Shown here: positions 1 to 64,000 of the stretch, piece by piece
How the letters are laid out: each line of letters starts with the position of its first letter
How positions within the stretch are numbered: the first letter of the stretch is position 1
From: a virus
Taxonomy: Duplodnaviria > Caudoviricetes
IMG/VR virus record: IMGVR_UViG_2907202186_000003
Span: 1 to 64,000 of that record
Length of the DNA: 64,000 bases
Reading direction: 5' to 3' (one strand)
Notes under the pieces: model-generated
The model's input: the letters and a program-made list of their open reading frames with translations, nothing else
The model's database searches: none
What the model was told of the DNA's origin: nothing
Program-made: the position numbers and the translations under genes

Positions 1-552
1 TTAGTTTTTGTCATGTGTATTAATTGCCTCCGTAATAAAATTTCCTATATGATAATGCCATCTTACTTTCTTCTTATATCCTTTAACTTCAATTCCTATT
101 TCTTCACATATTCCTAATGAAATGCTACTTTTATTAACCTTGTTCTTATATGTATGTTCCTTAATTTGATTCTCAGCGATATGTTTGAACTTCACGAAAT
201 CCTTAATATGTATAAAGAAAACTCTATTCTCTGGCTCACGAAAATTCATTATGAATCCGCTAATTACATTCTCGTATGTATCTGCTTCCTGAAGCTTGCT
301 AATCTGATGTTGCTTAATAATGCTCTCATCGAAACTAATTGATTTTTGTTTAGTTGATTTTAGCTCAAGCGTGAATAAGTGACTCTTAGCAAACATCATA
401 CAATCGTAGTCGTTCTTAGTAACTCTTACCCTATTCCTTAAATCAGGTGGGATGAAGGTATCCTTTATTCGGGTAAAGAACACCTTTTCTCCTCCTTGGA
501 TGGCCGATTTCTGGAAATCCTCTTCAAACAATTTCCCTTCATTTGTACTCAA
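1..552 (-). CDS. recU: RecU-like Holliday junction resolvase (PD-(D/E)XK)
   Basis: G-x-x-F-E start, DYD...ELKST, IKQHQI..L motifs typical of RecU. Confidence 0.75.
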   Translation of the reverse strand: MSTNEGKLFEEDFQKSAIQGGEKVFFTRIKDTFIPPDLRNRVRVTKNDYDCMMFAKSHLFTLELKSTKQKSISFDESIIKQHQISKLQEADTYENVISGFIMNFREPENRVFFIHIKDFVKFKHIAENQIKEHTYKNKVNKSSISLGICEEIGIEVKGYKKKVRWHYHIGNFITEAINTHDKN

Positions 553-795
553 TTAATCATTCCTCTCCATATATGCTATTCTGGCACTAACTGCCTTCTT
601 CAAACAACTAAAGTCATCATGAACAGCCATGCCATAAACATCTAAAACCTCACCATTTATTACTTCTAATGTACTAATAACCTCATTACAACCCGAACAA
701 GTTGAGTACTCCATCGCCTCCTTATCTTGCTGATCGGGAAACCTTTTCTCATAGTATGGATTCTCAAATCTATCAAAATCACTCATTCTCTTCAT
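553..795 (-). CDS. hypothetical protein with CxxC
   Basis: 80-aa ORF abutting the resolvase gene. Confidence 0.6.
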   Translation of the reverse strand: MKRMSDFDRFENPYYEKRFPDQQDKEAMEYSTCSGCNEVISTLEVINGEVLDVYGMAVHDDFSCLKKAVSARIAYMERND

Positions 796-913
796 CTTTC
801 TTTAGTTGATGATATGTATGAATTAGATATTCAATATAAGCTGTTTCTGTGATTTCTTTACCTAGTAACTTTTCAACTTGTTTTTTACTTAATTCCATTT
901 ATACTCTCCTTTT

Positions 914-3900
914 TTATTTTCTTCTTTCTGTTGATACTCGCATTGTTCCATCATTTCTAATCTCATTTATAAACATCGTAGTATGTCCAACTTTAGAGTC
1001 TTTGTACTTCTGTGGTTTAAATTGAGAACCCCTACGATAACCAAACAGAACAAGTTTATTGCCCCTGGTAAACCAGCTTTTCTCTAAGATCTCTTTTGTT
1101 CCATCAGCTCGTTGCTTTGAAACTTGTTTATTGTAATGAGCGAATGCCCCATCATAATATTTGACGGTAACAACACCATCTGTCGTTAATAATGTTACTG
1201 TATTTTTATTTTTATCTTTATCGAGCACTGTACCTGAAATGCAATCTAATTTAAACTTGGGTCTTGATCCATTGCGGAAATTCATCATTTCCACAACGAT
1301 AGGATCTTCTGTTAAGTCATTAAAATTAACTATCCCATACTTTAACTTATCCACTCGCTCAAGTTCATGTTCTGTGTAGTAGAAAGATAAAGCATCCATT
1401 TCCCATTTACTAACCGTACCTTCAGCAACTGAGTTCCATTCCATTTGTAGCTGTTTTTGGTTGAATAAATTTAATGTGTCTTCCTTTGATAGCCATTCTT
1501 TTATACCTTCCATCTTCTTGTCATATTCTTTTTTGAAAAATGATTCGCGAATCACGGGAAAATTTCTATGATAGTCTTCAATCGCTTCACCAGAAAAATG
1601 ATCATAGTAGAAAGGCGTTGAAACTTTATCAAGAAGGTACAGTTTGTCTTTACTCTCTTTTTTATGTATTTTTTTCATTACATATTTTCTAAAGTTAAAT
1701 AGTTTAGCGTATACCTGCATGTCTTCAGGAATAATTTTAAGTTCAATAACAGCATTAAGATTCTGCATATTTAGCTTTGTTTTTGGAGCATGTAGTTTTG
1801 TTACAAACTGCTTCATAATTTCTACGCGTTCTCCAAAAGCTTCAAAACAACCTGCTTTTATTAATTGAATGACTTGTGCTTTCTTGATGATTGATGTATC
1901 AAACATGCGTCGAGTAAAATCTTCAAATGATTTATAGGGGCGATTCTGAATTAGATTTTGAACAACATCGTCACCTATTCCATTGATTCCCTTTAGACCG
2001 AAAACAATTTGATCATTTTCTATGTCAGGAGTAAATCCGAATCCTGCCTTATTAATATCAGGAAGACCAATTTTAACTCCTCTGCTCTGCATATTGCCTA
2101 TTGCTGCAGCGATTTTACCGTAATTTGTTGATTGTGATTTATTATTTGTTTCGTCCTCATCATCTATTGATGCTGAATTGACTGTAAGACATGCAGTTCT
2201 CCAATAAATTGGGTCATAATTGATATTTAAATTGGCTTCCTGGAGAGCAATAATTGAATATGCAAGTGTATGAAGAATCGAAAAGCTGTAAGAAAGTTGT
2301 CGAGTTATCTGAACTTCCCACACATAATTTAATAGTTGTTCTCTGACACCTAATGATTTACCTTGTGAGTAAAACTTTTCTTTTATTTCAGCCAAAGCCT
2401 TCTTCATCTGTTTAGGCTTAGCTATACTTTTTCTAAGTTTATTGGCACTTAAGACATTGAAGTTTGCTATCAATTTATCCATTGACATAAGCATTACTGA
2501 TTCTTGTGTATCTGCAACGCCGTTCAATTTTAATAAATGTTTCTCCATCGTACTAACTTCTTCATCGTTAAGTCCATAACTATACATCTCTTCATACCAA
2601 AGTTTGATATTGTTTTTATGTTTCACGAAAGTATCAATGGGGGATTCTCCATGGTCGCTCATTAGTCGCATCAGAGAATTTGCAGCTGCCAATTCAATCA
2701 AATTAGTCGGTTTAACCTTTTTAACAGTTTGAATTCCTATTTCTGTTGAAAATTGAAAAAGATCAGAAACACTATCACTACCTATTAATTCATAGATTTT
2801 GAGACTTTTTTTATCAATAACGTCAGGATGTAAATATTTATTATAAGTTTTTCTGAGAGTCCCCTGCCACTCCATTAAACTATCTGCCAATAGAGTATCA
2901 AACGTCACTCTTATTTTATCTAATGCTTCGATTGTAAGTAGATCAAATTTCATATTAGAAACCGCTTCGCAGTCTTCAAGACTAAACTGGGTTATGTGAG
3001 TCCCATTAGGAGCTGTCATCATAGCGTTAGTTTTATAATATTCTTCGTTAAAAACAATAACACCACTGGCATGAATGCTGCGTTTGTTAACTAAACCTTC
3101 TATCTTCATAGCAACAGTTAACCAATCATCATATTTATTAATCTCATTTACAAATTCGGTTACAGGCTTTCTTTCTTCTTCGTCGTTTCCATAAACACAA
3201 TCAGAAAGAGACCAGCTGCTTCCCCGTTCAAACGGAATTAACCCCGAAACAAACATTGCCGTGTCATTGTCGATTCCAAGCCCCCTGGCAGCCGTTTGAA
3301 CTGCCGATTTAGAAGCTTCTGTACCAAAGGTACACACTTGCAAAACCCTATTCTCACCAAAGTATCTCTTCAATTGTCTGAAAATCTGATTACGTTTAGC
3401 AGCCTCAGTATCTATATCAATATCAGGGAATTCCGGTCTTTCCGCTGTTAAGTGTCTCCAATGTGGCATTTCAATTCCGTATTCAAGTGGATTGACTTGT
3501 GTAATTCCCAGGAGGAAGCAGATTAAGTAACCAGCAGATGATCCACGAGATGGGCCAACTAAACTATTTCCACATTCATCATCCCAAATAACGTTAATGA
3601 TTTCTCTTACTGTGGTATAGTAGCTTGCTACTGATTGATTAAGCTTCTCTGATATTTTCCAAAGTTCACCCAATTCCACATTGATTCTCTCTGCTACTTC
3701 ATGTAGTTTTTCCTTGGAGTACATCTTGTATGGCAGGTACTCATAGAATCCATCTTCAATTAGTTTTACTATGTATTGATCCTGTTTATTATCAGAGTGC
3801 GCCATTTTGTTTATGTATTCATACTGTTTATAAATAGATTTGAAGAGTCCACGCAGCTTAAAATTAGGTAACTCAATTTTTGGAATCACAGTTGGCTTTA

Positions 3901-4849
3901 AAATTGTATAGTCCTTAATTTTGTTGCCAATTTCCAATGTGTTGTTTAACGCATTTTGAATAATAGAGTGGTCTAAATAATCCAACCGTTCGTTGATTTC
4001 TTCTCTTGTTTGAACAAATGTTGCTTCATAAAAAGAGTCAACCTCACGTTCAGCATCTTTAGCATTCAAAAAGGCTTTATGTACAATTCGATCTTCAGGT
4101 CTTAAATAATGGCTATCTGTTGTAATTATGTATTTGAGGTCGAACTTCTCAGCTAACCTTAAAAGCTCCTTGTTACAATATATTTGTTCCTCACTGTAAG
4201 CTGGTTGAAGTTCAAGATAAAAGTCTTCTTTGCCAAAGACATCAATACACCAGTTTGTAAACTCACATACTTTCTTATAGCTTTCATTAGCTCTATATGT
4301 ATCGTTGTTATCTAGGTGAAACTTCATCTCAAGTAAGTAAATACAGTGAGGTGAACCAAGACAAGCACTCGCTGCAATTAAATGACCTGGATCTTGTTTT
4401 ATTACTGAAGCTAAAAACTGTTGTTCCGTTGGTGTCCTAAGCATTGGGCCAGTATGAAATGAACTTTCCCAAGCCCTAGAACTCATATATCTAATCTGCT
4501 CATGTCCGGTTTCGTCTTTTGCTAAAAGCAAGAAATGTGGATATTTAGTTACTCCAGATTTATAGTTGTCTCTTACTTCTTCAATACTTTCGACTAAGTA
4601 GATTTCATTGCCCAGTATCAGTTTAAAATCTTTATTGATCTTTCCGTTGTCCTTAAGTTTCTGCGTGACTTGAATAGCTTTAACATGTGCTGATATGGAC
4701 TCATGATCAGTTATTGCTACTCCTTTATGACCCATGTCATGAGTAGTTTGAATCAATCCTTCTACAGTGTTTGTTGTATCTCGAAGTTTGAGATTCGAAC
4801 CGCTATCCACGTGATTGTGGAGTAGTATTGAGTTACATTGATTACACAA
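914..4849 (-). CDS. dnaE: DNA polymerase III alpha subunit (YorL-like)
   Basis: PHP domain (HNH, TDHE, TTDSHY), SRGSSAG, catalytic PDIDID, SIHASG, KFDLL; no intein evident. Confidence 0.97.
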   Translation of the reverse strand: MCNQCNSILLHNHVDSGSNLKLRDTTNTVEGLIQTTHDMGHKGVAITDHESISAHVKAIQVTQKLKDNGKINKDFKLILGNEIYLVESIEEVRDNYKSGVTKYPHFLLLAKDETGHEQIRYMSSRAWESSFHTGPMLRTPTEQQFLASVIKQDPGHLIAASACLGSPHCIYLLEMKFHLDNNDTYRANESYKKVCEFTNWCIDVFGKEDFYLELQPAYSEEQIYCNKELLRLAEKFDLKYIITTDSHYLRPEDRIVHKAFLNAKDAEREVDSFYEATFVQTREEINERLDYLDHSIIQNALNNTLEIGNKIKDYTILKPTVIPKIELPNFKLRGLFKSIYKQYEYINKMAHSDNKQDQYIVKLIEDGFYEYLPYKMYSKEKLHEVAERINVELGELWKISEKLNQSVASYYTTVREIINVIWDDECGNSLVGPSRGSSAGYLICFLLGITQVNPLEYGIEMPHWRHLTAERPEFPDIDIDTEAAKRNQIFRQLKRYFGENRVLQVCTFGTEASKSAVQTAARGLGIDNDTAMFVSGLIPFERGSSWSLSDCVYGNDEEERKPVTEFVNEINKYDDWLTVAMKIEGLVNKRSIHASGVIVFNEEYYKTNAMMTAPNGTHITQFSLEDCEAVSNMKFDLLTIEALDKIRVTFDTLLADSLMEWQGTLRKTYNKYLHPDVIDKKSLKIYELIGSDSVSDLFQFSTEIGIQTVKKVKPTNLIELAAANSLMRLMSDHGESPIDTFVKHKNNIKLWYEEMYSYGLNDEEVSTMEKHLLKLNGVADTQESVMLMSMDKLIANFNVLSANKLRKSIAKPKQMKKALAEIKEKFYSQGKSLGVREQLLNYVWEVQITRQLSYSFSILHTLAYSIIALQEANLNINYDPIYWRTACLTVNSASIDDEDETNNKSQSTNYGKIAAAIGNMQSRGVKIGLPDINKAGFGFTPDIENDQIVFGLKGINGIGDDVVQNLIQNRPYKSFEDFTRRMFDTSIIKKAQVIQLIKAGCFEAFGERVEIMKQFVTKLHAPKTKLNMQNLNAVIELKIIPEDMQVYAKLFNFRKYVMKKIHKKESKDKLYLLDKVSTPFYYDHFSGEAIEDYHRNFPVIRESFFKKEYDKKMEGIKEWLSKEDTLNLFNQKQLQMEWNSVAEGTVSKWEMDALSFYYTEHELERVDKLKYGIVNFNDLTEDPIVVEMMNFRNGSRPKFKLDCISGTVLDKDKNKNTVTLLTTDGVVTVKYYDGAFAHYNKQVSKQRADGTKEILEKSWFTRGNKLVLFGYRRGSQFKPQKYKDSKVGHTTMFINEIRNDGTMRVSTERRK

Positions 4850-4890
4850 TTCTTAATGCCCTCTCCCTTCTTGATAAAATATAGATATTA

Positions 4891-5064
4891 TCAAAAAATC
4901 CTCCAATATTTCTTACCTAAATGTAGGTACATGAAATGATATCCGCAATCAGTGAACCACCTAAATTTATATGGTTTTGTTCTTATTACAATCAGATTCC
5001 ATCCTTGAAACTCATTGCTTCCTCCGCAACCAACATAGTATTTAGTGAACATTTTTAAACTCAA
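4891..5064 (-). CDS. small hypothetical protein (57 aa; below ORF-track cutoff)
   Basis: AAGGAGGTG RBS, TTG start, MSLKMFTKYYVGCGG...YWRIF; stop abuts the palindrome at 4874. Confidence 0.6.
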   Translation of the reverse strand: MSLKMFTKYYVGCGGSNEFQGWNLIVIRTKPYKFRWFTDCGYHFMYLHLGKKYWRIF

Positions 5065-5114
5065 TCAATCACCTCCTTAAATTAGTCAAACCATATGTAT
5101 AAGTAGGCAAATGC

Positions 5115-5396
5115 CTACTCTAAAATGAACTCATCCAATTTTGCCTCTAGGTCCTCATCGGTTATCTCGACTTCTTCTAATTTAACTAATTCTTCCTCTC
5201 CTATATCTTCAGCACATTTCATGATTTCACTTCCAAGTAATTGAGGCTTCCTTCCCAGATGACCAAATAAAAATTGTCTAAGTGCCTCTCTCATAATGTC
5301 GCTCTGATCATAATAGATAGGTATTTTACTCATTGCTTCTTGCAAATCTTTATCCTTATGTTTTCTTAATCGAGTTCGTATGATCTTTACTTCCAT
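5115..5396 (-). CDS. ParR-like ribbon-helix-helix adaptor
   Basis: Overlaps the end of the actin gene; beta-strand then SDIMREALRQF helix; acidic C-terminal tail. Confidence 0.6.
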   Translation of the reverse strand: MEVKIIRTRLRKHKDKDLQEAMSKIPIYYDQSDIMREALRQFLFGHLGRKPQLLGSEIMKCAEDIGEEELVKLEEVEITDEDLEAKLDEFILE

Positions 5397-6334
5397 AATC
5401 GAACACCCACATTCTCATAACCTCTTATCTGTGATAACTGATCAAAGAGAATTTTGTTTGGTAAATTAATTTGTTCAAATACATTATGGGCAGCACCTCC
5501 ACCAATTAGATGATAATCAAAGTTAATGTTCAGGCTTTCAACTTCATTCTGAATTTGTATCGACAAAGGTCTAAAGGCTTTTTGTATTAACAGTCTAATA
5601 TCACGACCTTCATATCTTCCTTCAATAACACACGTATCCATTTCATAAATGGCAGGTGATTTTCCTACAGCTTTTTGAAGATATGTTTGAAGCAGTTTAT
5701 AAGCTTTTTCTACACCTAGTATGATGCTGGTTGACTCCTTCATAATTTCCATTTTGTCTAATCCAAGGAGGTTCAAAGTATAGAAGCCTAAGTCAATAAC
5801 AAGTATCTTTTTCTTGGCTATACCACTATTGCTAATCTTTCCTTCGGGTGTGAGTAGGAAATCCATTGCTATTCCATAGCCCTGTGGAACTATTTTGTAT
5901 TTATCTATATTTATTTTAATATTGTTTGTTTTATTTTTCCCTTTTTTGATCTTATATGAGTCTGCCTCATTAAGTCCTTCAATCAGTGACATCATGTGTT
6001 CTCTCTGAGTGAAATAGAATTTAACAGGTAACCCTGTGACAAGATTAAAAGGATTGCTGCTATTTAGGTATCCTAATCCAGTCTTCATTAGAACATTCGA
6101 AGTCATCGCTTCAGTTTTATTATCATTTAAAGAGAAGTATTTGATATCACTATGTCTTAAAGCTAATTTGCCAACGAATAAATCATCATTAAAAACAAAG
6201 TCATCTTGCTTTATGTTTTCTTCAAACACTGGCTTCGCCTCTCCATAGATGGATGGCTGAACATAGATCTTATTCTTCTTCTTCCCTTTTGACCAACTAA
6301 ACCCAAGATCAAATACGCATAATTCTGAACTCAT
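5387..6334 (-). CDS. parM: ParM/StbA-family actin-like ATPase
   Basis: Actin motifs DLGFSWSK, TGLP, PQG, IDLGFYT, IGGGA. Confidence 0.88.
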   Translation of the reverse strand: MSSELCVFDLGFSWSKGKKKNKIYVQPSIYGEAKPVFEENIKQDDFVFNDDLFVGKLALRHSDIKYFSLNDNKTEAMTSNVLMKTGLGYLNSSNPFNLVTGLPVKFYFTQREHMMSLIEGLNEADSYKIKKGKNKTNNIKINIDKYKIVPQGYGIAMDFLLTPEGKISNSGIAKKKILVIDLGFYTLNLLGLDKMEIMKESTSIILGVEKAYKLLQTYLQKAVGKSPAIYEMDTCVIEGRYEGRDIRLLIQKAFRPLSIQIQNEVESLNINFDYHLIGGGAAHNVFEQINLPNKILFDQLSQIRGYENVGVRLWK

Positions 6335-6442
6335 GACTAACCTCCCAAATTAAAAGGGTCTACAACATGGCGTTTTATTCCCTTTTGTGCTACAACTTAT
6401 AGTGAGATTATATCATTATTTTTATATACTGTATATATATTT

Positions 6443-7036
6443 TTATTTTAATAGTGTTGCTATCTCATCAACTCTTGAATTTACAAAGTTCCAGTCAATG
6501 TACTTAGGAACATTCAAAACATGATCATAAGCAAGTCTCATTTGTTTTACAGCAATAAGAGGATTCATTCTGCCTGTCGTTGTGCCCAATCCTGAACATG
6601 CAACAGTATCTATTCTATGTTGTGATTGATTAAATTTATTAATTGCAATTAACATAGCCTTCATTGATTGATATACATTATCTGTTCCCACAATACTCCT
6701 TGGAAATCTCATGGTTGGTGTATGCGCCAAATACGGGTGAGATTTATTATTAGTGGGTATAACAAATGATGTTCCGACTGGTTGCTCTCCTGCGAAATTA
6801 TCAATTATATATTTTTGGACAGTATCCATTAGTTCTACGCCAAACATTTCAATTATATGTTTATCCAGACCACCATCCATCATACCGTATGAGTTCGCTG
6901 GACTAACAATACATTCGTAGCCATCAAGCTCTACGAGTCTTTTGTTTTCTATTCTTACATTAGGCAACTCACCAAAATGCGCTTCGAATTCCCTACATAT
7001 CTCTGGATTAATATCAAAAAACACTAGGTTAATAAT
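6443..7036 (-). CDS. Macrodomain (ADP-ribose-processing) protein
   Basis: IVSPANSYGMMDGGLD, AHTPTMR, GLGTTTG; RBS points to an ATT start at 7036. Confidence 0.88.
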   Translation of the reverse strand: MINLVFFDINPEICREFEAHFGELPNVRIENKRLVELDGYECIVSPANSYGMMDGGLDKHIIEMFGVELMDTVQKYIIDNFAGEQPVGTSFVIPTNNKSHPYLAHTPTMRFPRSIVGTDNVYQSMKAMLIAINKFNQSQHRIDTVACSGLGTTTGRMNPLIAVKQMRLAYDHVLNVPKYIDWNFVNSRVDEIATLLK

Positions 7037-7416
7037 GATCTGCTCCTTTCTAGGTAAAAGTAAAGTTTTATTAGGATTATTTCTTGGGTAATCGCAGGAA
7101 ATCTATGTATTCGACATCTGTATTGCTTCTAAAACAATCTTTCAAAATTCCAATAAACAGTTTTTTCTTTCTGATCAACAGCTACATATAATTGATGAAC
7201 GTTTTCTTGGTAAAGACCATATACATTATCACAGATCTTTGTATGTTTCGAGTCCAATATTTCTGATAATATTCTTTTTCCTGGTAAGACCCACTGTTTT
7301 TAATGTAGCACCAACCTGAATTCTCTTGTACTTTGGGGAAGCTTGTTTTATTGATTTTTTCGCGTATTTATATAATGCTTTATCCATAGAAATCCTTTCC
7401 TCGTAAAATGGAGTTT

Positions 7417-7644
7417 TCACTCAGATTGTGAGATTACCTCTTCTATTGCTTGTTTAATATTCAATAAATCAGCAAGAGACAAATTTGAAACGTGACAACT
7501 GTCTCCACAATAATTTTCTAAAGAAACGCTGAATCCATATTTATCATTATATGAAAATTCAATTTCTTCTTTCTTACCTCTATTTAAAAAATTTACAGTT
7601 TTAGTCATTCTATTCTTGCCTCCATTTTTGATGTCGCCTTTCAT
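7417..7644 (-). CDS. hypothetical protein
   Basis: ORF with RBS; true start probably at MTKTV. Confidence 0.55.
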   Translation of the reverse strand: MKGDIKNGGKNRMTKTVNFLNRGKKEEIEFSYNDKYGFSVSLENYCGDSCHVSNLSLADLLNIKQAIEEVISQSE

Positions 7645-7862
7645 TAAATTAATTATTATACAACTTCAAACCGAATTCACTGAGTTGAACACTCACCGAC
7701 CAATCGGTTTCATGGTTTAGGATTTTTCCAATGCTTTTTAACTCGCCATCAACATTAATATACGCATTGTGATCTTTGTCGATGTATTCAATTTTAATAT
7801 CTTCGGATATTCTCAAACTATAGAACCCCCTATAAAATGCATCTTTCATCAAATTCTATTAA

Positions 7863-8206
7863 TTAAAGCAGATGAAACCTTTTTACTTGCTTATGAAGTT
7901 CAGACTTATAATCTGGGACACATCCTACGACTGTTAACGAATTCTCTGGAATCTCTGTCCTTCCGTTATCTCGTATGTAGTACCATCCCTGCTCGATGAG
8001 CTCTTAATTAAGTCTTTTTCTCTTCCCCGGAGAATGATTTTGGGTAGCTCATTTTCGTGCCATTCACTCCACAATCCTGCCTCGTTTTCATTGTGGGTGA
8101 TGTTGGTTGCAACATGTGCTACTTGCGCCGCTATTTTACCTGGTGACATATTCAGCTCTTTGTTTACCACAAAGTATTGAACAATTTCATTTTTCAAATT
8201 AATCAC
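7863..8206 (-). pseudogene. PTH2-type peptidyl-tRNA hydrolase, frameshifted
   Basis: VVNKELNMSPGKIAAQVAH...W...PKIIL, then a 2-nt AG duplication near 8003; the shifted frame continues LIEQGWYYIRDNGRTEIPENSLTVVG...FHLL*. Confidence 0.85.
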
Positions 8207-8238
8207 TCCTCTTTTTTATCCATCTATGTATTTTATCT

Positions 8239-8475
8239 TTAAATATCGGCATCATTATCATCAAACCGCAAATTATAGTTATACAATCCTTCAAGTTGTT
8301 TATCATGATGTGTCCCTTTCAGTTGTAAGTATTCATAGTATGCCAATGCCGCTGAGAGTAAAGTGATAATCATCCATCCAATCCACAGGTGCGATCCAGT
8401 TATTAGGCATGATGCTGCAATAAACAAGCTCCACAATCCAATTGTTAGTGTAACTGTAAATCTGTTTATGATAAT
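8239..8475 (-). CDS. small membrane protein
   Basis: Two hydrophobic segments; AAAGGAG RBS with in-frame ATT at 8475. Confidence 0.6.
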   Translation of the reverse strand: MIINRFTVTLTIGLWSLFIAASCLITGSHLWIGWMIITLLSAALAYYEYLQLKGTHHDKQLEGLYNYNLRFDDNDADI

Positions 8476-8679
8476 TCGTCACTCCTTTCTTCATGAAATA
8501 TGGTTTTCATCAATGATAAGTTTGCAAATAACCCATTAAACAAATAAGAAGCATAATCAGATAGACAATAACAAATACTGTCCAATCTCTCTTTGTTTTA
8601 GGATATTGATCCCTGTGAACCTTCCAAATATTCTTCAATATTCTTTTCATATTTATCTCATTATTCTCCTTTCTGAATT

Positions 8680-9309
8680 TTAAAATCTTTCACAGCGAAC
8701 TACACCATTTTCTTCTGGATTGTAACGTCCAAGCACATAGTCAGGCCTTCGTTGATCTGGCTGAGGACAAACAGCTAGAATCCTCCATCCCGTGCTGATG
8801 ATATCCTGCAGTTCCTCTGTGCATTTATCTACTGCATAACCAAGCTGATTAATATTAAGCAGACCAATATTACCAATATGCACATCACAACGTTGGTTGA
8901 ATTCGATGGTCTCATTAAAATTCATTAGAGCATTTGTTAATTTGGACTCAATGTCTTTCATTTGTTCCACCATGTTTAGCATTTGAGAGTGAGATGACTG
9001 AATCATACCCCTCACTTTAAATTTGAGTTTGGGGAATGTTTTAATTAATGACTCAACGTCAGACAAATATTCTTTTACTGAGCCCAGTTTCACCTTATTC
9101 GACTCTCTAACTAGCTTTTTCGTGCTGTCTTCCTTTTCTGCTTCCTCTTTGCTATATGTATGATTCCAACTATAAAACTCCATTACATTACCCTCGTTAT
9201 CTTCAACCAATTCAGAATATGTTATCTCATCGCATAGGTAATCTTCAATATGAGCCAATTCATCTCTTGTGACAATTTGATTATCATCAAAACTAACTCT
9301 TGCAAACAT
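8680..9309 (-). CDS. hypothetical phage protein
   Basis: 209-aa ORF with AAAGGAG RBS. Confidence 0.75.
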   Translation of the reverse strand: MFARVSFDDNQIVTRDELAHIEDYLCDEITYSELVEDNEGNVMEFYSWNHTYSKEEAEKEDSTKKLVRESNKVKLGSVKEYLSDVESLIKTFPKLKFKVRGMIQSSHSQMLNMVEQMKDIESKLTNALMNFNETIEFNQRCDVHIGNIGLLNINQLGYAVDKCTEELQDIISTGWRILAVCPQPDQRRPDYVLGRYNPEENGVVRCERF

Positions 9310-9356
9310 ATATTTCTCCTTTCATTGCTTATCTTTATGAAACAGGTATTTTATCT

Positions 9357-9629
9357 TTATACTATTGCTTCGTCTTTCATTGCTTCCCATAAAGCATCGA
9401 CCAATTCTTTCCCTTCATAATTCTTATCAAAAACGAATATATTCCACTTCCCATCTACAATGTCTTTACTAATTGTCACCTCGTCTAAGAAATCAATCAT
9501 CTTACCAATATCCATTTTCTTATGGTGATAAGACGACCAATCTTTTCGTGGCGCAATCTCATTAAAAAACGAGTAAAATTGTTCTTCTGTAACCTCTTTT
9601 GCTTGTTTTGGTACAATATGATATTTCAT
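9357..9629 (-). CDS. hypothetical phage protein
   Basis: 90-aa ORF with RBS. Confidence 0.7.
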   Translation of the reverse strand: MKYHIVPKQAKEVTEEQFYSFFNEIAPRKDWSSYHHKKMDIGKMIDFLDEVTISKDIVDGKWNIFVFDKNYEGKELVDALWEAMKDEAIV

Positions 9630-9652
9630 CTCAATCTCTCACTCTCCTCATT

Positions 9653-12600
9653 TTATCCCTCCCCTGGAAGGTTGATGGTGGGGTCCTCTTGTCTCAACAA
9701 ATCAGCCATCTCAACAATTGCCTGACTAGATAAAATCCGCACGTATGAGTCCCCTTCTTCGTCTTTTAATTCAGGGATTAGGTGGAATACGTCACCGTCT
9801 CGGCCTTCCATAAAAAAGTTTTCGTATCCGAATACGTCAATCCATTTTATTTTATTGCCTTCACGAGTCACTTTGCTTCAGCCTCCTTGATGAGTTCACA
9901 GTGTTCCAAAGCGTATTTACTGTCAGCGTCGCAAATAGCATTCTTACCCTTATAGAGCGTAGGATCGCCTTCCCACCGACCCAATGTAAGGATATCGCCT
10001 ACTTGTGCAGTACCTTCCCATCCGTCTGGTATGTCTTTTATGACTCGGTATTTCATGCTTCAGCCTCCTTATCCATTACTGCTTCAGCCTGCAAGTGCTT
10101 TGCGAATTCATCATCCACCATTATTTTCTTATTGCCTTTGCACACCTCGCATTGAATTTGTTCCGGGCCCCACCAGTCACTTGTAACATACCAACCTTCT
10201 CCGTCGCAGTTGTAGCAATCTATTTCAGTCATTCAGTTGCCTCCTTTGGGTAAAGGGTGGAAAGTACCTGTTGAAAGAATGGTTCTGCATCATCCCGGTA
10301 CATGTCTTCTGAGATATAGCGTTCTATAGCTTCTTTTAGCTTCTGTTCCCGGGACTCTGCCGCCTCAAGCTCAATGTTTCCTTGTCTTGTTGCTTCTCTC
10401 CAATAATCGGCTTGGTCTTTCTCTGCTGCTGCCTTAGCTCTTTCATTGTGCAATTCAAACAACAGATTGCGTCTAGGATTATCCAGTGCCTGTTGTAATT
10501 CGTCTGCCCGTTCTTTCTCTGCTGCGTATTGTTGGAGCCAATATTCAATTACATCTACTACCGGAACTCCTTTAATCGTTTGTTCGTTGATACTTGTCGT
10601 TCTGTTTTTTCTGTATGTCTTTATGATTAACAAATCCGCTTGCCAGTCCCGTTTATCTGACATCTTCTGGGCCCTCCTTGATTAAGAGTTCCAAATCTCT
10701 AACGCATTCCGTTGTCAAATACACATAATTATCAAACTGTACAGTGATTTGTCCATCTGACATAATTTTTCCTGTAGTTGCTGTGCCAAAGCCATGAACA
10801 GGATGTCTTACTCTATCGTCTGGTTTTAAGGTGGGTAAGGGGATGGGATCGGGATCGAACACTCCATATTCCACAGCAGTAGCAACTTTATCGAATGAAT
10901 GCTGCCCTTCACCATAATCCCCCATTTTTTCCTCTGGGTATTCTCTAAATTGTTCCTCAAGCCATGCCAGCAGTTTGTTTTTGCTTATCAGGTCGTTTTG
11001 GTTATTCATGGGTTACCTCCAATAGAGAAGGATTTTCGTATATCGAACCAATTACTTCCACAGCCGTAAGGTTTGATCCGTCTACTCCTTTCCACATGCG
11101 GCACCGATCAAATGGTTTCCAGCAAGCGGCTTCGTTATTGTAGATCACTGTTTTTGTGTGCTCATTGTCGCAATAATGATCTGAGTAACCGCCTTGTATT
11201 TTTACTTTCACGATATCCCCTTCATAGATATCCTTTCCGTTACGGTCTTTGAGGCCGGTGTATTGCATCAAAATCATTTCATCATCCGAGAAACCACGTA
11301 CATACTTACCATCTAACGGACTAAACGCAGCCACCTTGCCATTTGGATCAATAGTGACTTCATAATCCATCTTTTTCTCAAAAATGTCCCACGCTCTAAA
11401 TTTAATTGTTCTCATATCTTGTATCCCTCCTGGTTGACTCAACCTTCCTGATTACAGGTATAACTTCATCGTTTTCGTTTACATATTCGTCTTTATGTTC
11501 GATACACATATGCACGTAATCCTCAAAATTTGTTCCAATAACAAAATCTGCTTCACGATTGCATCCTATATGACAGCATGGGAAGTTTCCTGAATCGCGC
11601 CAACTCATTCTGTATCCCTCCTGATATGGATAGGCTAAGCTTTAATCAATAATCACTTCTGGTCCATCAAGCATCCAGTATTTTGTTGCATGATCGCTGC
11701 TAAAGGCTTTGTCTAAAACGGCTTGTATCCGGTCATAATGCTCTTGCTTCAAGCAGTCATATGCCCTATCATCCCAGTCCTCGTACATTTCCTCGTATTG
11801 GATTTCAATGTATTCCCTCAGCATTTGCTTTGCATCCGGTTTCCAGCGCTGTTCAGAGGCTACATACCACGTATGTTCTACAAGGTCTTCGCCATCTTCA
11901 ATCCTTTGGCGCAGCTCTCCGGGAGATACGGTAAAGTGAGCATCCTCGTAACTGAGTAGGGCATCATTCGGCAATTCAGATAATTTTACTTTGGACATTT
12001 TTATTCGCTCCTTTATAGGACAGAGGCAGGGTTATGCCTCTATCCTGTGTGTTTTGTTCGTAATGTGCATTAGTCTTCTTCATAGTAATAAGGAATTTTG
12101 TTGGGAAGTGGTGATCTGAAAATTACATGCTCTACACTGGAGCAACCCATCTGATCGCAATTATGGCTTTCCTCGTCCGCCGGTATTCCTGTTACGACAA
12201 TTTCCTGGTGAGACATGTACACAGTCGCATCTTCCCGTTCTTCAAACCCTTTTGGAAGGTTCATTTACATCGTCCTTTCAGATTTACTATATTAGGTTTG
12301 CTGCATTACACACTAACTACCTTTCCAGCTTTCTTGTAATTGATAATCTGGACTCTTCATAATGCGCAATCTCGGGTTCGAGTTCCCCTAACATGTCGTG
12401 AGGGTCCTGAGCTTCTACCAAGCTTTTTAGATACTCATACTCCGATTTGCTCAAATAAAGCGCCTTGTAATACGGCTTCTTCATCGCTTTCCCTCCTTCG
12501 CCTTGTGTCTACTGCGTCATTGCCTCTTATCAGGTCTATCAGGTTTACAAGGTCTCCCTTGCTTTTATCTATCAATACTTATCAACTCTCCGTTCGACTG

Positions 12601-12862
12601 GGCAAACCATCTTACATCGAGATACAATACTATCTATTGATGGGTCAGAAATTTGAACTATTTGATCTCCATCCCATACAATATCTCCTGCTCTGAATTC
12701 ATCAATATTTCGGTTCCATTGTCTCCACTTTACTTTTTCTTGCATTATGTGGACTTCACTTTCTGTAGCTAGTTCAAGAATTAGTGCACCGCCTAGACTG
12801 TTGCCAATTGCCTTATACCATTCATTTGTTTGTGGATGTTGCAATAATTGTACTTCCTTCAT
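9653..12862 (-). other. Block of translationally coupled small phage genes with higher GC
   Basis: ORFs 9653-9871, 9868-10056, 10053-10232 (CxxC..CxxC), 10229-10663, 10653-11009, 11002-11442, 11402-11608, 11642-11998, 12070-12264, 12317-12484, 12572-12862; several ATGA/GTGA overlaps. Confidence 0.7.
11002..11442 (-). CDS. YopX family protein
   Basis: IKFRAWD, LMQYTGLKDRNGKDIYEGDIV, EVIGSIYENPSLL. Confidence 0.93.
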   Translation of the reverse strand: MSQPGGIQDMRTIKFRAWDIFEKKMDYEVTIDPNGKVAAFSPLDGKYVRGFSDDEMILMQYTGLKDRNGKDIYEGDIVKVKIQGGYSDHYCDNEHTKTVIYNNEAACWKPFDRCRMWKGVDGSNLTAVEVIGSIYENPSLLEVTHE

Positions 12863-12943
12863 CAGTCATTCTTCTCCTATCTCTCTTATTCTCTATTTTA
12901 CTCTCGTTTTCTAATCCTGTTTTTTGATGAAAGACGGCTTTCA

Positions 12944-13333
12944 TCAACTTGTTAAACCAACGATTCCTTCGATGCTAATATTCCAGCCACAGCGATATAA
13001 TTGATTACTATCTTCTGATTTTTTCGTATTTTCCATAGTTTTATGTATTTGTCCTTCAACTTTATTAACATCGAACGTTCTCAATAGATGGGTCAATGAA
13101 GCATACTCGTGTTTAACAACTCTTCTTTCTCTTAGCGCTTTTTGTAATTCTTTATATTTCTTAAATCCATTAGCAGCATTAAGATTATTGATTTCAATGT
13201 CATGATAAATCTGATTCACCTTAATATCACATTCAGACACCAATTTTTTTAGTTTTTCATGATCCTTTTTTATCTTGTTGATTGTCTCAGATAGAGCTGT
13301 TCCATACTCGATAGCAAGACACATCGTTATCAC
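12944..13333 (-). CDS. hypothetical coiled-coil protein
   Basis: IYHDIE...LQKALRERRVVK; RBS present. Confidence 0.7.
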   Translation of the reverse strand: MITMCLAIEYGTALSETINKIKKDHEKLKKLVSECDIKVNQIYHDIEINNLNAANGFKKYKELQKALRERRVVKHEYASLTHLLRTFDVNKVEGQIHKTMENTKKSEDSNQLYRCGWNISIEGIVGLTS

Positions 13334-13362
13334 CCTTTTAAATTAGTTGTATTTAAAGCCTT

Positions 13363-13650
13363 CTAAACCAATATCTTTCCTTCAAGTCTGTCATAAGTTG
13401 CTTTAACCGATTCACGTACATCTATGTATTTATCCTTGTTTTTGCGCATATGTATCACTTTATTACCTTTGACTACGAAACAGTTATAGTAGTATTGAAT
13501 GTACTTTTCTCCATCAATTGTTGCTGTGCGTGTTCCAAGTTGTACTGCACGTTTGATCTTATATTCAACATCAGTTATTGATTCACACTTAGCGTAACTA
13601 AAAGGACATAGTTCTTTATACTGCTCAATGACTCTTGATTTTACTTTCAT
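13363..13650 (-). CDS. hypothetical protein
   Basis: 95-aa ORF with AAAGGAG RBS. Confidence 0.7.
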   Translation of the reverse strand: MKVKSRVIEQYKELCPFSYAKCESITDVEYKIKRAVQLGTRTATIDGEKYIQYYYNCFVVKGNKVIHMRKNKDKYIDVRESVKATYDRLEGKILV

Positions 13651-14058
13651 TCAATCTCTCCTTTACTATTAGAAAACTCAATATAAAACTGACTATTCAA
13701 TTGCTTTACGCCATCGGATTTTCCGAGGTTATAGCACATCTCTTTATGACCTTCTCTAACTTCTTCAAGCAGCCGACTCCAAAACAACATATGTATTAGA
13801 CTTTTAAACATCTTCATTAGAGCACTCTTTTTCCGGTTACATTTACAATTTTGCTTTTTCCTAACCTCATTACCTTAAATGGTTTGCTTGAATAATCCTG
13901 GTATTTAACGAGTTCATTATAGAAATCTTCATTTAACTCGTACTTCTTACCCTCATATGTATAGGTTTCACCCATAACAAAATTTGTAGCTTTAATTTCT
14001 TCTCCATCACAGCAAATTGAAACAATGTACTTGATTAGATCGTTGACTTTAATATGTA

Positions 14059-14565
14059 TCATCCCTTCACAGATTGAGTTAAAATTATGAAATAATTGAA
14101 TAGAAAATGGCTTAATATCGGAACAAATATACTGTTTGATTTCTTGTAGTAATAGCCCCAAACGATTCCCAAGAACACATATCCAAGAAAGCCAGTAAGG
14201 TCAAAATGCAATACTGAGAAAACTAAAGCGCTTATCGTTATTGATATATTATTATTCGTATGTTTATTTAATTGATTTAGTATTAGCTTCCTACATATCA
14301 ACTCCTCAAATATTGGACTAAACAATACAGCGTAAACTATCATGATTGGTGTTTGTGTTTTATGTACTGATGGTGGATCAAGAAAGTGAGAAGAAATACT
14401 CATTAATACGCTATAGCCCATAAATGAAATACAAAACGAGTAAAATATCATTTCCCATGTAACACGCTGTTTAAGTGCTTTCCACTCATCATTAAATAGT
14501 TTATGCCGAAACTTGATAATAAACATTAAAATCAATGTTGGTACAATGCTAAGGAACATATACAC
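14059..14565 (-). CDS. CPBP (CAAX/Abi) family intramembrane metalloprotease
   Basis: EELICR, FSVLH, SHFLFN motifs; multiple TM helices. Confidence 0.85.
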   Translation of the reverse strand: MYMFLSIVPTLILMFIIKFRHKLFNDEWKALKQRVTWEMIFYSFCISFMGYSVLMSISSHFLDPPSVHKTQTPIMIVYAVLFSPIFEELICRKLILNQLNKHTNNNISITISALVFSVLHFDLTGFLGYVFLGIVWGYYYKKSNSIFVPILSHFLFNYFIILTQSVKG

Positions 14566-14599
14566 TCTTAACGATCACTCTCCTATTCAGTTATCAAAG

Positions 14600-14630
14600 A
14601 AAAAAGTACAGGAATGATTTCCTGTACTTA
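14600..14630 (-). terminator. intrinsic terminator after thyX
   Basis: AAGTACAGGAA-loop-TTCCTGTACTT followed by a U-run on the minus strand. Confidence 0.75.
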
Positions 14631-14661
14631 ATATATCACAAATATTGTGTTATGTCTATAT

Positions 14662-15369
14662 TTATTTTATTAATTCTGAAAGACTGGCTGGGAATTTTTC
14701 TTTGGTTAGTTCGAGTACAGCTTTTGCGTAATCTTGGATTTCCTTCTGAGCGTCGTGTTTTAGGCGCTGAGATAAGAAGTGACATACTCCCTGGAGCGAA
14801 GTAGACCAGTACCATCTTACATACATGCCATAGGCAGGTAGGAATAGACGTGCTTGTTCGGCACAAATTCCATTTTCTAATGCCCATTCATAATCGGCTA
14901 GTTGTTTATCTACTGATTCCATCAAACGTTTAGTTGCTGGATTACCAACATCAAAAGGAACATAATCCCCGCTACCCTGTTTTGAGTTTTCTGGTTTACC
15001 TCTCCATTCATTGAATGCAGGAATATAAAACGTGGGATCTTCGGTAATGTACCGGCGAGATGATTCATTCCAGGCTTCAAGTGCATCGTAACTATCCTGT
15101 TCTTCAAGATGGGTAGAACCGATTCTATATTTATGCCACTGTCTGGCTACCATCAATGGAGCATAAACTTCAAACTGTAGGAATGCGTGTCTGAAGGGGC
15201 TCGAATGGCCTTCTCTTGCAAGGAACTTAAGTAGACGAACATCTTTATCAGTCATTTCAGTTGATTCCTTATCGAACGAAACACGTGCTGCATTAACGGG
15301 AGTCAAGTCTGATCCCATTACATCTACTAGTCTTACGTATCCCTGATCCAAAACGTTGATTTTATTCAT
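14662..15369 (-). CDS. thyX: FAD-dependent thymidylate synthase
   Basis: AARVS, GHSSPFRH, ARQW..R, NESSRRY, EQARLFLP, HDAQKEI. Confidence 0.95.
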   Translation of the reverse strand: MNKINVLDQGYVRLVDVMGSDLTPVNAARVSFDKESTEMTDKDVRLLKFLAREGHSSPFRHAFLQFEVYAPLMVARQWHKYRIGSTHLEEQDSYDALEAWNESSRRYITEDPTFYIPAFNEWRGKPENSKQGSGDYVPFDVGNPATKRLMESVDKQLADYEWALENGICAEQARLFLPAYGMYVRWYWSTSLQGVCHFLSQRLKHDAQKEIQDYAKAVLELTKEKFPASLSELIK

Positions 15370-15439
15370 TTATCTACACGTATCTCCCTTATCTATTTTA
15401 AGATATATTCACTTTTGGAATTGTACTATCATCTTGTTT

Positions 15440-16177
15440 CTATGCTTTACCAGTGCTTCCGATTCCGCCTCTACTTACTGCATCAAGATTTTCAACCGTT
15501 ACAATCTCAACTTCTGGCATAACTTCTTGAATGCGAAATTGACAGATTCGGTCATTCTTTTTGATAACAGTATCTCTCATTGCAAGGGCGGGGAAATGCC
15601 ATTGGTCTTCGTTACCAGAGTATGAGTTATCAATCACTCCAAAGTGATTTGTCTGAATGATACCGAAGTTTTTATATGTGCTGCTTCTTGGAACTGGATT
15701 TGCTTCATAGCCTTCCGGTAACTTCATACCGACTCCCAGAGGAATTAGTGCATACTCTCCCTGCTTTAATTCAATATCTGTAGCTGAGCGAAGGTCAATC
15801 CAGTCACCTTTACTGATTTTTTGAATTGGCTCGATGTCAGCAAAGTATTTCACTTTGATTTGAAGTGGATTCGGTTTTGTATCAACTTGGCTAAAATACG
15901 TACCTAATCTATATCCCGACTCAGAAGTTGTTTCAATGGCTTCATGTAGCTTAGACAGCATTTCATTGAGACTAAGCTTTAAGCCCAAATGTTTCTTTGG
16001 TTGCTTATACTCTTCAAGTTGCGAATTGTCAAACCAGACAGTAATGCGTTGATCATTCTCTCTGCTGAAATATGTAACCTTGGTCTTATTAATACCAATC
16101 TCTTTCACAATGCCCTTCTTGTTAATACCTTTGACAAAGACGGGCTTATTAATTTCTGCATAAAATGGTTGTTTCAT
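15440..16177 (-). CDS. dut: trimeric dUTPase with ~100-aa N-terminal extension
   Basis: [30 protein letters not shown]. Confidence 0.92.
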
Positions 16178-16198
16178 ATGTATCTTCTAACTCCCTTA

Positions 16199-16606
16199 TT
16201 AATCTAGTTTTAACATCTCATAGAACTTATTTTTCACTTTATCTGTCGGGTATCCCTCGAATTTATACTTAAAAATGATCTCGTTATTTTGCTTCAGTAA
16301 TTCCTCAAGTGTGTCTATCGCACCACAAAAGTCTTCTCCATAAATAGTATTTCCGCTGCCAAAGAGACCAATCTTTCTTCCGGTGAGACTCCTGAGTTCA
16401 TTAATTATTTGCTTGAAATACATCGGTGGAACTCCTCTACCATAAGTAGGAGAACCAATGACAATAACTTCTTCGTTCCCAAATTCAAATTGCTTAGGAT
16501 CTTTATTATTTAGTCTAATGACCGGGAAATCTTGTTGATTTATGTCTTCTACCAATGCTGCCGTCTTTCCGGTCAACGAAAAATAGTATATAGCTTTAGT
16601 AATCAT
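16199..16606 (-). CDS. nrdI: NrdI-like flavodoxin
   Basis: YFSLTGKT, SPTYGRG, GSGNTIYG..FCGA; follows the RNR beta gene; ATG at 16606 has an RBS. Confidence 0.8.
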   Translation of the reverse strand: MITKAIYYFSLTGKTAALVEDINQQDFPVIRLNNKDPKQFEFGNEEVIVIGSPTYGRGVPPMYFKQIINELRSLTGRKIGLFGSGNTIYGEDFCGAIDTLEELLKQNNEIIFKYKFEGYPTDKVKNKFYEMLKLD

Positions 16607-17693
16607 AATCCTCACCAGATGAGTGCTCATAATTGATTGCATCTGTTTGAAGGAAATCTGTTCTTGTTACGATTTGTTTGCTGTCGTTTTTGTCACGTTT
16701 TTTGCTGCCATAAGTAACAATCCATCTCGATTTAATTTCTTGGTTCTCTGGATATGGTTCCTGAATACCTGCATTACGAGCAATCAAATTAGCTAAATAT
16801 TCAATGTAATTCATGTATTCTTTCATACTTAGTGTTTCGATGTCTTTGAAAATGTACTTAGCCCAAGCCTTTTCTTTTTCCACGCAATCCTTAATAAAGT
16901 AAACAGCATATTGTTGGTTTTCAGTTGTGTTTAGTTGAGGATTTTCACCCATAATTGAACGAATGAGAGTGCCGTAGAACTCTGAGTGTTGTACTTCATC
17001 AGTTTTAATCATACAAATGAGGTTATTGGAGCCCATCATTTTTTGATCTCTTGCGAGAGAGTGAAAATAAACAAATCCACCAGTAAAGAAGAGACCTTCA
17101 AGATTCTGATAAGCAAGGAGCCCCTCAAAAGACGCTTGCAGGAAGTTATTATCAATCTGCTTTTTGTTTACTACATAATCAACCACAGTATCGAGGAAGG
17201 TTTGAATTTTATCCAGAACTAGTTTATTGCGTTCCAGTAAGACCGGGATTCGTTTTACTTCTTCGAATGCCTCCCTCTTTTGTTGATCATTAAGCATAGT
17301 AGACGTCAGATACTGATATGAGCGATTATGAAGATTTTCAAAATAATTAATTAGTGCGATATTAGAGCGAATGCTTGGATCAGTAACCATATAAGACAAA
17401 AACATATTAAAATCGGTAGCATGTGAATCAAGTTGATTCAACATTCCCGTGATTGTATTAAATACATATTTCTCAGCTTCAGTTAGCTTAGAATTGTACT
17501 GTTCAATATCTTTACCAAGTTTAACTTCATCTTCATTCCAGAACTCTGCTGACAAATTTTTATTAATGTCCAACATTGTTGGATACTTAAGGTTATCCCA
17601 GTCTCTAATCCCACTTGATCCCCCACCAAAAATGCTAGTGGGGAGATTGCTATTTTCTGCCTCAAAAATCTTAAATGGTAGTATGGTATTCAT
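16596..17693 (-). CDS. nrdF: Ribonucleotide reductase beta subunit
   Basis: Metal ligands LDS, ENLHNRSY (radical Tyr), LEG..F..GF, DEVQH. Confidence 0.92.
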   Translation of the reverse strand: MNTILPFKIFEAENSNLPTSIFGGGSSGIRDWDNLKYPTMLDINKNLSAEFWNEDEVKLGKDIEQYNSKLTEAEKYVFNTITGMLNQLDSHATDFNMFLSYMVTDPSIRSNIALINYFENLHNRSYQYLTSTMLNDQQKREAFEEVKRIPVLLERNKLVLDKIQTFLDTVVDYVVNKKQIDNNFLQASFEGLLAYQNLEGLFFTGGFVYFHSLARDQKMMGSNNLICMIKTDEVQHSEFYGTLIRSIMGENPQLNTTENQQYAVYFIKDCVEKEKAWAKYIFKDIETLSMKEYMNYIEYLANLIARNAGIQEPYPENQEIKSRWIVTYGSKKRDKNDSKQIVTRTDFLQTDAINYEHSSGEDYDY

Positions 17694-17715
17694 TTATTCT
17701 TTCCTCTCTCTTTTT

Positions 17716-20031
17716 CTAGGCTTCGCACATTGTGCAGTTGTCTGTTCGTTCATATTCTTCGGTATATGTATAATAAATTGTCTTCAATCCCTTATTCCAA
17801 GCGCCCAAATCAAGTCTCACCGTCTCTGACCCATTGATCGATTTAAGTACGTGCATGTTGTGCGACACTGCTTGGTCAATGTGCTTCATCGCTGCAGCCA
17901 CAACATTGATCGACCACATTTCATCCATCTCAAAACCTGATTTGTAATATTCCTTCGTTTTATCGTTGTAGTTTGATGGCGTAATAATCATGTTTAGTCC
18001 AGATTTAACTTCACGATAAATTACCTCATACAATGGATCTGTACTCGGAGAACCGTTCATAATGATACTATTACTTGATGTAGGAGCAATAGCCATCAGA
18101 TAACCGTTTCTCATTGCTTTCTTAGACATTTCCTTAATCTCTAGCCATTCATCTGAATTATAGTTCCGTTTTTCAAAGTACTCTCCTGTGCTCCATTCAG
18201 AGCCTTCGAATACTTTGTATGAACCCTTTTCAAGACCAAGTTTATGGGACGCAATAATTGTTGCTTTAGCGATTTGTTCAAATAGTTTATCTACATAACC
18301 ATAAGCTTGAAAAGAATCCCATTTAACTTGTTTTTCGGCAAGCAGTGTTGCAAGCCCAAGAGATCCTAGGCCAATGGCACGATACTTATGATTTGTAAAT
18401 GTGGCTTGTGGTACTACTGTACGATTCAGACTGATTACGTTATCCAGTAGGCGCACTTGAATATCAATTACTCGTTGTAGCTCGACATCTTGAGTGAATA
18501 CATTATGCAGCACCAAAGAAGACAAATTGCATGTTACCAGATCTCCACTTTTGATTCTTGTGGTAATAAGCCCTGTTTCGTGGTCAATTTCCTCAGTGAT
18601 TAACTCATCATAAGATTGGTTCATGATAATTTCAGAACATAAATTTGATCCAAGTGGCATTCCAATATGACTATTTGGATTCATCCGAGCTGCTGTATCA
18701 CTAAAATACATGTACGGAGTGCCGCCTGTTTTGCGAGACATGAACATTGCTTTGTGAATTTCAGAAGCATTAACAGTTCGTTTCAGTTCAAGATCTGCTT
18801 TCTCGATAATTCGGTAGTAATAAGTAAAAGCATGATCGTCTTCATTTGGCTCTTCATTTTCTTGAAGTTTCCTTCTGTCATAAAGTCTATTTATATCAAT
18901 ACCGAGTTTCTTTTTGACTTCATATGGATCTACAATGGTCCAGGTTTGTTTGTTTTGAAGCCGTCTCATAAACTCATCTGGTAGGCAAACTGCTGTCTTA
19001 ATTGAATGTGCACGTTTTTCTTGTGAGCCTGTCTTGAGACGTAATTCTAGGAAGTCAAAGATGTCTAGATGATACACAGGCAAGTAAATAGCAATACCAG
19101 CAACCCTCGTACCTAATTGATTCACGTACTCAGCAAGTACACTCATTGAACGTGAAGGGTGAGTGATGCCTGTTGCTCGATTTTTAATGCCTCTAATCCA
19201 ACTTCCTCGCGCTCTAAGGTAATGAGCTGCAATCCCAATCCCGGCTCCATTCTGACTAAAACGTGCGGTTTGTTGTTGTACGTCATAAATATTATATAAA
19301 TCATCATTCCAGGTAATCTCGTGACAAGATGAAAGGGAACCATGCGGCAACCCTGATGATTTGAGTGTTGGAGTTGCAAGCCCGATATAATGATTGCTTA
19401 CTGCCCAATACGCTTCTTTAATCAGCCCCATACGATGTGATTTTTTCTCGTCTTTCAAGAGATAAATAACCGCTGTAAGGAAACGTTCTTGTGGAAGTTC
19501 TAGCACTTCGCCATCATAACCTTTAACAAGGTAGATACTATTTAACAGAAAGAGTCCCGCATAACTAAAAAGCTTATCTTTGTTAACATCAATCATTTTG
19601 CCGATTTGCTGCAATTCATTCTCACTGTACTGTTCAATAAGGTCGGTAGAATATAGCCCTTTCTCGACCATCATTCTGACAAAGGTTGGATAGTCACCAT
19701 AACCTGATTTGTAATTAAATCCACGCTCTTTTGAAGCTTGCTTATAAAGCTTTCTCCGTAATGTCGATGCTGATAAATATGTATATTGTGGTGAATCTGC
19801 ACTAATCAATTCGTTTGCTTCACGAATAATTAGATCAAATAATCTGTCTGCATAAATCTCATCCCGACATGTAGCTTCATCAACTACTTTGACTTTAATT
19901 GTTTTTAGTTCATCCGCTGGATACTTTTTCCCACTATCTTGAACAATCTCATTAAAGAAACGATCAAATCTTTCCAAGTTAAATTCAGTCTTCTGAATGT
20001 ATGACTTTCTGTCTTTTAGTACAAGTGTCAA
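17716..20031 (-). CDS. nrdE: Ribonucleotide reductase alpha subunit
   Basis: ATPTL, LSSC, SNLCSEI, TCNLSS, AIAPTSS, KTIYY, C-terminal CTMC; uninterrupted. Confidence 0.93.
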   Translation of the reverse strand: MTLVLKDRKSYIQKTEFNLERFDRFFNEIVQDSGKKYPADELKTIKVKVVDEATCRDEIYADRLFDLIIREANELISADSPQYTYLSASTLRRKLYKQASKERGFNYKSGYGDYPTFVRMMVEKGLYSTDLIEQYSENELQQIGKMIDVNKDKLFSYAGLFLLNSIYLVKGYDGEVLELPQERFLTAVIYLLKDEKKSHRMGLIKEAYWAVSNHYIGLATPTLKSSGLPHGSLSSCHEITWNDDLYNIYDVQQQTARFSQNGAGIGIAAHYLRARGSWIRGIKNRATGITHPSRSMSVLAEYVNQLGTRVAGIAIYLPVYHLDIFDFLELRLKTGSQEKRAHSIKTAVCLPDEFMRRLQNKQTWTIVDPYEVKKKLGIDINRLYDRRKLQENEEPNEDDHAFTYYYRIIEKADLELKRTVNASEIHKAMFMSRKTGGTPYMYFSDTAARMNPNSHIGMPLGSNLCSEIIMNQSYDELITEEIDHETGLITTRIKSGDLVTCNLSSLVLHNVFTQDVELQRVIDIQVRLLDNVISLNRTVVPQATFTNHKYRAIGLGSLGLATLLAEKQVKWDSFQAYGYVDKLFEQIAKATIIASHKLGLEKGSYKVFEGSEWSTGEYFEKRNYNSDEWLEIKEMSKKAMRNGYLMAIAPTSSNSIIMNGSPSTDPLYEVIYREVKSGLNMIITPSNYNDKTKEYYKSGFEMDEMWSINVVAAAMKHIDQAVSHNMHVLKSINGSETVRLDLGAWNKGLKTIYYTYTEEYERTDNCTMCEA

Positions 20032-20056
20032 TCTATCAACAACCTTTTCACGTATT

Positions 20057-23000
20057 TTATGTATTCTGTTTCTTCCATATCTTCAACCCAAAATCCATCC
20101 AAGCTTCTCTCCATACCTCTTCACTCAAGGTATCGTATTCTTTGAATACCTTTGTTCCAAGGTGCTTTTTTAATTTACTTGTAACGAACTTGTCGTCATG
20201 CAGCATCTCTTCCAATTCAGTTCCAACATCTCTTTCAAAACATTCGGTCAACACATCAGTCAACTCGTAGACAGTTCTGATATTCATCACCTTCCATTCA
20301 ACCGAATTTTTTATTATATTTACTTTATAACGATAAGCCAACAACTATTGGGATGATGAAAGGTACATTTCATTGAATCTCAATGAAGTGCTTACCATAA
20401 AAGATATCAAGCCTATCAGAATCAATTTCTTTAATGATATGTCTATCGCCTTGATTACTCTTAGCGCGAATCACTCTCTTGAATGTGTACATATCACGCA
20501 AACTTGTTTTGTAGCCTCTATATTCTTTGCCTTCACTAAATGCCAATGTTCCATCATTTAAAACGACATTGTGAATACACAACAGTTTAATATTGTTTCC
20601 CATCAGTAAACGTCAACCTCATATTCATAATTGGGATCAACATTATACAACTCTTTTAATTTTCCCTCAATCTTATTTTGCGTTTTTTCATACTTGCTTT
20701 GCTTTTCATGATATTTATTTCTATAATAAAGTGCCTCTTCATACTCTACGTAATAAGTATCTTGCAACCGATCAAGTTCACTAACCAATTCTTTAACTTT
20801 ACTCTCCATTATCTTTCTTCCTCCTTAATACCTCTTAAAATGTGCATTTCATGTTCATTAGTTACGAGCAATACCTGCATTTGCCCAGAACACAACTTGT
20901 TCGAGGTTTGTCAATGCCAGGGACTTTTCTCGGCTCTTTGGTACTTGATCTTCTAGGAGGTAAGCAAGTTCTTTAGCTTTCATTCTAATCAATTCATACT
21001 TCTCCGGTTGTCCTTCTTTTGGAGGATGATAAGAAAAGTTGTTTTCAATTGTATAGTCGTATTGGTTTTTAACAAAGAAGGCAACATTGTTAACTACATA
21101 CTTTAAACTATAGACGTAATCGTTGTGTACAATGTCGTATTCATTTTCGATTGCCTGAGCGACCCAATCCTCTACTTCCCCAATTTGGTTCCCCGAGTAA
21201 TAATCAATGCATTTCAACATTTAATTTATTTCTCCAATCTTCATAAAATTTGACTTTCATCAACCATTACCATTTACCAGTTTCATGATATTCCTTGATA
21301 CACAATTGGCAGAAAACCAAATCTTCATCTTCAGAAGTATATGGCGCTTTTAAATCAATGTCTCTTTCTTTTAAACATTGATCACAAACAAACATTTTCT
21401 TCTTTTTAATATACTCTTTTTTATTTTCTTCTATGTATTGCATTGTGTCCTTAAGACCCATTGTGACACTCCTCTCCACATAAAATGCGGCTTTTATATT
21501 AATCTTCTTTTCTATGGCAATAATCGCAAACCATATTGTCTTCTACAATCGAATGCATTTCTTCTCCTGGAAGACTGTCTCCGCACTCTTTACAGTCATA
21601 CCTAAGGTAATGAAGTGGGTTATATCCAGACCACGTTGACCCTAAATGCTTCGCCACCTCTTCAACTGCTACTGGATCAATATCTACCTTTGCAATATCT
21701 CCTTCCTCGATGTCCCCATAAACCTCACTATGCTTGCCTAAAATCTCACCGAAATATGCTTTTCTACCAATTGCATACTCCACTTCTTTTTCTGTAGCAA
21801 CAAACAATCCTTCAACATCACCTTGGCGACCACAGTCCCAACCGAACTTAAATAGATACTTATTCCCCACTCAAAGGCCTCCTACTTCTGAAATTATAAT
21901 TCCATTACTCTTCATAGTATCAACTGCTTCTGGTAAGATATCTTCTTTTACTTTCTGCCATCCATACAGTGTCAAACCATAGTACAGATCATTTAACTCC
22001 TTATCCTCATCGAACATCTCACCATGTAATCGAATCATTCTTTCCTTAAAAGATTCAGTTCCAATGACATTATAATCAGCATCATATATCTCAAAAGTTT
22101 CATCATCTTCTTCGCTATACTTATATGAGTTGTAGATAACAGAGCCATCAGAAAGCCTTGGTTCGTTTTTTAACCACTCATATACTTCCTCATCTGACCT
22201 TGCGACAAGATGAGTAATTGTGCCAACTTTACTATCTTTTTGTGAATAATGCTCAAACATGATTTTGTATAGATTCATTTCACTACTCCTTTCTTGATCA
22301 AATACGCCTTTCATTTGAAGTTGTAATACCTAACTTGCATAACATTGACCTTCCCATTCATGCTTTCATTTTGAAAATACACATACCTATGTTCATTTCC
22401 CCAAGGCATTTTTGAAAATTGACTTCTTGCCTCATCTTCGTTATCTATGTATTTCATTTCAATTCGATTTTCCTCTACAACTTCTTTGAAAATTGAGCAA
22501 TCACACAATATACTCCCATTTTTAAGTTCAATATCTACATTGAACATGACATAGCTCCTTTCTTAATAAAATCTCACTTTTATGAATTCTCTTTAATTCC
22601 CGCATATTTCTTCAGTTCATCAATCGCAAACTTAATCCCATCTGCATACCAATTGTCAAAAGTTGAATCGCTGTCCTTGTGAAGTTCATAATCTGGCACG
22701 ATACTTTCGATGAAATCATTTACATAATCAAGAAACCTTTCTTCGACTCGTTCTTCATATTTATCAATAACACTTCTCGCAAAATAATGCGTCTTACTTA
22801 ACCCTGCTACCTCTTCATATACCTTTGGAACTTGGCTTAACAAAAACGAATAGTCTGCTAACTCACGTTGGATTTGGTCAAGATTTAATGCCCCCCCTTC
22901 AGTTACACAATGTTTCCAATCCTCTTCCCAAACTAGTTGATACGGTCTTTGTGCCATAGACTATCCTTCTTTTCTCTTTAAAATATATCTTTCATAAAGT

Positions 23001-23830
23001 TACTGATTAAAGATTGTATACAGAAAATACATAATAAATACTGTATTGACTGGATGAAGCATTATGGTTAACTTTTCGGTCTTATGTACTTTCCTGTCGT
23101 ATGTATAAATCCATCCTCTAACTATGTTTATGAAACTAAGTAGAAACTGAAGGACTGCATATGCAAGCAACAAACTGTCTGAGATAAACACTTTCGCAGC
23201 AAAAAAGTAGAATGATAAAGGAATTAGACCAATAATCAGTAAAGCAACTCTTACTCCTCCCATTCCTACACCTGATCTATCAATCACATTCATATTTTCG
23301 TTCAAATCCGCTTGTTTTTGTTTCTGATTCCTAAAGATAGATTTATAACCATTAAGATTGATTAGAAGCATAATGATACCCATTGAAGCAAAAATAACTG
23401 TCATTCAAATTCTCCTTTTTATTGTATATTTAATTTAATATCTTACAATTGGTCGCTTATGTGATTTTTCACTATCCAACGTATATACGCCCTTATAATG
23501 CTCAGAGATTGCTTGTTGCTTCATATGCTCATAATAGTCAATCATTTCATTAATCTGTGCTCTTTGTTCGCGCAGCTTCTGCAATTTCTCATTGACTTCT
23601 TTTTGAGATAGCAACATTTCCATCTCTCCTTTCTTAATAAAACTTGTAATTTATCAGAACTCTGTGCGTTGTTTTAACTCAACCAAACAACTTGCTAATA
23701 GACAATCTTCTGAGTGTCCGTTTGATTCTGGCATATAGCAACTTGGACAACTATAGCGATCATAGTTGGGGCCATCGTAAACACAAAATTCTAGCTGCTC
23801 AAGTAAGTTCATCAATTTTTCTTTCATGCT
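20057..23830 (-). other. Array of small accessory genes, most bounded by the 18-bp palindrome
   Basis: ORFs 20057-20344, 20370-20603, 20603-20809, 20858-21220, 21267-21479, 21499-21870, 21871-22314, 22311-22547, 22580-22957, 23000-23404 (membrane), 23435-23623 and a 57-aa Cys-rich ORF starting at 23827. Confidence 0.75.
20858..21220 (-). CDS. Acb2/Tad1-hairpin-like cyclic-nucleotide sponge candidate
   Basis: C-terminal FSYHPPKEGQPEKYELIR..AKELA...SREKSLALTNLEQVVFWANAGIARN matches my recollection of the Acb2/Tad1 hairpin family. Confidence 0.75.
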   Translation of the reverse strand: MLKCIDYYSGNQIGEVEDWVAQAIENEYDIVHNDYVYSLKYVVNNVAFFVKNQYDYTIENNFSYHPPKEGQPEKYELIRMKAKELAYLLEDQVPKSREKSLALTNLEQVVFWANAGIARN

Positions 23831-23869
23831 AAAAATCTCCTCATTTCTTGATGAAACAGTTCTTTCATT

Positions 23870-24138
23870 CTAAATTGGACTGACCTCGAAAATATCTTCT
23901 TTTTTGAGGTCATCATAATCACAAAGCGTATTTTTAACCCAGCTCAGGAACTCCTCATCGACTTTATTGAATTCTTTAATTCTAATCTCAATGTAATCTT
24001 CTTCATCAATAACTCGATGTATTTCTCCCCTTTTTGAACATATCCTCATACATACATCTCTTGTGCTTTATAGCTTTGATCAAATACCATAGCTGAGTAA
24101 TCTCCACCATACACATGCAAAAACACCGTTTTGTCCAT
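23870..24138 (-). pseudogene. frameshifted small accessory gene
   Basis: RBS+ATG at 24138; stops at GATGTATGTATGA (tandem microduplication); an acidic ORF continues in another frame to TAG at 23870. Confidence 0.5.
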
Positions 24139-24168
24139 TTTTTATTCTCCTTTTTTATTAAAATTTAA

Positions 24169-24927
24169 TTATTTGAAGCTTTCTAAAGAGTTGATTCTTT
24201 TCCTTGCTACTTCTATGTATTTTGAATCTGTTTCAAATCCAATAAATCTACGATTGTTCTTGAGTGCCGCTACTGCAGTTGTTCCTGAACCTATACAATT
24301 ATCAAGAACAGTATTTCCTTCATTTGTATATGTTTTGATTAAATACTCGAATAAAGCAACTGGTTTCTGTGTGGGATGATAAGCTTCTTTTTGTTTATCT
24401 GTCGCAAACACTTGAACACTTCTTGGATATCGCTCCGTGCTTCCCCCTCCACTAACTCCCGCCTTTGTCTGCCCATAATTCGTTCCATCATGTCTTTTTG
24501 TGTAAGAATTCATAGGCTTATGTCCATCTGTTTTCTGAGGATTATAGACTGGTAAATTCTTGTAGAAGACTAAAATATTCTCATGAGATTTCATAGGCAT
24601 TTTCTTGGCATTTAAGTGACCAGTTGCCAATGTTTTTTCCCAAATCCACTCGTATCTCAACATTGTTAGATTGCTGCATCCCAAAACCTTATCAAAGGGA
24701 GTCTGAGCTGTTAAGACAATTGCTCCATTATCTTTGATGATCCTGCTGTATTGCTCCCATAACTTCTCTAGATCGATAACGGTATCCCATTTATTTTGAG
24801 TTGTTCCGTAGGGCAAATCACATAGCACCATGTCAATTGATTTGTTTGGAATCAGATTCATTCCTTCTAAGCAATCCATGTGATAAATACGATTTAGCTC
24901 AATGTCACGAAGGAGTTCTTTTTTCAA
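24169..24927 (-). CDS. N4-C/N6-A DNA methyltransferase (beta class)
   Basis: DLPY (motif IV) precedes HPTQKP and DNCIGSGTT (motif I); probable TTG start near 24927. Confidence 0.92.
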   Translation of the reverse strand: MKKELLRDIELNRIYHMDCLEGMNLIPNKSIDMVLCDLPYGTTQNKWDTVIDLEKLWEQYSRIIKDNGAIVLTAQTPFDKVLGCSNLTMLRYEWIWEKTLATGHLNAKKMPMKSHENILVFYKNLPVYNPQKTDGHKPMNSYTKRHDGTNYGQTKAGVSGGGSTERYPRSVQVFATDKQKEAYHPTQKPVALFEYLIKTYTNEGNTVLDNCIGSGTTAVAALKNNRRFIGFETDSKYIEVARKRINSLESFK

Positions 24928-25025
24928 ATGATCATCACTTTCATAACGTATATTTATTATTTTTATTTTAAAAAACCTATTTAGAAGCAATAGTTCATAA
25001 TACTATCACTTCTAAATATTATCTA

Positions 25026-26282
25026 TCATTTCTCTATAGATAGCGCATAATCCGAGACTGATATATTTCCCTCTTTTAAATGAATAACTTTTTGAAGCTT
25101 TACAACATATCCGACAAAATTAATATAATTTCCATTATCAAGTTTAAAAGACTTTAACATGTTTCCTATTGTATCTCTTTGCTCTTGTGTCAATTCATCA
25201 ATAATTAAAATTATTTGGACATTATTATTAAATGCTTTTAATAGAGCATCGTGAAACTCCTGTCCTTCGTACCCCCCTTGCACATCAGGAACCATTTTTT
25301 TAACCCACTCGAATATTTTATCGCGTTCGTTTACTTTAATATAGTCTTCAATCTTCTTTGAAAATTCTTTAATGTTCTCACTTCTAATAAGATTGTCAGT
25401 GATTACACTAAACGCAGAGGCAAAACGAGTTAATTGTGGAATAATATGCTCTGTGAGTTTATTGAATTTACTTTTCGAAGTTATGTTTCCATAACATTCA
25501 TATTCAATTAGACTGATTTGAATTGGCTGCTTCATTCCTTCAGTAAATCTCACCATGACTGCATCAGGCTTCGAACTGGTCCCCTTAATTTTGTTGTTAG
25601 TGTTGTCTTTATTCGAAGTCTTGAATAGACTGTTTTTACTGATAAGTATGGTGTTATCACGCTTGTAGTCCTCAAATAAGTCATAAAACCATTCTGTAAC
25701 AATTGACTCGAATCCCCTAATTTCATTACGATCCTTCTCCCCGACGAATTCTTCAACTGACATAGTTCCCACTATATTCATATCGGCTTGATTAGCGAAG
25801 GTTATTTGGGTTTCCTGTTCTAGCCTCTTAGAGTTCTCGGGTTTCATTTGTTCTTGATCATCGCCAAAGAAGCTAAAGTTATTTTGACGATGCTTTAAAA
25901 ACTCTGCCTCAAGCAAGGCAATTGTCTCTGGCTCTTTTATTGAATTCGGATCTCTAAGATAACTAATAGTCCATTTTCTAAAGTCCTGTGCTAATACACT
26001 CAGGTCAAAGGGCATACAGAATTCCATCAGTTTTAAACTAAAGGCGTATTTATAAATTTCGGAATTATCCCATGGCTTCCTGTCGGTAGTATCTGCTATT
26101 TTAGCGCGCGCGACACAATAAGTAACCTTTTCCAATCGGATCACAAAATAAATTTGATCGTTTATTTGAAATTTAAAATTCTTCTTAAATCCGGCAACCT
26201 CATACTTAATACACAATATTAAATTATCCATTGAACTACCACAATGGAGCATCCTTACTGACATTTCTTCACACCTTTGCAA
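25026..26282 (-). CDS. putative EVE/PUA-like + PD-(D/E)XK endonuclease
   Basis: N-terminal DQIYF...ARAKI...PW pattern is EVE-like; C-terminal KPDAVMV...LIEYE; lies between two MTases. Confidence 0.5.
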   Translation of the reverse strand: MQRCEEMSVRMLHCGSSMDNLILCIKYEVAGFKKNFKFQINDQIYFVIRLEKVTYCVARAKIADTTDRKPWDNSEIYKYAFSLKLMEFCMPFDLSVLAQDFRKWTISYLRDPNSIKEPETIALLEAEFLKHRQNNFSFFGDDQEQMKPENSKRLEQETQITFANQADMNIVGTMSVEEFVGEKDRNEIRGFESIVTEWFYDLFEDYKRDNTILISKNSLFKTSNKDNTNNKIKGTSSKPDAVMVRFTEGMKQPIQISLIEYECYGNITSKSKFNKLTEHIIPQLTRFASAFSVITDNLIRSENIKEFSKKIEDYIKVNERDKIFEWVKKMVPDVQGGYEGQEFHDALLKAFNNNVQIILIIDELTQEQRDTIGNMLKSFKLDNGNYINFVGYVVKLQKVIHLKEGNISVSDYALSIEK

Positions 26283-26347
26283 ACAGAGTTATATAATCAT
26301 AATTCGATCATATACTATAATTTCCCTCTATCTGAAAGGTAACACCC

Positions 26348-27076
26348 CTAGATTGTGTTTAGAATTTTAAAATCATCCTCTTCATTGTATGTGCTTTCTA
26401 ATCTAATATTGGACACTTCTATGTATTGTGGTACGATTTCAAACCCTAAGTAATCTCTACCTTGTTTCTTTGCGGCTACAGCAGTTGTTCCTGAACCCAT
26501 AAACCCATCAAATACCAGATCACCAACATCACTATTATTGCGGATGAATATTTCAATTAGCGGAACAGGCTTCTCTGTTGGATGTTGTAGTTTGGTACTC
26601 GAAATCTTAGCACAATCAATAACATCGGGAATTCGCTTATCGCGGAACAATGATCTTCCTTTGTGTCCATACAAGATGAATTCATGTTTTGGTGCGTAGG
26701 AACCCTTCAAATCACCTGATCCATGATTATTTTTATTCCAGACAATGATATTCTTCAGTTGAAAATACTTTTCAAACTCCTGTTTAAAGAAATCAATATG
26801 ATGCCAGCTACAGAACATATATACAGCAGTGTTATCTTTATGAATTCTATATAATTGCTCTACATAATCTGAAATCATGTCATTTGCGTTTTTGTCGTTT
26901 TCAATATAATCGAACTTTTCCTGTTTCACTCGTCTGTTGCTACGATAATTCATAAGATACGGTGGATCAGTTACAGTAAGATCGATGCTTGCAGCAGGAA
27001 TTTTCTTCATTGCCATGATGGTATCGTGCTGATAGATACGATTTAGTTCGATGTTGCCCAATAGTTTTTTAGTCAA
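26348..27076 (-). CDS. N4-C/N6-A DNA methyltransferase (beta class)
   Basis: DPPY, HPTEKP, DGFMGSGTT. Confidence 0.93.
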   Translation of the reverse strand: MTKKLLGNIELNRIYQHDTIMAMKKIPAASIDLTVTDPPYLMNYRSNRRVKQEKFDYIENDKNANDMISDYVEQLYRIHKDNTAVYMFCSWHHIDFFKQEFEKYFQLKNIIVWNKNNHGSGDLKGSYAPKHEFILYGHKGRSLFRDKRIPDVIDCAKISSTKLQHPTEKPVPLIEIFIRNNSDVGDLVFDGFMGSGTTAVAAKKQGRDYLGFEIVPQYIEVSNIRLESTYNEEDDFKILNTI

Positions 27077-27138
27077 ATTATCAATCCCCTAGTGTTTAAT
27101 ATATTCTCGATAAAAACTCATTTCATTAAGACTATGTA

Positions 27139-27375
27139 TTAGAAAGTTTTACATCCTTTATGGAACTGCTGTCCTTTATATTTGTATCGGGCGATAAACG
27201 TCTTCACAATAATCAATTTATTGTTTACTTGCTCTAGGATGAGCACTCCATATTTAGTGACCCATCTTACCTTCCCTTTAACTGGGAGATCTTTGATTTC
27301 GCGATATAGGCAGTGCCAATCTATATTACTCTCAGAGCACCTTTGTAGAGCATGTTCGCTGAATTTGATTCTCAT
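27139..27375 (-). CDS. DUF4258/BECR-like small protein
   Basis: IKFSEHALQRC...IIVKTF pattern. Confidence 0.4.
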   Translation of the reverse strand: MRIKFSEHALQRCSESNIDWHCLYREIKDLPVKGKVRWVTKYGVLILEQVNNKLIIVKTFIARYKYKGQQFHKGCKTF

Positions 27376-27473
27376 ATTGTTACCGTTCGGTGGAACGAGT
27401 TTCCACTCTGCCTTTCTTACGTTTTAAATTCAGATGATGTTTATTCATTTATAATCCTCCAATGTATGTTTAT

Positions 27474-29111
27474 TTAGTTAGGTACCATATAGTCATCAAT
27501 GAAAAGTTGATTTGTCTTTACCACTTTGAATTTAGGCTTATACTGCTTCCATACATTAATATTTAAAGATCCAACAGCCTCAATCTCAGCAAACACAGGA
27601 ACGTTATCGTAATATTCTTTATCTGTCTTAAATTTCATCAGCCGTAGGTCTCCACAATCGATTTTAACTGTATTCTCTGATTTACCCATTAGTTTTTTGT
27701 CTGAGACGAATAACCCTTTGATAAGAAACTTTCCTTGCTTAAATCCATTGCCAGTAATCCGGTAAAACTCATTAAGATAATCGATAAATTTCTCGTTGAT
27801 TTCTCCAATATCAAATTCCAGATCATATAATAGCGAATCATCCGCTTCAAATGATTTGAGTTTGTCGTTCAGTTCCTGTCTTAAGACATCAATATCTGTT
27901 TTGAATAATGATAGACCGCCCGCTCCTGGATGACCTCCAGTATGGATTACACTTTTACATTCACCAAGCAAATCCAACATTGAGAACTCATCTAAACCTC
28001 TAAAACTTCCTGCATAAGTATCTTCTTCATCGCCAAGTCCTAATACAATAGCTGGCTTATTGAAAGTCTTGGATAGCTCTTGTGCCACCAATCCATTCAT
28101 CCCTTTCCCCAGCGTTGGATCAAAAATGATTACTACTTTATCAAGAGGATTTACAAAGGGTTTATGTCTTGTCAATGCTTCAGCCTGAACTTCTTTACGG
28201 TACTCATTGGCTTTGATTAGCTCTTTCACAAACCCTTTAATTTCAGGACAATGGGTATCACACATCAAGAAATCAATGCCAAGTTTGATATTATCTAACC
28301 TTGTAGCAGCTGTTACTGCCGGCGACACTCCAAACAGAAAATCATTTGCGGTTAAGTTGTTGATGTCGGAATTCATTGCTTCGAACAATGCTCTAAGTCC
28401 AGCATGTCTGATGTTCTTCAATGAATTTTTAACAAAGTATCGGTTCTCAGGTTCCATCATTGACATTACGTCTGCAGCTAGTGCGAATCCAGCCATATCC
28501 ATGTATTTATTCGAGTAATATGTATTCATGTAATCATCGAGCACCTGACATACTTTATATACAAGCAATGCTCCACAAGAGCTTTTATTTGGATACTTAC
28601 AATCTTTCTGTTGAGGATTTACTATAATTGCATAAGGATTATCATTCGTGATTGCGTGATGATCAATTACTAAGCATTCAATTCCATTCTCAGCTAGATA
28701 CTTCATCTCGTCGACATCGTTACTACTACTATCTACAGCTATGTATAAATCAGTATCCAATGGTATTTGATCAATCACAAATCTGGTTCCGTGCCCTTCG
28801 GAGCGTTCAACGTACCGCAGTTCAATGTTATCAGTAAAGTGTCTAAGATATTTATAGAGAATTACAGCTGAGGAAATCCCATCATAATCCACGTCAACAA
28901 AAATGATGATTTTTTCGCCATTCTTTATAGCTCTAATAATTTTCTCAACCAGTTGATCGATATTCTTCAATAAATATGGACTATGAACTACATTACTAAG
29001 TGGATTTAAGAAGGCATCAATATTTTCGATGCCATTTATCTTGGCAAGCTTTAAATACAAATTATCGTATTCTTCAAACGGAATTTTGGGTATTTTCTTT
29101 TTCCAGGCGAT
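27474..29111 (-). CDS. recJ: RecJ-like ssDNA exonuclease (DHH/DHHA1, YorK-like)
   Basis: DVDYDG, AVD, IDHH, GSFRG, GGHPGAGG; GGAGG RBS points to ATC at 29111. Confidence 0.93.
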   Translation of the reverse strand: MAWKKKIPKIPFEEYDNLYLKLAKINGIENIDAFLNPLSNVVHSPYLLKNIDQLVEKIIRAIKNGEKIIIFVDVDYDGISSAVILYKYLRHFTDNIELRYVERSEGHGTRFVIDQIPLDTDLYIAVDSSSNDVDEMKYLAENGIECLVIDHHAITNDNPYAIIVNPQQKDCKYPNKSSCGALLVYKVCQVLDDYMNTYYSNKYMDMAGFALAADVMSMMEPENRYFVKNSLKNIRHAGLRALFEAMNSDINNLTANDFLFGVSPAVTAATRLDNIKLGIDFLMCDTHCPEIKGFVKELIKANEYRKEVQAEALTRHKPFVNPLDKVVIIFDPTLGKGMNGLVAQELSKTFNKPAIVLGLGDEEDTYAGSFRGLDEFSMLDLLGECKSVIHTGGHPGAGGLSLFKTDIDVLRQELNDKLKSFEADDSLLYDLEFDIGEINEKFIDYLNEFYRITGNGFKQGKFLIKGLFVSDKKLMGKSENTVKIDCGDLRLMKFKTDKEYYDNVPVFAEIEAVGSLNINVWKQYKPKFKVVKTNQLFIDDYMVPN

Positions 29112-29623
29112 GTGTTATACCTCCTTTTTCTGATTTTCATCCTGCTCTTATTTTGAATTTTTCAGGTAGTTTAATATTCTCATAGTTGTTGATTGCTTTC
29201 ATAAACTTGTATGTAAGATTGGTGTTTTCTCTTCCTGTTTGCTTGTCAATGATTCTGATATTTACGTTTCGCTTCATATCTATCATCTCCTCGATATTTA
29301 AATGAAAGAGCAATTTCATAAAGATTAAACTGTTGCATTCTCAAAGATAGTGCCTTTAACTTTATCCAATTCACGAAGTTTTTCCTTAATTAACTGATAC
29401 ATTTCATCTCGCGTCCATGACTCTTGTTTATCTTCTAACAACAAGTGCTCCATAAATAATTGAACTGCAAAACCTGCTGATTCTATCTCGTAATTTCCCC
29501 ACATTAAGTTTGTTATCTTAGTTGCAATCTGGTCATTGGTTAACACATAACCCTCTCCCCTTCTTGATAAAAGTATGTTTTTATCAACATTTTCCTGCAA
29601 AAAACCCTTTGTTTATAATATTT

Positions 29624-30511
29624 TTAAGCCGCCTCTTTTTCTTGAATGACTGACTTAACAATTGGAGGAAGCGATTTGCCAATTACACGGCGAACTTCTT
29701 TTTCTTCATAGTTTTTAATGGCTTCATATTCTTCTTTTACAATATCATCGTAGAGTCGATTCCCAAGTTGCTTAAGAATTGTACCCATATCCTCAATGCC
29801 AAATCTCTCATCAAGCACATTTTCATCAACAAGTTTATAAATCATTTTTTCAACCCTAGCTTTTGTAAGAACAGATTTTACGGCTGCTTGTTCCTCAGAT
29901 GTATAGTTGGGATCTTTCGGAGCTTTCTGTTTTTGTACTTCTCTAAATGAATCGGATACTAGTTTCACAAAAAGTTGTTTTCCATATCTATCTTGATAGT
30001 TAATATTCTTTACAACGATACCTTCACCCTCATTCACCCCAAGCTCTGTCTTACCAATGAAAGATTCCAAGTGTTCAAATGATTTATATTCACCCTCATA
30101 AAAAACTGGAATAAGATTAAGATTAAGTCTTACACTCTCAAATTTTACGATTGAAAATTTCTCATAATCCTGACTATACTCGTTATAGATATCGAACAGA
30201 TAAAACTGATTCATGTTGTTACCATAATCAAGTTTGTGTTTTACTAGCCATTCACCAAAATAAATCACACCTTCAAGTAGATTAGTAGCGTCTAGTGTTT
30301 GTGTCCATTCATAAAATCCTCTAAGATTATTCTCTGATGAAAGTTGTGTGTTTCTTGAGAAAGCAATAATGTCATTGCCTTCACGCTTAAATGAAGCATT
30401 TGCACCATCCAGTTTCTCTTGGATAACAATATGATCGCCTTCATTTAGTACTCCAACGGTCGTTTTATGTCCCAATCTAACAATATCCATATACTTATTC
30501 ATTTCATTCAT
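29624..30511 (-). CDS. RNA ligase (Rnl2-like nucleotidyltransferase)
   Basis: EKLDGANAS, FGEW, FYLFDI, EGIVVK, FVKLV. Confidence 0.85.
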   Translation of the reverse strand: MNEMNKYMDIVRLGHKTTVGVLNEGDHIVIQEKLDGANASFKREGNDIIAFSRNTQLSSENNLRGFYEWTQTLDATNLLEGVIYFGEWLVKHKLDYGNNMNQFYLFDIYNEYSQDYEKFSIVKFESVRLNLNLIPVFYEGEYKSFEHLESFIGKTELGVNEGEGIVVKNINYQDRYGKQLFVKLVSDSFREVQKQKAPKDPNYTSEEQAAVKSVLTKARVEKMIYKLVDENVLDERFGIEDMGTILKQLGNRLYDDIVKEEYEAIKNYEEKEVRRVIGKSLPPIVKSVIQEKEAA

Positions 30512-31366
30512 TTTATGTATTCCTCCCTATTTATTTTTATTTTTCTGAAACTCTTCTTTTATAATCTCGCAATCTTTTCTGCTGCGTGGAATAGTTTAAC
30601 CATTTCAGGATCATCAGTAACTTGTTTCGACAATGATACGGGGTTTCTTTTCCAAACAGAATCATGATAAATATCACAGTCGTTTAACACTAGTGGACTT
30701 GATTCCCATCCTATCTTACTGGTTAAAAGTTTGATTATTTCGTCTGCGACTTCATCCTTGGTCAATTTAATTTTAAGATCAGAGAAGTTAACTGAAGCCA
30801 ACCATATCAAATCCTTTCTAATGAAATTCAAATTTTATTTAGACTCAAATCCAGTGATTGTCTAATAGCATCAATAAATTCATTCAGTTCGTTCTGAGTG
30901 TCTACGTCATTGGTGTTGTCTGCAATCTTTGCGAGTCTATTCATCAAGGCAGTCAAAAACTCATTATCTGCTTTCATACTTTAATCTCTCCTTTTTTGAT
31001 AAAATCCAACTTTCATTACGATTAGAGGCCACTTGTAACGTCCAGACTACTGTGAATATGACCTCTATTATAATATTATGTATTACTATTTTTATTTTAA
31101 AAGCGTTGTTTTACAAAGCATAAAAATTGAATAATTATTTCTCCCAACATCGTCAATAACAAAAGCTTCGCCATTTGTGAACACATCTCGATCTACGTTA
31201 TAATTGTGGTGCAGCTCGTATACTCTTCCTTCGGTTACCCCAGAATTGAACAGTACCCTATCAACTCTTATATACTTAGCCTCACTCTCCTTTTCAGTTT
31301 CTATAAGATTTTCAATGTGCTGCGGATTAGACAAGTGTCATCAATCCTTTCTTGTTTCATATTATC

Positions 31367-31395
31367 ATTATATTTATTTTATTAAATTCTGTCAA
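31367..31395 (-). promoter_or_regulatory. consensus sigma-A promoter upstream of ORF 31092-31334
   Basis: TTGACA-N17-TATAAT on the minus strand. Confidence 0.85.
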
Positions 31396-31438
31396 TAGAT
31401 TGTTTCTATTAATTTCATGTTCTGATAAAAACTAGAAT

Positions 31439-32506
31439 TTATTCAGGTTTGAAGGCGTGTTTATCCTTATCCAATAAGTCTTCCCACACATATATTCCCT
31501 TGTCAACCGGGGATTGCTTATCCTCAAGCAGATCATTTGTGTCGTACAGATAATAAACCCGTCTCCCCTTCATCTGCCTAATTTGATTCTTCACAAAGCC
31601 CTCATCTTTACCCTTATCCCAAGCGAATATATACTCAATCTCTATTCCCAGTTCTTTAAGTATTTTTACCTGTACTGGAGATAGTTTGTCCCCTTCTATC
31701 GACACAGAGTTCTTAATACCCCAGGCCCACAGCTTCATACATGATTTTGCACCTTCAAGAATATAAACAGTTTTAGTTTCTCGAATATAGGGAATCGCTC
31801 TATGCAAATTAAATAGTTCAATAGCCTTGCTGCAAGAGAATATGTAATTATACTTTTTATGATTTTTTGTTTCTATGTTTGAGCCAGTATATCTTCCTTT
31901 TATTCCGATTAATTCACCTTTAGCATTATGTATTGGAATCGTTACTCGATCTGTAAGGATGTGATATCCTATCCCAAACTCTTTTTGAGTTAAAATATCA
32001 ATGCCTTCGTTGTGCCATTCAAGCCAACCATAAGGCACAAATTCATTTAGTATCTCCTGTGACAAAACAGGATTTTCTGTAATTTCATATTCCCTAGGTC
32101 GCTGTTTTTGTATGTCTCTTAGCCACCAGTTCCAATCGGTTTTAGGCTTATCGTCAGCAAGATTTCCAACATTTTCATACCCCAAAGCATTACAAATAAA
32201 TGTTTTTAGTTGATACAGCTTCGTTTTCACATCATCAAAATTCCTGCAGTCGTAAATAATGAACCCAACTAGACTGTAAATATCTCCACTTATTCCCTCT
32301 CCGACAAGTTCAGTATGAAGAGACGGGTTTAAGTAAATTTGTGCTCCTCTTGAATTGCTCGATCCTGGAAGTCTTGCTGTAACCAAATCATCAGTACTAC
32401 GACCAGACTTTATCTTAATATCTGTGCAGCCTAATTCTTCAAGTAATAATCCAATTGTTCCTTCATTATAAATGCGTTCTTTAAGTTGCTTTAGTGAGTC
32501 GGACAA
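31439..32506 (-). CDS. DNA primase (TOPRIM, YorJ-like)
   Basis: RVTIPIHN..G.LIGIKGR, ILEGAKS, WDKGKD; next to the helicase. Confidence 0.88.
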   Translation of the reverse strand: MSDSLKQLKERIYNEGTIGLLLEELGCTDIKIKSGRSTDDLVTARLPGSSNSRGAQIYLNPSLHTELVGEGISGDIYSLVGFIIYDCRNFDDVKTKLYQLKTFICNALGYENVGNLADDKPKTDWNWWLRDIQKQRPREYEITENPVLSQEILNEFVPYGWLEWHNEGIDILTQKEFGIGYHILTDRVTIPIHNAKGELIGIKGRYTGSNIETKNHKKYNYIFSCSKAIELFNLHRAIPYIRETKTVYILEGAKSCMKLWAWGIKNSVSIEGDKLSPVQVKILKELGIEIEYIFAWDKGKDEGFVKNQIRQMKGRRVYYLYDTNDLLEDKQSPVDKGIYVWEDLLDKDKHAFKPE

Positions 32507-32521
32507 ATGACCTCCTCCATT

Positions 32522-34021
32522 TTAGTAATTATGATCATCGTAGACGGTAGTGAACCCGACTTCATACCAAGTGTTGATCCCAAAGTAAGGCTTTAATACA
32601 AGTACTTTTTGTCCCGTTTTATTGTCAGCTCCTCTCCTGTTCTTACTGTAAAATAGCAAATAGTACTGATGCCCTTTCTCTCGTTTCATTGGTTTGTCAA
32701 TGTAATCACCAGTAAAGTCATCCCACTGGTTAACAAGTAATTCGTGCTTCCCGCCTTCATACTCATCATCCCACATAAATCTACCCAAGATTAATACTGA
32801 TGCCTCATTCTTAATCTTTTTACCATCGCCTAGCGCATACTCATTCAGAAACCTCATTTTTAGAGCCGTATCGGCAAGCTGAACGTTTACCCATACAGCT
32901 AGGTTGAGACCGCCTCCATTGGGACGTGCAAGCTTGTAGACTTCTTTCATGTCTTCAACAAATCGTTCCCATCTTGCCATGCTGGCATCACCTTCAGACG
33001 GTTTTCCTGTATCAATAATCATTCTTTTGATTCCACGAGCAGCGTAGTGTTTTACTAGCTTTTTAACGTCTTCCATAATGTAGTTTTCCATAAATACAAA
33101 AGTAATTAGTTTCTCATTACCTTCGCATAGATCATATATCCATTGTTTTGCTTTATGTAGTTTAGCTTTATCTTGATCGGAGAAGCCACCCTCATTTAAC
33201 TTCTGTCTATCCACATATTCTTTTGTTCCCACACCCATTGCAGTAATCATTAACATCTTTTTGAACTCACCGATTGATTGTTCATTTGCAATAACCAGCA
33301 ATTTTTCTTTGTTTGCAATACAAGACATTATTACCTTATTAACAGTAAAGCTTGTTTTACCTGATCCACCGAATCCTCCATACATATAAACGTGACCATA
33401 ATCCCAACCAGTTGTTATCTTGGTCATTCGCTTGCTTTCATAAAATGGCAAACCTACTGTTGGATTCTCATCCCAATCGTTTATCTCGTCATCTAAGCCT
33501 TCTAAGAGATAATGCTCATCATATTTGTTATCACCATCAATCCCCAATTGAAGTATTTTATCATTCCAATATGTATGTAACTGTTCTTTAGACATCTTCT
33601 TGTAGTTGTACTTACCTTCATTAGTTATGACTCGCTCTCCTAGGTATCCAATAAGTCCAACTATAAGATTGTACTTTTTAATTTCGCTATAATAAGCATC
33701 CAGATTTTCGTCTTTATCCTTGACCTCAGACGACAATTCATTCATTGTTTGATATCCGCCATATTTGCCATATGCGTTCCCTGTATTAGTTTCATTGACT
33801 ACCTGGGATACGGAAATATCATCAAAAACCTTGATGCCTTTTTCGCTCAATTTTCTTCCCAGCGAGAAATAAAAACCATAAACAGGATTCAAAAAAGATT
33901 TATAGTTGATCTTTTCTTCAGGATAAAAGTTATAGTTATCTGGATTTCTCCAAAACAATCCTGTCAGATAACCCTCTGCCGCAACAACTTCTCTGCTTAA
34001 TTTTTCTTTCCACTCAGTCAT
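32522..34021 (-). CDS. dnaB: DnaB-like replicative helicase (YorI-like)
   Basis: Walker A GFGGSGKT, ANEQ, MIIDT, KNRRG. Confidence 0.9.
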   Translation of the reverse strand: MTEWKEKLSREVVAAEGYLTGLFWRNPDNYNFYPEEKINYKSFLNPVYGFYFSLGRKLSEKGIKVFDDISVSQVVNETNTGNAYGKYGGYQTMNELSSEVKDKDENLDAYYSEIKKYNLIVGLIGYLGERVITNEGKYNYKKMSKEQLHTYWNDKILQLGIDGDNKYDEHYLLEGLDDEINDWDENPTVGLPFYESKRMTKITTGWDYGHVYMYGGFGGSGKTSFTVNKVIMSCIANKEKLLVIANEQSIGEFKKMLMITAMGVGTKEYVDRQKLNEGGFSDQDKAKLHKAKQWIYDLCEGNEKLITFVFMENYIMEDVKKLVKHYAARGIKRMIIDTGKPSEGDASMARWERFVEDMKEVYKLARPNGGGLNLAVWVNVQLADTALKMRFLNEYALGDGKKIKNEASVLILGRFMWDDEYEGGKHELLVNQWDDFTGDYIDKPMKREKGHQYYLLFYSKNRRGADNKTGQKVLVLKPYFGINTWYEVGFTTVYDDHNY

Positions 34022-34031
34022 TTAATTCCCC

Positions 34032-34604
34032 CTAAAGAAACTCGGAAATATCATTATCATTTTCAGATTTAGGCTTATAAATCACTTCATAATTTGTAAT
34101 CCCTTTAGTATTTTTACTTTCTAATTGTATCTGTTCCAACTGTCTTTGTCTGTTCTTTTTTCTTTCATTTGCTTCATTAAGTTTGTCGATCATAATACTG
34201 ATCCCGTAGTTAACTGCTTTAACATCATTGCTACCATCAAGTTTATTCTTAATACACCATCTGATACTGTCTTCGGACAATTTATAGGCATCAAGCATCA
34301 AATTGAAATCTGGGCCAGTTCGCCATTGTTTAACCTTCTTACCATTCTTCATGACAAACCCAGATCTAAGATCTTTTAATCGAGTTATGTTCCCCTTTGG
34401 TAATACGACTAAATCATGCAGTTTAATAATGTACTGATATAGGTCGTCCCACTCTTCATTCTCTTTTTGAGTTGCAGCTTTTGCTTTTAGATGCTCCAAG
34501 TGACATGTTTCTTTGTGATAAAACCTCTTGTCTTCATAAACCATAATTTCTTTGTCGCCGTATTGCTCACATACTGGACATTTTACTGGTCTTGGTCTTG
34601 TCAG
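34032..34604 (-). CDS. YorH-like Zn-finger replication protein
   Basis: AAGGAGGTG RBS + CTG at 34604 adds VKCPVC in frame with YH..C; syntenic upstream of the helicase. Confidence 0.6.
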   Translation of the reverse strand: MTRPRPVKCPVCEQYGDKEIMVYEDKRFYHKETCHLEHLKAKAATQKENEEWDDLYQYIIKLHDLVVLPKGNITRLKDLRSGFVMKNGKKVKQWRTGPDFNLMLDAYKLSEDSIRWCIKNKLDGSNDVKAVNYGISIMIDKLNEANERKKNRQRQLEQIQLESKNTKGITNYEVIYKPKSENDNDISEFL

Positions 34605-34617
34605 CTAAATCACCTCC

Positions 34618-35454
34618 TTAAACAACGAATTTATCAAATACGGGCAATCTCAAGAGATTGTTCTTTGTGTATCCTCTATGTTTAACAACACACTTAATAA
34701 GTGGTTGGAGATATACAGTATCCTTCGTCTCACCTGCTTTTAGTTGTTGAAATATCTTGTATCCTGCTTTGCGTTCGGTTGGCCCAACTCCCAATTCCAT
34801 TACGCCTACAATTCGTTCTCCATTTGAAAGCAACCAGCCAAACTCATCCTTTCTGTATCCTGCTATATAAAGCTCGTCCATTTCATACGCTACAACCTTT
34901 TGCCACACAGAAGATCTCTTGCCGATTTCATACTTTGAACTTGCTTGTTTTAGGACTACTCCTTCTAACTTCTGCTCCTTAACTAAGTCAAAGTAGTTGA
35001 TTCCATTGCCATAAATGTATTTAGTCTTTGTATAAAACTGATTATCTGAAAAGGAGGATTCCAAGGCTTCCTTACGCTCAATCAATGGTAATATATTCAT
35101 ATCTTTATGTTCATATTTTATGATGTCGAATGCACAGAATGTAACTTTATGCTTGCTCTTTTTTGACTTGAATCGTTCCATCATCGCCTGAAAGTCAGGC
35201 TTACCATCATCCCCAGTAACAATCAATTCTCCATCAAGTATAGTTCCTTTTGGAGTATCTATATTATCGACCAGCTCAGGAAAGTTGGCCGTTATCTCGT
35301 TATTATGACGTGTATACAATCTAACCCTATCCATATTGCTAACGATCAACCTAATGCCATCCAATTTCAATTCGGTTATGTAGCTGTCATTATCAAATGG
35401 CTTGTTATCTGCAGCGTGTTCCAGCAACATTGGGGATATAAACATCTTCTTCAC
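34618..35454 (-). CDS. ATP-dependent DNA ligase
   Basis: PMLL, ELKLDGIR, LDGEL, AFDII, EGVVLK, WQK, LRLPVF. Confidence 0.93.
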   Translation of the reverse strand: MKKMFISPMLLEHAADNKPFDNDSYITELKLDGIRLIVSNMDRVRLYTRHNNEITANFPELVDNIDTPKGTILDGELIVTGDDGKPDFQAMMERFKSKKSKHKVTFCAFDIIKYEHKDMNILPLIERKEALESSFSDNQFYTKTKYIYGNGINYFDLVKEQKLEGVVLKQASSKYEIGKRSSVWQKVVAYEMDELYIAGYRKDEFGWLLSNGERIVGVMELGVGPTERKAGYKIFQQLKAGETKDTVYLQPLIKCVVKHRGYTKNNLLRLPVFDKFVV

Positions 35455-36613
35455 CTACCTTAAGACAAGTTTATCAAAGGTAGGTACTGCTGTTTAGAGG
35501 TAAGTTATGTATGCTTTCTTGATGAAACTGAACTTTCATCTGATTTACGTCCACTTTATGTATTCATCTCTTGGCACTTCGCGTAGCACTACGCATTTTT
35601 TTGCAAGTACTTTTTCCTTTTCTTTGATACAAAAATCATCAAATGAAATCTTAACTTCTAACAGAGAACCATTTTTCCAGTAATCCGATCTATCAATTTC
35701 TTCTTTTTGATTGAAATATAAATATTCATTTCTTGGTACGGCTTCGCACTATGAGTTTTGAGAGATTTATTTCAACCTCATCGACTAGGTCATGGTTTTC
35801 TATGTATTCAGTTAAGTTATCACTGTAGGCTTTTTTAACAACATCGTCTCCAAATAGCTTTTTAACGCACTGATCAATCATATCGTTATTCAACTCCACA
35901 ACCCCTTTCTTGATCAAAGTAAACTTTTATTTAGTTTATTTTGACGCTTTTAATCCATCGTGGATCTCACGAAGCTCTTTGATGGCAGATTTAATCTTTC
36001 GTTTATCTACATCTTCATGATAGTATTTTATGTCACCTAGAAGATGTTCCTTGAGTTGTTCGTCTGTCATTTCAAAAAGCTCTAATCCACTCCATTCATC
36101 AGACCAGATTGAGCCAATACATTGACGGTCTTCAGGAGTTGGATATGTAATGTCGCTCATTTCTTCGTCATAATAAAATTCCCAATACTTGTACTTTTTA
36201 TTGATTTTCATCGTATACCTCCAATTCTTCATAAAAGAAAGATTTCATTAAGTCTTAACTGTGTTAACATTATCTGAACCATTTAAATGCCCGATGATTT
36301 CGCCAACAAGCACGATCCTGCCTTGATTATCATAATCAAATTCATATCGAGTTGTGCAATCTGGACATCTTAGATACTCTTCGAGAATGTATTTATCCTC
36401 GACAGTTTTTCTAAGTCTCTTTTCAACCCTGTGTCCTTCGTTGCTGATTTTAAATTGTTCACGATAAAAATATTCCTGGGTAAAAACTAGGTCAGAACCA
36501 CATTCACAATTTGGCTTTTGATACACCTCTACTGCCTCCATATCTTATAAAAAAATTTCGTTTAGTTCTCTCGATATTATTTAAGATTTCTTTGGAGCCG
36601 TCAGTTCTCCATG

Positions 36614-37393
36614 TTACCTCTTAAATAACCGTTTGACTGTTTTTTCTAAATAATAGAAACCGATTATTCCCAAAATCAATAGAGATGCTAATCTCCAAAT
36701 AAGTATTAAATTCATATTATACAAACTCAAAGAAGTGCTTACATCGAACATAATATGTGTTATGATAACTGTCCATATATTTTTTGTAATAATGAATAAC
36801 AATCCAAAACATAGTCCTAATATCATTAAAGTTATAGTGATATTATAATCAAACCAGCCCACAGTATAGTTAAAAGTATGTAGCCATCCAAACAAGAACG
36901 AGCTTAGAATAACTGCTATAGTCAAGATAACATTTCTCTTTAAGGCTAGACTTGAAAGCATTAGACAAATAACATTAATTGCAGCAAACCTCCAGATCTC
37001 TTCACTTCCGGCTAAAAAATCAGAAATTAAATCCAAAAACAACTCATTAGAATTTATTGCTGATGGCAGTTCTTGAGGGTTCTGATCTTTTATAATGTAA
37101 CTGGTAACGAAGTTAACAATTACATTAAATAGCACAGGAACAGAAAAAGGAATGATTACATAGTTAAATAACTTTTGTTTTGCTGTTGTCTTTCCAATAT
37201 AAATATGAGCCTTCTGGAATAATACAGAGAAATAAAGACATGTAAAAAAGATACAATAATACACGTTTGAGAAATCTATAAACCGTTCTCTAATGATTAT
37301 ATATATGGGTAGTGACAAAAATATTAGAAGATTGACTATTAAATTCTTGCGGTTCAAGAAAATATCGGTAATAAGATTCATTTTTTTCTCCAA
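36614..37393 (-). CDS. CPBP (CAAX/Abi) family intramembrane metalloprotease
   Basis: EEIWR, FGWLH, THIMFD; many TM helices. Confidence 0.8.
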   Translation of the reverse strand: MEKKMNLITDIFLNRKNLIVNLLIFLSLPIYIIIRERFIDFSNVYYCIFFTCLYFSVLFQKAHIYIGKTTAKQKLFNYVIIPFSVPVLFNVIVNFVTSYIIKDQNPQELPSAINSNELFLDLISDFLAGSEEIWRFAAINVICLMLSSLALKRNVILTIAVILSSFLFGWLHTFNYTVGWFDYNITITLMILGLCFGLLFIITKNIWTVIITHIMFDVSTSLSLYNMNLILIWRLASLLILGIIGFYYLEKTVKRLFKR

Positions 37394-37424
37394 TCAGTAA
37401 AGATAAGATGAACGTTTCATGTAA

Positions 37425-37979
37425 TCACAGATATTCAATCCTAAGCAGGATTTCTTCTCTACTTAGTTTTAAATGATTAAGAAGTTTCTCGCCATCTTTA
37501 TTTAACCATCCCTGTTGCCTTGCATCTTCTCTAAGTATTATCTCTTTCGTTAATCTGGACTCTAATGAATTAAGCCAGCACTCTGTGTTTTTGCGTCCCA
37601 TATTTCCAAGAACATTTTTATCCGCTTCCATCTCATAAGGACTCACTAGGCCTATCTTAACTCTATCTAATCGTCCCTCAGAGGTAAATGGGTGATTATT
37701 AATAACATGACCAAGTTCATGATAAAGCGAACACCAGTCCAAAACCAAATTGTTTGAAGTACATAAGAATACTAATCCTTTAGTAGCAAAATCCGGTCTA
37801 TCCTTTGATGTATAACCCTGATTTTCAAAATTCGTACAGAATGAGTGTCCTCGCTTACTATAATTAATTACTGGAGTTTCTTTGAATAAAAAATAGTCAA
37901 ATTTAATTTCATTCCCCTCTTCATTAACTATAGAGAATTGCTGATTAAACACCATTTCTTGCACCATTAGACACCTCAT
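37425..37979 (-). CDS. ImmA/IrrE-like zinc metallopeptidase
   Basis: YHELGH...EMEAD. Confidence 0.6.
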   Translation of the reverse strand: MRCLMVQEMVFNQQFSIVNEEGNEIKFDYFLFKETPVINYSKRGHSFCTNFENQGYTSKDRPDFATKGLVFLCTSNNLVLDWCSLYHELGHVINNHPFTSEGRLDRVKIGLVSPYEMEADKNVLGNMGRKNTECWLNSLESRLTKEIILREDARQQGWLNKDGEKLLNHLKLSREEILLRIEYL

Positions 37980-38018
37980 AGCTTATAAAATATTTGTTTC
38001 ATCATGTATCAATTATAT

Positions 38019-38972
38019 CTAGATATTAGACCATGTTTCCCTCCTACAAATTTTAACTATGTTATCAGATGATACCTGATATTTACCTGCTAGAAACTCT
38101 ATTGCTCCCTTACTTTTGTTATCCTTATAGTATCCTCTAATTTCTCGTACTTCCTTAGGGGAGAGTTTCCTTGTGTGTGCCCTCATTGATGAGAGGTTAT
38201 TAAGTTCCTCAAATTTCTCATCATAAACAAATTCTAGTAAAGAGGCGCAGTCCCGATTAAACTTCTTTTTAAAAATGTAAGCAAAGCCCGAGTTATCAAA
38301 CACATCTCTATTGATTTTATTTATTATTTCACTTTTCTTCCATTTGAGGACAGTTTCGAAAAACCAAATTACTCCATCACGTATATCTTGATCAGTCCAA
38401 TTGTCTATAGTGACCCTTTTGAATTCCCATATTCTAAAATTGTATTCTGGATATATTGTTCTTAAAAAATCATAATAATAATCTGTTTGGTTTTTATCTT
38501 TATTCAGTCTTCTGTAAGCAAGTGTAAACCTTTCTAACCCTATTTCCTTTGCTCCTTTTAACAAGTCAGTTCTAGTTATTTTATTGATAGTACAATATGT
38601 TCTGGCCCCATCTACGATATTGCCGATACTTTCCCAATAACCGGATGGAACAACCTTCAACTCCCACGGATATACATTCCACTCCGGAAATGTTATAGAA
38701 ACTGCATAATAAGCATTGGAGGATAAATATCTTTCTAAGGGAGTTGTTAATTTGTATTTGCAGATAAAACTAGTCGTAAGTATATTTAGAAGACTTTCTC
38801 TACTCAGTTCTAGATGCTCAACGATTAGATAGCGAAAGCATTTTTTGAAATTATCAATTGCTTCTTTCTCTAAATCCCATGTATAAGGAGGGAACCTCTT
38901 CAATTCCCCCAGCAATAATTGTTTGTAGACATCAACTATAGAAAACATATGAAGTATCTCCTTATATCTCAC
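38019..38972 (-). CDS. DUF4046-like repeat protein with C-terminal HTH
   Basis: Repeated FP...W / WELK.VP..YW units; C-terminal KLS..EVREIR...LA.KY.VS...I..I. Confidence 0.55.
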   Translation of the reverse strand: MRYKEILHMFSIVDVYKQLLLGELKRFPPYTWDLEKEAIDNFKKCFRYLIVEHLELSRESLLNILTTSFICKYKLTTPLERYLSSNAYYAVSITFPEWNVYPWELKVVPSGYWESIGNIVDGARTYCTINKITRTDLLKGAKEIGLERFTLAYRRLNKDKNQTDYYYDFLRTIYPEYNFRIWEFKRVTIDNWTDQDIRDGVIWFFETVLKWKKSEIINKINRDVFDNSGFAYIFKKKFNRDCASLLEFVYDEKFEELNNLSSMRAHTRKLSPKEVREIRGYYKDNKSKGAIEFLAGKYQVSSDNIVKICRRETWSNI

Positions 38973-41798
38973 TATTTACTCTGTATCATAACTTATTAAG
39001 TCGTTGGGAACCAGTTTAAGAAAACCAGCCGTAGTTTCACACAACGATAATCCATTATCGTATTCATATATCACATGAACTCTGGTGTATCGTTCAAGTT
39101 CCTCTATTTTATTATTTAAAAATCCATCCTTATTTAGATTCTTATTTTCATCTAAGTATTTTCCGATTTTTAATTGTTGCTCTCTATAATCAACAAATTT
39201 ACCTAGCAATTCATCGGCCTTGTTAACACCTAATTCTTTTTCAAGTTTAAAATATAGTTCGTTTTCAATTTCATGATATTTCTTTATGATATTAAAAATA
39301 ATTTTATCCATATGTATCCCTCTCCTAACATAATAATGAAAGTCATATTTTATAGGGTTATGCTGTTTTTTAATTGCAAAAAACATTCATCGCAAAAGTT
39401 AACTTTAGCCTGTGTTCCAACTAAGACTATTACCTCGTCATAGGGAAACTGAAGTCTTTTTTGATCCTCAGTTAACTTCCCCCTTTTGTAAAAATTACAA
39501 CTTCCCTCTTCTTTTACCGATGATCTGAATAAATCCATATTGCACTCCTTTCTAAATCAAACTCACATTTCATTCTGTATCATATATCCGGTTTATATGA
39601 TGACACTCTGCACATTCATAATCATTAAACTCGCCTTTCTCATCTTCCCCACTACCAACAATATCAACATACTCATTATCAAAACACTCTTCACATTGAA
39701 ATCTCATTTCTTTCGCCACCTTGTTTCTTTATAAAAGATTCGTTTTATTTCCACACTTTTTCTCTTATGTTCTCAGCAATTTGATATAGCTCTTCTTCTT
39801 CATCTTTATCGTCTCTTTCGAAGTTAATATTGCCGTAATCAAAGTGGATTCTAAGCATCTCTAACTCTTTTTCTGTGAAGTAAATTGTTTTACCTGCCAT
39901 TATTATTGCCAACCTTCCAGATGTTTTAACATACTGTAATTCGCTCTGCAAAATAAATTCCTATTTGCCCGTCTTCAAACTCTAGAGTAACATTGCCTAC
40001 ATTCTCGTCTAATTCAGTAACTAATCCTTCTTTATGTGCCCAGGTTCCCATTATCGGCCTTGCAGTAACCCCTAGTCCAATTACTCTCCCATTGCAATCC
40101 CGCAACTTCAATATTTATCCCCCCATCATCAGCTCAGATTATAATATTCTCGATCAACTCGACATTCGTTATCACAAATTGTCCAGCTTTCTCCAGGCTT
40201 AAGCGTTCAATATCACCCTCGTGTATCGTACCAATAAAATCCTCTAGCTGTCGTGATCCTTTCATTCTTTTTAGATCTGTTTGTGCTAATTGTCTAACCA
40301 ATTCAATATTATTGTAACGATCCTCCTTTGCATCTTTTAGAATTATATCCTTATGACTCATAACCTTATTAATCCTAATTGTTTCAGTCGTACTGTAGTT
40401 CTCGTTATTGCTTAATTTGTAATCAATTCTATATACCTGGTTGATTAAAATATCTACTCTATCTTTCATTCTTCTAGTTCTAAAAAAATCGTCATTGGCG
40501 TTTACTCTTACAATTTTAAGGTTTTCTGATCTTTTATCCCAGCTAATCCATCCATATCTTTCACTCGTGTCAAAATAACAACTCAGCGCTTCATCAATTG
40601 AATCAAATAATATAGCTTCGCTTAGGGCACATTTTATGACAGTGCCTCCGATTGAGCCTCTTTTTATGTATTTTCCATCGAGCACTCTCACTGCATATTT
40701 TACTATTATAATCACCTCGCTCTGCATAAAAGGCTAATTTTATGTACCACTACTATTTAAAGAAAATTACTTTTGTGCATCTTACTTGATATCCCTTTTG
40801 AGTAAATCAAACTTTCAAAAATCTTAATTGCGATTTCCGGTTCATATGGAGGCTGCTGAACATTGTCAACATAAGTATCACGAAAATCATCATCTTCAAC
40901 AACACCTAACTCATTGAACCAGTTTTCAATAATATCTTCATGTTTTGATGCCATCTTTCTATACTTGGCTGCTTTTCTTAGTGCATCCCTAATTTCTATT
41001 GGAACTTTTGTTTTCATGTATCTTCCCCGCTTTCATCTAAATACTCCTCACAATACATCTGCAATTCAGTTAGCCTCTTATATCGTTTCCATCTTCATCA
41101 ACTTGTTTGCTGCCTCCTCCAAACTCCCATCCATTAGCCTCTACAAATTCAATAAACTTATCGAGAAACTCGTCATGATTAACGTCTCCCTCAGTAGCAA
41201 AAATTGCTCCACTAATCTCAATGCCTTTTTTCATTATGTTCTCTCCCCTCAGAATAAAAGACTCATTTCATGTAACTTTGTTTAAAATTCCATGGGGAAT
41301 TTTGTAAACAAAAAATGAACTCCCCATAGAATTGTTCCTTCTATTACTCTTCACCTTTGTTGCGTAATATATAGCTACCTTGTTCCAATTTCAAACTTTC
41401 AATGGAACCATAGGGTGAAAAGTATGATTCTACGGTCGTTCCATCTTCAAAGTCAATCTCCCCTTGCCAAGTTCCATACAACGAAGCTACTCTGTTTAAA
41501 TTAATTATAGCTTCAATCCCCTTGTCCTTAGTATCCACTCCAGGTACACTTATTGAGGTACCATTTAATTCAGTTTTATTGAATTGAAAAGGAATCAATA
41601 GTTTACATACATCTTTATAACTGTTCGTAATTACTGTGAATTTTTTAGATGTATTAACTACTCCCTTACCCTCAAAATTGAATACATAGTTAATTGTTCC
41701 AACACCAATTAAACTTTTAACCTTAGTTTCCCCAATTAGTTCTTCAATCTCCAAAAATTTAGCCATCTACGATCTCTCCTCATAAAAGAATTGTTTGA

Positions 41799-42365
41799 TT
41801 AAGAAATAAATACTTTCGAGAAAATTACATTGTTTACTGTATCATCCATAGTAGCAACATGCTCAATAGTATTCTTTTGCGCTTCAATAACTTTGTCCAA
41901 GTTGGGAATATACATATCAGATAACTCTGATTCGATGTATTTAAAAGCGTAAGGTTTATTTGATCCTATTGCAGAGATACAATCGTTACTGATTAGTTCG
42001 AGAGATTCAAGTTGCTTTTTGGGTGTTCTTAGCTGACAAATCTTAAGAATCCCTTTGCTTCTACCTCCCCATAGCAATATAAATGGATGGTTTTGATATA
42101 TAATCTTATTGGCTGTTCTCAGAATTATTTTACTTGCTTCATCCACATAATCTGATTTATTGAGTGTTTTATATTTTTGATCCAAGGTCATGGCAACATC
42201 ATCGAATATCGCTTTGCTTCCCCATGCAGAAAAGAATAAATTGTCCTCATAGGATTTTATTTTATTGAAATTTTCATCTTCAATATTATTAAACCGGTCT
42301 ACAATTCTTCCGTCAGACATTACAGAAATAAATTGGTTGCAAGCAACTACGGTTATTAGGCTCAT
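41799..42365 (-). CDS. putative Ntn-hydrolase/proteasome-beta-like protein
   Basis: M-S-L-I start, then VMSDGR, resembling the N-terminal nucleophile strand and A-D-x-R motif. Confidence 0.45.
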   Translation of the reverse strand: MSLITVVACNQFISVMSDGRIVDRFNNIEDENFNKIKSYEDNLFFSAWGSKAIFDDVAMTLDQKYKTLNKSDYVDEASKIILRTANKIIYQNHPFILLWGGRSKGILKICQLRTPKKQLESLELISNDCISAIGSNKPYAFKYIESELSDMYIPNLDKVIEAQKNTIEHVATMDDTVNNVIFSKVFIS

Positions 42366-42738
42366 TATTTATCCCTTTCTTATAAAAGTATTATTTCATC
42401 AGATTTACTTATCCTCTAAATGGTTTCCTTAGTGTATTTCTGTTCAAAAAATCAATCACTTCTCTTTTCTTCATGATAAAAACCTTATTATAATTTACTA
42501 AGCAACTTGAACAATAGGGCTGATTATTTGAATTGAAGAGAGGTTTTGCATTTTGATTTGAACAGTTAGGACATTCATAAATAACCCCTAAAACTGTACG
42601 CTTATTCTTATCCCAGTCTTTTGGAGTGCGATATTTTGTCATCTCTTCCCCACCTCATATGATTTCATTTAACAGCGACTCATCTGTTATTATTCGACAT
42701 TAATTATGTATTCACCTTCCGGATAATCCCTTGAATCA

Positions 42739-42767
42739 ATATTATTATATTTACTTTATTATGTCAA
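42739..42767 (-). promoter_or_regulatory. sigma-A-type promoter driving the leftward accessory array
   Basis: TTGACA-N17-TAATAT inside an inverted repeat CCCTTGA...TCAAGGG. Confidence 0.6.
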
Positions 42768-42789
42768 GGGCTTTCTGCCAATTATACGA

Positions 42790-42828
42790 AATTGACTGAC
42801 TTCCTGTATATGGAGGTCAGTCAATTTG
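42790..42828. terminator. hairpin/terminator downstream of the XRE gene
   Basis: AATTGACTGAC...GTCAGTCAATT inverted repeat. Confidence 0.7.
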
Positions 42829-42830
42829 TG

Positions 42831-43115
42831 TTACCAAAAATCACTCAACGATACGTCATAACCTTCTCTTCTCAATTTACTTATGATCTTAAGCTGTGTA
42901 TTGTCCTGGGGATTATGTTCAGTGTCATTACATAGAGAGTATACCGTCTTTCGATTCAATCCTATATTCTTAATCAGCCATTCCTGGCTAATACGATTAC
43001 GATCTATCCATTTGCCAAACCTAGTTCTTCTCTTAAATTCAAATACTCCCATTCCATCCACCCCTTTACTGACTAGGATGGACAAATCTTCGAAAATTAA
43101 TACATGGATTTTCAA
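42831..43115 (-). CDS. XRE-family HTH regulator
   Basis: ISQEWL....GLNRKTVYSLCN; divergent from the tubulin operon. Confidence 0.8.
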   Translation of the reverse strand: MKIHVLIFEDLSILVSKGVDGMGVFEFKRRTRFGKWIDRNRISQEWLIKNIGLNRKTVYSLCNDTEHNPQDNTQLKIISKLRREGYDVSLSDFW

Positions 43116-43239
43116 TTTTATGGGTTATATTGGGCAAGCGTGTCGCAATATGCTATATCATCAACCATCAAACAACGTCTTTCAAAATCATCCCAGACAG
43201 TGCAAGATGCTTGAATATTGATGAGGAGGTGTAATCATC

Positions 43240-43524
43240 TTGGAGAATTACTTCGAATATGTTCTAAGCAGCCTAACCATTGATGACGTATTTATTTTAG
43301 GAGCTTTACAAGAAGCAGAAGCGACAGCTGGATTTAAAGCTGTAAGCAACGCAGATTTGCAGAAAACAGTCGCCTTTACCGAAGCTACTTATCGAAGAAC
43401 AATCAATCGTCTATGTGCTAATAAATTCGTTGAAACAATTAATGTAAAAAAACAGAACTTACTGTATCTTACCGAATATGGTATTGCTGCTGTAACTAAA
43501 TCACTTGAAAGGGTTGGTGCCTAG
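43240..43524 (+). CDS. winged-helix protein (TubR-like position)
   Basis: DL......EATYRRTINRL....FVE...LYLTEYG wHTH pattern; overlaps the tubulin start. Confidence 0.65.
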   Translation: MENYFEYVLSSLTIDDVFILGALQEAEATAGFKAVSNADLQKTVAFTEATYRRTINRLCANKFVETINVKKQNLLYLTEYGIAAVTKSLERVGA

Positions 43525-44606
43525 TGTTTGCGGTAATTGGGCTAGGTCAGGCAGGATCTAATATTGCTGAGGAAGCTCAGAAGCAAGGATATCTATCTGG
43601 AGCAATTAATTACTCTCAGAAGGATTTGGATTCAGTAAATGTTAGTCACAAACTACGTTTACTTGGCTCAGAAGGAGTTGGTAAAAAGAGAGATGAAGCA
43701 ATACAACTATTTCAAGCACAATGGGAAGACGCATTAAGCTTCATTAAAGATAATTTTGCTAACGCGCAAGTCATTGCATTTACCTTCTCGCTATCCGGTG
43801 GTTCAGGAAGTGGTATAAGCCCCATTCTGTTAGAAGTTGCCCTCAACACTATGCCAGACTCCACATTCATAGCATTACCTATAATCCCCGAAGTTGCAGA
43901 ATCTGTTTCAGCTCAAATCAATACACTAAAGGCATTTGAAGAGTTATCACAGTTAAGCATAGCCACATTCCCTATTGATAATCAGCAAACCAGAAACGTC
44001 CATCCATCAATTGGTAAGAATATGCTTCTCGAAATCACCAATAAATCAGCAATCTCTCTCTTAGATACAATTTCTTCTTATACTGATAAGCATTCAAAAA
44101 ATGGAAACTTTGATAAAGAGGATCTGCTTACCATACTTAATAATCCTGGTATTGGGCTAATTAGTGAAGTCTGCATCGCTGCCCTAAATCAAAGTCTCAC
44201 ACTCACTCCTGAAAGTGTTGCCGAGAAGGTACGTCACTCATGGTCAAACTCAGTGTTCACTCCTATTGAATCAAATCACATTTCTAAAGCTGCAATTATA
44301 TTTGACGGCCAAGAATCTCTGATGGAATATATACGACATGATTTAATATTCACTCCGATGCCACTGGAATTGTTTGATGGAAATTACCATGAGCATACCG
44401 GGAAAATTGTCTCTATCATCACTGGTCTTCCATGGTCTTTAAAGCGTTTGTATGATATTGAAAAATCAATAAATACAAGACAAGAACAATTGGTAACATC
44501 AGGCCTAGATTCAAGCTTTCAATCAAAAGTTTCTTCGCTCAATCAACAACAAAAAAACACAGATAGGAAGTCTGTGTTGGATATTTTAAGCAAATACAAA
44601 CACTAA
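43524..44606 (+). CDS. tubulin/FtsZ-family GTPase (TubZ-like)
   Basis: VIGLGQAGSNI, EGVGK, SGGSGSG signature, IDN, NFDKEDL (T7 loop). Confidence 0.9.
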   Translation: MFAVIGLGQAGSNIAEEAQKQGYLSGAINYSQKDLDSVNVSHKLRLLGSEGVGKKRDEAIQLFQAQWEDALSFIKDNFANAQVIAFTFSLSGGSGSGISPILLEVALNTMPDSTFIALPIIPEVAESVSAQINTLKAFEELSQLSIATFPIDNQQTRNVHPSIGKNMLLEITNKSAISLLDTISSYTDKHSKNGNFDKEDLLTILNNPGIGLISEVCIAALNQSLTLTPESVAEKVRHSWSNSVFTPIESNHISKAAIIFDGQESLMEYIRHDLIFTPMPLELFDGNYHEHTGKIVSIITGLPWSLKRLYDIEKSINTRQEQLVTSGLDSSFQSKVSSLNQQQKNTDRKSVLDILSKYKH

Positions 44607-44621
44607 GAGGAGATGAATGGA

Positions 44622-44789
44622 ATGTTTAAAAATGAAATGCTGAATACTTTGGTTGGTGTCCAAAAAGAAGGGGTTCATATCTTCTTAACTGAGGAAGGAT
44701 GGAATGTATTTGTGGCTCTCATGAGCAACGAGGAAACGTTCTATCGGGAGATCAAGGAGATTACAACTACCAATGAGTTGGCTGTGTAA
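44622..44789 (+). CDS. small protein (55 aa) downstream of the tubulin gene
   Basis: GAGGAG RBS, MFKNEMLNTL...NELAV*, followed by a terminator-like hairpin at ~44800-44833. Confidence 0.6.
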   Translation: MFKNEMLNTLVGVQKEGVHIFLTEEGWNVFVALMSNEETFYREIKEITTTNELAV

Positions 44790-44945
44790 AGATAGTCCAG
44801 GGAGGGTTGTCATTAGATGTCCCTTCCCTTTTCTCCTTATGGGTAGACTATGGCTATGTAAATTAGGAACGCTTTGCTCCTAATTTTATGTGGCGCATTC
44901 AAAATTTATGCCTGTTCATGCTTGTTCTAATAAAATTCTTGGGAG

Positions 44946-45356
44946 TTGGTTACGTTGGCTAGAATTGAATCTATGTCATTTAGCCAGTTTTTAAACTACA
45001 GCTGTGAAGCTTCAAAGTTAAAAGACGTCCTAATATCACATCTCAAACGTCACAAGGTTGTGTATAGAGTTGTTGGAGTAACAATCATCATCTTTGCATC
45101 AGGTATAATTGATCCCACTCTCTACGCTTCAGGAACAGGAATCGATGCTGGAGGTCTAAAGATATATCACAAACTCGTTAACCTGGGTAAATGGGTGATC
45201 GTGATCAAGGGAGGATGGGATACAATTCAGAACACCATAAAGGGAGACTTTGACCATGCCAAAAAATCCTTCTTACAATACCTCATTATATACATCATCC
45301 TTCTTGCTCTCCCGTGGAGCCTTGATCAAATTGATTCTGTGTTTAAAAGCATCTAA
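44946..45356 (+). CDS. membrane protein (possibly pilin/VirB2-like)
   Basis: Three hydrophobic segments. Confidence 0.6.
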   Translation: MVTLARIESMSFSQFLNYSCEASKLKDVLISHLKRHKVVYRVVGVTIIIFASGIIDPTLYASGTGIDAGGLKIYHKLVNLGKWVIVIKGGWDTIQNTIKGDFDHAKKSFLQYLIIYIILLALPWSLDQIDSVFKSI

Positions 45357-45374
45357 TTATAAAGGGATGATAAC

Positions 45375-45677
45375 ATGATAATCAGAATTAACAGCATTCC
45401 CTTCCCCAATATACCCCCATCAAATGGAAACCCAATAACGAATGGAATTAGAAGTTGGGCAGAAGAAAAAACCACAGATATATTACTTGGAGTCTTAGAT
45501 TCTATTAGAAATGTATTTATAGATTTCAGTTATTCAGTAGCTTTAGTAGGCTGCGGACTATGTATTCTCTTCTGGGTTGTTGGATGGGATAAAGGCAAGA
45601 AATGGGCGGGAATATTATATCTAGCCAATGTACTGATTAAGTTCCTTCTAATGGGAGGAATGGCTTATGGCTCTTAA
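45375..45677 (+). CDS. small two-TM membrane protein
   Basis: Two C-terminal TM helices; overlaps the ATPase start. Confidence 0.65.
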   Translation: MIIRINSIPFPNIPPSNGNPITNGIRSWAEEKTTDILLGVLDSIRNVFIDFSYSVALVGCGLCILFWVVGWDKGKKWAGILYLANVLIKFLLMGGMAYGS

Positions 45678-48051
45678 ATTAAGCGAATATATTGAGATCA
45701 CAAAACCAGAATACGTCTTTTTAAAATTAAAGCCAAACAATTCTATCCGTAACAACTCAACTCACAAACTTGCTCGTGCCATATCTGGCCTATATAAAAA
45801 CGTCATTGAGAACATCGACAAAAAAGAAGAGATGATGATCAAGTTTTTAGGTAAAGATTTCATCATACCAACTAAAATTACAATCCATACGAATTCAAAA
45901 GTAAGTTACTTCATCTATATGGAACAGAAGAAAATTGAGTTTTACTTCATTGTTCCAAGCCATCAAATCATGTACATCAAGGAGAAAATAAATGATGTAT
46001 GGACTCAGCTGACGGTTGAAGAAGTAACAGAACTCCCTTCCTTCAATGAGGAATCAACCAAGTTCCAGATCCTCTATAAAAACGAAGATGGAATGAGTCT
46101 TGCCACCGATAGACGCAATAACGACCTCCTTCACTCCAATCTAAACGCTATCGAAATGCTTAAGGAAGGCGATAAACTTGGTGTATTCTATAATTTCATT
46201 CCTTCTTCTCAACATGGTTGGAGATATAAACATAAGTCCACAATTGAAAAATTAAAATCTGGTAAACCTGTTGATCGTGATAAGACTGGATGGAGATACA
46301 TGTTTAAATGGGGTATCTCGATCATTGATTCATTAATAAATACCTTATCTGATGCCATATCTGCAGCTGGCACAGCAAACAAAAAATCTGATGAAAGTGG
46401 GTTTTTATCAAGTCTTATTAATTCACTTTCAGGCACAGATAAAGCGAAAGTTAGTGACAGTACACTCAGGAAAGGAACTGCTTCCATCTTATCCACACAG
46501 ATTGTGGTTATGGGAAGCAGTTCAGATCCGCTTAGACAGCGAAATACAGTCAAAAGCTTAGCGCAGAGTTTTGATACGATTAGCGAAGATAATGAACTTA
46601 TTTACAAGCCATACCGGAAAAAATTTAAATTCACTGATTATAATATCAAAGCCGAGAAAATAATGGTTGGCGATGGCGAAGCTCAGAACTTTCTTTCCCT
46701 TGCTGGGAGAGATATTTTAGAGCAATATAATTTTATTGAGAAAGTGGAGACGTTTGAAACTGAAGTACCAGAGGATCTTCGCACCGGAACAATGTGCATA
46801 GGAGAAAATGTTTACAAAGGATCAAAGCAAAAAGCTTTTTTAAGTAATGACACCGAATTTAGAAATTTACTTCTCCTACTTATTGGCCCCACAAGAGCAG
46901 GTAAATCTAATCTAATTGCTAATTTATCAATAGATGCAATAGAGGCAGATGAATGTGTCATTATCTTTGACTTCATTGAAAACTGTGAGCTGAGCGATAG
47001 CGTTTCAAAGTTATTCCCAAAAGAAAAGGTTCTTGAAATACGTTGCGATGACTTTGAAACAATGCAAGGGTTAGGATTTAATGAAGTCGGTCAAAGTAAT
47101 GATGTATTCAAACAGTATGAGAATGCCAAACGTCAAACTGCTAATACGCTTACCCTCATCAATTCCATTAATGCAAGCGATAGTCAGTTAAGTCCCAAAA
47201 TGGAAAGATATTTAGAAAGCGCTAGCCTCATCGTTTTTATTAGTACGGGTAGTATTAAAGATGTGTTTGCTGTTCTGCAGAATCATAATGCGAGAATGAA
47301 ATTCTTGAATAAAGTGCCCAGAAATCAGATAAACAATCTTGAAGAATATATTGATAGCTTACATGAACTAGATGAAACAGATAAAGAAGCTTTGATTGTT
47401 GGTACAAAAACTCACTTGATCACAGGAATCATTGACCGTTTAAACATCTTAAAAAGGAACACCTACATGGAGTTAATGCTTAAAAAAGACACAAAGGATA
47501 ATATTGATTTAAGTTTAGAGATGCAGAAAAACCAATTGATTGTTATTAAGATGCCACAGTCCATGTTTACGACTGACAGTGAAAAAGATATTTGCACTAC
47601 GTACTGGATTACGAAAATCTGGCTTTCGCTTCAGGTTCGCGCTGACCGTATTCGAGATAAGAGTAAACGTACAAAAGTTAACCTCATCATTGATGAACTG
47701 TACCAGGTCGAGAACACTGAACGCTTCGTAACGTCAAAGCTATCTCAAATAGCAAAGTTCATCATGAAACCAATTATTAGTTGTCATTACATAAACCAAT
47801 TGAAGCACATGAGAGATGAACTTCGCAGCGCAAACACATCATACATGTTATTGGCTGGTTGTGATAAAAAGAATTTTGATGAGTTGAGAAGCGAACTCTA
47901 CCCTTTTACAGATGAGGATCTGAAGAATCTGAAAAGGTATCATTCCATAAACTACGTTAAATGTGACCGAGGATATTCAAGATTTATTACTAAGCTTCCT
48001 GGAAAAGTCGAATCAAGAATAAGAAACAAAAATAAACCGTCTTGTGAGTAG
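45667..48051 (+). CDS. large FtsK/HerA/VirB4-VirD4-superfamily P-loop ATPase
   Basis: Walker A GPTRAGKS, IIFD, Walker B LIIDE far downstream. Confidence 0.75.
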   Translation: MALKLSEYIEITKPEYVFLKLKPNNSIRNNSTHKLARAISGLYKNVIENIDKKEEMMIKFLGKDFIIPTKITIHTNSKVSYFIYMEQKKIEFYFIVPSHQIMYIKEKINDVWTQLTVEEVTELPSFNEESTKFQILYKNEDGMSLATDRRNNDLLHSNLNAIEMLKEGDKLGVFYNFIPSSQHGWRYKHKSTIEKLKSGKPVDRDKTGWRYMFKWGISIIDSLINTLSDAISAAGTANKKSDESGFLSSLINSLSGTDKAKVSDSTLRKGTASILSTQIVVMGSSSDPLRQRNTVKSLAQSFDTISEDNELIYKPYRKKFKFTDYNIKAEKIMVGDGEAQNFLSLAGRDILEQYNFIEKVETFETEVPEDLRTGTMCIGENVYKGSKQKAFLSNDTEFRNLLLLLIGPTRAGKSNLIANLSIDAIEADECVIIFDFIENCELSDSVSKLFPKEKVLEIRCDDFETMQGLGFNEVGQSNDVFKQYENAKRQTANTLTLINSINASDSQLSPKMERYLESASLIVFISTGSIKDVFAVLQNHNARMKFLNKVPRNQINNLEEYIDSLHELDETDKEALIVGTKTHLITGIIDRLNILKRNTYMELMLKKDTKDNIDLSLEMQKNQLIVIKMPQSMFTTDSEKDICTTYWITKIWLSLQVRADRIRDKSKRTKVNLIIDELYQVENTERFVTSKLSQIAKFIMKPIISCHYINQLKHMRDELRSANTSYMLLAGCDKKNFDELRSELYPFTDEDLKNLKRYHSINYVKCDRGYSRFITKLPGKVESRIRNKNKPSCE

Positions 48052-48060
48052 GCGGTTTAT
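48032..48060. terminator. bidirectional terminator between convergent operons
   Basis: ATAAACCG-CT...AG-CGGTTTAT hairpin with A/T flanks. Confidence 0.7.
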
Positions 48061-48428
48061 TTATCAAAAAGTTTATCAATTACAATCCCTAAATAATTTG
48101 CTAATGATACCTCAGTGTCAAATTTCACTTTGCTCCATAATAATGTGATTTGGTGCTTATAATTCCTACACGAATAATCTGCAATTAATCGATCATCATG
48201 TTTTGTTTGTTCTATAATTTTAATACCTTTGATTCGCATTTCGTTTTTTACCTCATAAATATCTTTCGTTACTAGATCCTGAATTTCTTCTAATTTAATA
48301 CTATAAACACGAGACATTTTCAAACTGCTTTCCTTCATCTTTTTCTTGTCTAATTCCAATACGTCAAGAAGATAGGGCAATTCTAAATACCTCTTTACGA
48401 TTTTCAAGTCTTCCTCAGTTTGTCTCAT
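48057..48428 (-). CDS. YhjD-like SOS-associated protein
   Basis: LPYLLDVLELD...Y.CRNY pattern; third gene of the polY operon. Confidence 0.5.
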   Translation of the reverse strand: MRQTEEDLKIVKRYLELPYLLDVLELDKKKMKESSLKMSRVYSIKLEEIQDLVTKDIYEVKNEMRIKGIKIIEQTKHDDRLIADYSCRNYKHQITLLWSKVKFDTEVSLANYLGIVIDKLFDK

Positions 48429-48441
48429 CCTTTAACCTCGT

Positions 48442-48777
48442 TCATTGAACTTTCACTGAAATAATCTCGTTGAAATCCACCCATTCAAACCCACAATCAC
48501 TCTCAACCTTAAACTTCCTCTGGATTTGACTTACACTTGTTACAACTCCATTCACTTCGGAATACTCGTACTCTCCAAAAATAATCACCGATATACTTTC
48601 ATGTTCGCTCAAAGAAAGGTTTATGTTTTGAAAAATTAGTTCCCACTCATCTTCATGAATTATCGGTTTAGTTTTCTTTTTGTGAAGCTTTTGATTCTCA
48701 ATGATCCGCTCCCTATGTTGAGGTAACATCATACGACTCGACTCCCATATGCCGTTCCCCTGCAGCTTTTTACTCAT
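48442..48777 (-). CDS. yolD: YolD-like protein
   Basis: WESSRMMLPQHRE...KP; coupled to the Y-family polymerase. Confidence 0.88.
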   Translation of the reverse strand: MSKKLQGNGIWESSRMMLPQHRERIIENQKLHKKKTKPIIHEDEWELIFQNINLSLSEHESISVIIFGEYEYSEVNGVVTSVSQIQRKFKVESDCGFEWVDFNEIISVKVQ

Positions 48778-50030
48778 CTGTAATGACCTCCTATTTTAGC
48801 TGCTCTATCCATCGCCTGCCCCGCACTCGTTAGTGAACTAGCTCTTAAAATGGATATTTCTCCGAAACGATCTTTTATCTCGTCCATAACCCTGTCGACT
48901 GCCCGTAAGTGCTCCTTACTGTTCTCGAAAATAGATATCTGATAAGTGTTTGAATCACTTAAATCAGATAGTGATACACCTACTCGCCTTACAGGTAGTC
49001 CGTTCCAATTCTGATAAAAGAGCCGCTTAGCTATCGCAAATACTTCTTGTGTAATATTTGTTGGATCTGGCAATTTCATTTGACGGTGAAACCCTGTTCT
49101 TATGTCAAAGTCAGCTCCCGATATACCAACAGATACAACAGAACCGTGATACCCCTTTTGCCTAGCTCTACGACAAACCTCCGTACTAATGTCTAATAAT
49201 ACAACTTCTATATCCCTAGCTTCTGAATAGTCACGAGGAAGCGTCATACCGTTTCCTATTTCACGTTGTTGATTGTGTGTAGTTAATGTTACTGGAGAGT
49301 CATCAAGGCCATTCGCAACCCGCCATATAACTTCACCATTTACTCCCCATTTCTTTCTTAGTTTGGATAATGGAGTATTTGCTAAGTCACCTATTGTTAT
49401 AATCCCCATTTTATAAAGATGCTTCTCCATCCTGGAGCCAATGCCCCACATCTTACGGATTGGCTGTTTCCATATGAAATTACTTAATTCATCTTTTCGG
49501 AGGTAATAAACTCCACCATCAATTTTTTTCGCAATCATGTCGCAGCAGAGCTTACTCAATATCTTGTTTTCTCCAATACCTGCTCTCGCATAAATGCCTG
49601 TTTCATTATAAATCTTCTGTTGAATTTGTTTAGCCATATCAACCGCATTATCGGCAAACAAATGCATTGAATTGGTCAAGTCTGCAAACATTTCGTCAAT
49701 GCTGTAGCACTCTACAAGGTCTGTAAATGACTCAACAATCTGTGTTATATGGGAAGATACCTCAATGTATTCTTGCATGTGTGGCTGGACTACAACTGCT
49801 TCTGGACACTTCTGAAGAGCTTGCCATAATACTTCTCCCGTTTCCACACCGAACGATTTTGCAATAGGACAAGCAGCTAAAATAATACCCGATCTTCTCG
49901 ATGGATCTCCAGCAACAACCAGAGGTTCATTTTTATATTTTGGCACTTTTGCCTTTTCAACACTGGCATAGAAACTTTGCATGTCAATTAACATAACAGT
50001 TCTTGGTTTCTTCAACATGCCATCATTCAT
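48774..50030 (-). CDS. uvrX: Y-family translesion DNA polymerase (UvrX/PolY2-like)
   Basis: IDMQSFYASVE, YSIDE, MWGIG, C-terminal KIGGH. Confidence 0.93.
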   Translation of the reverse strand: MNDGMLKKPRTVMLIDMQSFYASVEKAKVPKYKNEPLVVAGDPSRRSGIILAACPIAKSFGVETGEVLWQALQKCPEAVVVQPHMQEYIEVSSHITQIVESFTDLVECYSIDEMFADLTNSMHLFADNAVDMAKQIQQKIYNETGIYARAGIGENKILSKLCCDMIAKKIDGGVYYLRKDELSNFIWKQPIRKMWGIGSRMEKHLYKMGIITIGDLANTPLSKLRKKWGVNGEVIWRVANGLDDSPVTLTTHNQQREIGNGMTLPRDYSEARDIEVVLLDISTEVCRRARQKGYHGSVVSVGISGADFDIRTGFHRQMKLPDPTNITQEVFAIAKRLFYQNWNGLPVRRVGVSLSDLSDSNTYQISIFENSKEHLRAVDRVMDEIKDRFGEISILRASSLTSAGQAMDRAAKIGGHYR

Positions 50031-50047
50031 CCCCTCAACAAAAATAA

Positions 50048-50087
50048 GAACATCCGTTTGTATATATTATATACCGAACAGACGTTC
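50048..50087. promoter_or_regulatory. two LexA (Cheo/SOS) boxes
   Basis: GAAC-ATCC-GTTT at 50048 and CGAAC-AGAC-GTTC at 50075, upstream of the Y-polymerase. Confidence 0.85.
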
Positions 50088-50176
50088 TTTATGCAAGAGG
50101 TATTTTATTACTTCACAGGAGGGTATATGTATAAGCTTGTCGAATTGATCCGTATTACATAAAAAGGAGTTTAGAA

Positions 50177-50665
50177 ATGAAGGACAAATTAAAGGGATTA
50201 GTGCTTGGTTTGGCAATTGGGACAATGTTAACAGGAGCAACAGCATTTGCAGCAAATGGAACCACAAATATTAAAGTTGCCATTCAGAAATTAGGTATTT
50301 ATGTTGATGGAACAAAAAAGACTTCAGCTGACGCAATAATTTATAATGGAACGACTTATGTACCAGCACGATCAGTTAGCAATGCAATAGGCAAAGAAAT
50401 TGGGTTGGTTAACGGTGACCTATATATTGGAAAGCAACCCAAAATGACAATAACCGAATCTCAAGCAATTAGTTTGGTTAAGAAAAAATATGGAGTTAGT
50501 TCACCTAAGCTTCATGTTGAAGTCGATCATCTTGAAGGCAACTCTTATGTAGTCCATGTTTATGAAGTAGTTATTGATGATGTTAAGTCTGGCGAAGGTC
50601 ACACTGCAACTTATGGATGGTATTACGTAGATAAATCATCTGGTGCAATAACATCGATGTTTTAA
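50177..50665 (+). CDS. secreted protein with copper-amine-oxidase N-terminal (stalk) domain
   Basis: Signal peptide ending AFA; IIYNGTTYVPARSVS..IG motif; terminator at ~50672-50704. Confidence 0.8.
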   Translation: MKDKLKGLVLGLAIGTMLTGATAFAANGTTNIKVAIQKLGIYVDGTKKTSADAIIYNGTTYVPARSVSNAIGKEIGLVNGDLYIGKQPKMTITESQAISLVKKKYGVSSPKLHVEVDHLEGNSYVVHVYEVVIDDVKSGEGHTATYGWYYVDKSSGAITSMF

Positions 50666-50772
50666 CGAATTAATAAGAGACCTCATAAATATGTGGTCTC
50701 TTATTTGGTTTCTTATGAAAGATTCCTTTTATCTATTCTCACATATCATTTTTTTAAGGAGTTAATTAGTCA

Positions 50773-51456
50773 ATGTTAATGATACGAATAATCCATTCTA
50801 ATTCTGTTGTTCAGTTCGAAATGTTAAACGATTATGCAGAGGAAATGGAAGAATTAATCAAGTCCAAATCCACGAAATATCTGGAACGTTTAAAAGAACT
50901 ATCTAATAAATACAGTGAAGATGAACAAGATGATTTCTGGTATTATAACAGAGAACGCCTAACTCAATTTCACGTTGATTATCCTAACTTACTACGTTCT
51001 TCTATATTAATATCTGCAATTTCTGAATTAGAAAACGTACTTAAAAAAATCAAACAAGAACTAATAAATTATTCGATCTTAGATCCTGAAGACTTTACCA
51101 AAAAGAACAAGGAAGAAAAGGGAAGTTCTATCGAAAAAACACTAAAAATATTCTGCGATAAACTTTCTATTGGGCTAATTTCTGAATTAGATTCATGGAA
51201 CGAAGTAAGATTTTTAATTGATATCAGAAATAGAGTGACACATAGTGTCGGGCAAGTTCATCCTATTGAACAAGAGAGACTTTATAATCTTCTGAGTTTA
51301 ATGGAGGAGTCTGATGATAGAACGATAAGACTCAGTCCCTATCATGAATTAATATTTTTAGAAAATTCATCAACCTTTATTATCAATTCTTGTTTGAAAC
51401 TTTTAAAGAGTATTACAGAGAGCGTATTAACAACCGTTGCTGTATCTAAAAATTAA
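50773..51456 (+). CDS. HEPN-like protein (putative RNase)
   Basis: All-helical, S.LE helix and RNRVTH (RxxxxH) motif; own terminator at ~51461-51490. Confidence 0.65.
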   Translation: MLMIRIIHSNSVVQFEMLNDYAEEMEELIKSKSTKYLERLKELSNKYSEDEQDDFWYYNRERLTQFHVDYPNLLRSSILISAISELENVLKKIKQELINYSILDPEDFTKKNKEEKGSSIEKTLKIFCDKLSIGLISELDSWNEVRFLIDIRNRVTHSVGQVHPIEQERLYNLLSLMEESDDRTIRLSPYHELIFLENSSTFIINSCLKLLKSITESVLTTVAVSKN

Positions 51457-51764
51457 CTACAAGGCTACAGTAATTGTAGCCTTTTTTTTATTCAGAAAAT
51501 CAAATATGTATTTCATACTAATTCAGTACCATAGTAAACGTATGTATTGTCATCATTTTTCTTAAATTTAGTAATTGCAGAATAATCAGAATATCCTCTC
51601 TTAGCCAAATCGATACCAACATGATAAAAATAATCTTCATCATCAATCTGGAGCAGAATTTTCTGTAATGAATCATTTTCATTAATATCTTTTGTATCTC
51701 CATCGTAAACTAATTTCTCGATCACGGTTAAACACTCTCCCTTTTTCATCAAACACGCATTTCA

Positions 51765-52253
51765 TCACAATTTATAAAGTGTTACCCTATAATCACAGAA
51801 AGTCTCTTCTATGATCCCTTTCACTACATCCCAATCCCCATTTGCTAAACCGCAGCCGATATTAAATGGTAATGCAACACTCAGACCACGCTTTTGAGCT
51901 TCATTTTTCAGTGTAGTTAGAGATTCCTTAAGTGCCTCATAATCTGTATATCTAAGCTTCCGTCTCCCATAGTTCAACTGACCAAATAAGTTGGAAATAT
52001 ATTTATCTCCAGTTTTAACAATGTGACACTTACCTAATAAATCGTGTGGATCGTAGTTATTGCAAAACTGCTTATAGGATGGATATAGATTTGAATATTT
52101 GTCTCTTAGTAATTTGGCTACACCAGATCCCATAACACCTTGGCAATTTACTTGATGTCCTATGATATCTTCAGATGCATCAAGTAAATTACCTTTAATT
52201 ATCTTAATCATTTTTTCATCTCCTCTATAGTAATCTCGACCAATAAACAGCAT
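51765..52253 (-). CDS. Macrodomain protein (DarG/TARG1-like)
   Basis: GNLL, HQVNCQGVMGSGVA, NLFGQ, PFNIGCGLANGDW. Confidence 0.88.
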   Translation of the reverse strand: MLFIGRDYYRGDEKMIKIIKGNLLDASEDIIGHQVNCQGVMGSGVAKLLRDKYSNLYPSYKQFCNNYDPHDLLGKCHIVKTGDKYISNLFGQLNYGRRKLRYTDYEALKESLTTLKNEAQKRGLSVALPFNIGCGLANGDWDVVKGIIEETFCDYRVTLYKL

Positions 52254-52929
52254 CCATATGAAGGGAATCTATCGTGGGTGTCTCTGCGTATGTATCATTT
52301 TCATCACCAAGTTGATGTTCAGCATTATCGAAACGGTAAAATTCCATTTGATCAAGAGTTGAATTACTCAGCAAAATTGGAGACGAAGCATTTCTACATA
52401 GATCATAGTCACTACGCTCTTCATTGATTATTCTATTCACTTCTTTTTGAGCGTCCTCGATGTGATCTCGAAGAAATAGAAACGCTCCTTGAGCAGTCGG
52501 CTCTCCACTATACTTAATGCCTAGCGCCACTTCGACACCTTCAATTGCCTTTCTTTGCTTTTCTGACATTGGTTTTATCATAATCCACCCTTTCTATTTC
52601 TTTATGAAACGTGCCTTTTACTGAATCAAGATTTTTAATTTTTCAAGATGTTTATTATACTCTTCTTGTCTATCCTCTGATATATATACAACATCCTCCG
52701 ACCATTCTTTTAGTAAATCTGGGAGTTTTGCAGTATAAAGTGAATTACAATAGATATGCTCACCTTTTATAACGTAAGTAGTTTGTTTATTTCCCCCATA
52801 AAAATAATTCAAGGTGTCCTTTAGCTCTTCAGTATAAAAATTCGATTCAATTACATCAAAAGAGTCTAATTCCCGTATTACAATATAGAACATCATCGTC
52901 ACCTCTCTAGTTTCAATAAAATAGACCTT

Positions 52930-53607
52930 TCATCCCAACACTCCAAACAATACATCTAATTCATAATCGTACTGTGGTTTCAACGTATACAGTCTCTTAC
53001 CTGACTGTCTTGCATAACGAACACAATTACCCGTGCCACCCTTCGTTCCATCCCACGCAGCAACAATTGTCAGACTTTGATCGACCATATATTCATTGCG
53101 CTTCTGCATCTTAGCTACATGGTATTCACCTACAATAACACCATCCACTTTATAATCTGCTAACTCGTCCACATATACAACTTCATCAGCCATATCGAGC
53201 ATCTTCTTGTACCATATCTGAGTTTCACGATCATTCCATTTAGAAGCCTGATTCTTGAACGGTACGGCAACGATATTTTTAATGTTTGGGTAATATGTCT
53301 TTTTAAGTCTTCGCACAGTCCAGAATGCTATTTGATCAAAACCAATAGCGCCACCTGAAATGAATCGCTCAATTCCTTCATCTTCAATCAAGTCAATCAA
53401 TACAGGCTCAAGTTTGCTATGTATGTATTTAGACTGAACATCTGATAGACTGTAGCAATTGCCGAGTTTATTGGGTCGATGACCCGTGAAGCAAACCGTC
53501 TTACGTTCAAGCTTTTCTTTTAGTTGTTCTTGTTTGTGCCGTTCTTCTATTCTTCGCTTTAAATCTTCTCTTCCTTCTGGCGTATTGAGTTTGGCGAAGT
53601 CCACCAT
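52930..53607 (-). CDS. YspA/DUF1273 SLOG-family protein
   Basis: CFTGHRP, SGGAIGFDQ, RNEYMVD, WDG.KGGT. Confidence 0.88.
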   Translation of the reverse strand: MVDFAKLNTPEGREDLKRRIEERHKQEQLKEKLERKTVCFTGHRPNKLGNCYSLSDVQSKYIHSKLEPVLIDLIEDEGIERFISGGAIGFDQIAFWTVRRLKKTYYPNIKNIVAVPFKNQASKWNDRETQIWYKKMLDMADEVVYVDELADYKVDGVIVGEYHVAKMQKRNEYMVDQSLTIVAAWDGTKGGTGNCVRYARQSGKRLYTLKPQYDYELDVLFGVLG

Positions 53608-54147
53608 TAATCTTCAATTCCCCCTTCTAAATGAAACAACCCTTTTATCCTTACTTTTGTCCATTTAGTAATTGTGCGACTTTATCTGCGCATTCTTTAT
53701 CATAGAACGATGCGACTAACAAATCTTGATTATCATGATCGTAGAAATCTCCGTCTTTCTCATAAAGCTCAATTATTCCATTTCGATCATCCAATTGCTT
53801 TAACTCCTTTCTTAATCAAAAAACTCTTTTAAAGGAACTCTTCCTTAAACTTAAAATTAATTCAATATGTATATTCTCCTGTTTCTTTTTGAGTAAGCAA
53901 CTCTCCGTTAAGTCTTTTGAATTTTTTATCTTTCCGTTCTTTATTGATGCTTATGTTGCTAATATCGCATTTCATTAGGTTGTTCTTAATCAACGTCAGC
54001 ATTGCATCAATCAGTGCTTCTTTTTCTGCTTTGGTGTAATCAAGTTTCTCCAGTATTCAACCCTCCTTATTAATAATGGTGGTAAATAACTCCATTGAAG
54101 TCATTATACCACCAACATATTTATATGTATATATTTATTTTATAAAA

Positions 54148-54816
54148 CTACTCATTTAGTTTCCAATCGTATTTTTCACCACGCTCTGTTAATTGAATGA
54201 ATTCGATTGGTGCACCAGCGTCATCTACATAAATAAGCTTACCATTGGCTTCTGTCGTTCTAAGTAAATCTTTATACTCAGACCACTTAACTTCCTCTGT
54301 CGTTTTAATACAATCTGGATTGTTTTCTTTAACATATTGGACAAATAATTCATCGTCTTTGGCCTTTGCCGGTTCTTTGCCATTGATCAAAATTACTGGG
54401 GATTGCACTTTACTGGTCAAGTTTCTATACGGTAATTTAATTGTCTTGCTTAATTTCTTTTCTTTCTTATTTTTTGCCTTCAGCTCTTCGTTCTCTGACT
54501 TCTCTTGTTCAAGTGTTTTCTTGTGCCATAAGTGCAAATGTTCTTTGAAGAATGTAATATCATCTTTATCTTTTTTAGTTGCTTCCTGCTTCCATTGTTC
54601 CAACTTCTCAATCTTAGCCTTTAATACCTCAATGTTACTATTCGCTACTTTCTCAACCTCTGCAGCTTTAACTTCTTTTTCGTGGATCTTCTCATCTGCC
54701 CAGACAGCCAACTCAAGAGTGGTAATTTTCCAGGTTGGATCTTGATGTAACTGATATGTATCGTCTTGCTCATCAATAATGTTCTCAATTTCATTTTGAA
54801 AATTATAAGCGTTCAT
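54148..54816 (-). CDS. Gam-like host-nuclease inhibitor
   Basis: WKIT..E.A.WA, long coiled coil, KTIKLPY, EVKW. Confidence 0.7.
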   Translation of the reverse strand: MNAYNFQNEIENIIDEQDDTYQLHQDPTWKITTLELAVWADEKIHEKEVKAAEVEKVANSNIEVLKAKIEKLEQWKQEATKKDKDDITFFKEHLHLWHKKTLEQEKSENEELKAKNKKEKKLSKTIKLPYRNLTSKVQSPVILINGKEPAKAKDDELFVQYVKENNPDCIKTTEEVKWSEYKDLLRTTEANGKLIYVDDAGAPIEFIQLTERGEKYDWKLNE

Positions 54817-54852
54817 TTATTCAATCTCCTCTAATATGTATTTGGATAAAAG

Positions 54853-55470
54853 TTATGTTTCACTAAGATTACTTTGGAACCCACTTTTCAGTACGACTTC
54901 ATCAAAATTATTAATGATTTGATAGCGAGATACTTGGAACCTTTCTGCCCACTGTTGTATTGTTTGTGTTTTATCGTTAAGTGTGATATATGTACATGTA
55001 GTTCTGTTGTTGCCTTGTGTTTTCATATCGACCCATCTGCAATTGCTAGGCTTATAGTCACCATTAACATCAATTCTATCAATAGTGAGACCATCACTAT
55101 AGCCATTTTCAGTTGCCCAATTATAAAAAATCATAAAATCCTCAAGCCAGGTTGAGCATATCTTAACTCCTTTCCCGCCGTAATATTTATAATTTTTATT
55201 TTTACTATTAAGACACTTTGACTTTATATCACACCATACGCTATAAAGCTTATTATCAGATAATCCATGTGTAATATTCACAATTTTTTTATAGCATCCA
55301 CACGATACGGTGTTCTCTTTTAACAATGCATTCGATGAGACAAGTTTTTCGTTCCCGCAATCACATTTACATAACCACATTATATTTCTGGAACTATCTC
55401 TTTCTTCAGTTGGTCGAATTGCAACCAACTTATAGAATCTTATATTTGCTAAATCTTTTTTGGAACCCAT
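54853..55470 (-). CDS. HNH-type (homing-like) endonuclease
   Basis: WLCKCDCG, SCGC, YGGKG, TIDRIDVNGDY.PSNCRW. Confidence 0.85.
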   Translation of the reverse strand: MGSKKDLANIRFYKLVAIRPTEERDSSRNIMWLCKCDCGNEKLVSSNALLKENTVSCGCYKKIVNITHGLSDNKLYSVWCDIKSKCLNSKNKNYKYYGGKGVKICSTWLEDFMIFYNWATENGYSDGLTIDRIDVNGDYKPSNCRWVDMKTQGNNRTTCTYITLNDKTQTIQQWAERFQVSRYQIINNFDEVVLKSGFQSNLSET

Positions 55471-55701
55471 TTTTTCACCACTACATCCTTTAACTCAACC
55501 TCTACACAGTCAACTTCGGTTTGCCCATCCCATGGTGATTCATCTTGCATTTCAGTAGCTCCTTCAGAATAATGTGTTTGATAGAATTTACCTTCATGCT
55601 CAAATACAATCTTATGATGAATGCTCCATCTTGAAGTATCTGTAATTTCATCGACCATAGCACTGTACGGCAAATCCAATTCATTTTTCAAATAACTCTT
55701 T

Positions 55702-56604
55702 TTAAACTTCATCTAAAATCACTCCATATCCTTTACAGTGTTCGCATTCAACTAATGGTTTATTGATTACAATCATTAATTCATCCAAGAATTTTTGGAT
55801 AATATCTTTTAAATCATCTTCATTCTTTCCTTCAAATGGCTCAATTACCGGATATGTCTGGTATGATTTGGGGGCAGTTTCATAAACCTTAACAGTTCGA
55901 GAACGGCTATATCTTGTTTCGTATTTCGGTTTTCGCTTTCCAACGTCTACTCGATATGATTCTGGAGCATGTTCAATCTTCTTAGAAACAGAAAGACAAA
56001 AATCATAATCACTTGTAACAGATGCATACTTACTATCTATATTAGCTTTTATATATTTTCTTACGATATTAAAGCTCTCTTGTCGGGATAATTTGCAAGG
56101 TTTTGTTGAGAGAAGAATAGGATGAGTTGTAATATGATCTAGGATTGAGTGCTGCAACTGAAAGTCGCTTCTTACGATTTCAAAATCTTCTAACTCAGCA
56201 ATTACATTTAGTTCAAATTCAACATTTTCCAATCCTGGTTCAGTCAAATCGAATTTCCGTTCATATAACCCATATACAGACTCATATTGACCAGTATCCT
56301 CATCAAAATCAGAATACTGTAGTACCTTTGGCAAACCCGTATTGTAGTGTACTTCCTTAAGTTCGTACCGTACATTGATTTGTTCTGCTGGAAGACTTCT
56401 TTGAATCGTTGTTGGCACACAAGGAACCTCAAACCAGTCACTCTTATATGTATTTTCAGGTTTTGATCCATCAAAAATTAGATCTTTAATTCTAGAATAA
56501 AAATATGAATCATTATTGATATTATCAGAAACATAGACTTTAGATTTAGTTTTTATGGCAATCAATTTTAGACTTTCGCTTGCCGGTGCTTTTCCTCTAT
56601 TCAA
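55702..56604 (-). CDS. hypothetical protein with C-terminal CxxCxG
   Basis: 300-aa ORF; TSDYDFC, CEHCKGYG. Confidence 0.7.
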   Translation of the reverse strand: MNRGKAPASESLKLIAIKTKSKVYVSDNINNDSYFYSRIKDLIFDGSKPENTYKSDWFEVPCVPTTIQRSLPAEQINVRYELKEVHYNTGLPKVLQYSDFDEDTGQYESVYGLYERKFDLTEPGLENVEFELNVIAELEDFEIVRSDFQLQHSILDHITTHPILLSTKPCKLSRQESFNIVRKYIKANIDSKYASVTSDYDFCLSVSKKIEHAPESYRVDVGKRKPKYETRYSRSRTVKVYETAPKSYQTYPVIEPFEGKNEDDLKDIIQKFLDELMIVINKPLVECEHCKGYGVILDEV

Positions 56605-56648
56605 ATTAACATCTCTCTTTCTTAATAAAATTTACATCTCATGCAGAT

Positions 56649-57170
56649 TTAGACCCACTCGACTTTACGTTCAATTCTAGTTTTCTTAACTATTTGCTTT
56701 TGGTGCCATTGTCCACACCAATTACATTTTCTTGTGTTATTCACGTATGTATATCTACTGTCTGTCCCTAGCATCCAACCATTATGTTCGGGGTCGAAAA
56801 TGCAACGACCAATCTTCTCATATGTATCAAAAAACCAATCTGTAACGTCTAGTAAGTCTTCTTCTTTCCAAGGACATAAAGAGATAAATTCACAATTTCC
56901 TTTTTGAAGAACAGTATTCATAAAGTATCCCGTGAATTTATCTCCGTAAGGGCTGATGATTAATTGCATAAGGTTTGAAACATCTTTGGTAAAAGGAAGG
57001 TGTTCTCCGTCCCATCTGCTATGATGATTCCAATATATTCTCAATTGGTTATTAATATATTTATCCTTAGCAATTTTGTTTAAAAACCTATAAAGGTTCC
57101 AACTATATTTATCAGATTCGCCTTTGAGCTTAGGTTTAATTTTACTTAGATTCACTCTTCTCCTCCTCAT
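56649..57170 (-). CDS. hypothetical protein (Cys/His motifs)
   Basis: GRCIFD..H, CNWCG. Confidence 0.65.
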   Translation of the reverse strand: MRRRRVNLSKIKPKLKGESDKYSWNLYRFLNKIAKDKYINNQLRIYWNHHSRWDGEHLPFTKDVSNLMQLIISPYGDKFTGYFMNTVLQKGNCEFISLCPWKEEDLLDVTDWFFDTYEKIGRCIFDPEHNGWMLGTDSRYTYVNNTRKCNWCGQWHQKQIVKKTRIERKVEWV

Positions 57171-57926
57171 TTCTTAATGAAAGTCCTCTTTCATCACCAT
57201 ATCCTTTGGCTTGCCTCATCAAGTAAGTGTTTAATCTCTTCAAGAGTGTTGTCGGCATTCGACTCCCACTCAGCAACTTCTTCTGCTGTTGCTTGTACTC
57301 CTAGATTTTGAAATAATCCACCTAGAAGTCGGATCTGATTAGATGCTTCAGCAAACCTTTCGAGGAATTCCTTGTCTGTATTAATGTTATATTTAATCAT
57401 TTCCAACACTCCCCTTTCTAATTAAAATTTCTATTTCATTCGCTCTTGATAAACTCTTGTAAAGCTTCAACTATCTTTCTTGCTTCTTCTTTATTTACAT
57501 GTAACGCCTCTCGTCTAATAGGTTCATTGGCATGCTCATCAAATTGAATCCACACGCAATGCTCTGTAGCAAAACTACTTTCCACTATACAAACATCACC
57601 ATTATATTTACTATGAAATTCCGTGAAAACTGGAAAGCCTCTGCTTGTGTATCTAATTGGCAAATTACTCACTCCCTATGAAATTACAATTTCATCTTCT
57701 CTTCGTCATGCTTCTTCTCTCTGTAAAAATCGGCCACAAATTCCAATTCACCATTACTCTCGTTGAACGTTGGTCTTAGTTTCCGATGCACACCATATCC
57801 ATTCTCTTCACAAATCTTCTTCTGAACGATTTCACCAATTTCCTTAAGCGTAAATTTGATTACAATATTTTCGTACAATCTATAACCACCTCACTTTCGA
57901 ATAAAATCACGAATTTATCAAAAATC

Positions 57927-58484
57927 TTATTCCTCTTCCTCATACCACCTTCTGCCGTATTTGGCATAATCGATGCTCATTAGTTTCGTGTGTTCTCTAT
58001 GCCACCTATCCCTTTCTTCCTCAGTCTTCTTCAGTCTTCTTTTAATTCCATTTAGATATTCAGGATCTGCGCTTTTATAAAGTTTGTCTGCTTCTCTAGA
58101 TAATGACCGAATAAGAGAATCTTTAAGTGTTTTCTCTTCAACACCTAACCCTTGTCTCTTTGCCTTCTTTGCTGAATAATTGCCATCCAGAATAACTCCG
58201 ATGTGAGAGGGGATATCATCTTTTACTTGTTCGTATAACTCCTTTGGCATCACAAAGTAATTAAAATGTCCTACAAAAGTCTTTTTAGCCGAGCTGTAGA
58301 AATCCGATTTGGACACTTTAATTTCGTAGCAGCGCCAAGTCCCTTTTGTGTCATAAGTAATATAGTCAACTCTTTCTGCTCCAAACCAGCCTATTGTTAC
58401 TTCAAAACAACCAAATGTTCCCTGCTTATTAGTGTATTCATATAAAGCCTTCTCAATCTTTTGAGTTAACTCAGTCTTTGCTAT
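57927..58484 (-). CDS. MmcB-like PD-(D/E)XK nuclease
   Basis: In-frame extension from ATA at 58484 (AAGGAGG RBS) adds FEV...RVD...YEIKVSKSDF. Confidence 0.65.
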   Translation of the reverse strand: MAKTELTQKIEKALYEYTNKQGTFGCFEVTIGWFGAERVDYITYDTKGTWRCYEIKVSKSDFYSSAKKTFVGHFNYFVMPKELYEQVKDDIPSHIGVILDGNYSAKKAKRQGLGVEEKTLKDSLIRSLSREADKLYKSADPEYLNGIKRRLKKTEEERDRWHREHTKLMSIDYAKYGRRWYEEEE

Positions 58485-60167
58485 TCCGCTCCCTCCTTTC
58501 TCTAAGAAATTCTCATTTTATTGATACATATGTATTTTTATTTTCTATGTAGGTTTTTCTTAGCTCGTTCGCTTGCTGCTTGACGTTGCTCTTCAGTCAT
58601 CTCGCGTTCCTTACCAGAGCGGAAAGACACCTGGTTAAACTTTAGGTCTTTATAATAATGACCTCCCTCAGCTCCCACTTTGTATGGCTCTGCTCCTACT
58701 TTGCGCAATTTTGTAATGATTGTAGGCTGCATTGTGTACACTGTCCAAGTCTTACAATCGTCATCTGATCTAATAAGTGTTTCTCTTTCCTCAGCTAATG
58801 CCATACAAATCCTCCCTAAATCTTAATTTCATCACCTAATTGGTATCTAAGTCAATTCGCAATCGATTATTTACGTGACCACAAATTTTACAAACCTTTT
58901 CATGAGTAAACCAGTCAACTTGTTTGACTTCCACTAGTTCATACTCATGCTTTTCTTAGTCATAAACTACCTTCACACCTCTTTTAACAGAGACAATATT
59001 ACCTTAAGGTCATTTACCTTTTCTTTATAAATGTCAATGCGATTTTGGATTAACGACAGCTTATATTCCAAACTATCTCGCTCATTCACTAATTGTGGTA
59101 GGAAATTGTCATAATGTTCTAGTTGTTGTTGAATATAACTTTTTGCTGCATCAATGCTCATCTTCTTCTCCTTTAAGATGAAAGTTTCATTTTACTTAAA
59201 TTCATTCTGGATTGCTTTAAAGAATTCTTCACTAATTTCAATACGGCTGGCCACATTCCAATCATCAAGTTGCATGTAATACTTCCCTTCAGATTCTAAA
59301 GCAATTACTTCGCCATAATAATTAGATAGTCCAAGCAAAATAGGAGATGTTTCCATTTTAATCATCCTCATTTCTTGATACTGGATTTTAATTTAAATAA
59401 TTGGTGACCTCGAACACACATCTTCCCATTCGCTTTTGCATTCCTCGTCGCTTAACAGGAGCAACTCTTGGTGATTGTAACCTATGAGGAGCAACAACTC
59501 TCTATAAATATCCAAGATAATCAACCCTCCTCAAACAAACACCATTCCAACTTTATTCAACCTTACATACTTGCCCTTTTTAATGATTGTCTCGTTTGTA
59601 TCTATGGGAAATACTTGATTAACGAAATATGTATCAGAAGAAAACAAATCATCTGTGGAATTTAAATATCTAACTCCTTCGCCATCCTTGATAACTATTG
59701 AGAATTGCTGTAAATCTTCTAATGCTATTAAATCGCCTCTTTGCGGATAGGGTGATAGTATCTGCATTTATTTACCTCCTCTAACCTTCTCTAGAGCAAC
59801 TACAACTACTCATTTGCCCATCATCAAGTTCCGCTGCATTAACAAACGCTAAAACCGATTTTGCTAACTGCTCTGCATCATTCCTTGTAAAATGTTCTCT
59901 AATAAAAATCTCCACTATTTCTTCGTAATCATTAGATTTCATAAACCACCTCTTCAAACGAAATGCTGATTTAGTTAAAAGTTAAACTTAATATTCATCT
60001 CTGTCTGTTCTTTCTAAAAGATACGCCTTTAATTCTTCTAGTGAAATTTTCCTAGAATGATCTCTTGAATACCATTCCCCATTATCATAGAAAACTACTT
60101 CTTTGCCGTAATCCCTATCCAACACTTCCTTGATCATGCGGACATATGCCATCAACTCGTTCAAACA

Positions 60168-60701
60168 TCATTCTCCTTTCATCAAGTCAAAATCAAACTG
60201 ACTCAATATATTTAACAATCGTTCAACTTTTGGTGCTCTCCAGGCCGTCATTGCATATGTATGTGCCTTACTTGTATAGTGATAGTGATTAAATCTTAAG
60301 TGTGTTTTTGCTTCTTCTTTTGTTAGAAACATAGTGTTAGGGACAATAAATTCTTCTTCTTTAACAAAGACTGAACCAAAGTATCCATTATCGTTCATGT
60401 TGTCTATGATGTATTGCCAAAGGAAATCAAAGTCGTCTTCACTCAAATACCATCTTACTTCATCATCAATTTCTTCTTCGTAATATTCTTCAATAAACTC
60501 TTTCAGATCATTAAAACTCTTAAATACCACATGATCTCCATCGTTATGGAAATATTCATACTCTCCACAATCGTAATCTTCGTGTCCAGGGATTTTTCTA
60601 TAATCCATAATCACCCAGAAGCGCGGTGCAGCCTGAAAATCATGTTCTTGGGTGTTTAGTTCCTGCTGCAGTTCCTTCAAAAATTGAATATCTTCGTTCA
60701 T
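60168..60701 (-). CDS. hypothetical phage protein
   Basis: 177 aa; QA.PRFW, MFLTK.EA..H, YAMTAWR; AAGGAG RBS. Confidence 0.7.
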   Translation of the reverse strand: MNEDIQFLKELQQELNTQEHDFQAAPRFWVIMDYRKIPGHEDYDCGEYEYFHNDGDHVVFKSFNDLKEFIEEYYEEEIDDEVRWYLSEDDFDFLWQYIIDNMNDNGYFGSVFVKEEEFIVPNTMFLTKEEAKTHLRFNHYHYTSKAHTYAMTAWRAPKVERLLNILSQFDFDLMKGE

Positions 60702-62105
60702 TTACACGCTCCTTTTCTTAATGAAGTATCAATTTTAATCACTATTTCAGTCAAAAGTTTCGATTACGGATTCTTCTAACTTTATTTCTCTTATGAATTT
60801 CAATAATTCTTCCTTTTTCATCTGGGAGCATACGAGCTTCGACCTTCATAATATAATCAGTTGTGATTGATCTTGGAATGTGATGGTTGCGATAAGAGCA
60901 ATCTGATTTTTTATCTATCTCTATCGGAAAATCTTTTAACCTCTTGATTCTTATATCAAAAGTGCCCTCTGTATTTGTATCTTTATAGCCTCTCATTATT
61001 AAAGCGTATGTATCATCTTTATTTTTCTTAATTGTTATTTCATCGAACAAAACTTTTATCCTCCCACGGAGCAAAGTTGTCCTCTGATGTATCTTCTTTT
61101 ACATAGCCGCCCAATTCTTTATATCTCTTTTCCAATTTATTCATTAGCTCTGATTCTTCATCAGATAGTCCAAATGATACCTGTTCTCTATCCAGTAAAA
61201 GAAGAATAAGCTTCAACTCATTTACATCTAAATCCAAAATAACATCTCCTCTTAAAATCCTAGTTTCATCAAAACTTAACCTGTAGCCTATCCTGAACAG
61301 ACAAGTCTAAATATTCATATTTCAACATCTTTCTTCCGATTAATTCAAACACCATAGCTTTATATGTAGGAGCATTGTTCAAAAAATTTTCTCCCTTGTG
61401 CCCCTCTCTTCTTTCACACAAGTGAATACAGTTTAAAAGATGCAAATCACGCATATCGGAAATGACAAGCCTTTTCCCTTCAGCAGTTACCCATACCAAT
61501 TCATTGACCTTGGACTTGTTATAGCGAAAATCCATTCGTTCTAATTCTTTATTTAAATAATACTCAGCCATTTCAGCCAAAACTTATCTATAACTCCTTT
61601 CTCGATGAAATACAGGTTTTACTTAGTTTTTATTTTACTCTGATATAGTTCCACAAGTTCTACATCACTTAGCAACCTCAAATCGTTCAAGCGAAGTTTG
61701 TGATTAATTACTAGTTTGCTTATTATCAAGTGCCTATCTGTGTTATTAAGAAATAACAATTCTGGAAACATAAATATCAACTTCCCGCTAATTTGTCTAT
61801 AAACTCCTGAACCTTTAAACCAAATTCCTTCCTTGCCTCTAGTGCTGCCTGTATCACATGGTTCACGTCTCGATTATTCTCCAATACATCACTAACTAAG
61901 TCTTCAATGGATGTCTCGGATATGTATTTGATGGTTTTCAAACGCTTCATTAAAATTTCTCCATCTCATTTTCAACGACTTCTTTGATATCCTCTAACTT
62001 ATCCCTCAGTTCCTGCAACTCACTATAGCTGCAGTCTCCATCTTCAAGGTATCTGAACAACTCAGCGAACCGCTCAAAGTTTACTGACATCAATTTACTC
62101 ACTCC

Positions 62106-62630
62106 TTAATTGGAATTTTCAACTTTCATAATGTACTCGATAATGTTTACTGCTTTATCGAACTCATAGTTAATGACTTGGTAATCAAATCTCTTCTTCC
62201 GGAATTTAAGGCCATCTCCATTAATCCGCGAAAGCATCTGATCGACATCATCTCCACGTACGAACATTCTCTTCATTCGGGCTTTCTTATCTACCTTGAG
62301 ATAAATAGTTACGAACTCAATATCTTTAACATTTTCCTTGAGATATGTAATTCCGTCAGGATCAATTACATATATATCTGTCTCATTTAACTGCTTCTTC
62401 GTACTAAAATAATGATTTCCATCAAAATATGTATAAGCTGCTATATCATCATTCTCTTTAAATTTCTCGTACTCTTCATAACTGCAAAAAGTGTGACCCC
62501 ATTCATTTTCACTTCGAGGACTTCTTGTTGTATAGGATTGCAGCACATTGTATCCTTTTTGCTCAAGTGCTTTGGCTACCTCTGTCTTACCGGCTCCAGA
62601 GTAAGCCATTAAACAATAGACTTTCTTCAT
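62106..62630 (-). CDS. gmk: guanylate kinase-like protein
   Basis: YSGAGKT, SYTTRSPR, VIDPDG, RGD. Confidence 0.85.
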   Translation of the reverse strand: MKKVYCLMAYSGAGKTEVAKALEQKGYNVLQSYTTRSPRSENEWGHTFCSYEEYEKFKENDDIAAYTYFDGNHYFSTKKQLNETDIYVIDPDGITYLKENVKDIEFVTIYLKVDKKARMKRMFVRGDDVDQMLSRINGDGLKFRKKRFDYQVINYEFDKAVNIIEYIMKVENSN

Positions 62631-63160
62631 TTCTTCACACCCATTTTAATTATTTTAACTTTCAATTTTTGTTTTCCAAATTGAATTGCCCTTTTATGAC
62701 TATCGAAATACAAATCAAGCCGCGCGCCCTTAATTGCTCCCCCAGTATCAGTAACTACACGCTCTCCAACATTCTCTATGTAAATAACCGTTCCCAACGG
62801 TAAAACTCTCGGATCGGCGCTTACTGTGCGTCCTTCAATGGTCTTTTCTCCGCTTTTGGTAATGCCGTAATCCTTATCACCTGGACGTTTTTGCGTGGAC
62901 TTGTATCCGTTATCATAAGCGGTAACAATGTAAGTTTTCCATTCCGTTTCAGATTTGCTGGAATTATTTACGTTCTTCTGTACCTCTTCTTCCTTCTGTT
63001 CTTGCTTAACCACTATTTCTGACTTCTCCAACGTCTCAACTTGAACACTTTGCTTATGTATAGTGTTTGCTGCCTCCTGTGCCTTCATAACACTCTCTAA
63101 TTCAGTCTTATTTGCTGATAGTGTTAGTAGCAAGAAGAGAATAAAACTTCCCATAATCAC
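62627..63160 (-). CDS. 3D-domain cell-wall protein
   Basis: Signal/TM segment; VTAY, SADP, DTGGAIKG.RLDLY. Confidence 0.88.
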   Translation of the reverse strand: MIMGSFILFLLLTLSANKTELESVMKAQEAANTIHKQSVQVETLEKSEIVVKQEQKEEEVQKNVNNSSKSETEWKTYIVTAYDNGYKSTQKRPGDKDYGITKSGEKTIEGRTVSADPRVLPLGTVIYIENVGERVVTDTGGAIKGARLDLYFDSHKRAIQFGKQKLKVKIIKMGVKK

Positions 63161-63260
63161 GCTCCTGGTTGATTAGATAATTAAATTTAAGCCCCACTCT
63201 TACAAGTGAGGCTATTTACTATACTTCTTGATAAACTCTGTCTTTCATTAAAACTATGTA

Positions 63261-64000
63261 TTATGCTTCGGTTTTCTCTACTGCTTTGAGGATATCATTC
63301 AATTCGCCCAACACTACTGACATAATCTGAACGTGCGATTTAGCAAAATCAGTAACCTTCTTGCCTTTTCCAAGATTTTTCTCAATAATTTCATTAACTT
63401 CTTCTGATTTATTAAGACCATACAAAGTTTGCCCAGCTTTAAGAATACCTTTTTTCAATTCATCGAAATCCAAACTTTCAGATTCAAGTGTCTCTTTTTG
63501 CTCTTCATAAGATACTGCCTTAATCCCCTCTGCTTCCTCTTGCTTTTTAATGGCTTCAATAACAGCATTCTCAAGGTTTTCAGCAGTGAACTCCTGAAGA
63601 TATGGATTAATATAATCAAGCTTGCTACGAGCGAAGAAGTCTTTTGTTTCAGCCATATATCCACTCGACTTAATTACATTGCCTTTTTCATCAATGCCAT
63701 TGGAGCGAAGATATACAACGATCTCACTATTGTCAATAACAGGTGCAATGGCACGTTTATCCCCTTTAGGAACAATCTTTCCACGCTTTTCATCAAATGT
63801 TTCATGGGCAATAAATACGACAGTATATCCCGCATTGAGCAGTTTATCGATTTCTTCCCAGTATTCCATCTCATACTCTTTCCAAAGACCATATCCACCG
63901 CGACCTTCAGCAATAGTTTCAACTTCGAATTTATCACACACATATCTAGAACAATAACGAGCAGATGCTTCAACCTCATCGAAGATGATTGTTTGATACA
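63261..64000 (-). CDS. AAA-family ATPase (YorG/Sak4-like), 5' end beyond window
   Basis: Frame open to the window end and includes TIIFDEVE (Walker B), G.GY, VFIAH. Confidence 0.8.
   Translation of the reverse strand, partial: YQTIIFDEVEASARYCSRYVCDKFEVETIAEGRGGYGLWKEYEMEYWEEIDKLLNAGYTVVFIAHETFDEKRGKIVPKGDKRAIAPVIDNSEIVVYLRSNGIDEKGNVIKSSGYMAETKDFFARSKLDYINPYLQEFTAENLENAVIEAIKKQEEAEGIKAVSYEEQKETLESESLDFDELKKGILKAGQTLYGLNKSEEVNEIIEKNLGKGKKVTDFAKSHVQIMSVVLGELNDILKAVEKTEA

Follow-up and report, generated by a model that had tools for sequence, protein, structure and literature searches.

Questions

The window, a stretch of 64,000 nucleotides of viral DNA, raises the question of why one short palindrome should stand again and again between its accessory genes. 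A preliminary description made from the sequence alone proposed that the copies are recombination sites at which a phage inserts, excises, and shuffles cassettes. The sites are confined to an SPbeta-like prophage of about 138 kb in a Paenibacillus-type host, and the structural region of this prophage is nearly free of them. The genes of the array are read on the minus strand.

Distribution and Geometry of the Sites

The palindrome ATVAAA-N6-TTTBAT is present as described, although the 29 exact copies originally counted by eye become 35 in a pattern count of the window. Shuffled sequences contain a mean of 0.39 exact copies and a maximum of 2, in agreement with the prior estimate of fewer than one by chance. 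Each spacer length from 2 to 11 bp other than 6 yields 0–3 copies, indicating that the element has a 6-bp spacer only. The mostly intergenic placement was also borne out, as 33 of the 35 exact copies lie outside coding sequence interiors, even though these interiors make up 69% of the window. Relaxing the outer base to R/Y and allowing at most one mismatch in the 18-bp core (RTVAAA-N6-TTTBAY) gives 58 copies at gene junctions in the whole window (Table 1). The stop codon of the upstream gene falls within the 18-mer at 24 of these 58 sites, with arm bases 2–4 serving as the stop codon at 14 of the 24, and all 11 ORF ends previously cited as having a stop in or at the motif match the ORF list. 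The distance from the end of the site to the next start codon is 15–32 nt in 37/58 cases. The stated absence of the motif from nrdE-F-I-dut-thyX and the tubulin island does not hold strictly, as copies occur at 16160 and 46391; the intragenic copy at 46391 is probably a chance match and was excluded from the spacer comparison. An exact copy also lies within ORF 1-552, at 117.

The profile of the left arm mirrors that of the right, with an inner AAA/TTT, and the arms extend weakly and symmetrically to 11 bp, resulting in an 11-6-11 arrangement like the geometry of dif. Among the 96 sites of the whole prophage, TCT occurs in register in 16 left and 31 right arms, compared to 0–6 in shifted registers. 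The long arm extension reported for one copy was confirmed (Table 1). The best explanation of these features is that each site consists of two symmetric protein-binding arms, with a strong inner 6 bp and a weak extension to 11 bp, on either side of a unique 6-bp overlap.

Table 1. Palindromic sites and gene slots in the window.
Feature	Coordinates	Strand	Details
Array of 58 junction sites	4874..63248		RTVAAA-N6-TTTBAY, at most one mismatch; all spacers different
Sites with spacer recurring in at least one related prophage	starts 7832, 8493, 9337, 12927, 16160, 20356, 20835, 21243, 22297, 22566, 22978, 23637, 23851, 29302, 29567, 30545, 30821, 30999, 31425, 35913, 36231, 37985, 39336, 39556, 39731, 40726, 41254, 42382, 50715, 51499, 51748, 52604, 52916, 54846, 56625, 57177, 57422, 57678, 57901, 58504, 59178, 61252, 61605, 63231		
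Sites without spacer match in six relatives	starts 4874, 7054, 7403, 16220, 21480, 27499, 31097, 35522, 37403, 41782, 50091, 53631, 53815, 61042		
Copy with perfect 9-bp arm extension	12924..12947		Spacer kept in three relatives
Exact copy at nrdI/dUTPase junction	16160..16177		Spacer common to G155
Exact copy within 794-aa ATPase gene	46391..46408		Plus-strand (tubulin) island
Single-gene slot	20835..21260	-	Acb2/Tad1-hairpin protein
Run of one- and two-gene slots	22297..23868	-	Sites 23851, 23637, 22978, 22566, 22297
Run of slots	29302..31442	-	Sites 31425, 30999, 30821, 30545, 29567, 29302
Model slot	35913..36248	-	Sites 36231 and 35913; one 98-aa ORF (35936-36232)
Run of slots	37985..42399	-	Sites 42382, 41782, 41254, 40726, 39731, 39556, 39336, 37985
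Slot opposite to array direction	50715..51516	+	227-aa ORF (50773-51456)
Macrodomain slot	51748..52621	-	Macrodomain ORF (51765-52253) and 118-aa ORF
Gad1 slot	54846..56642	-	Sites 56625 and 54846; Gad1 and two more ORFs

Spacers in Related Prophages

The spacers of all 58 junction sites differ from one another, extending to the full set what had been stated of the copies first seen, and the 96 spacers of the whole prophage are likewise unique (96/96). Duplicate spacers are absent from the prophage in both direct and inverted orientation, where about 2.5 of each would be expected, and the other genomes behave alike. For 44/58 window sites, one or more related prophages have the same spacer, and some of the 14 sites without a match may be chance matches to the pattern. 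The numbers of spacers common to the prophage and a relative are 32, 42, 39, 27, and 11 (shuffle expectation, 1–3), of which 32/32, 42/42, 38/39, 17/27, and 11/11 are colinear, while shuffled order gives 5–10. Blocks of sites stand in a different order in the relative G153. Colinear spacer matches comprise 293 exact versus 35 one-mismatch cases. Furthermore, when sites are paired via an adjacent homologous gene and the spacer is ignored, the outcome is bimodal, with 20 identical spacers, 6 that are one letter off, and the rest random.

The DNA between matching spacer pairs is unrelated (no blastn or tblastx similarity) in 40/51 window intervals and in 76/95 intervals overall, and flank identity at matched sites is about 0.3. 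Neither neighboring gene is homologous at 131/143 matched sites, which, together with the conserved order, argues against the proposed shuffling of cassettes that carry their own site. Between matched sites, agreement at the degenerate arm positions is only 0.51 (position 3) and 0.44 (position 16), close to random draws. Judged from these comparisons, the arms are inherited with their own flank, and the spacer is apparently a positional address that must match between sites. If such a match is needed, the main event would be in-register replacement between phages. A minority of homologous genes are found in other slots of relatives and do not bring their spacer along, so the suggestion that spacers might travel with genes was not upheld. 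These displaced genes and the block reordering in G153 go beyond what strict spacer matching can account for by itself; consequently, rare mismatched events probably occur and may create new slots.

Slots and Their Contents

Both spacers of the model slot are adjacent in four relatives, three of which contain unrelated DNA between them (323, 404, and 1257 bp) and one a homologue. G153, G151, and G152 all have the addresses of the run at 37985..42399 in matching order, and the slots of the run at 22297..23868 are found in the same order in G151, G155, G152, and G172; the contents of both runs are mostly unrelated. The run at 29302..31442 includes an RNA-ligase-family ORF (29624-30511), and two of its genes have homologues in different slots of relatives. 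The Gad1 ORF (55702-56604) matches PF25705 (E 6e-139), and in the closest relative, G172, the spacers of this slot enclose 941 bp of unrelated DNA. Similarly, the Acb2/Tad1-type ORF (20858-21220) matches PF24729 (E 8e-22), and in G155 the corresponding spacers flank an unrelated ORF of 90 aa. The oppositely oriented 227-aa ORF has its own terminator-like hairpin at 51461-51483 and no match in Pfam or PHROGs. As both spacers flanking this unit recur in relatives, slot use is independent of gene direction.

SPbeta, phi3T, and SPR

The sites are also present in SPbeta (about 41 dyads, at gene junctions), phi3T, and SPR. In B. subtilis phages, Gad2 and Nip are bracketed by sites, and gad1 and gad2 come after one shared address. 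The expectation that breakpoints fall at the motif holds for SPR, SPbeta, and phi3T, where the switch in homology falls within the 16-bp core, the outer base of the arm going with its own flank, but not for distant Paenibacillus relatives, where gaps containing a site show no enrichment of blastn ends (21/41 versus an intergenic base rate of 84/186). SPbeta x phi3Ts recombinants have also been published (bioRxiv 10.1101/2020.05.06.055103, Suppl. Table 1), and their junctions were placed by the published coordinates, not by reads. The only two short-homology junctions, no. 7 (reported as "30 bp") and N1 (reported as "non-homologous"), map to matched-spacer sites with exact identity of only 21 and 18 bp, the phi3Ts coordinate of N1 ending 13 nt before the site. 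At most 12 of the 108 short identity islands between SPbeta and phi3Ts hold a site. The remaining junctions span at least 400 bp of homology (bioRxiv 10.1101/2020.05.06.055103) and need no explanation other than ordinary recombination. Three sites in the few SPR hybrids examined each have parental flanks on both sides.

Proposed Mechanism and Candidate Enzymes

The sites are likely to be fixed points of crossover, addressed by their spacers, where a putative Xer-like tyrosine recombinase exchanges gene slots between phages. This retains the original view of a dimeric, tyrosine-recombinase-type site, not an RNA hairpin, that marks exchangeable accessory and anti-defense units, and abandons integron- or Tn916-like shuffling. 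In the proposed mechanism, about 100 recombination sites, no two of them identical, would stand in a set order along the early arm of the SPbeta-like prophage, and the presence of two related phage genomes in one cell would provide the occasion for exchange. A Cre/Xer-type tyrosine recombinase would synapse the sites, and strand exchange would finish only where the 6-bp overlaps are identical, such that the crossover would be in register, at the same address on both genomes. One to several genes would then be replaced through a further crossover, either at a different address or within ordinary homology. The phage would avoid deleting or inverting itself, as each address occurs only once in a genome. 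With a stop codon supplied by the upstream arm and an RBS just downstream, the incoming gene could be translated within the early operon.

The chances appear evenly balanced that SPbeta-like phages possess a phage-encoded, address-matched cassette exchange with ~100 heterospecific sites, served by a putative orphan recombinase of the YopP or YomM type. This reading includes one unique 6-bp address per slot and an address book common to the recombining phage population. No published description of this site system was found in the literature.

Within the preferred model of spacer-addressed crossover, the best guess for the enzyme, at slightly less than an even chance, is the phage YopP-like recombinase, which is encoded 36 kb beyond the window (G000 C11 264435-265475). 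This XerD-like protein retains the full catalytic set R-K-H-R-H-Y, lacks an arm-binding domain, and matches XerD (E 7e-6) better than IntI4 (E 7e-4). A homologue of this protein is present in every site-bearing phage checked for one. Phages 949 and Sundance, both of which lack this dyad, have YopP-like genes as well, and HxxK replaces HxxR in many YopP relatives, including that of SPbeta. A YomM-like protein and host XerC/XerD are each rather doubtful candidates of equal standing, and some other enzyme is the alternative.

Alternative Explanations

The sites could instead be short homology anchors for general or annealing-type (PeSL-like) recombination, with the arm-binding protein having another purpose and the 18–21 bp in common doing no more than seeding crossovers. 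Most laboratory junctions do fall in long homology, PeSL cassettes of T4-type phages shuffle genes via repeated elements (PMC2839356), and the prophage encodes a RecD2-like helicase and an AAA-domain protein. This explanation is nevertheless unlikely, as annealing would select identity at 18/18 positions, whereas positions 3 and 16 are uncorrelated and the central 6 bp are kept; additionally, 16–23 bp repeats of SPbeta and phi3Ts are far more numerous than sites yet are not the short junctions, and duplicate spacers are avoided. Integron- or Tn916-like cassettes, excised as circles and reinserted at any site regardless of spacer with shuffling of order, would fit the cassette anatomy (RBS, gene, stop in site), the inverted unit at 50715-51516, the minority of genes in different slots, and the reordered blocks of G153. 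The almost perfect order in four relatives, spacers that follow position and not genes, the lack of the duplicate spacers that mismatched insertion would tend to leave, and the lack of attC-type structure or an Rfam match make this decidedly unlikely.

A role in expression only or in DNA organization, as operator or nucleoid-protein sites, is very unlikely. The arms are symmetric, the sites are located just upstream of RBSs, and SPbeta-like phages use the recombinase-fold repressor MrpR/SroF, one of which this prophage encodes along with an HU-like protein; such a role fails to explain unique spacers kept letter for letter amid turnover of flanking genes and arm bases. Moreover, MrpR binds ten SPBRE promoter sites (PMC10516654), compared to about 41 SPbeta dyads, and binds as a monomer on a longer box (bioRxiv 10.1101/2025.11.27.690993). 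It is extremely unlikely that dif-like resolution of sister-genome multimers is the selected function and gene swapping a by-product: the 11-6-11 geometry, the XerD-like phage protein, and identical addresses on sister copies as substrates would suit it, but one site would be enough, and ~100 addresses at accessory-gene junctions, with few in the structural region, would be unneeded. The chance that the sites act in RNA, as a hairpin, processing, or translational-coupling signal, is close to negligible. The stop codon is often in the arm, the sites keep a set distance from the next start, and two of six folded copies have z about -2.3 relative to shuffles; the other four fold no better than shuffles, an Rfam search of the sites gave no match, and the sites flank an inverted gene. 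This explanation is largely refuted by the third arm base, which, as noted in the preliminary description, does not covary between arms (chi-square p 0.64).

Comparison with Known Systems

In heterospecific lox/FRT cassette exchange, spacer identity sets pairing, and the DNA between sites is swapped in register without deletion. That system is engineered with two or three sites, whereas the phage array would be natural and have about 100 addresses. The integron attC is a single-strand hairpin with R/L boxes that moves with its cassette, cassette order is shuffled, and the stop codon is often in the site. An integron array adjoins an IntI integrase and attI; the closest candidate for such an enzyme here is the YopP-like protein 36 kb from the window. 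Integron cassettes resemble the phage slots in mostly containing one or a few promoterless genes with the stop often in the site; however, the phage sites stay put in fixed order and form an 18-28 bp dyad with no attC-type hairpin. Tn916-type exchange of non-matching 6-bp spacers was not observed, as the spacers are conserved and unique and both short laboratory junctions have identical spacers.

The pdif/dif modules of Acinetobacter plasmids similarly contain many Xer-geometry sites flanking accessory modules, and pdif sites on two molecules recombine to form cointegrates and hybrids (PMC6449649, PMC9455709). The phage sites share the 11-6-11 geometry and the bracketing of exchangeable accessory modules, and differ in belonging to a temperate phage of Bacillota, with ~100 unique spacers in fixed order across phages. 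Host XerC/XerD act on pdif sites, which have C/D polarity (PMC6449649, PMC9455709), whereas the phage arms are symmetric, are not distinct XerC/XerD arms, and do not resemble the arm consensus of dif. The dif and XerH-difH sites (PMC5241119) also have two arms and a 6-bp center, with specificity in the inner ~5 bp and weak outer bases, and by this likeness to XerH/difH one Xer-sized protein could serve both arms of the phage sites. In contrast to the many heterologous junction sites of the phage, dif/difH is one chromosomal site for FtsK-activated dimer resolution (PMC5241119).

PeSLs of T4-type phages are likewise repeated intergenic elements where genes are gained, lost, and replaced; each is a sigma70 promoter plus terminator stem-loop that recombines through similarity, giving mini-circles (PMC2839356). 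PeSLs lack recombinase-site geometry and a unique conserved spacer per copy. The phage sites do not have this promoter/terminator composition in the 49000-63500 scan, where promoter- and terminator-like matches are not above shuffles, and four of the six folded copies show no more folding than shuffles. The SPBRE of MrpR/SroF also recurs between genes of SPbeta-like phages and is recognized by a protein with a recombinase fold, but it is a motif of 15 bp found at ten promoters, and the protein binds it as a catalytically dead monomer (PMC10516654), making the phage dyads a different element; the two were set apart by description and by the ten ChAP-seq peaks versus about 41 dyads.

Significance

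The palindromes most likely serve as matched points of crossover through which phages trade genes, some of which disarm bacterial defenses. Anti-defense genes found in slots include Gad1 and the Acb2/Tad1-type gene in the window, joined in B. subtilis phages by Gad2 and Nip, and slot contents offer a focused list for new anti-defense proteins. As SPbeta has the sites and encodes two orphan tyrosine recombinases, the idea is testable at once in B. subtilis. A natural recombinase that distinguishes ~100 six-base addresses would be a useful tool for multiplex DNA exchange. The sites offer a concrete mechanism for the long-standing puzzle of unrelated phage genes being replaced at exactly one locus, and, if the model is true, co-infecting phages would trade anti-defense and accessory genes slot by slot without homology in the genes themselves.

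Distribution of the dyad

The preliminary description had proposed an 18-bp palindrome composed of two arms and a 6-bp spacer. This dyad is borne out by pattern counts, as ATVAAA-N6-TTTBAT occurs in 35 exact copies in the window versus 0.39 in shuffles, and spacer lengths other than 6 yield 0–3 copies each. A slightly looser pattern identifies 58 copies at gene junctions. Coding sequence makes up 69% of the window, yet just 2 of the 35 exact copies lie deep inside it. In 24 of the 58 junction copies, the stop codon of the upstream gene falls within the site, and across all 58 the distance from site to next start codon is mostly 15–32 nt. The ORF ends described previously, the extended-arm copy at 12924 and the lack of covariation at the third arm base were all confirmed, while the proposed list of site-free regions is broken by three exact copies (16160, 46391 and 117). 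The arm extension is weak and symmetric, reaching 11 bp to give an 11-6-11 geometry, as also seen in dif sites. Specific recognition of difH involves the inner 5 bp of each arm (PMC5241119).

The window corresponds to positions 164723–228722 of contig C11 in a 6.6-Mb genome of ~48% GC. The dyad is almost entirely restricted to one stretch of this contig with 35% GC, from ~164 to 303 kb, with 48 strict copies on C11 and ~11 in the remaining genome. This stretch is an SPbeta-like prophage with genes for MrpR, a YonO-type polymerase and an HU-like protein as well as a YopQ-like gene, and its nearest relatives are Paenibacillus prophages. Four tyrosine-recombinase-fold genes are present, all beyond the window. 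A DUF4046 gene used as query in a viral scan gave no match, and simple-pattern searches located neither the host dif site nor att repeats. The host chromosome also contains several copies of a palindrome with the B. subtilis XerD-arm 11-mer (G000 C1 408919, 428054, 556007, 395846 and 996041), which looks like a regulator box and not dif.

Conserved spacers as probable addresses

The spacers were compared across six related prophages, which share 67–75% DNA identity in aligned parts. All 96 spacers of the prophage are different. Five relatives have 32, 42, 39, 27 and 11 of them in common (1–3 expected), and these are colinear in 32/32, 42/42, 38/39, 17/27 and 11/11 cases, respectively. The sixth relative, G154, was rejected as sharing addresses, as its 8 common spacers (3 colinear) are at chance level. 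A colinear match was found for 43 of the 58 window sites.

Neighbouring genes are non-homologous on both sides at 131 of 143 matched sites, flank identity is ~0.3, and 40 of 51 window comparisons give unrelated DNA between successive matched sites. The slot between sites 36231 and 35913 holds four unrelated contents among five phages. Degenerate arm positions agree between matched sites at about the chance rate (0.51, 0.44), and spacer matches are exact in 293 cases versus 35 with one mismatch. Pairing sites via an adjacent homologous gene, with the spacer ignored, gives a bimodal result in which the spacers are identical or one-off in 26 of 81 pairs and random in the rest, indicating that a gene sitting in another slot comes without its spacer. 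Neither direct nor inverted spacer duplicates were found, versus ~2.5 expected of each, a comparison in which the genomes are not independent. No addresses are common in order to Paenibacillus and B. subtilis phages. As a control, blastn alignment ends in distant Paenibacillus relatives were not enriched in site gaps over the intergenic rate.

Model phages and published hybrids

The dyad is also enriched in SPbeta, Tsamsa, a Staphylococcus SPbeta-like phage and KKP_3916; no enrichment was found in Lactococcus phage 949 and Sundance. When SPR, SPbeta and phi3T are compared, the point at which homology switches is often exactly a common site. In these phages, 27 sites share one flank but have unrelated DNA on the opposite side, with the outer arm base going with its own flank. 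At the loci reported in bioRxiv 10.1101/2023.05.01.538930 and PMC11984713, Gad2 of SPbetaL7 is bounded exactly by two sites and Nip is located between two sites that SPbeta also has. The gad1 gene of phi3T lies behind the same upstream address as Gad2 of SPbetaL7, with a decayed arm.

Published hybrids between phi3Ts and SPbeta provide a further view. Apart from two, the junctions each cover 400 bp of homology or more (bioRxiv 10.1101/2020.05.06.055103, Suppl. Table 1). After coordinate calibration, based on reported coordinates and not reads, junction 7 (reported as '30 bp') maps to a matched site where the two phages agree over 21 bp. Junction N1 (reported as 'non-homologous') coincides at its start with the first base of a matched site that is identical over 18 bp, and in phi3Ts its reported coordinate ends 13 nt before the site. 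Since at most 12 of the 108 short identity islands between SPbeta and phi3Ts hold a site, placement of both short junctions at sites is roughly a 1% event. Four deposited SPbeta × phi3T hybrids, mapped by k-mers, switch parent within long homologous segments or stretches of point variants and are uninformative for sites; in three SPR hybrids, none of three sites close to the right end was a crossover point. The 's' replacement between phi3T and phi3Ts was rejected as a site exchange, as its ends are not at sites and its internal site differs in spacer.

A second, A-rich repeat of 16–22 bp has many copies upstream of genes in SPbeta-like phages of B. subtilis such as phi3Ts and SPbeta, often directly beside a site (e.g. 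phi3Ts 107374–107393), and may be part of a phage promoter. The window has a comparable AT-rich repeat at 14650, 31362 and 54123.

Proposed mechanism and candidate enzymes

Tyrosine recombinases exchange strands over a 6–8 bp overlap, which must match. The direct observations are of spacers that are unique, ordered and conserved, enclosed genes that turn over, and breakpoints within the site. Based on tyrosine-recombinase chemistry, a recombinase would cross two phage genomes solely where their addresses are identical, and a pair of crossovers would replace one or several consecutive slots. The uniqueness of each address would guard the genome against self-deletion. A mutated address would be lost from the exchange network, which would account for address conservation, and separate phage populations would drift toward separate address books, as suggested by the lack of common ordered addresses between Paenibacillus and B. 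subtilis phages. Slot-changed genes and the reordered blocks of relative G153 are probably the result of rare mismatched events.

One candidate enzyme, the XerD-like YopP-like protein, possesses R-K-H-R-H-Y, and a homologue is present in every site-bearing phage checked for one. YopP-like genes are also found in two dyad-free phages, many YopP relatives have HxxK, and no assignment of YopP function was found in the literature covered. The YomM-like gene is itself flanked by two sites. The YomM-like protein was rejected as the sole enzyme, as it has HxxK and was not found in site-bearing G172 and KKP_3916. G153, G154 and G172 have a distant relative of this gene or none; the distant YomM-like protein of G154 has its second catalytic His replaced by W, as in Flp/Cre-type enzymes. 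MrpR, a known repressor, lacks the HxxR motif, and the integrase at the prophage end is of the arm-binding type and was not found in the relatives' slices; neither was retained. Host XerC/XerD are kept as candidates because the dyad stays the same across phages whose own enzymes have diverged to 25–30% identity.

Cargo and exchanged modules

Locations of features in the window, the surrounding prophage and relative G154 (window coordinates unless stated)
Feature	Location	Strand	Remarks
Gad1 (Gabija anti-defence 1)	55702-56604	-	PF25705, E 6e-139; directly behind site 56625
227-aa ORF	50773-51456	+	runs against array; no Pfam/PHROGs match, no homologue in six relatives
RNA-ligase family	29624-30511	-	own slot
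Macrodomain	51765-52253	-	own slot
YpsA/SLOG	52930-53607	-	own slot
Gam-like	54148-54816	-	own slot
CAAX-protease (Rce1/Abi-like)	14059-14565	-	in array
CAAX-protease (Rce1/Abi-like)	36614-37393	-	in array
Helicase	32522-34021	-	
Primase	31439-32506	-	
nrdE/nrdF	16596-20031	-	flanked by sites 20356 and 16160
1311-aa polymerase ORF	914-4849	-	
MrpR	C11 233.8 kb		tyrosine-recombinase fold
YopP-like protein, 346 aa	C11 264.4 kb		tyrosine-recombinase fold
YomM-like protein, 334 aa	C11 284.1 kb; L054:2055-3131 (G000 C11 284055-285131)		tyrosine-recombinase fold
Arm-binding integrase, 367 aa	prophage end		tyrosine-recombinase fold
Distant YomM-like protein	L147:4881-5555 (G154)		

The RNA-ligase family, macrodomain, YpsA/SLOG and Gam-like genes are plausible counter-defence cargo. 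A HEPN reading of the 227-aa ORF was unconfirmed by profile search. The replication module, which lies between sites 35913 and 31425, has been swapped as a block, since its helicase and primase share only 30–39% identity with G172, otherwise the closest relative, versus 83–88% (helicase) and ~70% (primase) with G151, G152 and G155. The nrdE/nrdF products match the relatives' ribonucleotide reductases at only 23–41%, suggesting that this module has also been replaced. The match between the long polymerase ORF and the polymerase of the relatives is just 21–23%, and the ORF far exceeds its counterparts in length (1082 aa in G172); candidate readings are a different kind of polymerase or an inserted element, for example an intein.

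Comparison with known systems

The closest systems in their working are pdif/dif modules and laboratory cassette exchange with heterospecific sites. The dyad differs from pdif in having symmetric, non-dif arms. The integron-like cassette system proposed initially is not supported, as the order here is fixed, attC is absent and slot-changed genes leave their spacer behind. Unlike PeSL, the dyad comes without a promoter-terminator, and the sites are also distinct from SPBRE. No description of the motif was found in the openly accessible literature. The proposed address-site system is surprising in a model phage, has a direct link to the exchange of anti-defence genes and is readily testable.

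Follow-up and report, generated by a model that had tools for sequence, protein, structure and literature searches.

A TubR-TubZ module beside a VirB4-like ATPase cassette on the plus strand of an SPbeta-like prophage

At positions 42831-48051 of a viral DNA (IMG/VR record IMGVR_UViG_2907202186_000003, analyzed over its positions 1 to 64,000, hereafter the window), a tubulin gene stands ahead of genes for two membrane proteins and an ATPase, which raises the question of whether these genes work as one machine or are merely neighbors. An initial annotation of this DNA had proposed a minimal machine coupling a tubulin filament to a membrane DNA translocase that could, for example, move phage DNA into the forespore. 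The element that carries the island is an integrated SPbeta-like prophage, and its host is probably a Paenibacillus. Our preferred reading, which we hold with moderate confidence, is that the island combines two phage modules, which are separable, occur together more often than by chance, and have a divergent Cro/CI-type regulator in common.

Gene order and strands are those originally described: one minus-strand regulator gene precedes a plus-strand series of TubR, TubZ, a small gene termed orf58, a pilin-like membrane protein, a protein with a two-transmembrane (2-TM) hairpin, and the ATPase. The island forms the single plus-strand cluster with more than two genes among the 91 ORFs of at least 90 aa. 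A pair of plus-strand genes is located at 50177-51456, and the GC and AT skews change sign over 44-48 kb only. Its description as bounded by terminators is borne out by strong hairpins at both edges. The left one (42786-42829, minus strand) is a 16-bp inverted repeat directly 3′ of the regulator stop codon, with an RNA fold of −20.1 kcal/mol (z −6.2) that was equalled by 0 of 200 shuffles. The right one (48030-48062), which overlaps the ATPase stop codon, has the fold energies of a bidirectional terminator-like hairpin (−15.4 kcal/mol, z −6.1 on the plus strand; −10.0 kcal/mol, z −5.0 on the minus strand) and is common to the ATPase gene and the convergent YolD-like/UvrX genes; a simple terminator consensus scan missed both. 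The palindrome RTRAAA-N6-TTTYAY, present in 36 copies in the window versus 0.5 expected, had been reported as missing from the island, which is nearly correct, with one copy at 46391 inside the ATPase gene.

The minus-strand gene (42831-43115) appears to encode a small divergent Cro/CI-type (XRE-like) regulator, with a likely start at the ATG at 43052 that gives 73 aa. The XRE label that it was first given has to be softened to a weak Cro/CI-like gene, as beyond the ORF itself there is only a sub-threshold match to Pfam HTH_26 (E 0.038). Its homologs lie divergently 5′ of TubR in relatives and also upstream of cassette-only loci. On the plus strand (43130-43174), two neighboring copies of the repeat CATCAAMCA (43159-43174) come after a promoter-like block (TTGGGC, 18 nt, TGCTATAT). 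The promoter-like block is conserved in relatives, in the upstream regions of loci L037, L038, L033, and L040. The repeat has five copies in the whole window versus 1.95 expected, and a repeat scan and repeat-copy count found no tubC iteron array in the window. The block with its repeats is a candidate TubR operator or tubC.

TubR (43240-43524, plus strand, 94 aa) is identified as a winged-helix centromere-binding protein by a phmmer search of the PDB, in which residues 1-89 match TubR of entry 4asn (E 2.1e-17), and it lies directly 5′ of TubZ in all relatives compared. The start of TubZ (43524-44606, plus strand, 360 aa) overlaps the TubR stop. This tubulin/FtsZ-family GTPase matches Pfam Tubulin (1.5e-14; 55 bits, above the cut-off of 33), c-st TubZ in the PDB (3v3t/4xcq, about 2e-15), and phrog PhuZ (4.5e-9), and the GGSG nucleotide-binding loop and residues P150/D152/N153 are invariant in 35 homologs. 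The proposed TubR/TubZ identity is therefore confirmed by the matches to structures of both proteins (2e-17 and 2e-15, respectively). The next gene, orf58 (44613-44789, plus strand), encodes a small acidic protein with the motif G-x-x-I-x-LTEEGW that has no Pfam, PHROG, or NCBIfam match and was recognized by its co-conservation with TubZ. Homologs lie directly 3′ of TubZ in L036, L037, L038, L033, L040, L041, L042, and L055; this adjacency is kept with or without the cassette, and one homolog sits in a cassette-only locus (L035).

The remaining three genes form the cassette. Hydropathy and synteny identify the product of the first (44946-45356, plus strand) as a pilin-like membrane protein of 133-136 aa, probably starting at TTG 44955, for which GGGAG is a fitting RBS. 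The protein, with hydropathy segments at 37-61 and 108-127, has a long charged leader, a signal-peptide-like segment that ends close to an Ala-x-Ala-type site, and a C-terminal TM segment; it is VirB2-like by topology only and has no Pfam match even at E 10. Among 80 viral loci, nearly all have a homolog of it directly 5′ of the ATPase set. TM prediction and alignment place a 2-TM hairpin protein of 100 aa (45375-45677, plus strand; TM segments 46-73 and 78-98) in the VirB3 position, and its gene overlaps the ATPase start by 11 nt. In most relatives, this protein is fused to, or lies beside, an M23 peptidase. The fusions are confirmed by Pfam Peptidase_M23 (4.5e-27) and occur in 46 ORFs among the 80 viral loci; a search of the prophage contig for an M23 gene found none.

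The ATPase (45667-48051, plus strand, 794 aa) has no TM segment, has the Walker A motif GPTRAGKS with invariant G412/K413 and D676/E677, and matches phrog_5156 over its full length (4.3e-87). Together with its two membrane partners, it is a member of the early, non-essential SPP1 gp31.1-gp31.2-gp32 family. Its AF2 model (pLDDT 90.6) is that of a VirB4-like two-domain ATPase: the best Foldseek matches are full-length TrwK/VirB4, the C-terminal domain aligns with VirB4 4ag5 at Z 27.9 (rmsd 3.4, 340 aa), and the N-terminal domain alone aligns with TrwK/VirB4 at Z 14.4 (235 aa), the next match being at 7.7. The C-terminal domain also resembles DndH-C (Z 26.0) and HerA of the SIR2-HerA and DUF4297-HerA complexes (Z 19-21), and FtsK motor domains fit it less well (Z about 17, about 220 aa). 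An FtsK/SpoIIIE-like assignment is rejected on the modeled folds, which are VirB4-like in both domains, and on the lack of an FtsK_SpoIIIE family match. Of the original label, an FtsK/HerA/VirB4-type ATPase, the superfamily and the two membrane partners stand, and the FtsK or HerA likeness gives way to VirB4. In type IV systems, VirB4 supplies the energy for assembly while another component pumps the DNA; VirB4 itself is not known to do so.

Between orf58 and the membrane genes lie two terminator-like hairpins with T-rich tails (44799-44889, plus strand), identified by RNA folding and conservation, with stems at 44799-44829 and at 44863-44883 plus TTTTAT. Their folds (−17.5 and −8.9 kcal/mol) are no better than those of shuffles; two relatives show 89% identity over this region, with a compensatory G-C to A-T change in the second stem. 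Because two T-tailed hairpins, one of them compensated, part the modules, we suggest that the two are transcribed separately or with attenuation.

The TubRZ module and the cassette are separable, yet they are linked far above expectation from position alone. The order TubR-TubZ-orf58 and then the cassette is seen again in L037, L038, L047, and L055, and in L057 and L061 distant ATPase homologs take the place of the cassette ATPase. Among 49 cassette groups, dereplicated at 90% identity, 20 have an actin-like or tubulin filament gene just 5′ of the cassette (on the same strand, actin-like in 15 and TubZ in 4), and 29 have no detectable filament gene. The actin-like proteins, confirmed by Pfam ALP_N, are those of Paenibacillaceae prophages, phage D6E, phiCp-D, and the SPO1-like SP8. 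As a positional control, a filament gene lies upstream of the cassette in 10 of 32 groups versus downstream in 1 of 32. In 18 of 24 TubRZ loci, either the cassette or a set of M23, polytopic-membrane, and FtsK-like proteins follows within 5 kb. Among 300 genomes from the family of the host, the cassette is present in 11 others, none of them with TubZ, and one has XRE/TubR-TubZ-orf58 without the cassette; two phages rated 100% complete (G303 and G304) have TubRZ and lack both ATPase families. Tubulin-ATPase co-conservation holds in some lineages and not in others. What survives of the proposed filament-ATPase coupling is a recurrent link in many phages; obligate coupling does not, as each module occurs alone. 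This link mixes tubulin or actin-like filaments with VirB4-like or FtsK-like ATPases and, because tubulin and actin are not homologous, a shared direct contact of the filament with the cassette is unlikely. Part of the synteny may be simply inherited, because related TubZ phages are kin. The literature searched holds no characterization of the tubulin-ATPase combination, in agreement with its presumed novelty.

Taking the gene identities, folds, synteny, and recurrent linkage as observed, we infer how the modules might cooperate, physically or functionally, and on what substrate and in which direction transport would run. Module 1 would be a type III (TubZRC-like) DNA-positioning system in which TubR binds phage DNA, TubZ forms a cytomotive filament, and the 58-aa orf58 product is a likely third partner. 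Module 2 would be a T4SS-derived cassette in which a pilin-like exported protein and a 2-TM hairpin protein at the VirB3 position would hold a soluble hexameric VirB4-like ATPase at the membrane. Upon induction or infection, the filament would bring phage DNA bound by TubR to the membrane or pole, much as AlpAC filaments drive the DNA of the integrated prophage CGP3 to the membrane (PMC4446434); type III systems use membranes via TubY (PMC7762940). At the membrane or pole, the VirB4-like complex would act on the envelope, joined in most relatives by the M23 cell-wall hydrolase, and might tether the phage genome or transport a macromolecule through a membrane or septum.

It is possible, if doubtful, that the two modules are only juxtaposed, with TubRZ-orf58 positioning or segregating DNA alone and the cassette performing an unrelated envelope task such as superinfection exclusion, envelope remodelling, or phage-protein secretion. 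Their adjacency would then reflect a common accessory/early region between the lysis and lysogeny/replication modules. Each module is found alone, hairpins lie between them, and some relatives have genes inserted there (a 56-aa ORF in L033, an M23 gene in L038). The SPP1, PBC1, and GBK2 cassettes have no nearby filament gene annotated in the published description or record, and the ParA-type partition gene that adjoins the 0105phi7-2 cassette is convergent and downstream, which fits a shared "plasmid-like region" better than it fits a machine. Juxtaposition accounts poorly, however, for the strong positional asymmetry of the filament genes and for the use of the same slot by two unrelated filament types. 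The pairing is also kept in virulent SPO1-like phages, where a plasmid or lysogeny region is absent, and cassette-less TubRZ phages mostly have the analogous M23, membrane, and FtsK-like set.

In our view, it is improbable that the genes form a dedicated machine in which the filament hands phage DNA to the ATPase for pumping through the sporulation or division septum and into the forespore. Database searches did find the cassette family almost confined to phages of endospore formers, virulent SPO1-like phages included. All 104 records of a first search were phages of endospore-forming genera (Bacillus, Geobacillus including phage D6E, Clostridium, Terrisporobacter, Brevibacillus, and Alicyclobacillus), as were 145 of 146 in a second, which added Lysinibacillus and one Microcystis outlier; neither returned any Staphylococcus, Listeria, Streptococcus, Lactococcus, or Enterococcus phage. 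This host restriction is, however, confounded by phage phylogeny. SPP1 gp32 is dispensable for plaque growth, as expected of a sporulation-only function, an M23 wall hydrolase is the usual companion of the cassette, a Replic_Relax protein lies 3′ of the ATPase in SP8, and RHH DNA-binding proteins lie 5′ of it in many loci. Against these points, the ATPase fold is VirB4-like and matches FtsK motors less well, and relatives do not share the sigma-G-like promoter match that lies 5′ of the cassette. Profile searches (Pfam, PHROG, and NCBIfam) uphold the absence of a relaxase or full T4SS from the island and likewise found no coupling protein or VirB6-like channel.

It is very unlikely that the island is a prophage moron for anti-phage defense or exclusion with a HerA/VirB4-type ATPase at its core. 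A weak PADLOC match to mad8 (4e-8) and the likeness of the C-terminal domain to DndH-C and defense-complex HerA proteins point that way, and the island, with its own regulator and a single, intragenic palindrome copy, could therefore be expressed in the lysogen; but no nuclease, SIR2, or other effector adjoins the ATPase, its N-terminal domain is VirB4-like rather than a HerA HAS barrel, and the cassette is conserved as an early gene in the virulent phages SPP1, SPO1-like SP8, and PBC1. Least likely of all is a remnant of a conjugative element inserted in the prophage, for although the VirB4-like fold, the pilin-like and VirB3-like partners, and the M23 hydrolase of relatives would suit it, relaxase, VirD4, VirB6, and VirB8 are all absent from the island, the same three- or four-gene unit occurs in hundreds of phage loci, virulent phages included, and a DNA comparison of the window matched no plasmid record.

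Like the VirB2-VirB3-VirB4 genes of T4SSs (TrwL-TrwM-TrwK of R388), the cassette has, in the same order, genes for a pilin-like protein with a leader (about 130 aa), a TM protein (about 100 aa), and an ATPase (about 800 aa) that folds like TrwK/VirB4 in both domains, and its relatives have a wall hydrolase partner. Its proteins nevertheless match no VirB4, VirB2, or VirB3 sequence family model, the two small ones resemble VirB2/VirB3 in topology only, and the island differs from T4SSs in having no VirB6, VirB8, VirB10, VirB11, VirD4, or relaxase. Published work treats SPP1 gp31.1/gp31.2/gp32 as a potential translocon and gp32 as non-essential (PMC6316719). SPP1 31.1-31.2-32, GBK2_30-32, PBC1 gp37-39, and 0105phi7-2 gp30-32 belong to the PHROG 5156 set, in which, as in the island, two small membrane proteins precede a soluble ATPase of roughly 750-900 aa, with equal gene order and translational coupling; the ATPase C terminus of this type resembles TrwB, VirB4, and FtsK. 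The island shares only about 21-23% identity with these members from isolated phages (22% with GBK2), and the link of the island ATPase to SPP1 gp32 is indirect, via GBK2. As a further difference, the island cassette lies behind a tubulin module and is without the M23 hydrolase usual among relatives.

The first module resembles the type III TubZRC systems of pBtoxis, pBM400, pXO1-like plasmids, and phage c-st, in which a winged-helix TubR likewise lies directly 5′ of TubZ. TubR of the island matches that of pBM400 (PDB 4asn) and TubZ that of c-st, the Clostridium botulinum phage that provides a phage-borne precedent; the island TubZ shares only about 28% identity with its closest relative from an isolated phage, that of Bacillus phage G. 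Instead of being a low-copy plasmid, this element is integrated in a contig of roughly 1 Mb; it has neither an iteron centromere (none found) nor a MerR-like TubY, and a 58-aa protein of no known family lies 3′ of TubZ instead. AlpAC of the Corynebacterium prophage CGP3 is, as here, an integrated prophage's own cytomotive filament with a DNA-binding adaptor, and in the published model the filament takes induced phage DNA to the membrane. The AlpAC filament is an actin rather than a tubulin, such that the resemblance is functional and not one of homology, and its published descriptions include no VirB4-like cassette in its vicinity. Finally, the FtsK/SpoIIIE translocases, including phage PHROG 3551, belong to the same ASCE P-loop superfamily as the island ATPase, which differs from them in lacking an N-terminal membrane domain and having a VirB4-type N-terminal domain instead. 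In related TubZ phages, an FtsK-like protein with membrane partners and M23 occupies the position equivalent to that of the cassette.

The tubulin and winged-helix assignments first made for this island from sequence are borne out by database comparison. The 360-aa TubZ scores well above the Pfam Tubulin cut-off (55 bits against 33), and its best PDB matches are to phage c-st TubZ (4xcq and 3v3t, ~2e-15), ahead of FtsZ. Its GGSG nucleotide-binding loop and the D152/N153 pair in the T7 region are invariant across 35 homologs, and the protein is a tubulin/FtsZ-fold GTPase of the TubZ clade. The 94-aa TubR aligns over residues 1-89 with the solved pBM400 TubR (PDB 4asn, 2.1e-17). This winged-helix gene lies directly 5' of tubZ, the tubR stop overlapping the tubZ start at 43524, and the adjacency is kept in about 25 loci. 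The next gene, orf58, encodes a 58-aa acidic protein with the motif G-x-x-I-x-LTEEGW; it stands 3' of TubZ in most close relatives, with or without the membrane protein-ATPase cassette that follows in the island, and we treat it as a putative component of the tubulin module. A search of the island ORFs for a MerR-like third protein of the TubY type gave no MerR match, and this co-conserved protein of no known family is found instead. Upstream of tubR, a promoter-like block and the two adjacent copies of CATCAAMCA that follow it are conserved. A search for a tubC iteron array gave none, and 42300-45000 yielded no repeat family.

The 794-aa ATPase of the cassette matches the phrog_5156 family profile over its full length (4.3e-87, residues 4-788). 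Its only Pfam match is to TrwB_AAD_bind, at 20.6 bits for a cut-off of 20.5, and its only NCBIfam match is a sub-threshold one to SXT_TraD; the curated VirB4 models of these two collections do not match it, and a profile search of the PDB reached VirB4 4ag5 at E 0.016. An AlphaFold model computed from 62 diverse homologs (pLDDT 90.6) placed full-length TrwK/VirB4 of R388 at the top of a Foldseek search. The C-terminal half is a RecA-like P-loop domain of the VirB4/TrwB type, which aligns best with VirB4 4ag5 in VIA-align (Z 27.9, rmsd 3.4, 340 aa), with TrwB (26.2), DndH-C (26.0), and HerA (24.5) as close runners-up; its Walker A residues G412/K413 and the pair D676/E677 are invariant in the 62 homologs. 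The N-terminal 365 aa, folded alone (pLDDT 85.4), correspond to the VirB4-specific domain: the best match is TrwK/VirB4 7o42_A (Z 14.4, rmsd 3.5, 235 aa), which alone among 48,161 representative chains aligned exceeds Z 8, the runner-up reaching 7.7. This single clear N-terminal match, together with the VirB4 fold of the C-terminal domain, therefore makes the ATPase resemble VirB4 in both of its domains, with no membrane segment.

An assignment to FtsK/SpoIIIE is ruled out by the same comparison, since FtsK motors align with Z of about 17 over about 220 aa, well below VirB4, and the N-terminal domain is VirB4-like. The ATPase has no match to the FtsK_SpoIIIE family in Pfam or NCBIfam, and it does not show the FtsK-type set of motor domain, N-terminal membrane domain, and gamma domain; the sole hydropathy segment above threshold, residues 519-537, lies inside the ATPase domain, and none occurs at the N-terminus. 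The host's own FtsK/SpoIIIE genes are on another contig. A defense role was likewise rejected: the match of this kind, to mad8, is weak. Separately, positions 154-353 of the phrog_5156 profile, before the P-loop, match an FtsK-like ORF of a P. cremeus phage (locus L088, G301:C1:99759-100274, 1.7e-13), and this hints at a common N-terminal region in the phrog_5156-type and FtsK-like ATPase families. VirB4 proteins power both the assembly of type IV systems and transfer through them and are not themselves known to pump DNA, so that the "membrane DNA translocase" of the initial annotation goes beyond the evidence for what is a VirB4-like protein.

The gene directly 5' of the ATPase gene, overlapping its start, encodes a hairpin protein with two transmembrane (TM) segments, and the gene 5' of that one a pilin-like protein, whose long charged leader is followed by a signal-peptide-like segment and then, at the C-terminus, by a TM segment. 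The order and sizes are those of virB2-virB3-virB4, although sequence homology of the small proteins is not demonstrable. Because neither matches a family in Pfam (E up to 10), PHROGs, NCBIfam, or PADLOC (E up to 0.01), we use "VirB2/VirB3-like" for position and topology only. VirB6, VirB8, a coupling protein, and a relaxase, which would make up a type IV secretion set, are absent among the island ORFs.

Of 80 viral loci centered on this cassette, nearly all have the TM-TM-ATPase order, and in most cassette loci the 2-TM protein carries a fused M23 peptidase or one adjoins the ATPase; no M23 hydrolase was found on the contig of this prophage. The cassette belongs with SPP1 gp31.1-gp31.2-gp32 and PHROG 5156, and the tie to SPP1 gp32 runs through phage GBK2, which the ATPase matches by tblastn at 5e-11 and whose protein is 75% identical to SPP1 gp32 (PMC6316719). 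The cassette is found in 474 clusters (50% identity). With divergent members of the family as queries, two tblastn searches returned 104 and 146 isolated-phage records, whose hosts are all endospore formers with the exception of one Microcystis record. This host range fits a sporulation-linked role, a fit confounded by phage phylogeny. A sigma-G-like promoter 5' of the cassette (GCATT-N18-CATGCTT) was considered and rejected, as it is not conserved in relatives. In distant phages, the cassette is preceded, with or without an actin-like gene, by a small ribbon-helix-helix (RHH)-like protein with the N-terminal pattern ..V.FN....Q..L..W......NFSGY.K.L and no Pfam match (L022:6514-6699, L023:6332-6547, L030:7087-7377, L035:7664-7891, and L177:3699-4034). 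It may serve the cassette as a DNA-binding component of its own, or be no more than a regulator.

That the tubulin module and the cassette are unrelated neighbors was first suggested by 300 host-family genomes, where no other genome has both genes. Eleven of these other genomes have the cassette (54-57% identity), each time accompanied by both TM genes but lacking TubZ, and one has XRE|TubR-TubZ-orf58 without the cassette. Wider surveys overturned this reading, although the genomes still speak against an obligate coupling. On that side, too, SPBc2 has neither module, and two phages rated complete have TubRZ without either ATPase family. Within the island, two hairpins with T-tails (44799-44889) separate orf58 from the cassette, in a region that is 89% conserved with a compensatory change in one stem. 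In favor of a link that is not random, the closest relatives of the ATPase and of TubZ lie on common contigs, and the full XRE|TubR-TubZ-orf58-TM-TM-ATPase order is present in four other lineages, with two more that have distant ATPase homologs. Homologs of both proteins are also deposited as "Mycobacterium sp. E3298" (IMG/VR 2808606549, 127.5 kb), in all likelihood a Bacillota phage contig that is mislabelled or a contaminant.

The 80 cassette-centered loci, retrieved with 13 closer ATPase sequences, fell into 49 groups on dereplication at 90% identity. An actin-like or TubZ gene lies within 4.5 kb of the cassette in 20 of the 49, the remainder possibly concealing filament families beyond the HMMs used; in 19 it is on the same strand and upstream, being actin-like in 15 and TubZ in 4. 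Among the 32 groups with both flanks available, a filament gene is upstream in 10 and downstream in one. These surveys are based on custom HMMs and IMG/VR fragments, and the relatives counted are not independent. Cassette-only prophages often have an actin-like protein (Pfam ALP_N) and a small RHH protein between a divergent regulator and the cassette. Among individual phages, D6E has Alp 1 kb upstream of the cassette, phiCp-D has ParM near it, and 0105phi7-2 has RHH before it and ParA after. The virulent SPO1-like phage SP8 has the order Alp, small TM proteins, ATPase, and Replic_Relax protein; in its locus (L178, 2986-8496), these are a 339-aa Alp, three small proteins of which two have TM segments, a 906-aa ATPase homolog, and a match to PF13814 at 4.7e-13.

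Seen from the tubulin side, 18 of 24 TubRZ loci of the subfamily have a membrane-ATPase set within 5 kb downstream, namely the VirB4-like cassette in 7 and an FtsK-type set in 11. The latter combines an M23 peptidase, small TM proteins, a polytopic membrane protein, and an FtsK/SpoIIIE-like ATPase. In TubRZ phages that lack the cassette, the genes 3' of TubZ encode M23, small 1-TM proteins, a polytopic protein of 400-540 aa (phrog_3750), and an FtsK/SpoIIIE-like ATPase (phrog_3551), as at L044:11317-16677 and L049:11470-17127 and also in L040, L042, L045, L051, L052, L058, L062, and L063. With phrog_3750 and phrog_3551, these phages have a second membrane-ATPase set, analogous to the VirB4-like cassette, at the same position. 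The co-occurrence survey that the initial annotation called for thus yields a recurrent, position-specific association of tubulin or actin with the cassette; obligate coupling does not hold, as each module also occurs alone.

The genomic setting agrees in most respects with the initial description. The ORF calls, the strand assignment, and the skew bear out a plus-strand island within a minus-strand genome, and strong hairpins at 42786-42829 and 48030-48062 represent the terminators proposed for its edges. The minus-strand "XRE" gene encodes a putative Cro/CI-type helix-turn-helix protein, on a sub-threshold match only; the plus-strand ORF that overlaps it (42883-43221), which matches no family, is probably spurious. 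Convergent to the ATPase gene, on the minus strand at 48057-50030, are genes for a YhjD-like protein (123 aa), a YolD-like protein (111 aa), and a UvrX-like Y-family polymerase (418 aa); L036 and L037, the two closest relatives, have this trio 3' of the ATPase too. The island is nearly free of the 18-bp palindrome RTRAAA-N6-TTTYAY, as had been claimed, except for one copy inside the ATPase gene; the window holds 36 copies (0.5 expected), most of them between minus-strand genes (for example, at 7054, 20356, 42382, 50715, and 57177). The SPBc2 record has a similar palindrome, GTAAAC-N6-GTTTAC, annotated upstream of yopS/yopT, and the operator of the SPbeta master repressor MrpR is a repeated element, SPBRE (PMC10516654). 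The palindromes of the window seem to be candidate repressor operators, a simpler reading than integron-like cassette sites.

The window belongs to a large SPbeta-like prophage, which encodes a 1311-aa DNA polymerase 56% identical to YorL of SPBc2, together with RNR, RecJ-like, DnaB-like, and primase genes. DNA-level searches of phage and plasmid collections gave no match to the window; the closest named homologs are from Paenibacillus, and the protein atlas gives Bacillota as the phylum, besides weak TrwB/TraD labels. The window corresponds to 164-228 kb of contig C11 in a 6.6-Mb genome. As the island genes sit on a contig of 1,004,011 bases, the phage is integrated, and its closest relative is classified as a provirus in IMG/VR. 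It is therefore not a low-copy extrachromosomal replicon of the kind served by TubZRC type III partition; an episomal phase may follow excision. A second partition-type gene of the phage lies on the minus strand at 5387-6334, near the PolC-like polymerase; its 315-aa product matches PHROG 691 "partition protein" (4.7e-35).

The gene identities and folds are established. From the recurrent, position-specific association, we infer that filament and cassette cooperate. That filaments of two unrelated types and ATPases of two types take part in the association points to selection, not to inheritance alone. Filaments of AlpAC drive induced prophage DNA of CGP3 to the membrane (PMC4446434), and TubY links type III systems to lipid (PMC7762940). 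The most economical model would be an AlpAC-like filament that moves phage DNA to the membrane, with TubY as a precedent for lipid contact. Delivery of phage DNA into the forespore, suggested in the initial annotation, is possible. A fuller proposal, which we regard as unlikely, is that in temperate and virulent phages of endospore-forming Firmicutes, tubulin or actin filaments would bring the phage genome to a stripped-down apparatus derived from a type IV secretion system and hand it over for movement across the septal membrane. Such an apparatus would comprise the pilin-like and VirB3-like proteins, the VirB4-like ATPase, and, in most cases, an M23 wall hydrolase, with an FtsK-like counterpart replacing it in some lineages, and the DNA would arrive in the forespore, leading to spore entrapment, or in the sister cell. 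If true, this would constitute a virion-free route of phage inheritance. Through the survey, what had been anonymous "hypothetical membrane proteins plus ATP-binding protein" becomes a testable system with tractable models in SPP1, SPO1, and Bacillus subtilis, one that bears on the reason for ParM-like proteins in lytic Bacillus phages and on how phage genomes enter spores.

Tubulin- and actin-based DNA movers are known in plasmids and a few phages. The VirB4-like cassette is unstudied apart from one paragraph in the SPP1 re-annotation, which describes the gp31.1, gp31.2, and gp32 trio as a possible translocon of unknown role and gene 32 as non-essential (PMC6316719). Genome announcements have recorded, without explanation, ParM for SPO1 and, for Bacillus myophages, FtsK/SpoIIIE-like genes (PMC3853049). 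Our survey adds that the cassette is widespread, that its ATPase truly looks like VirB4 in both domains, that the cassette is found time and again immediately downstream of a phage cytoskeletal module, and that the pairing extends to virulent SPO1-like phages, which have no plasmid state to maintain.
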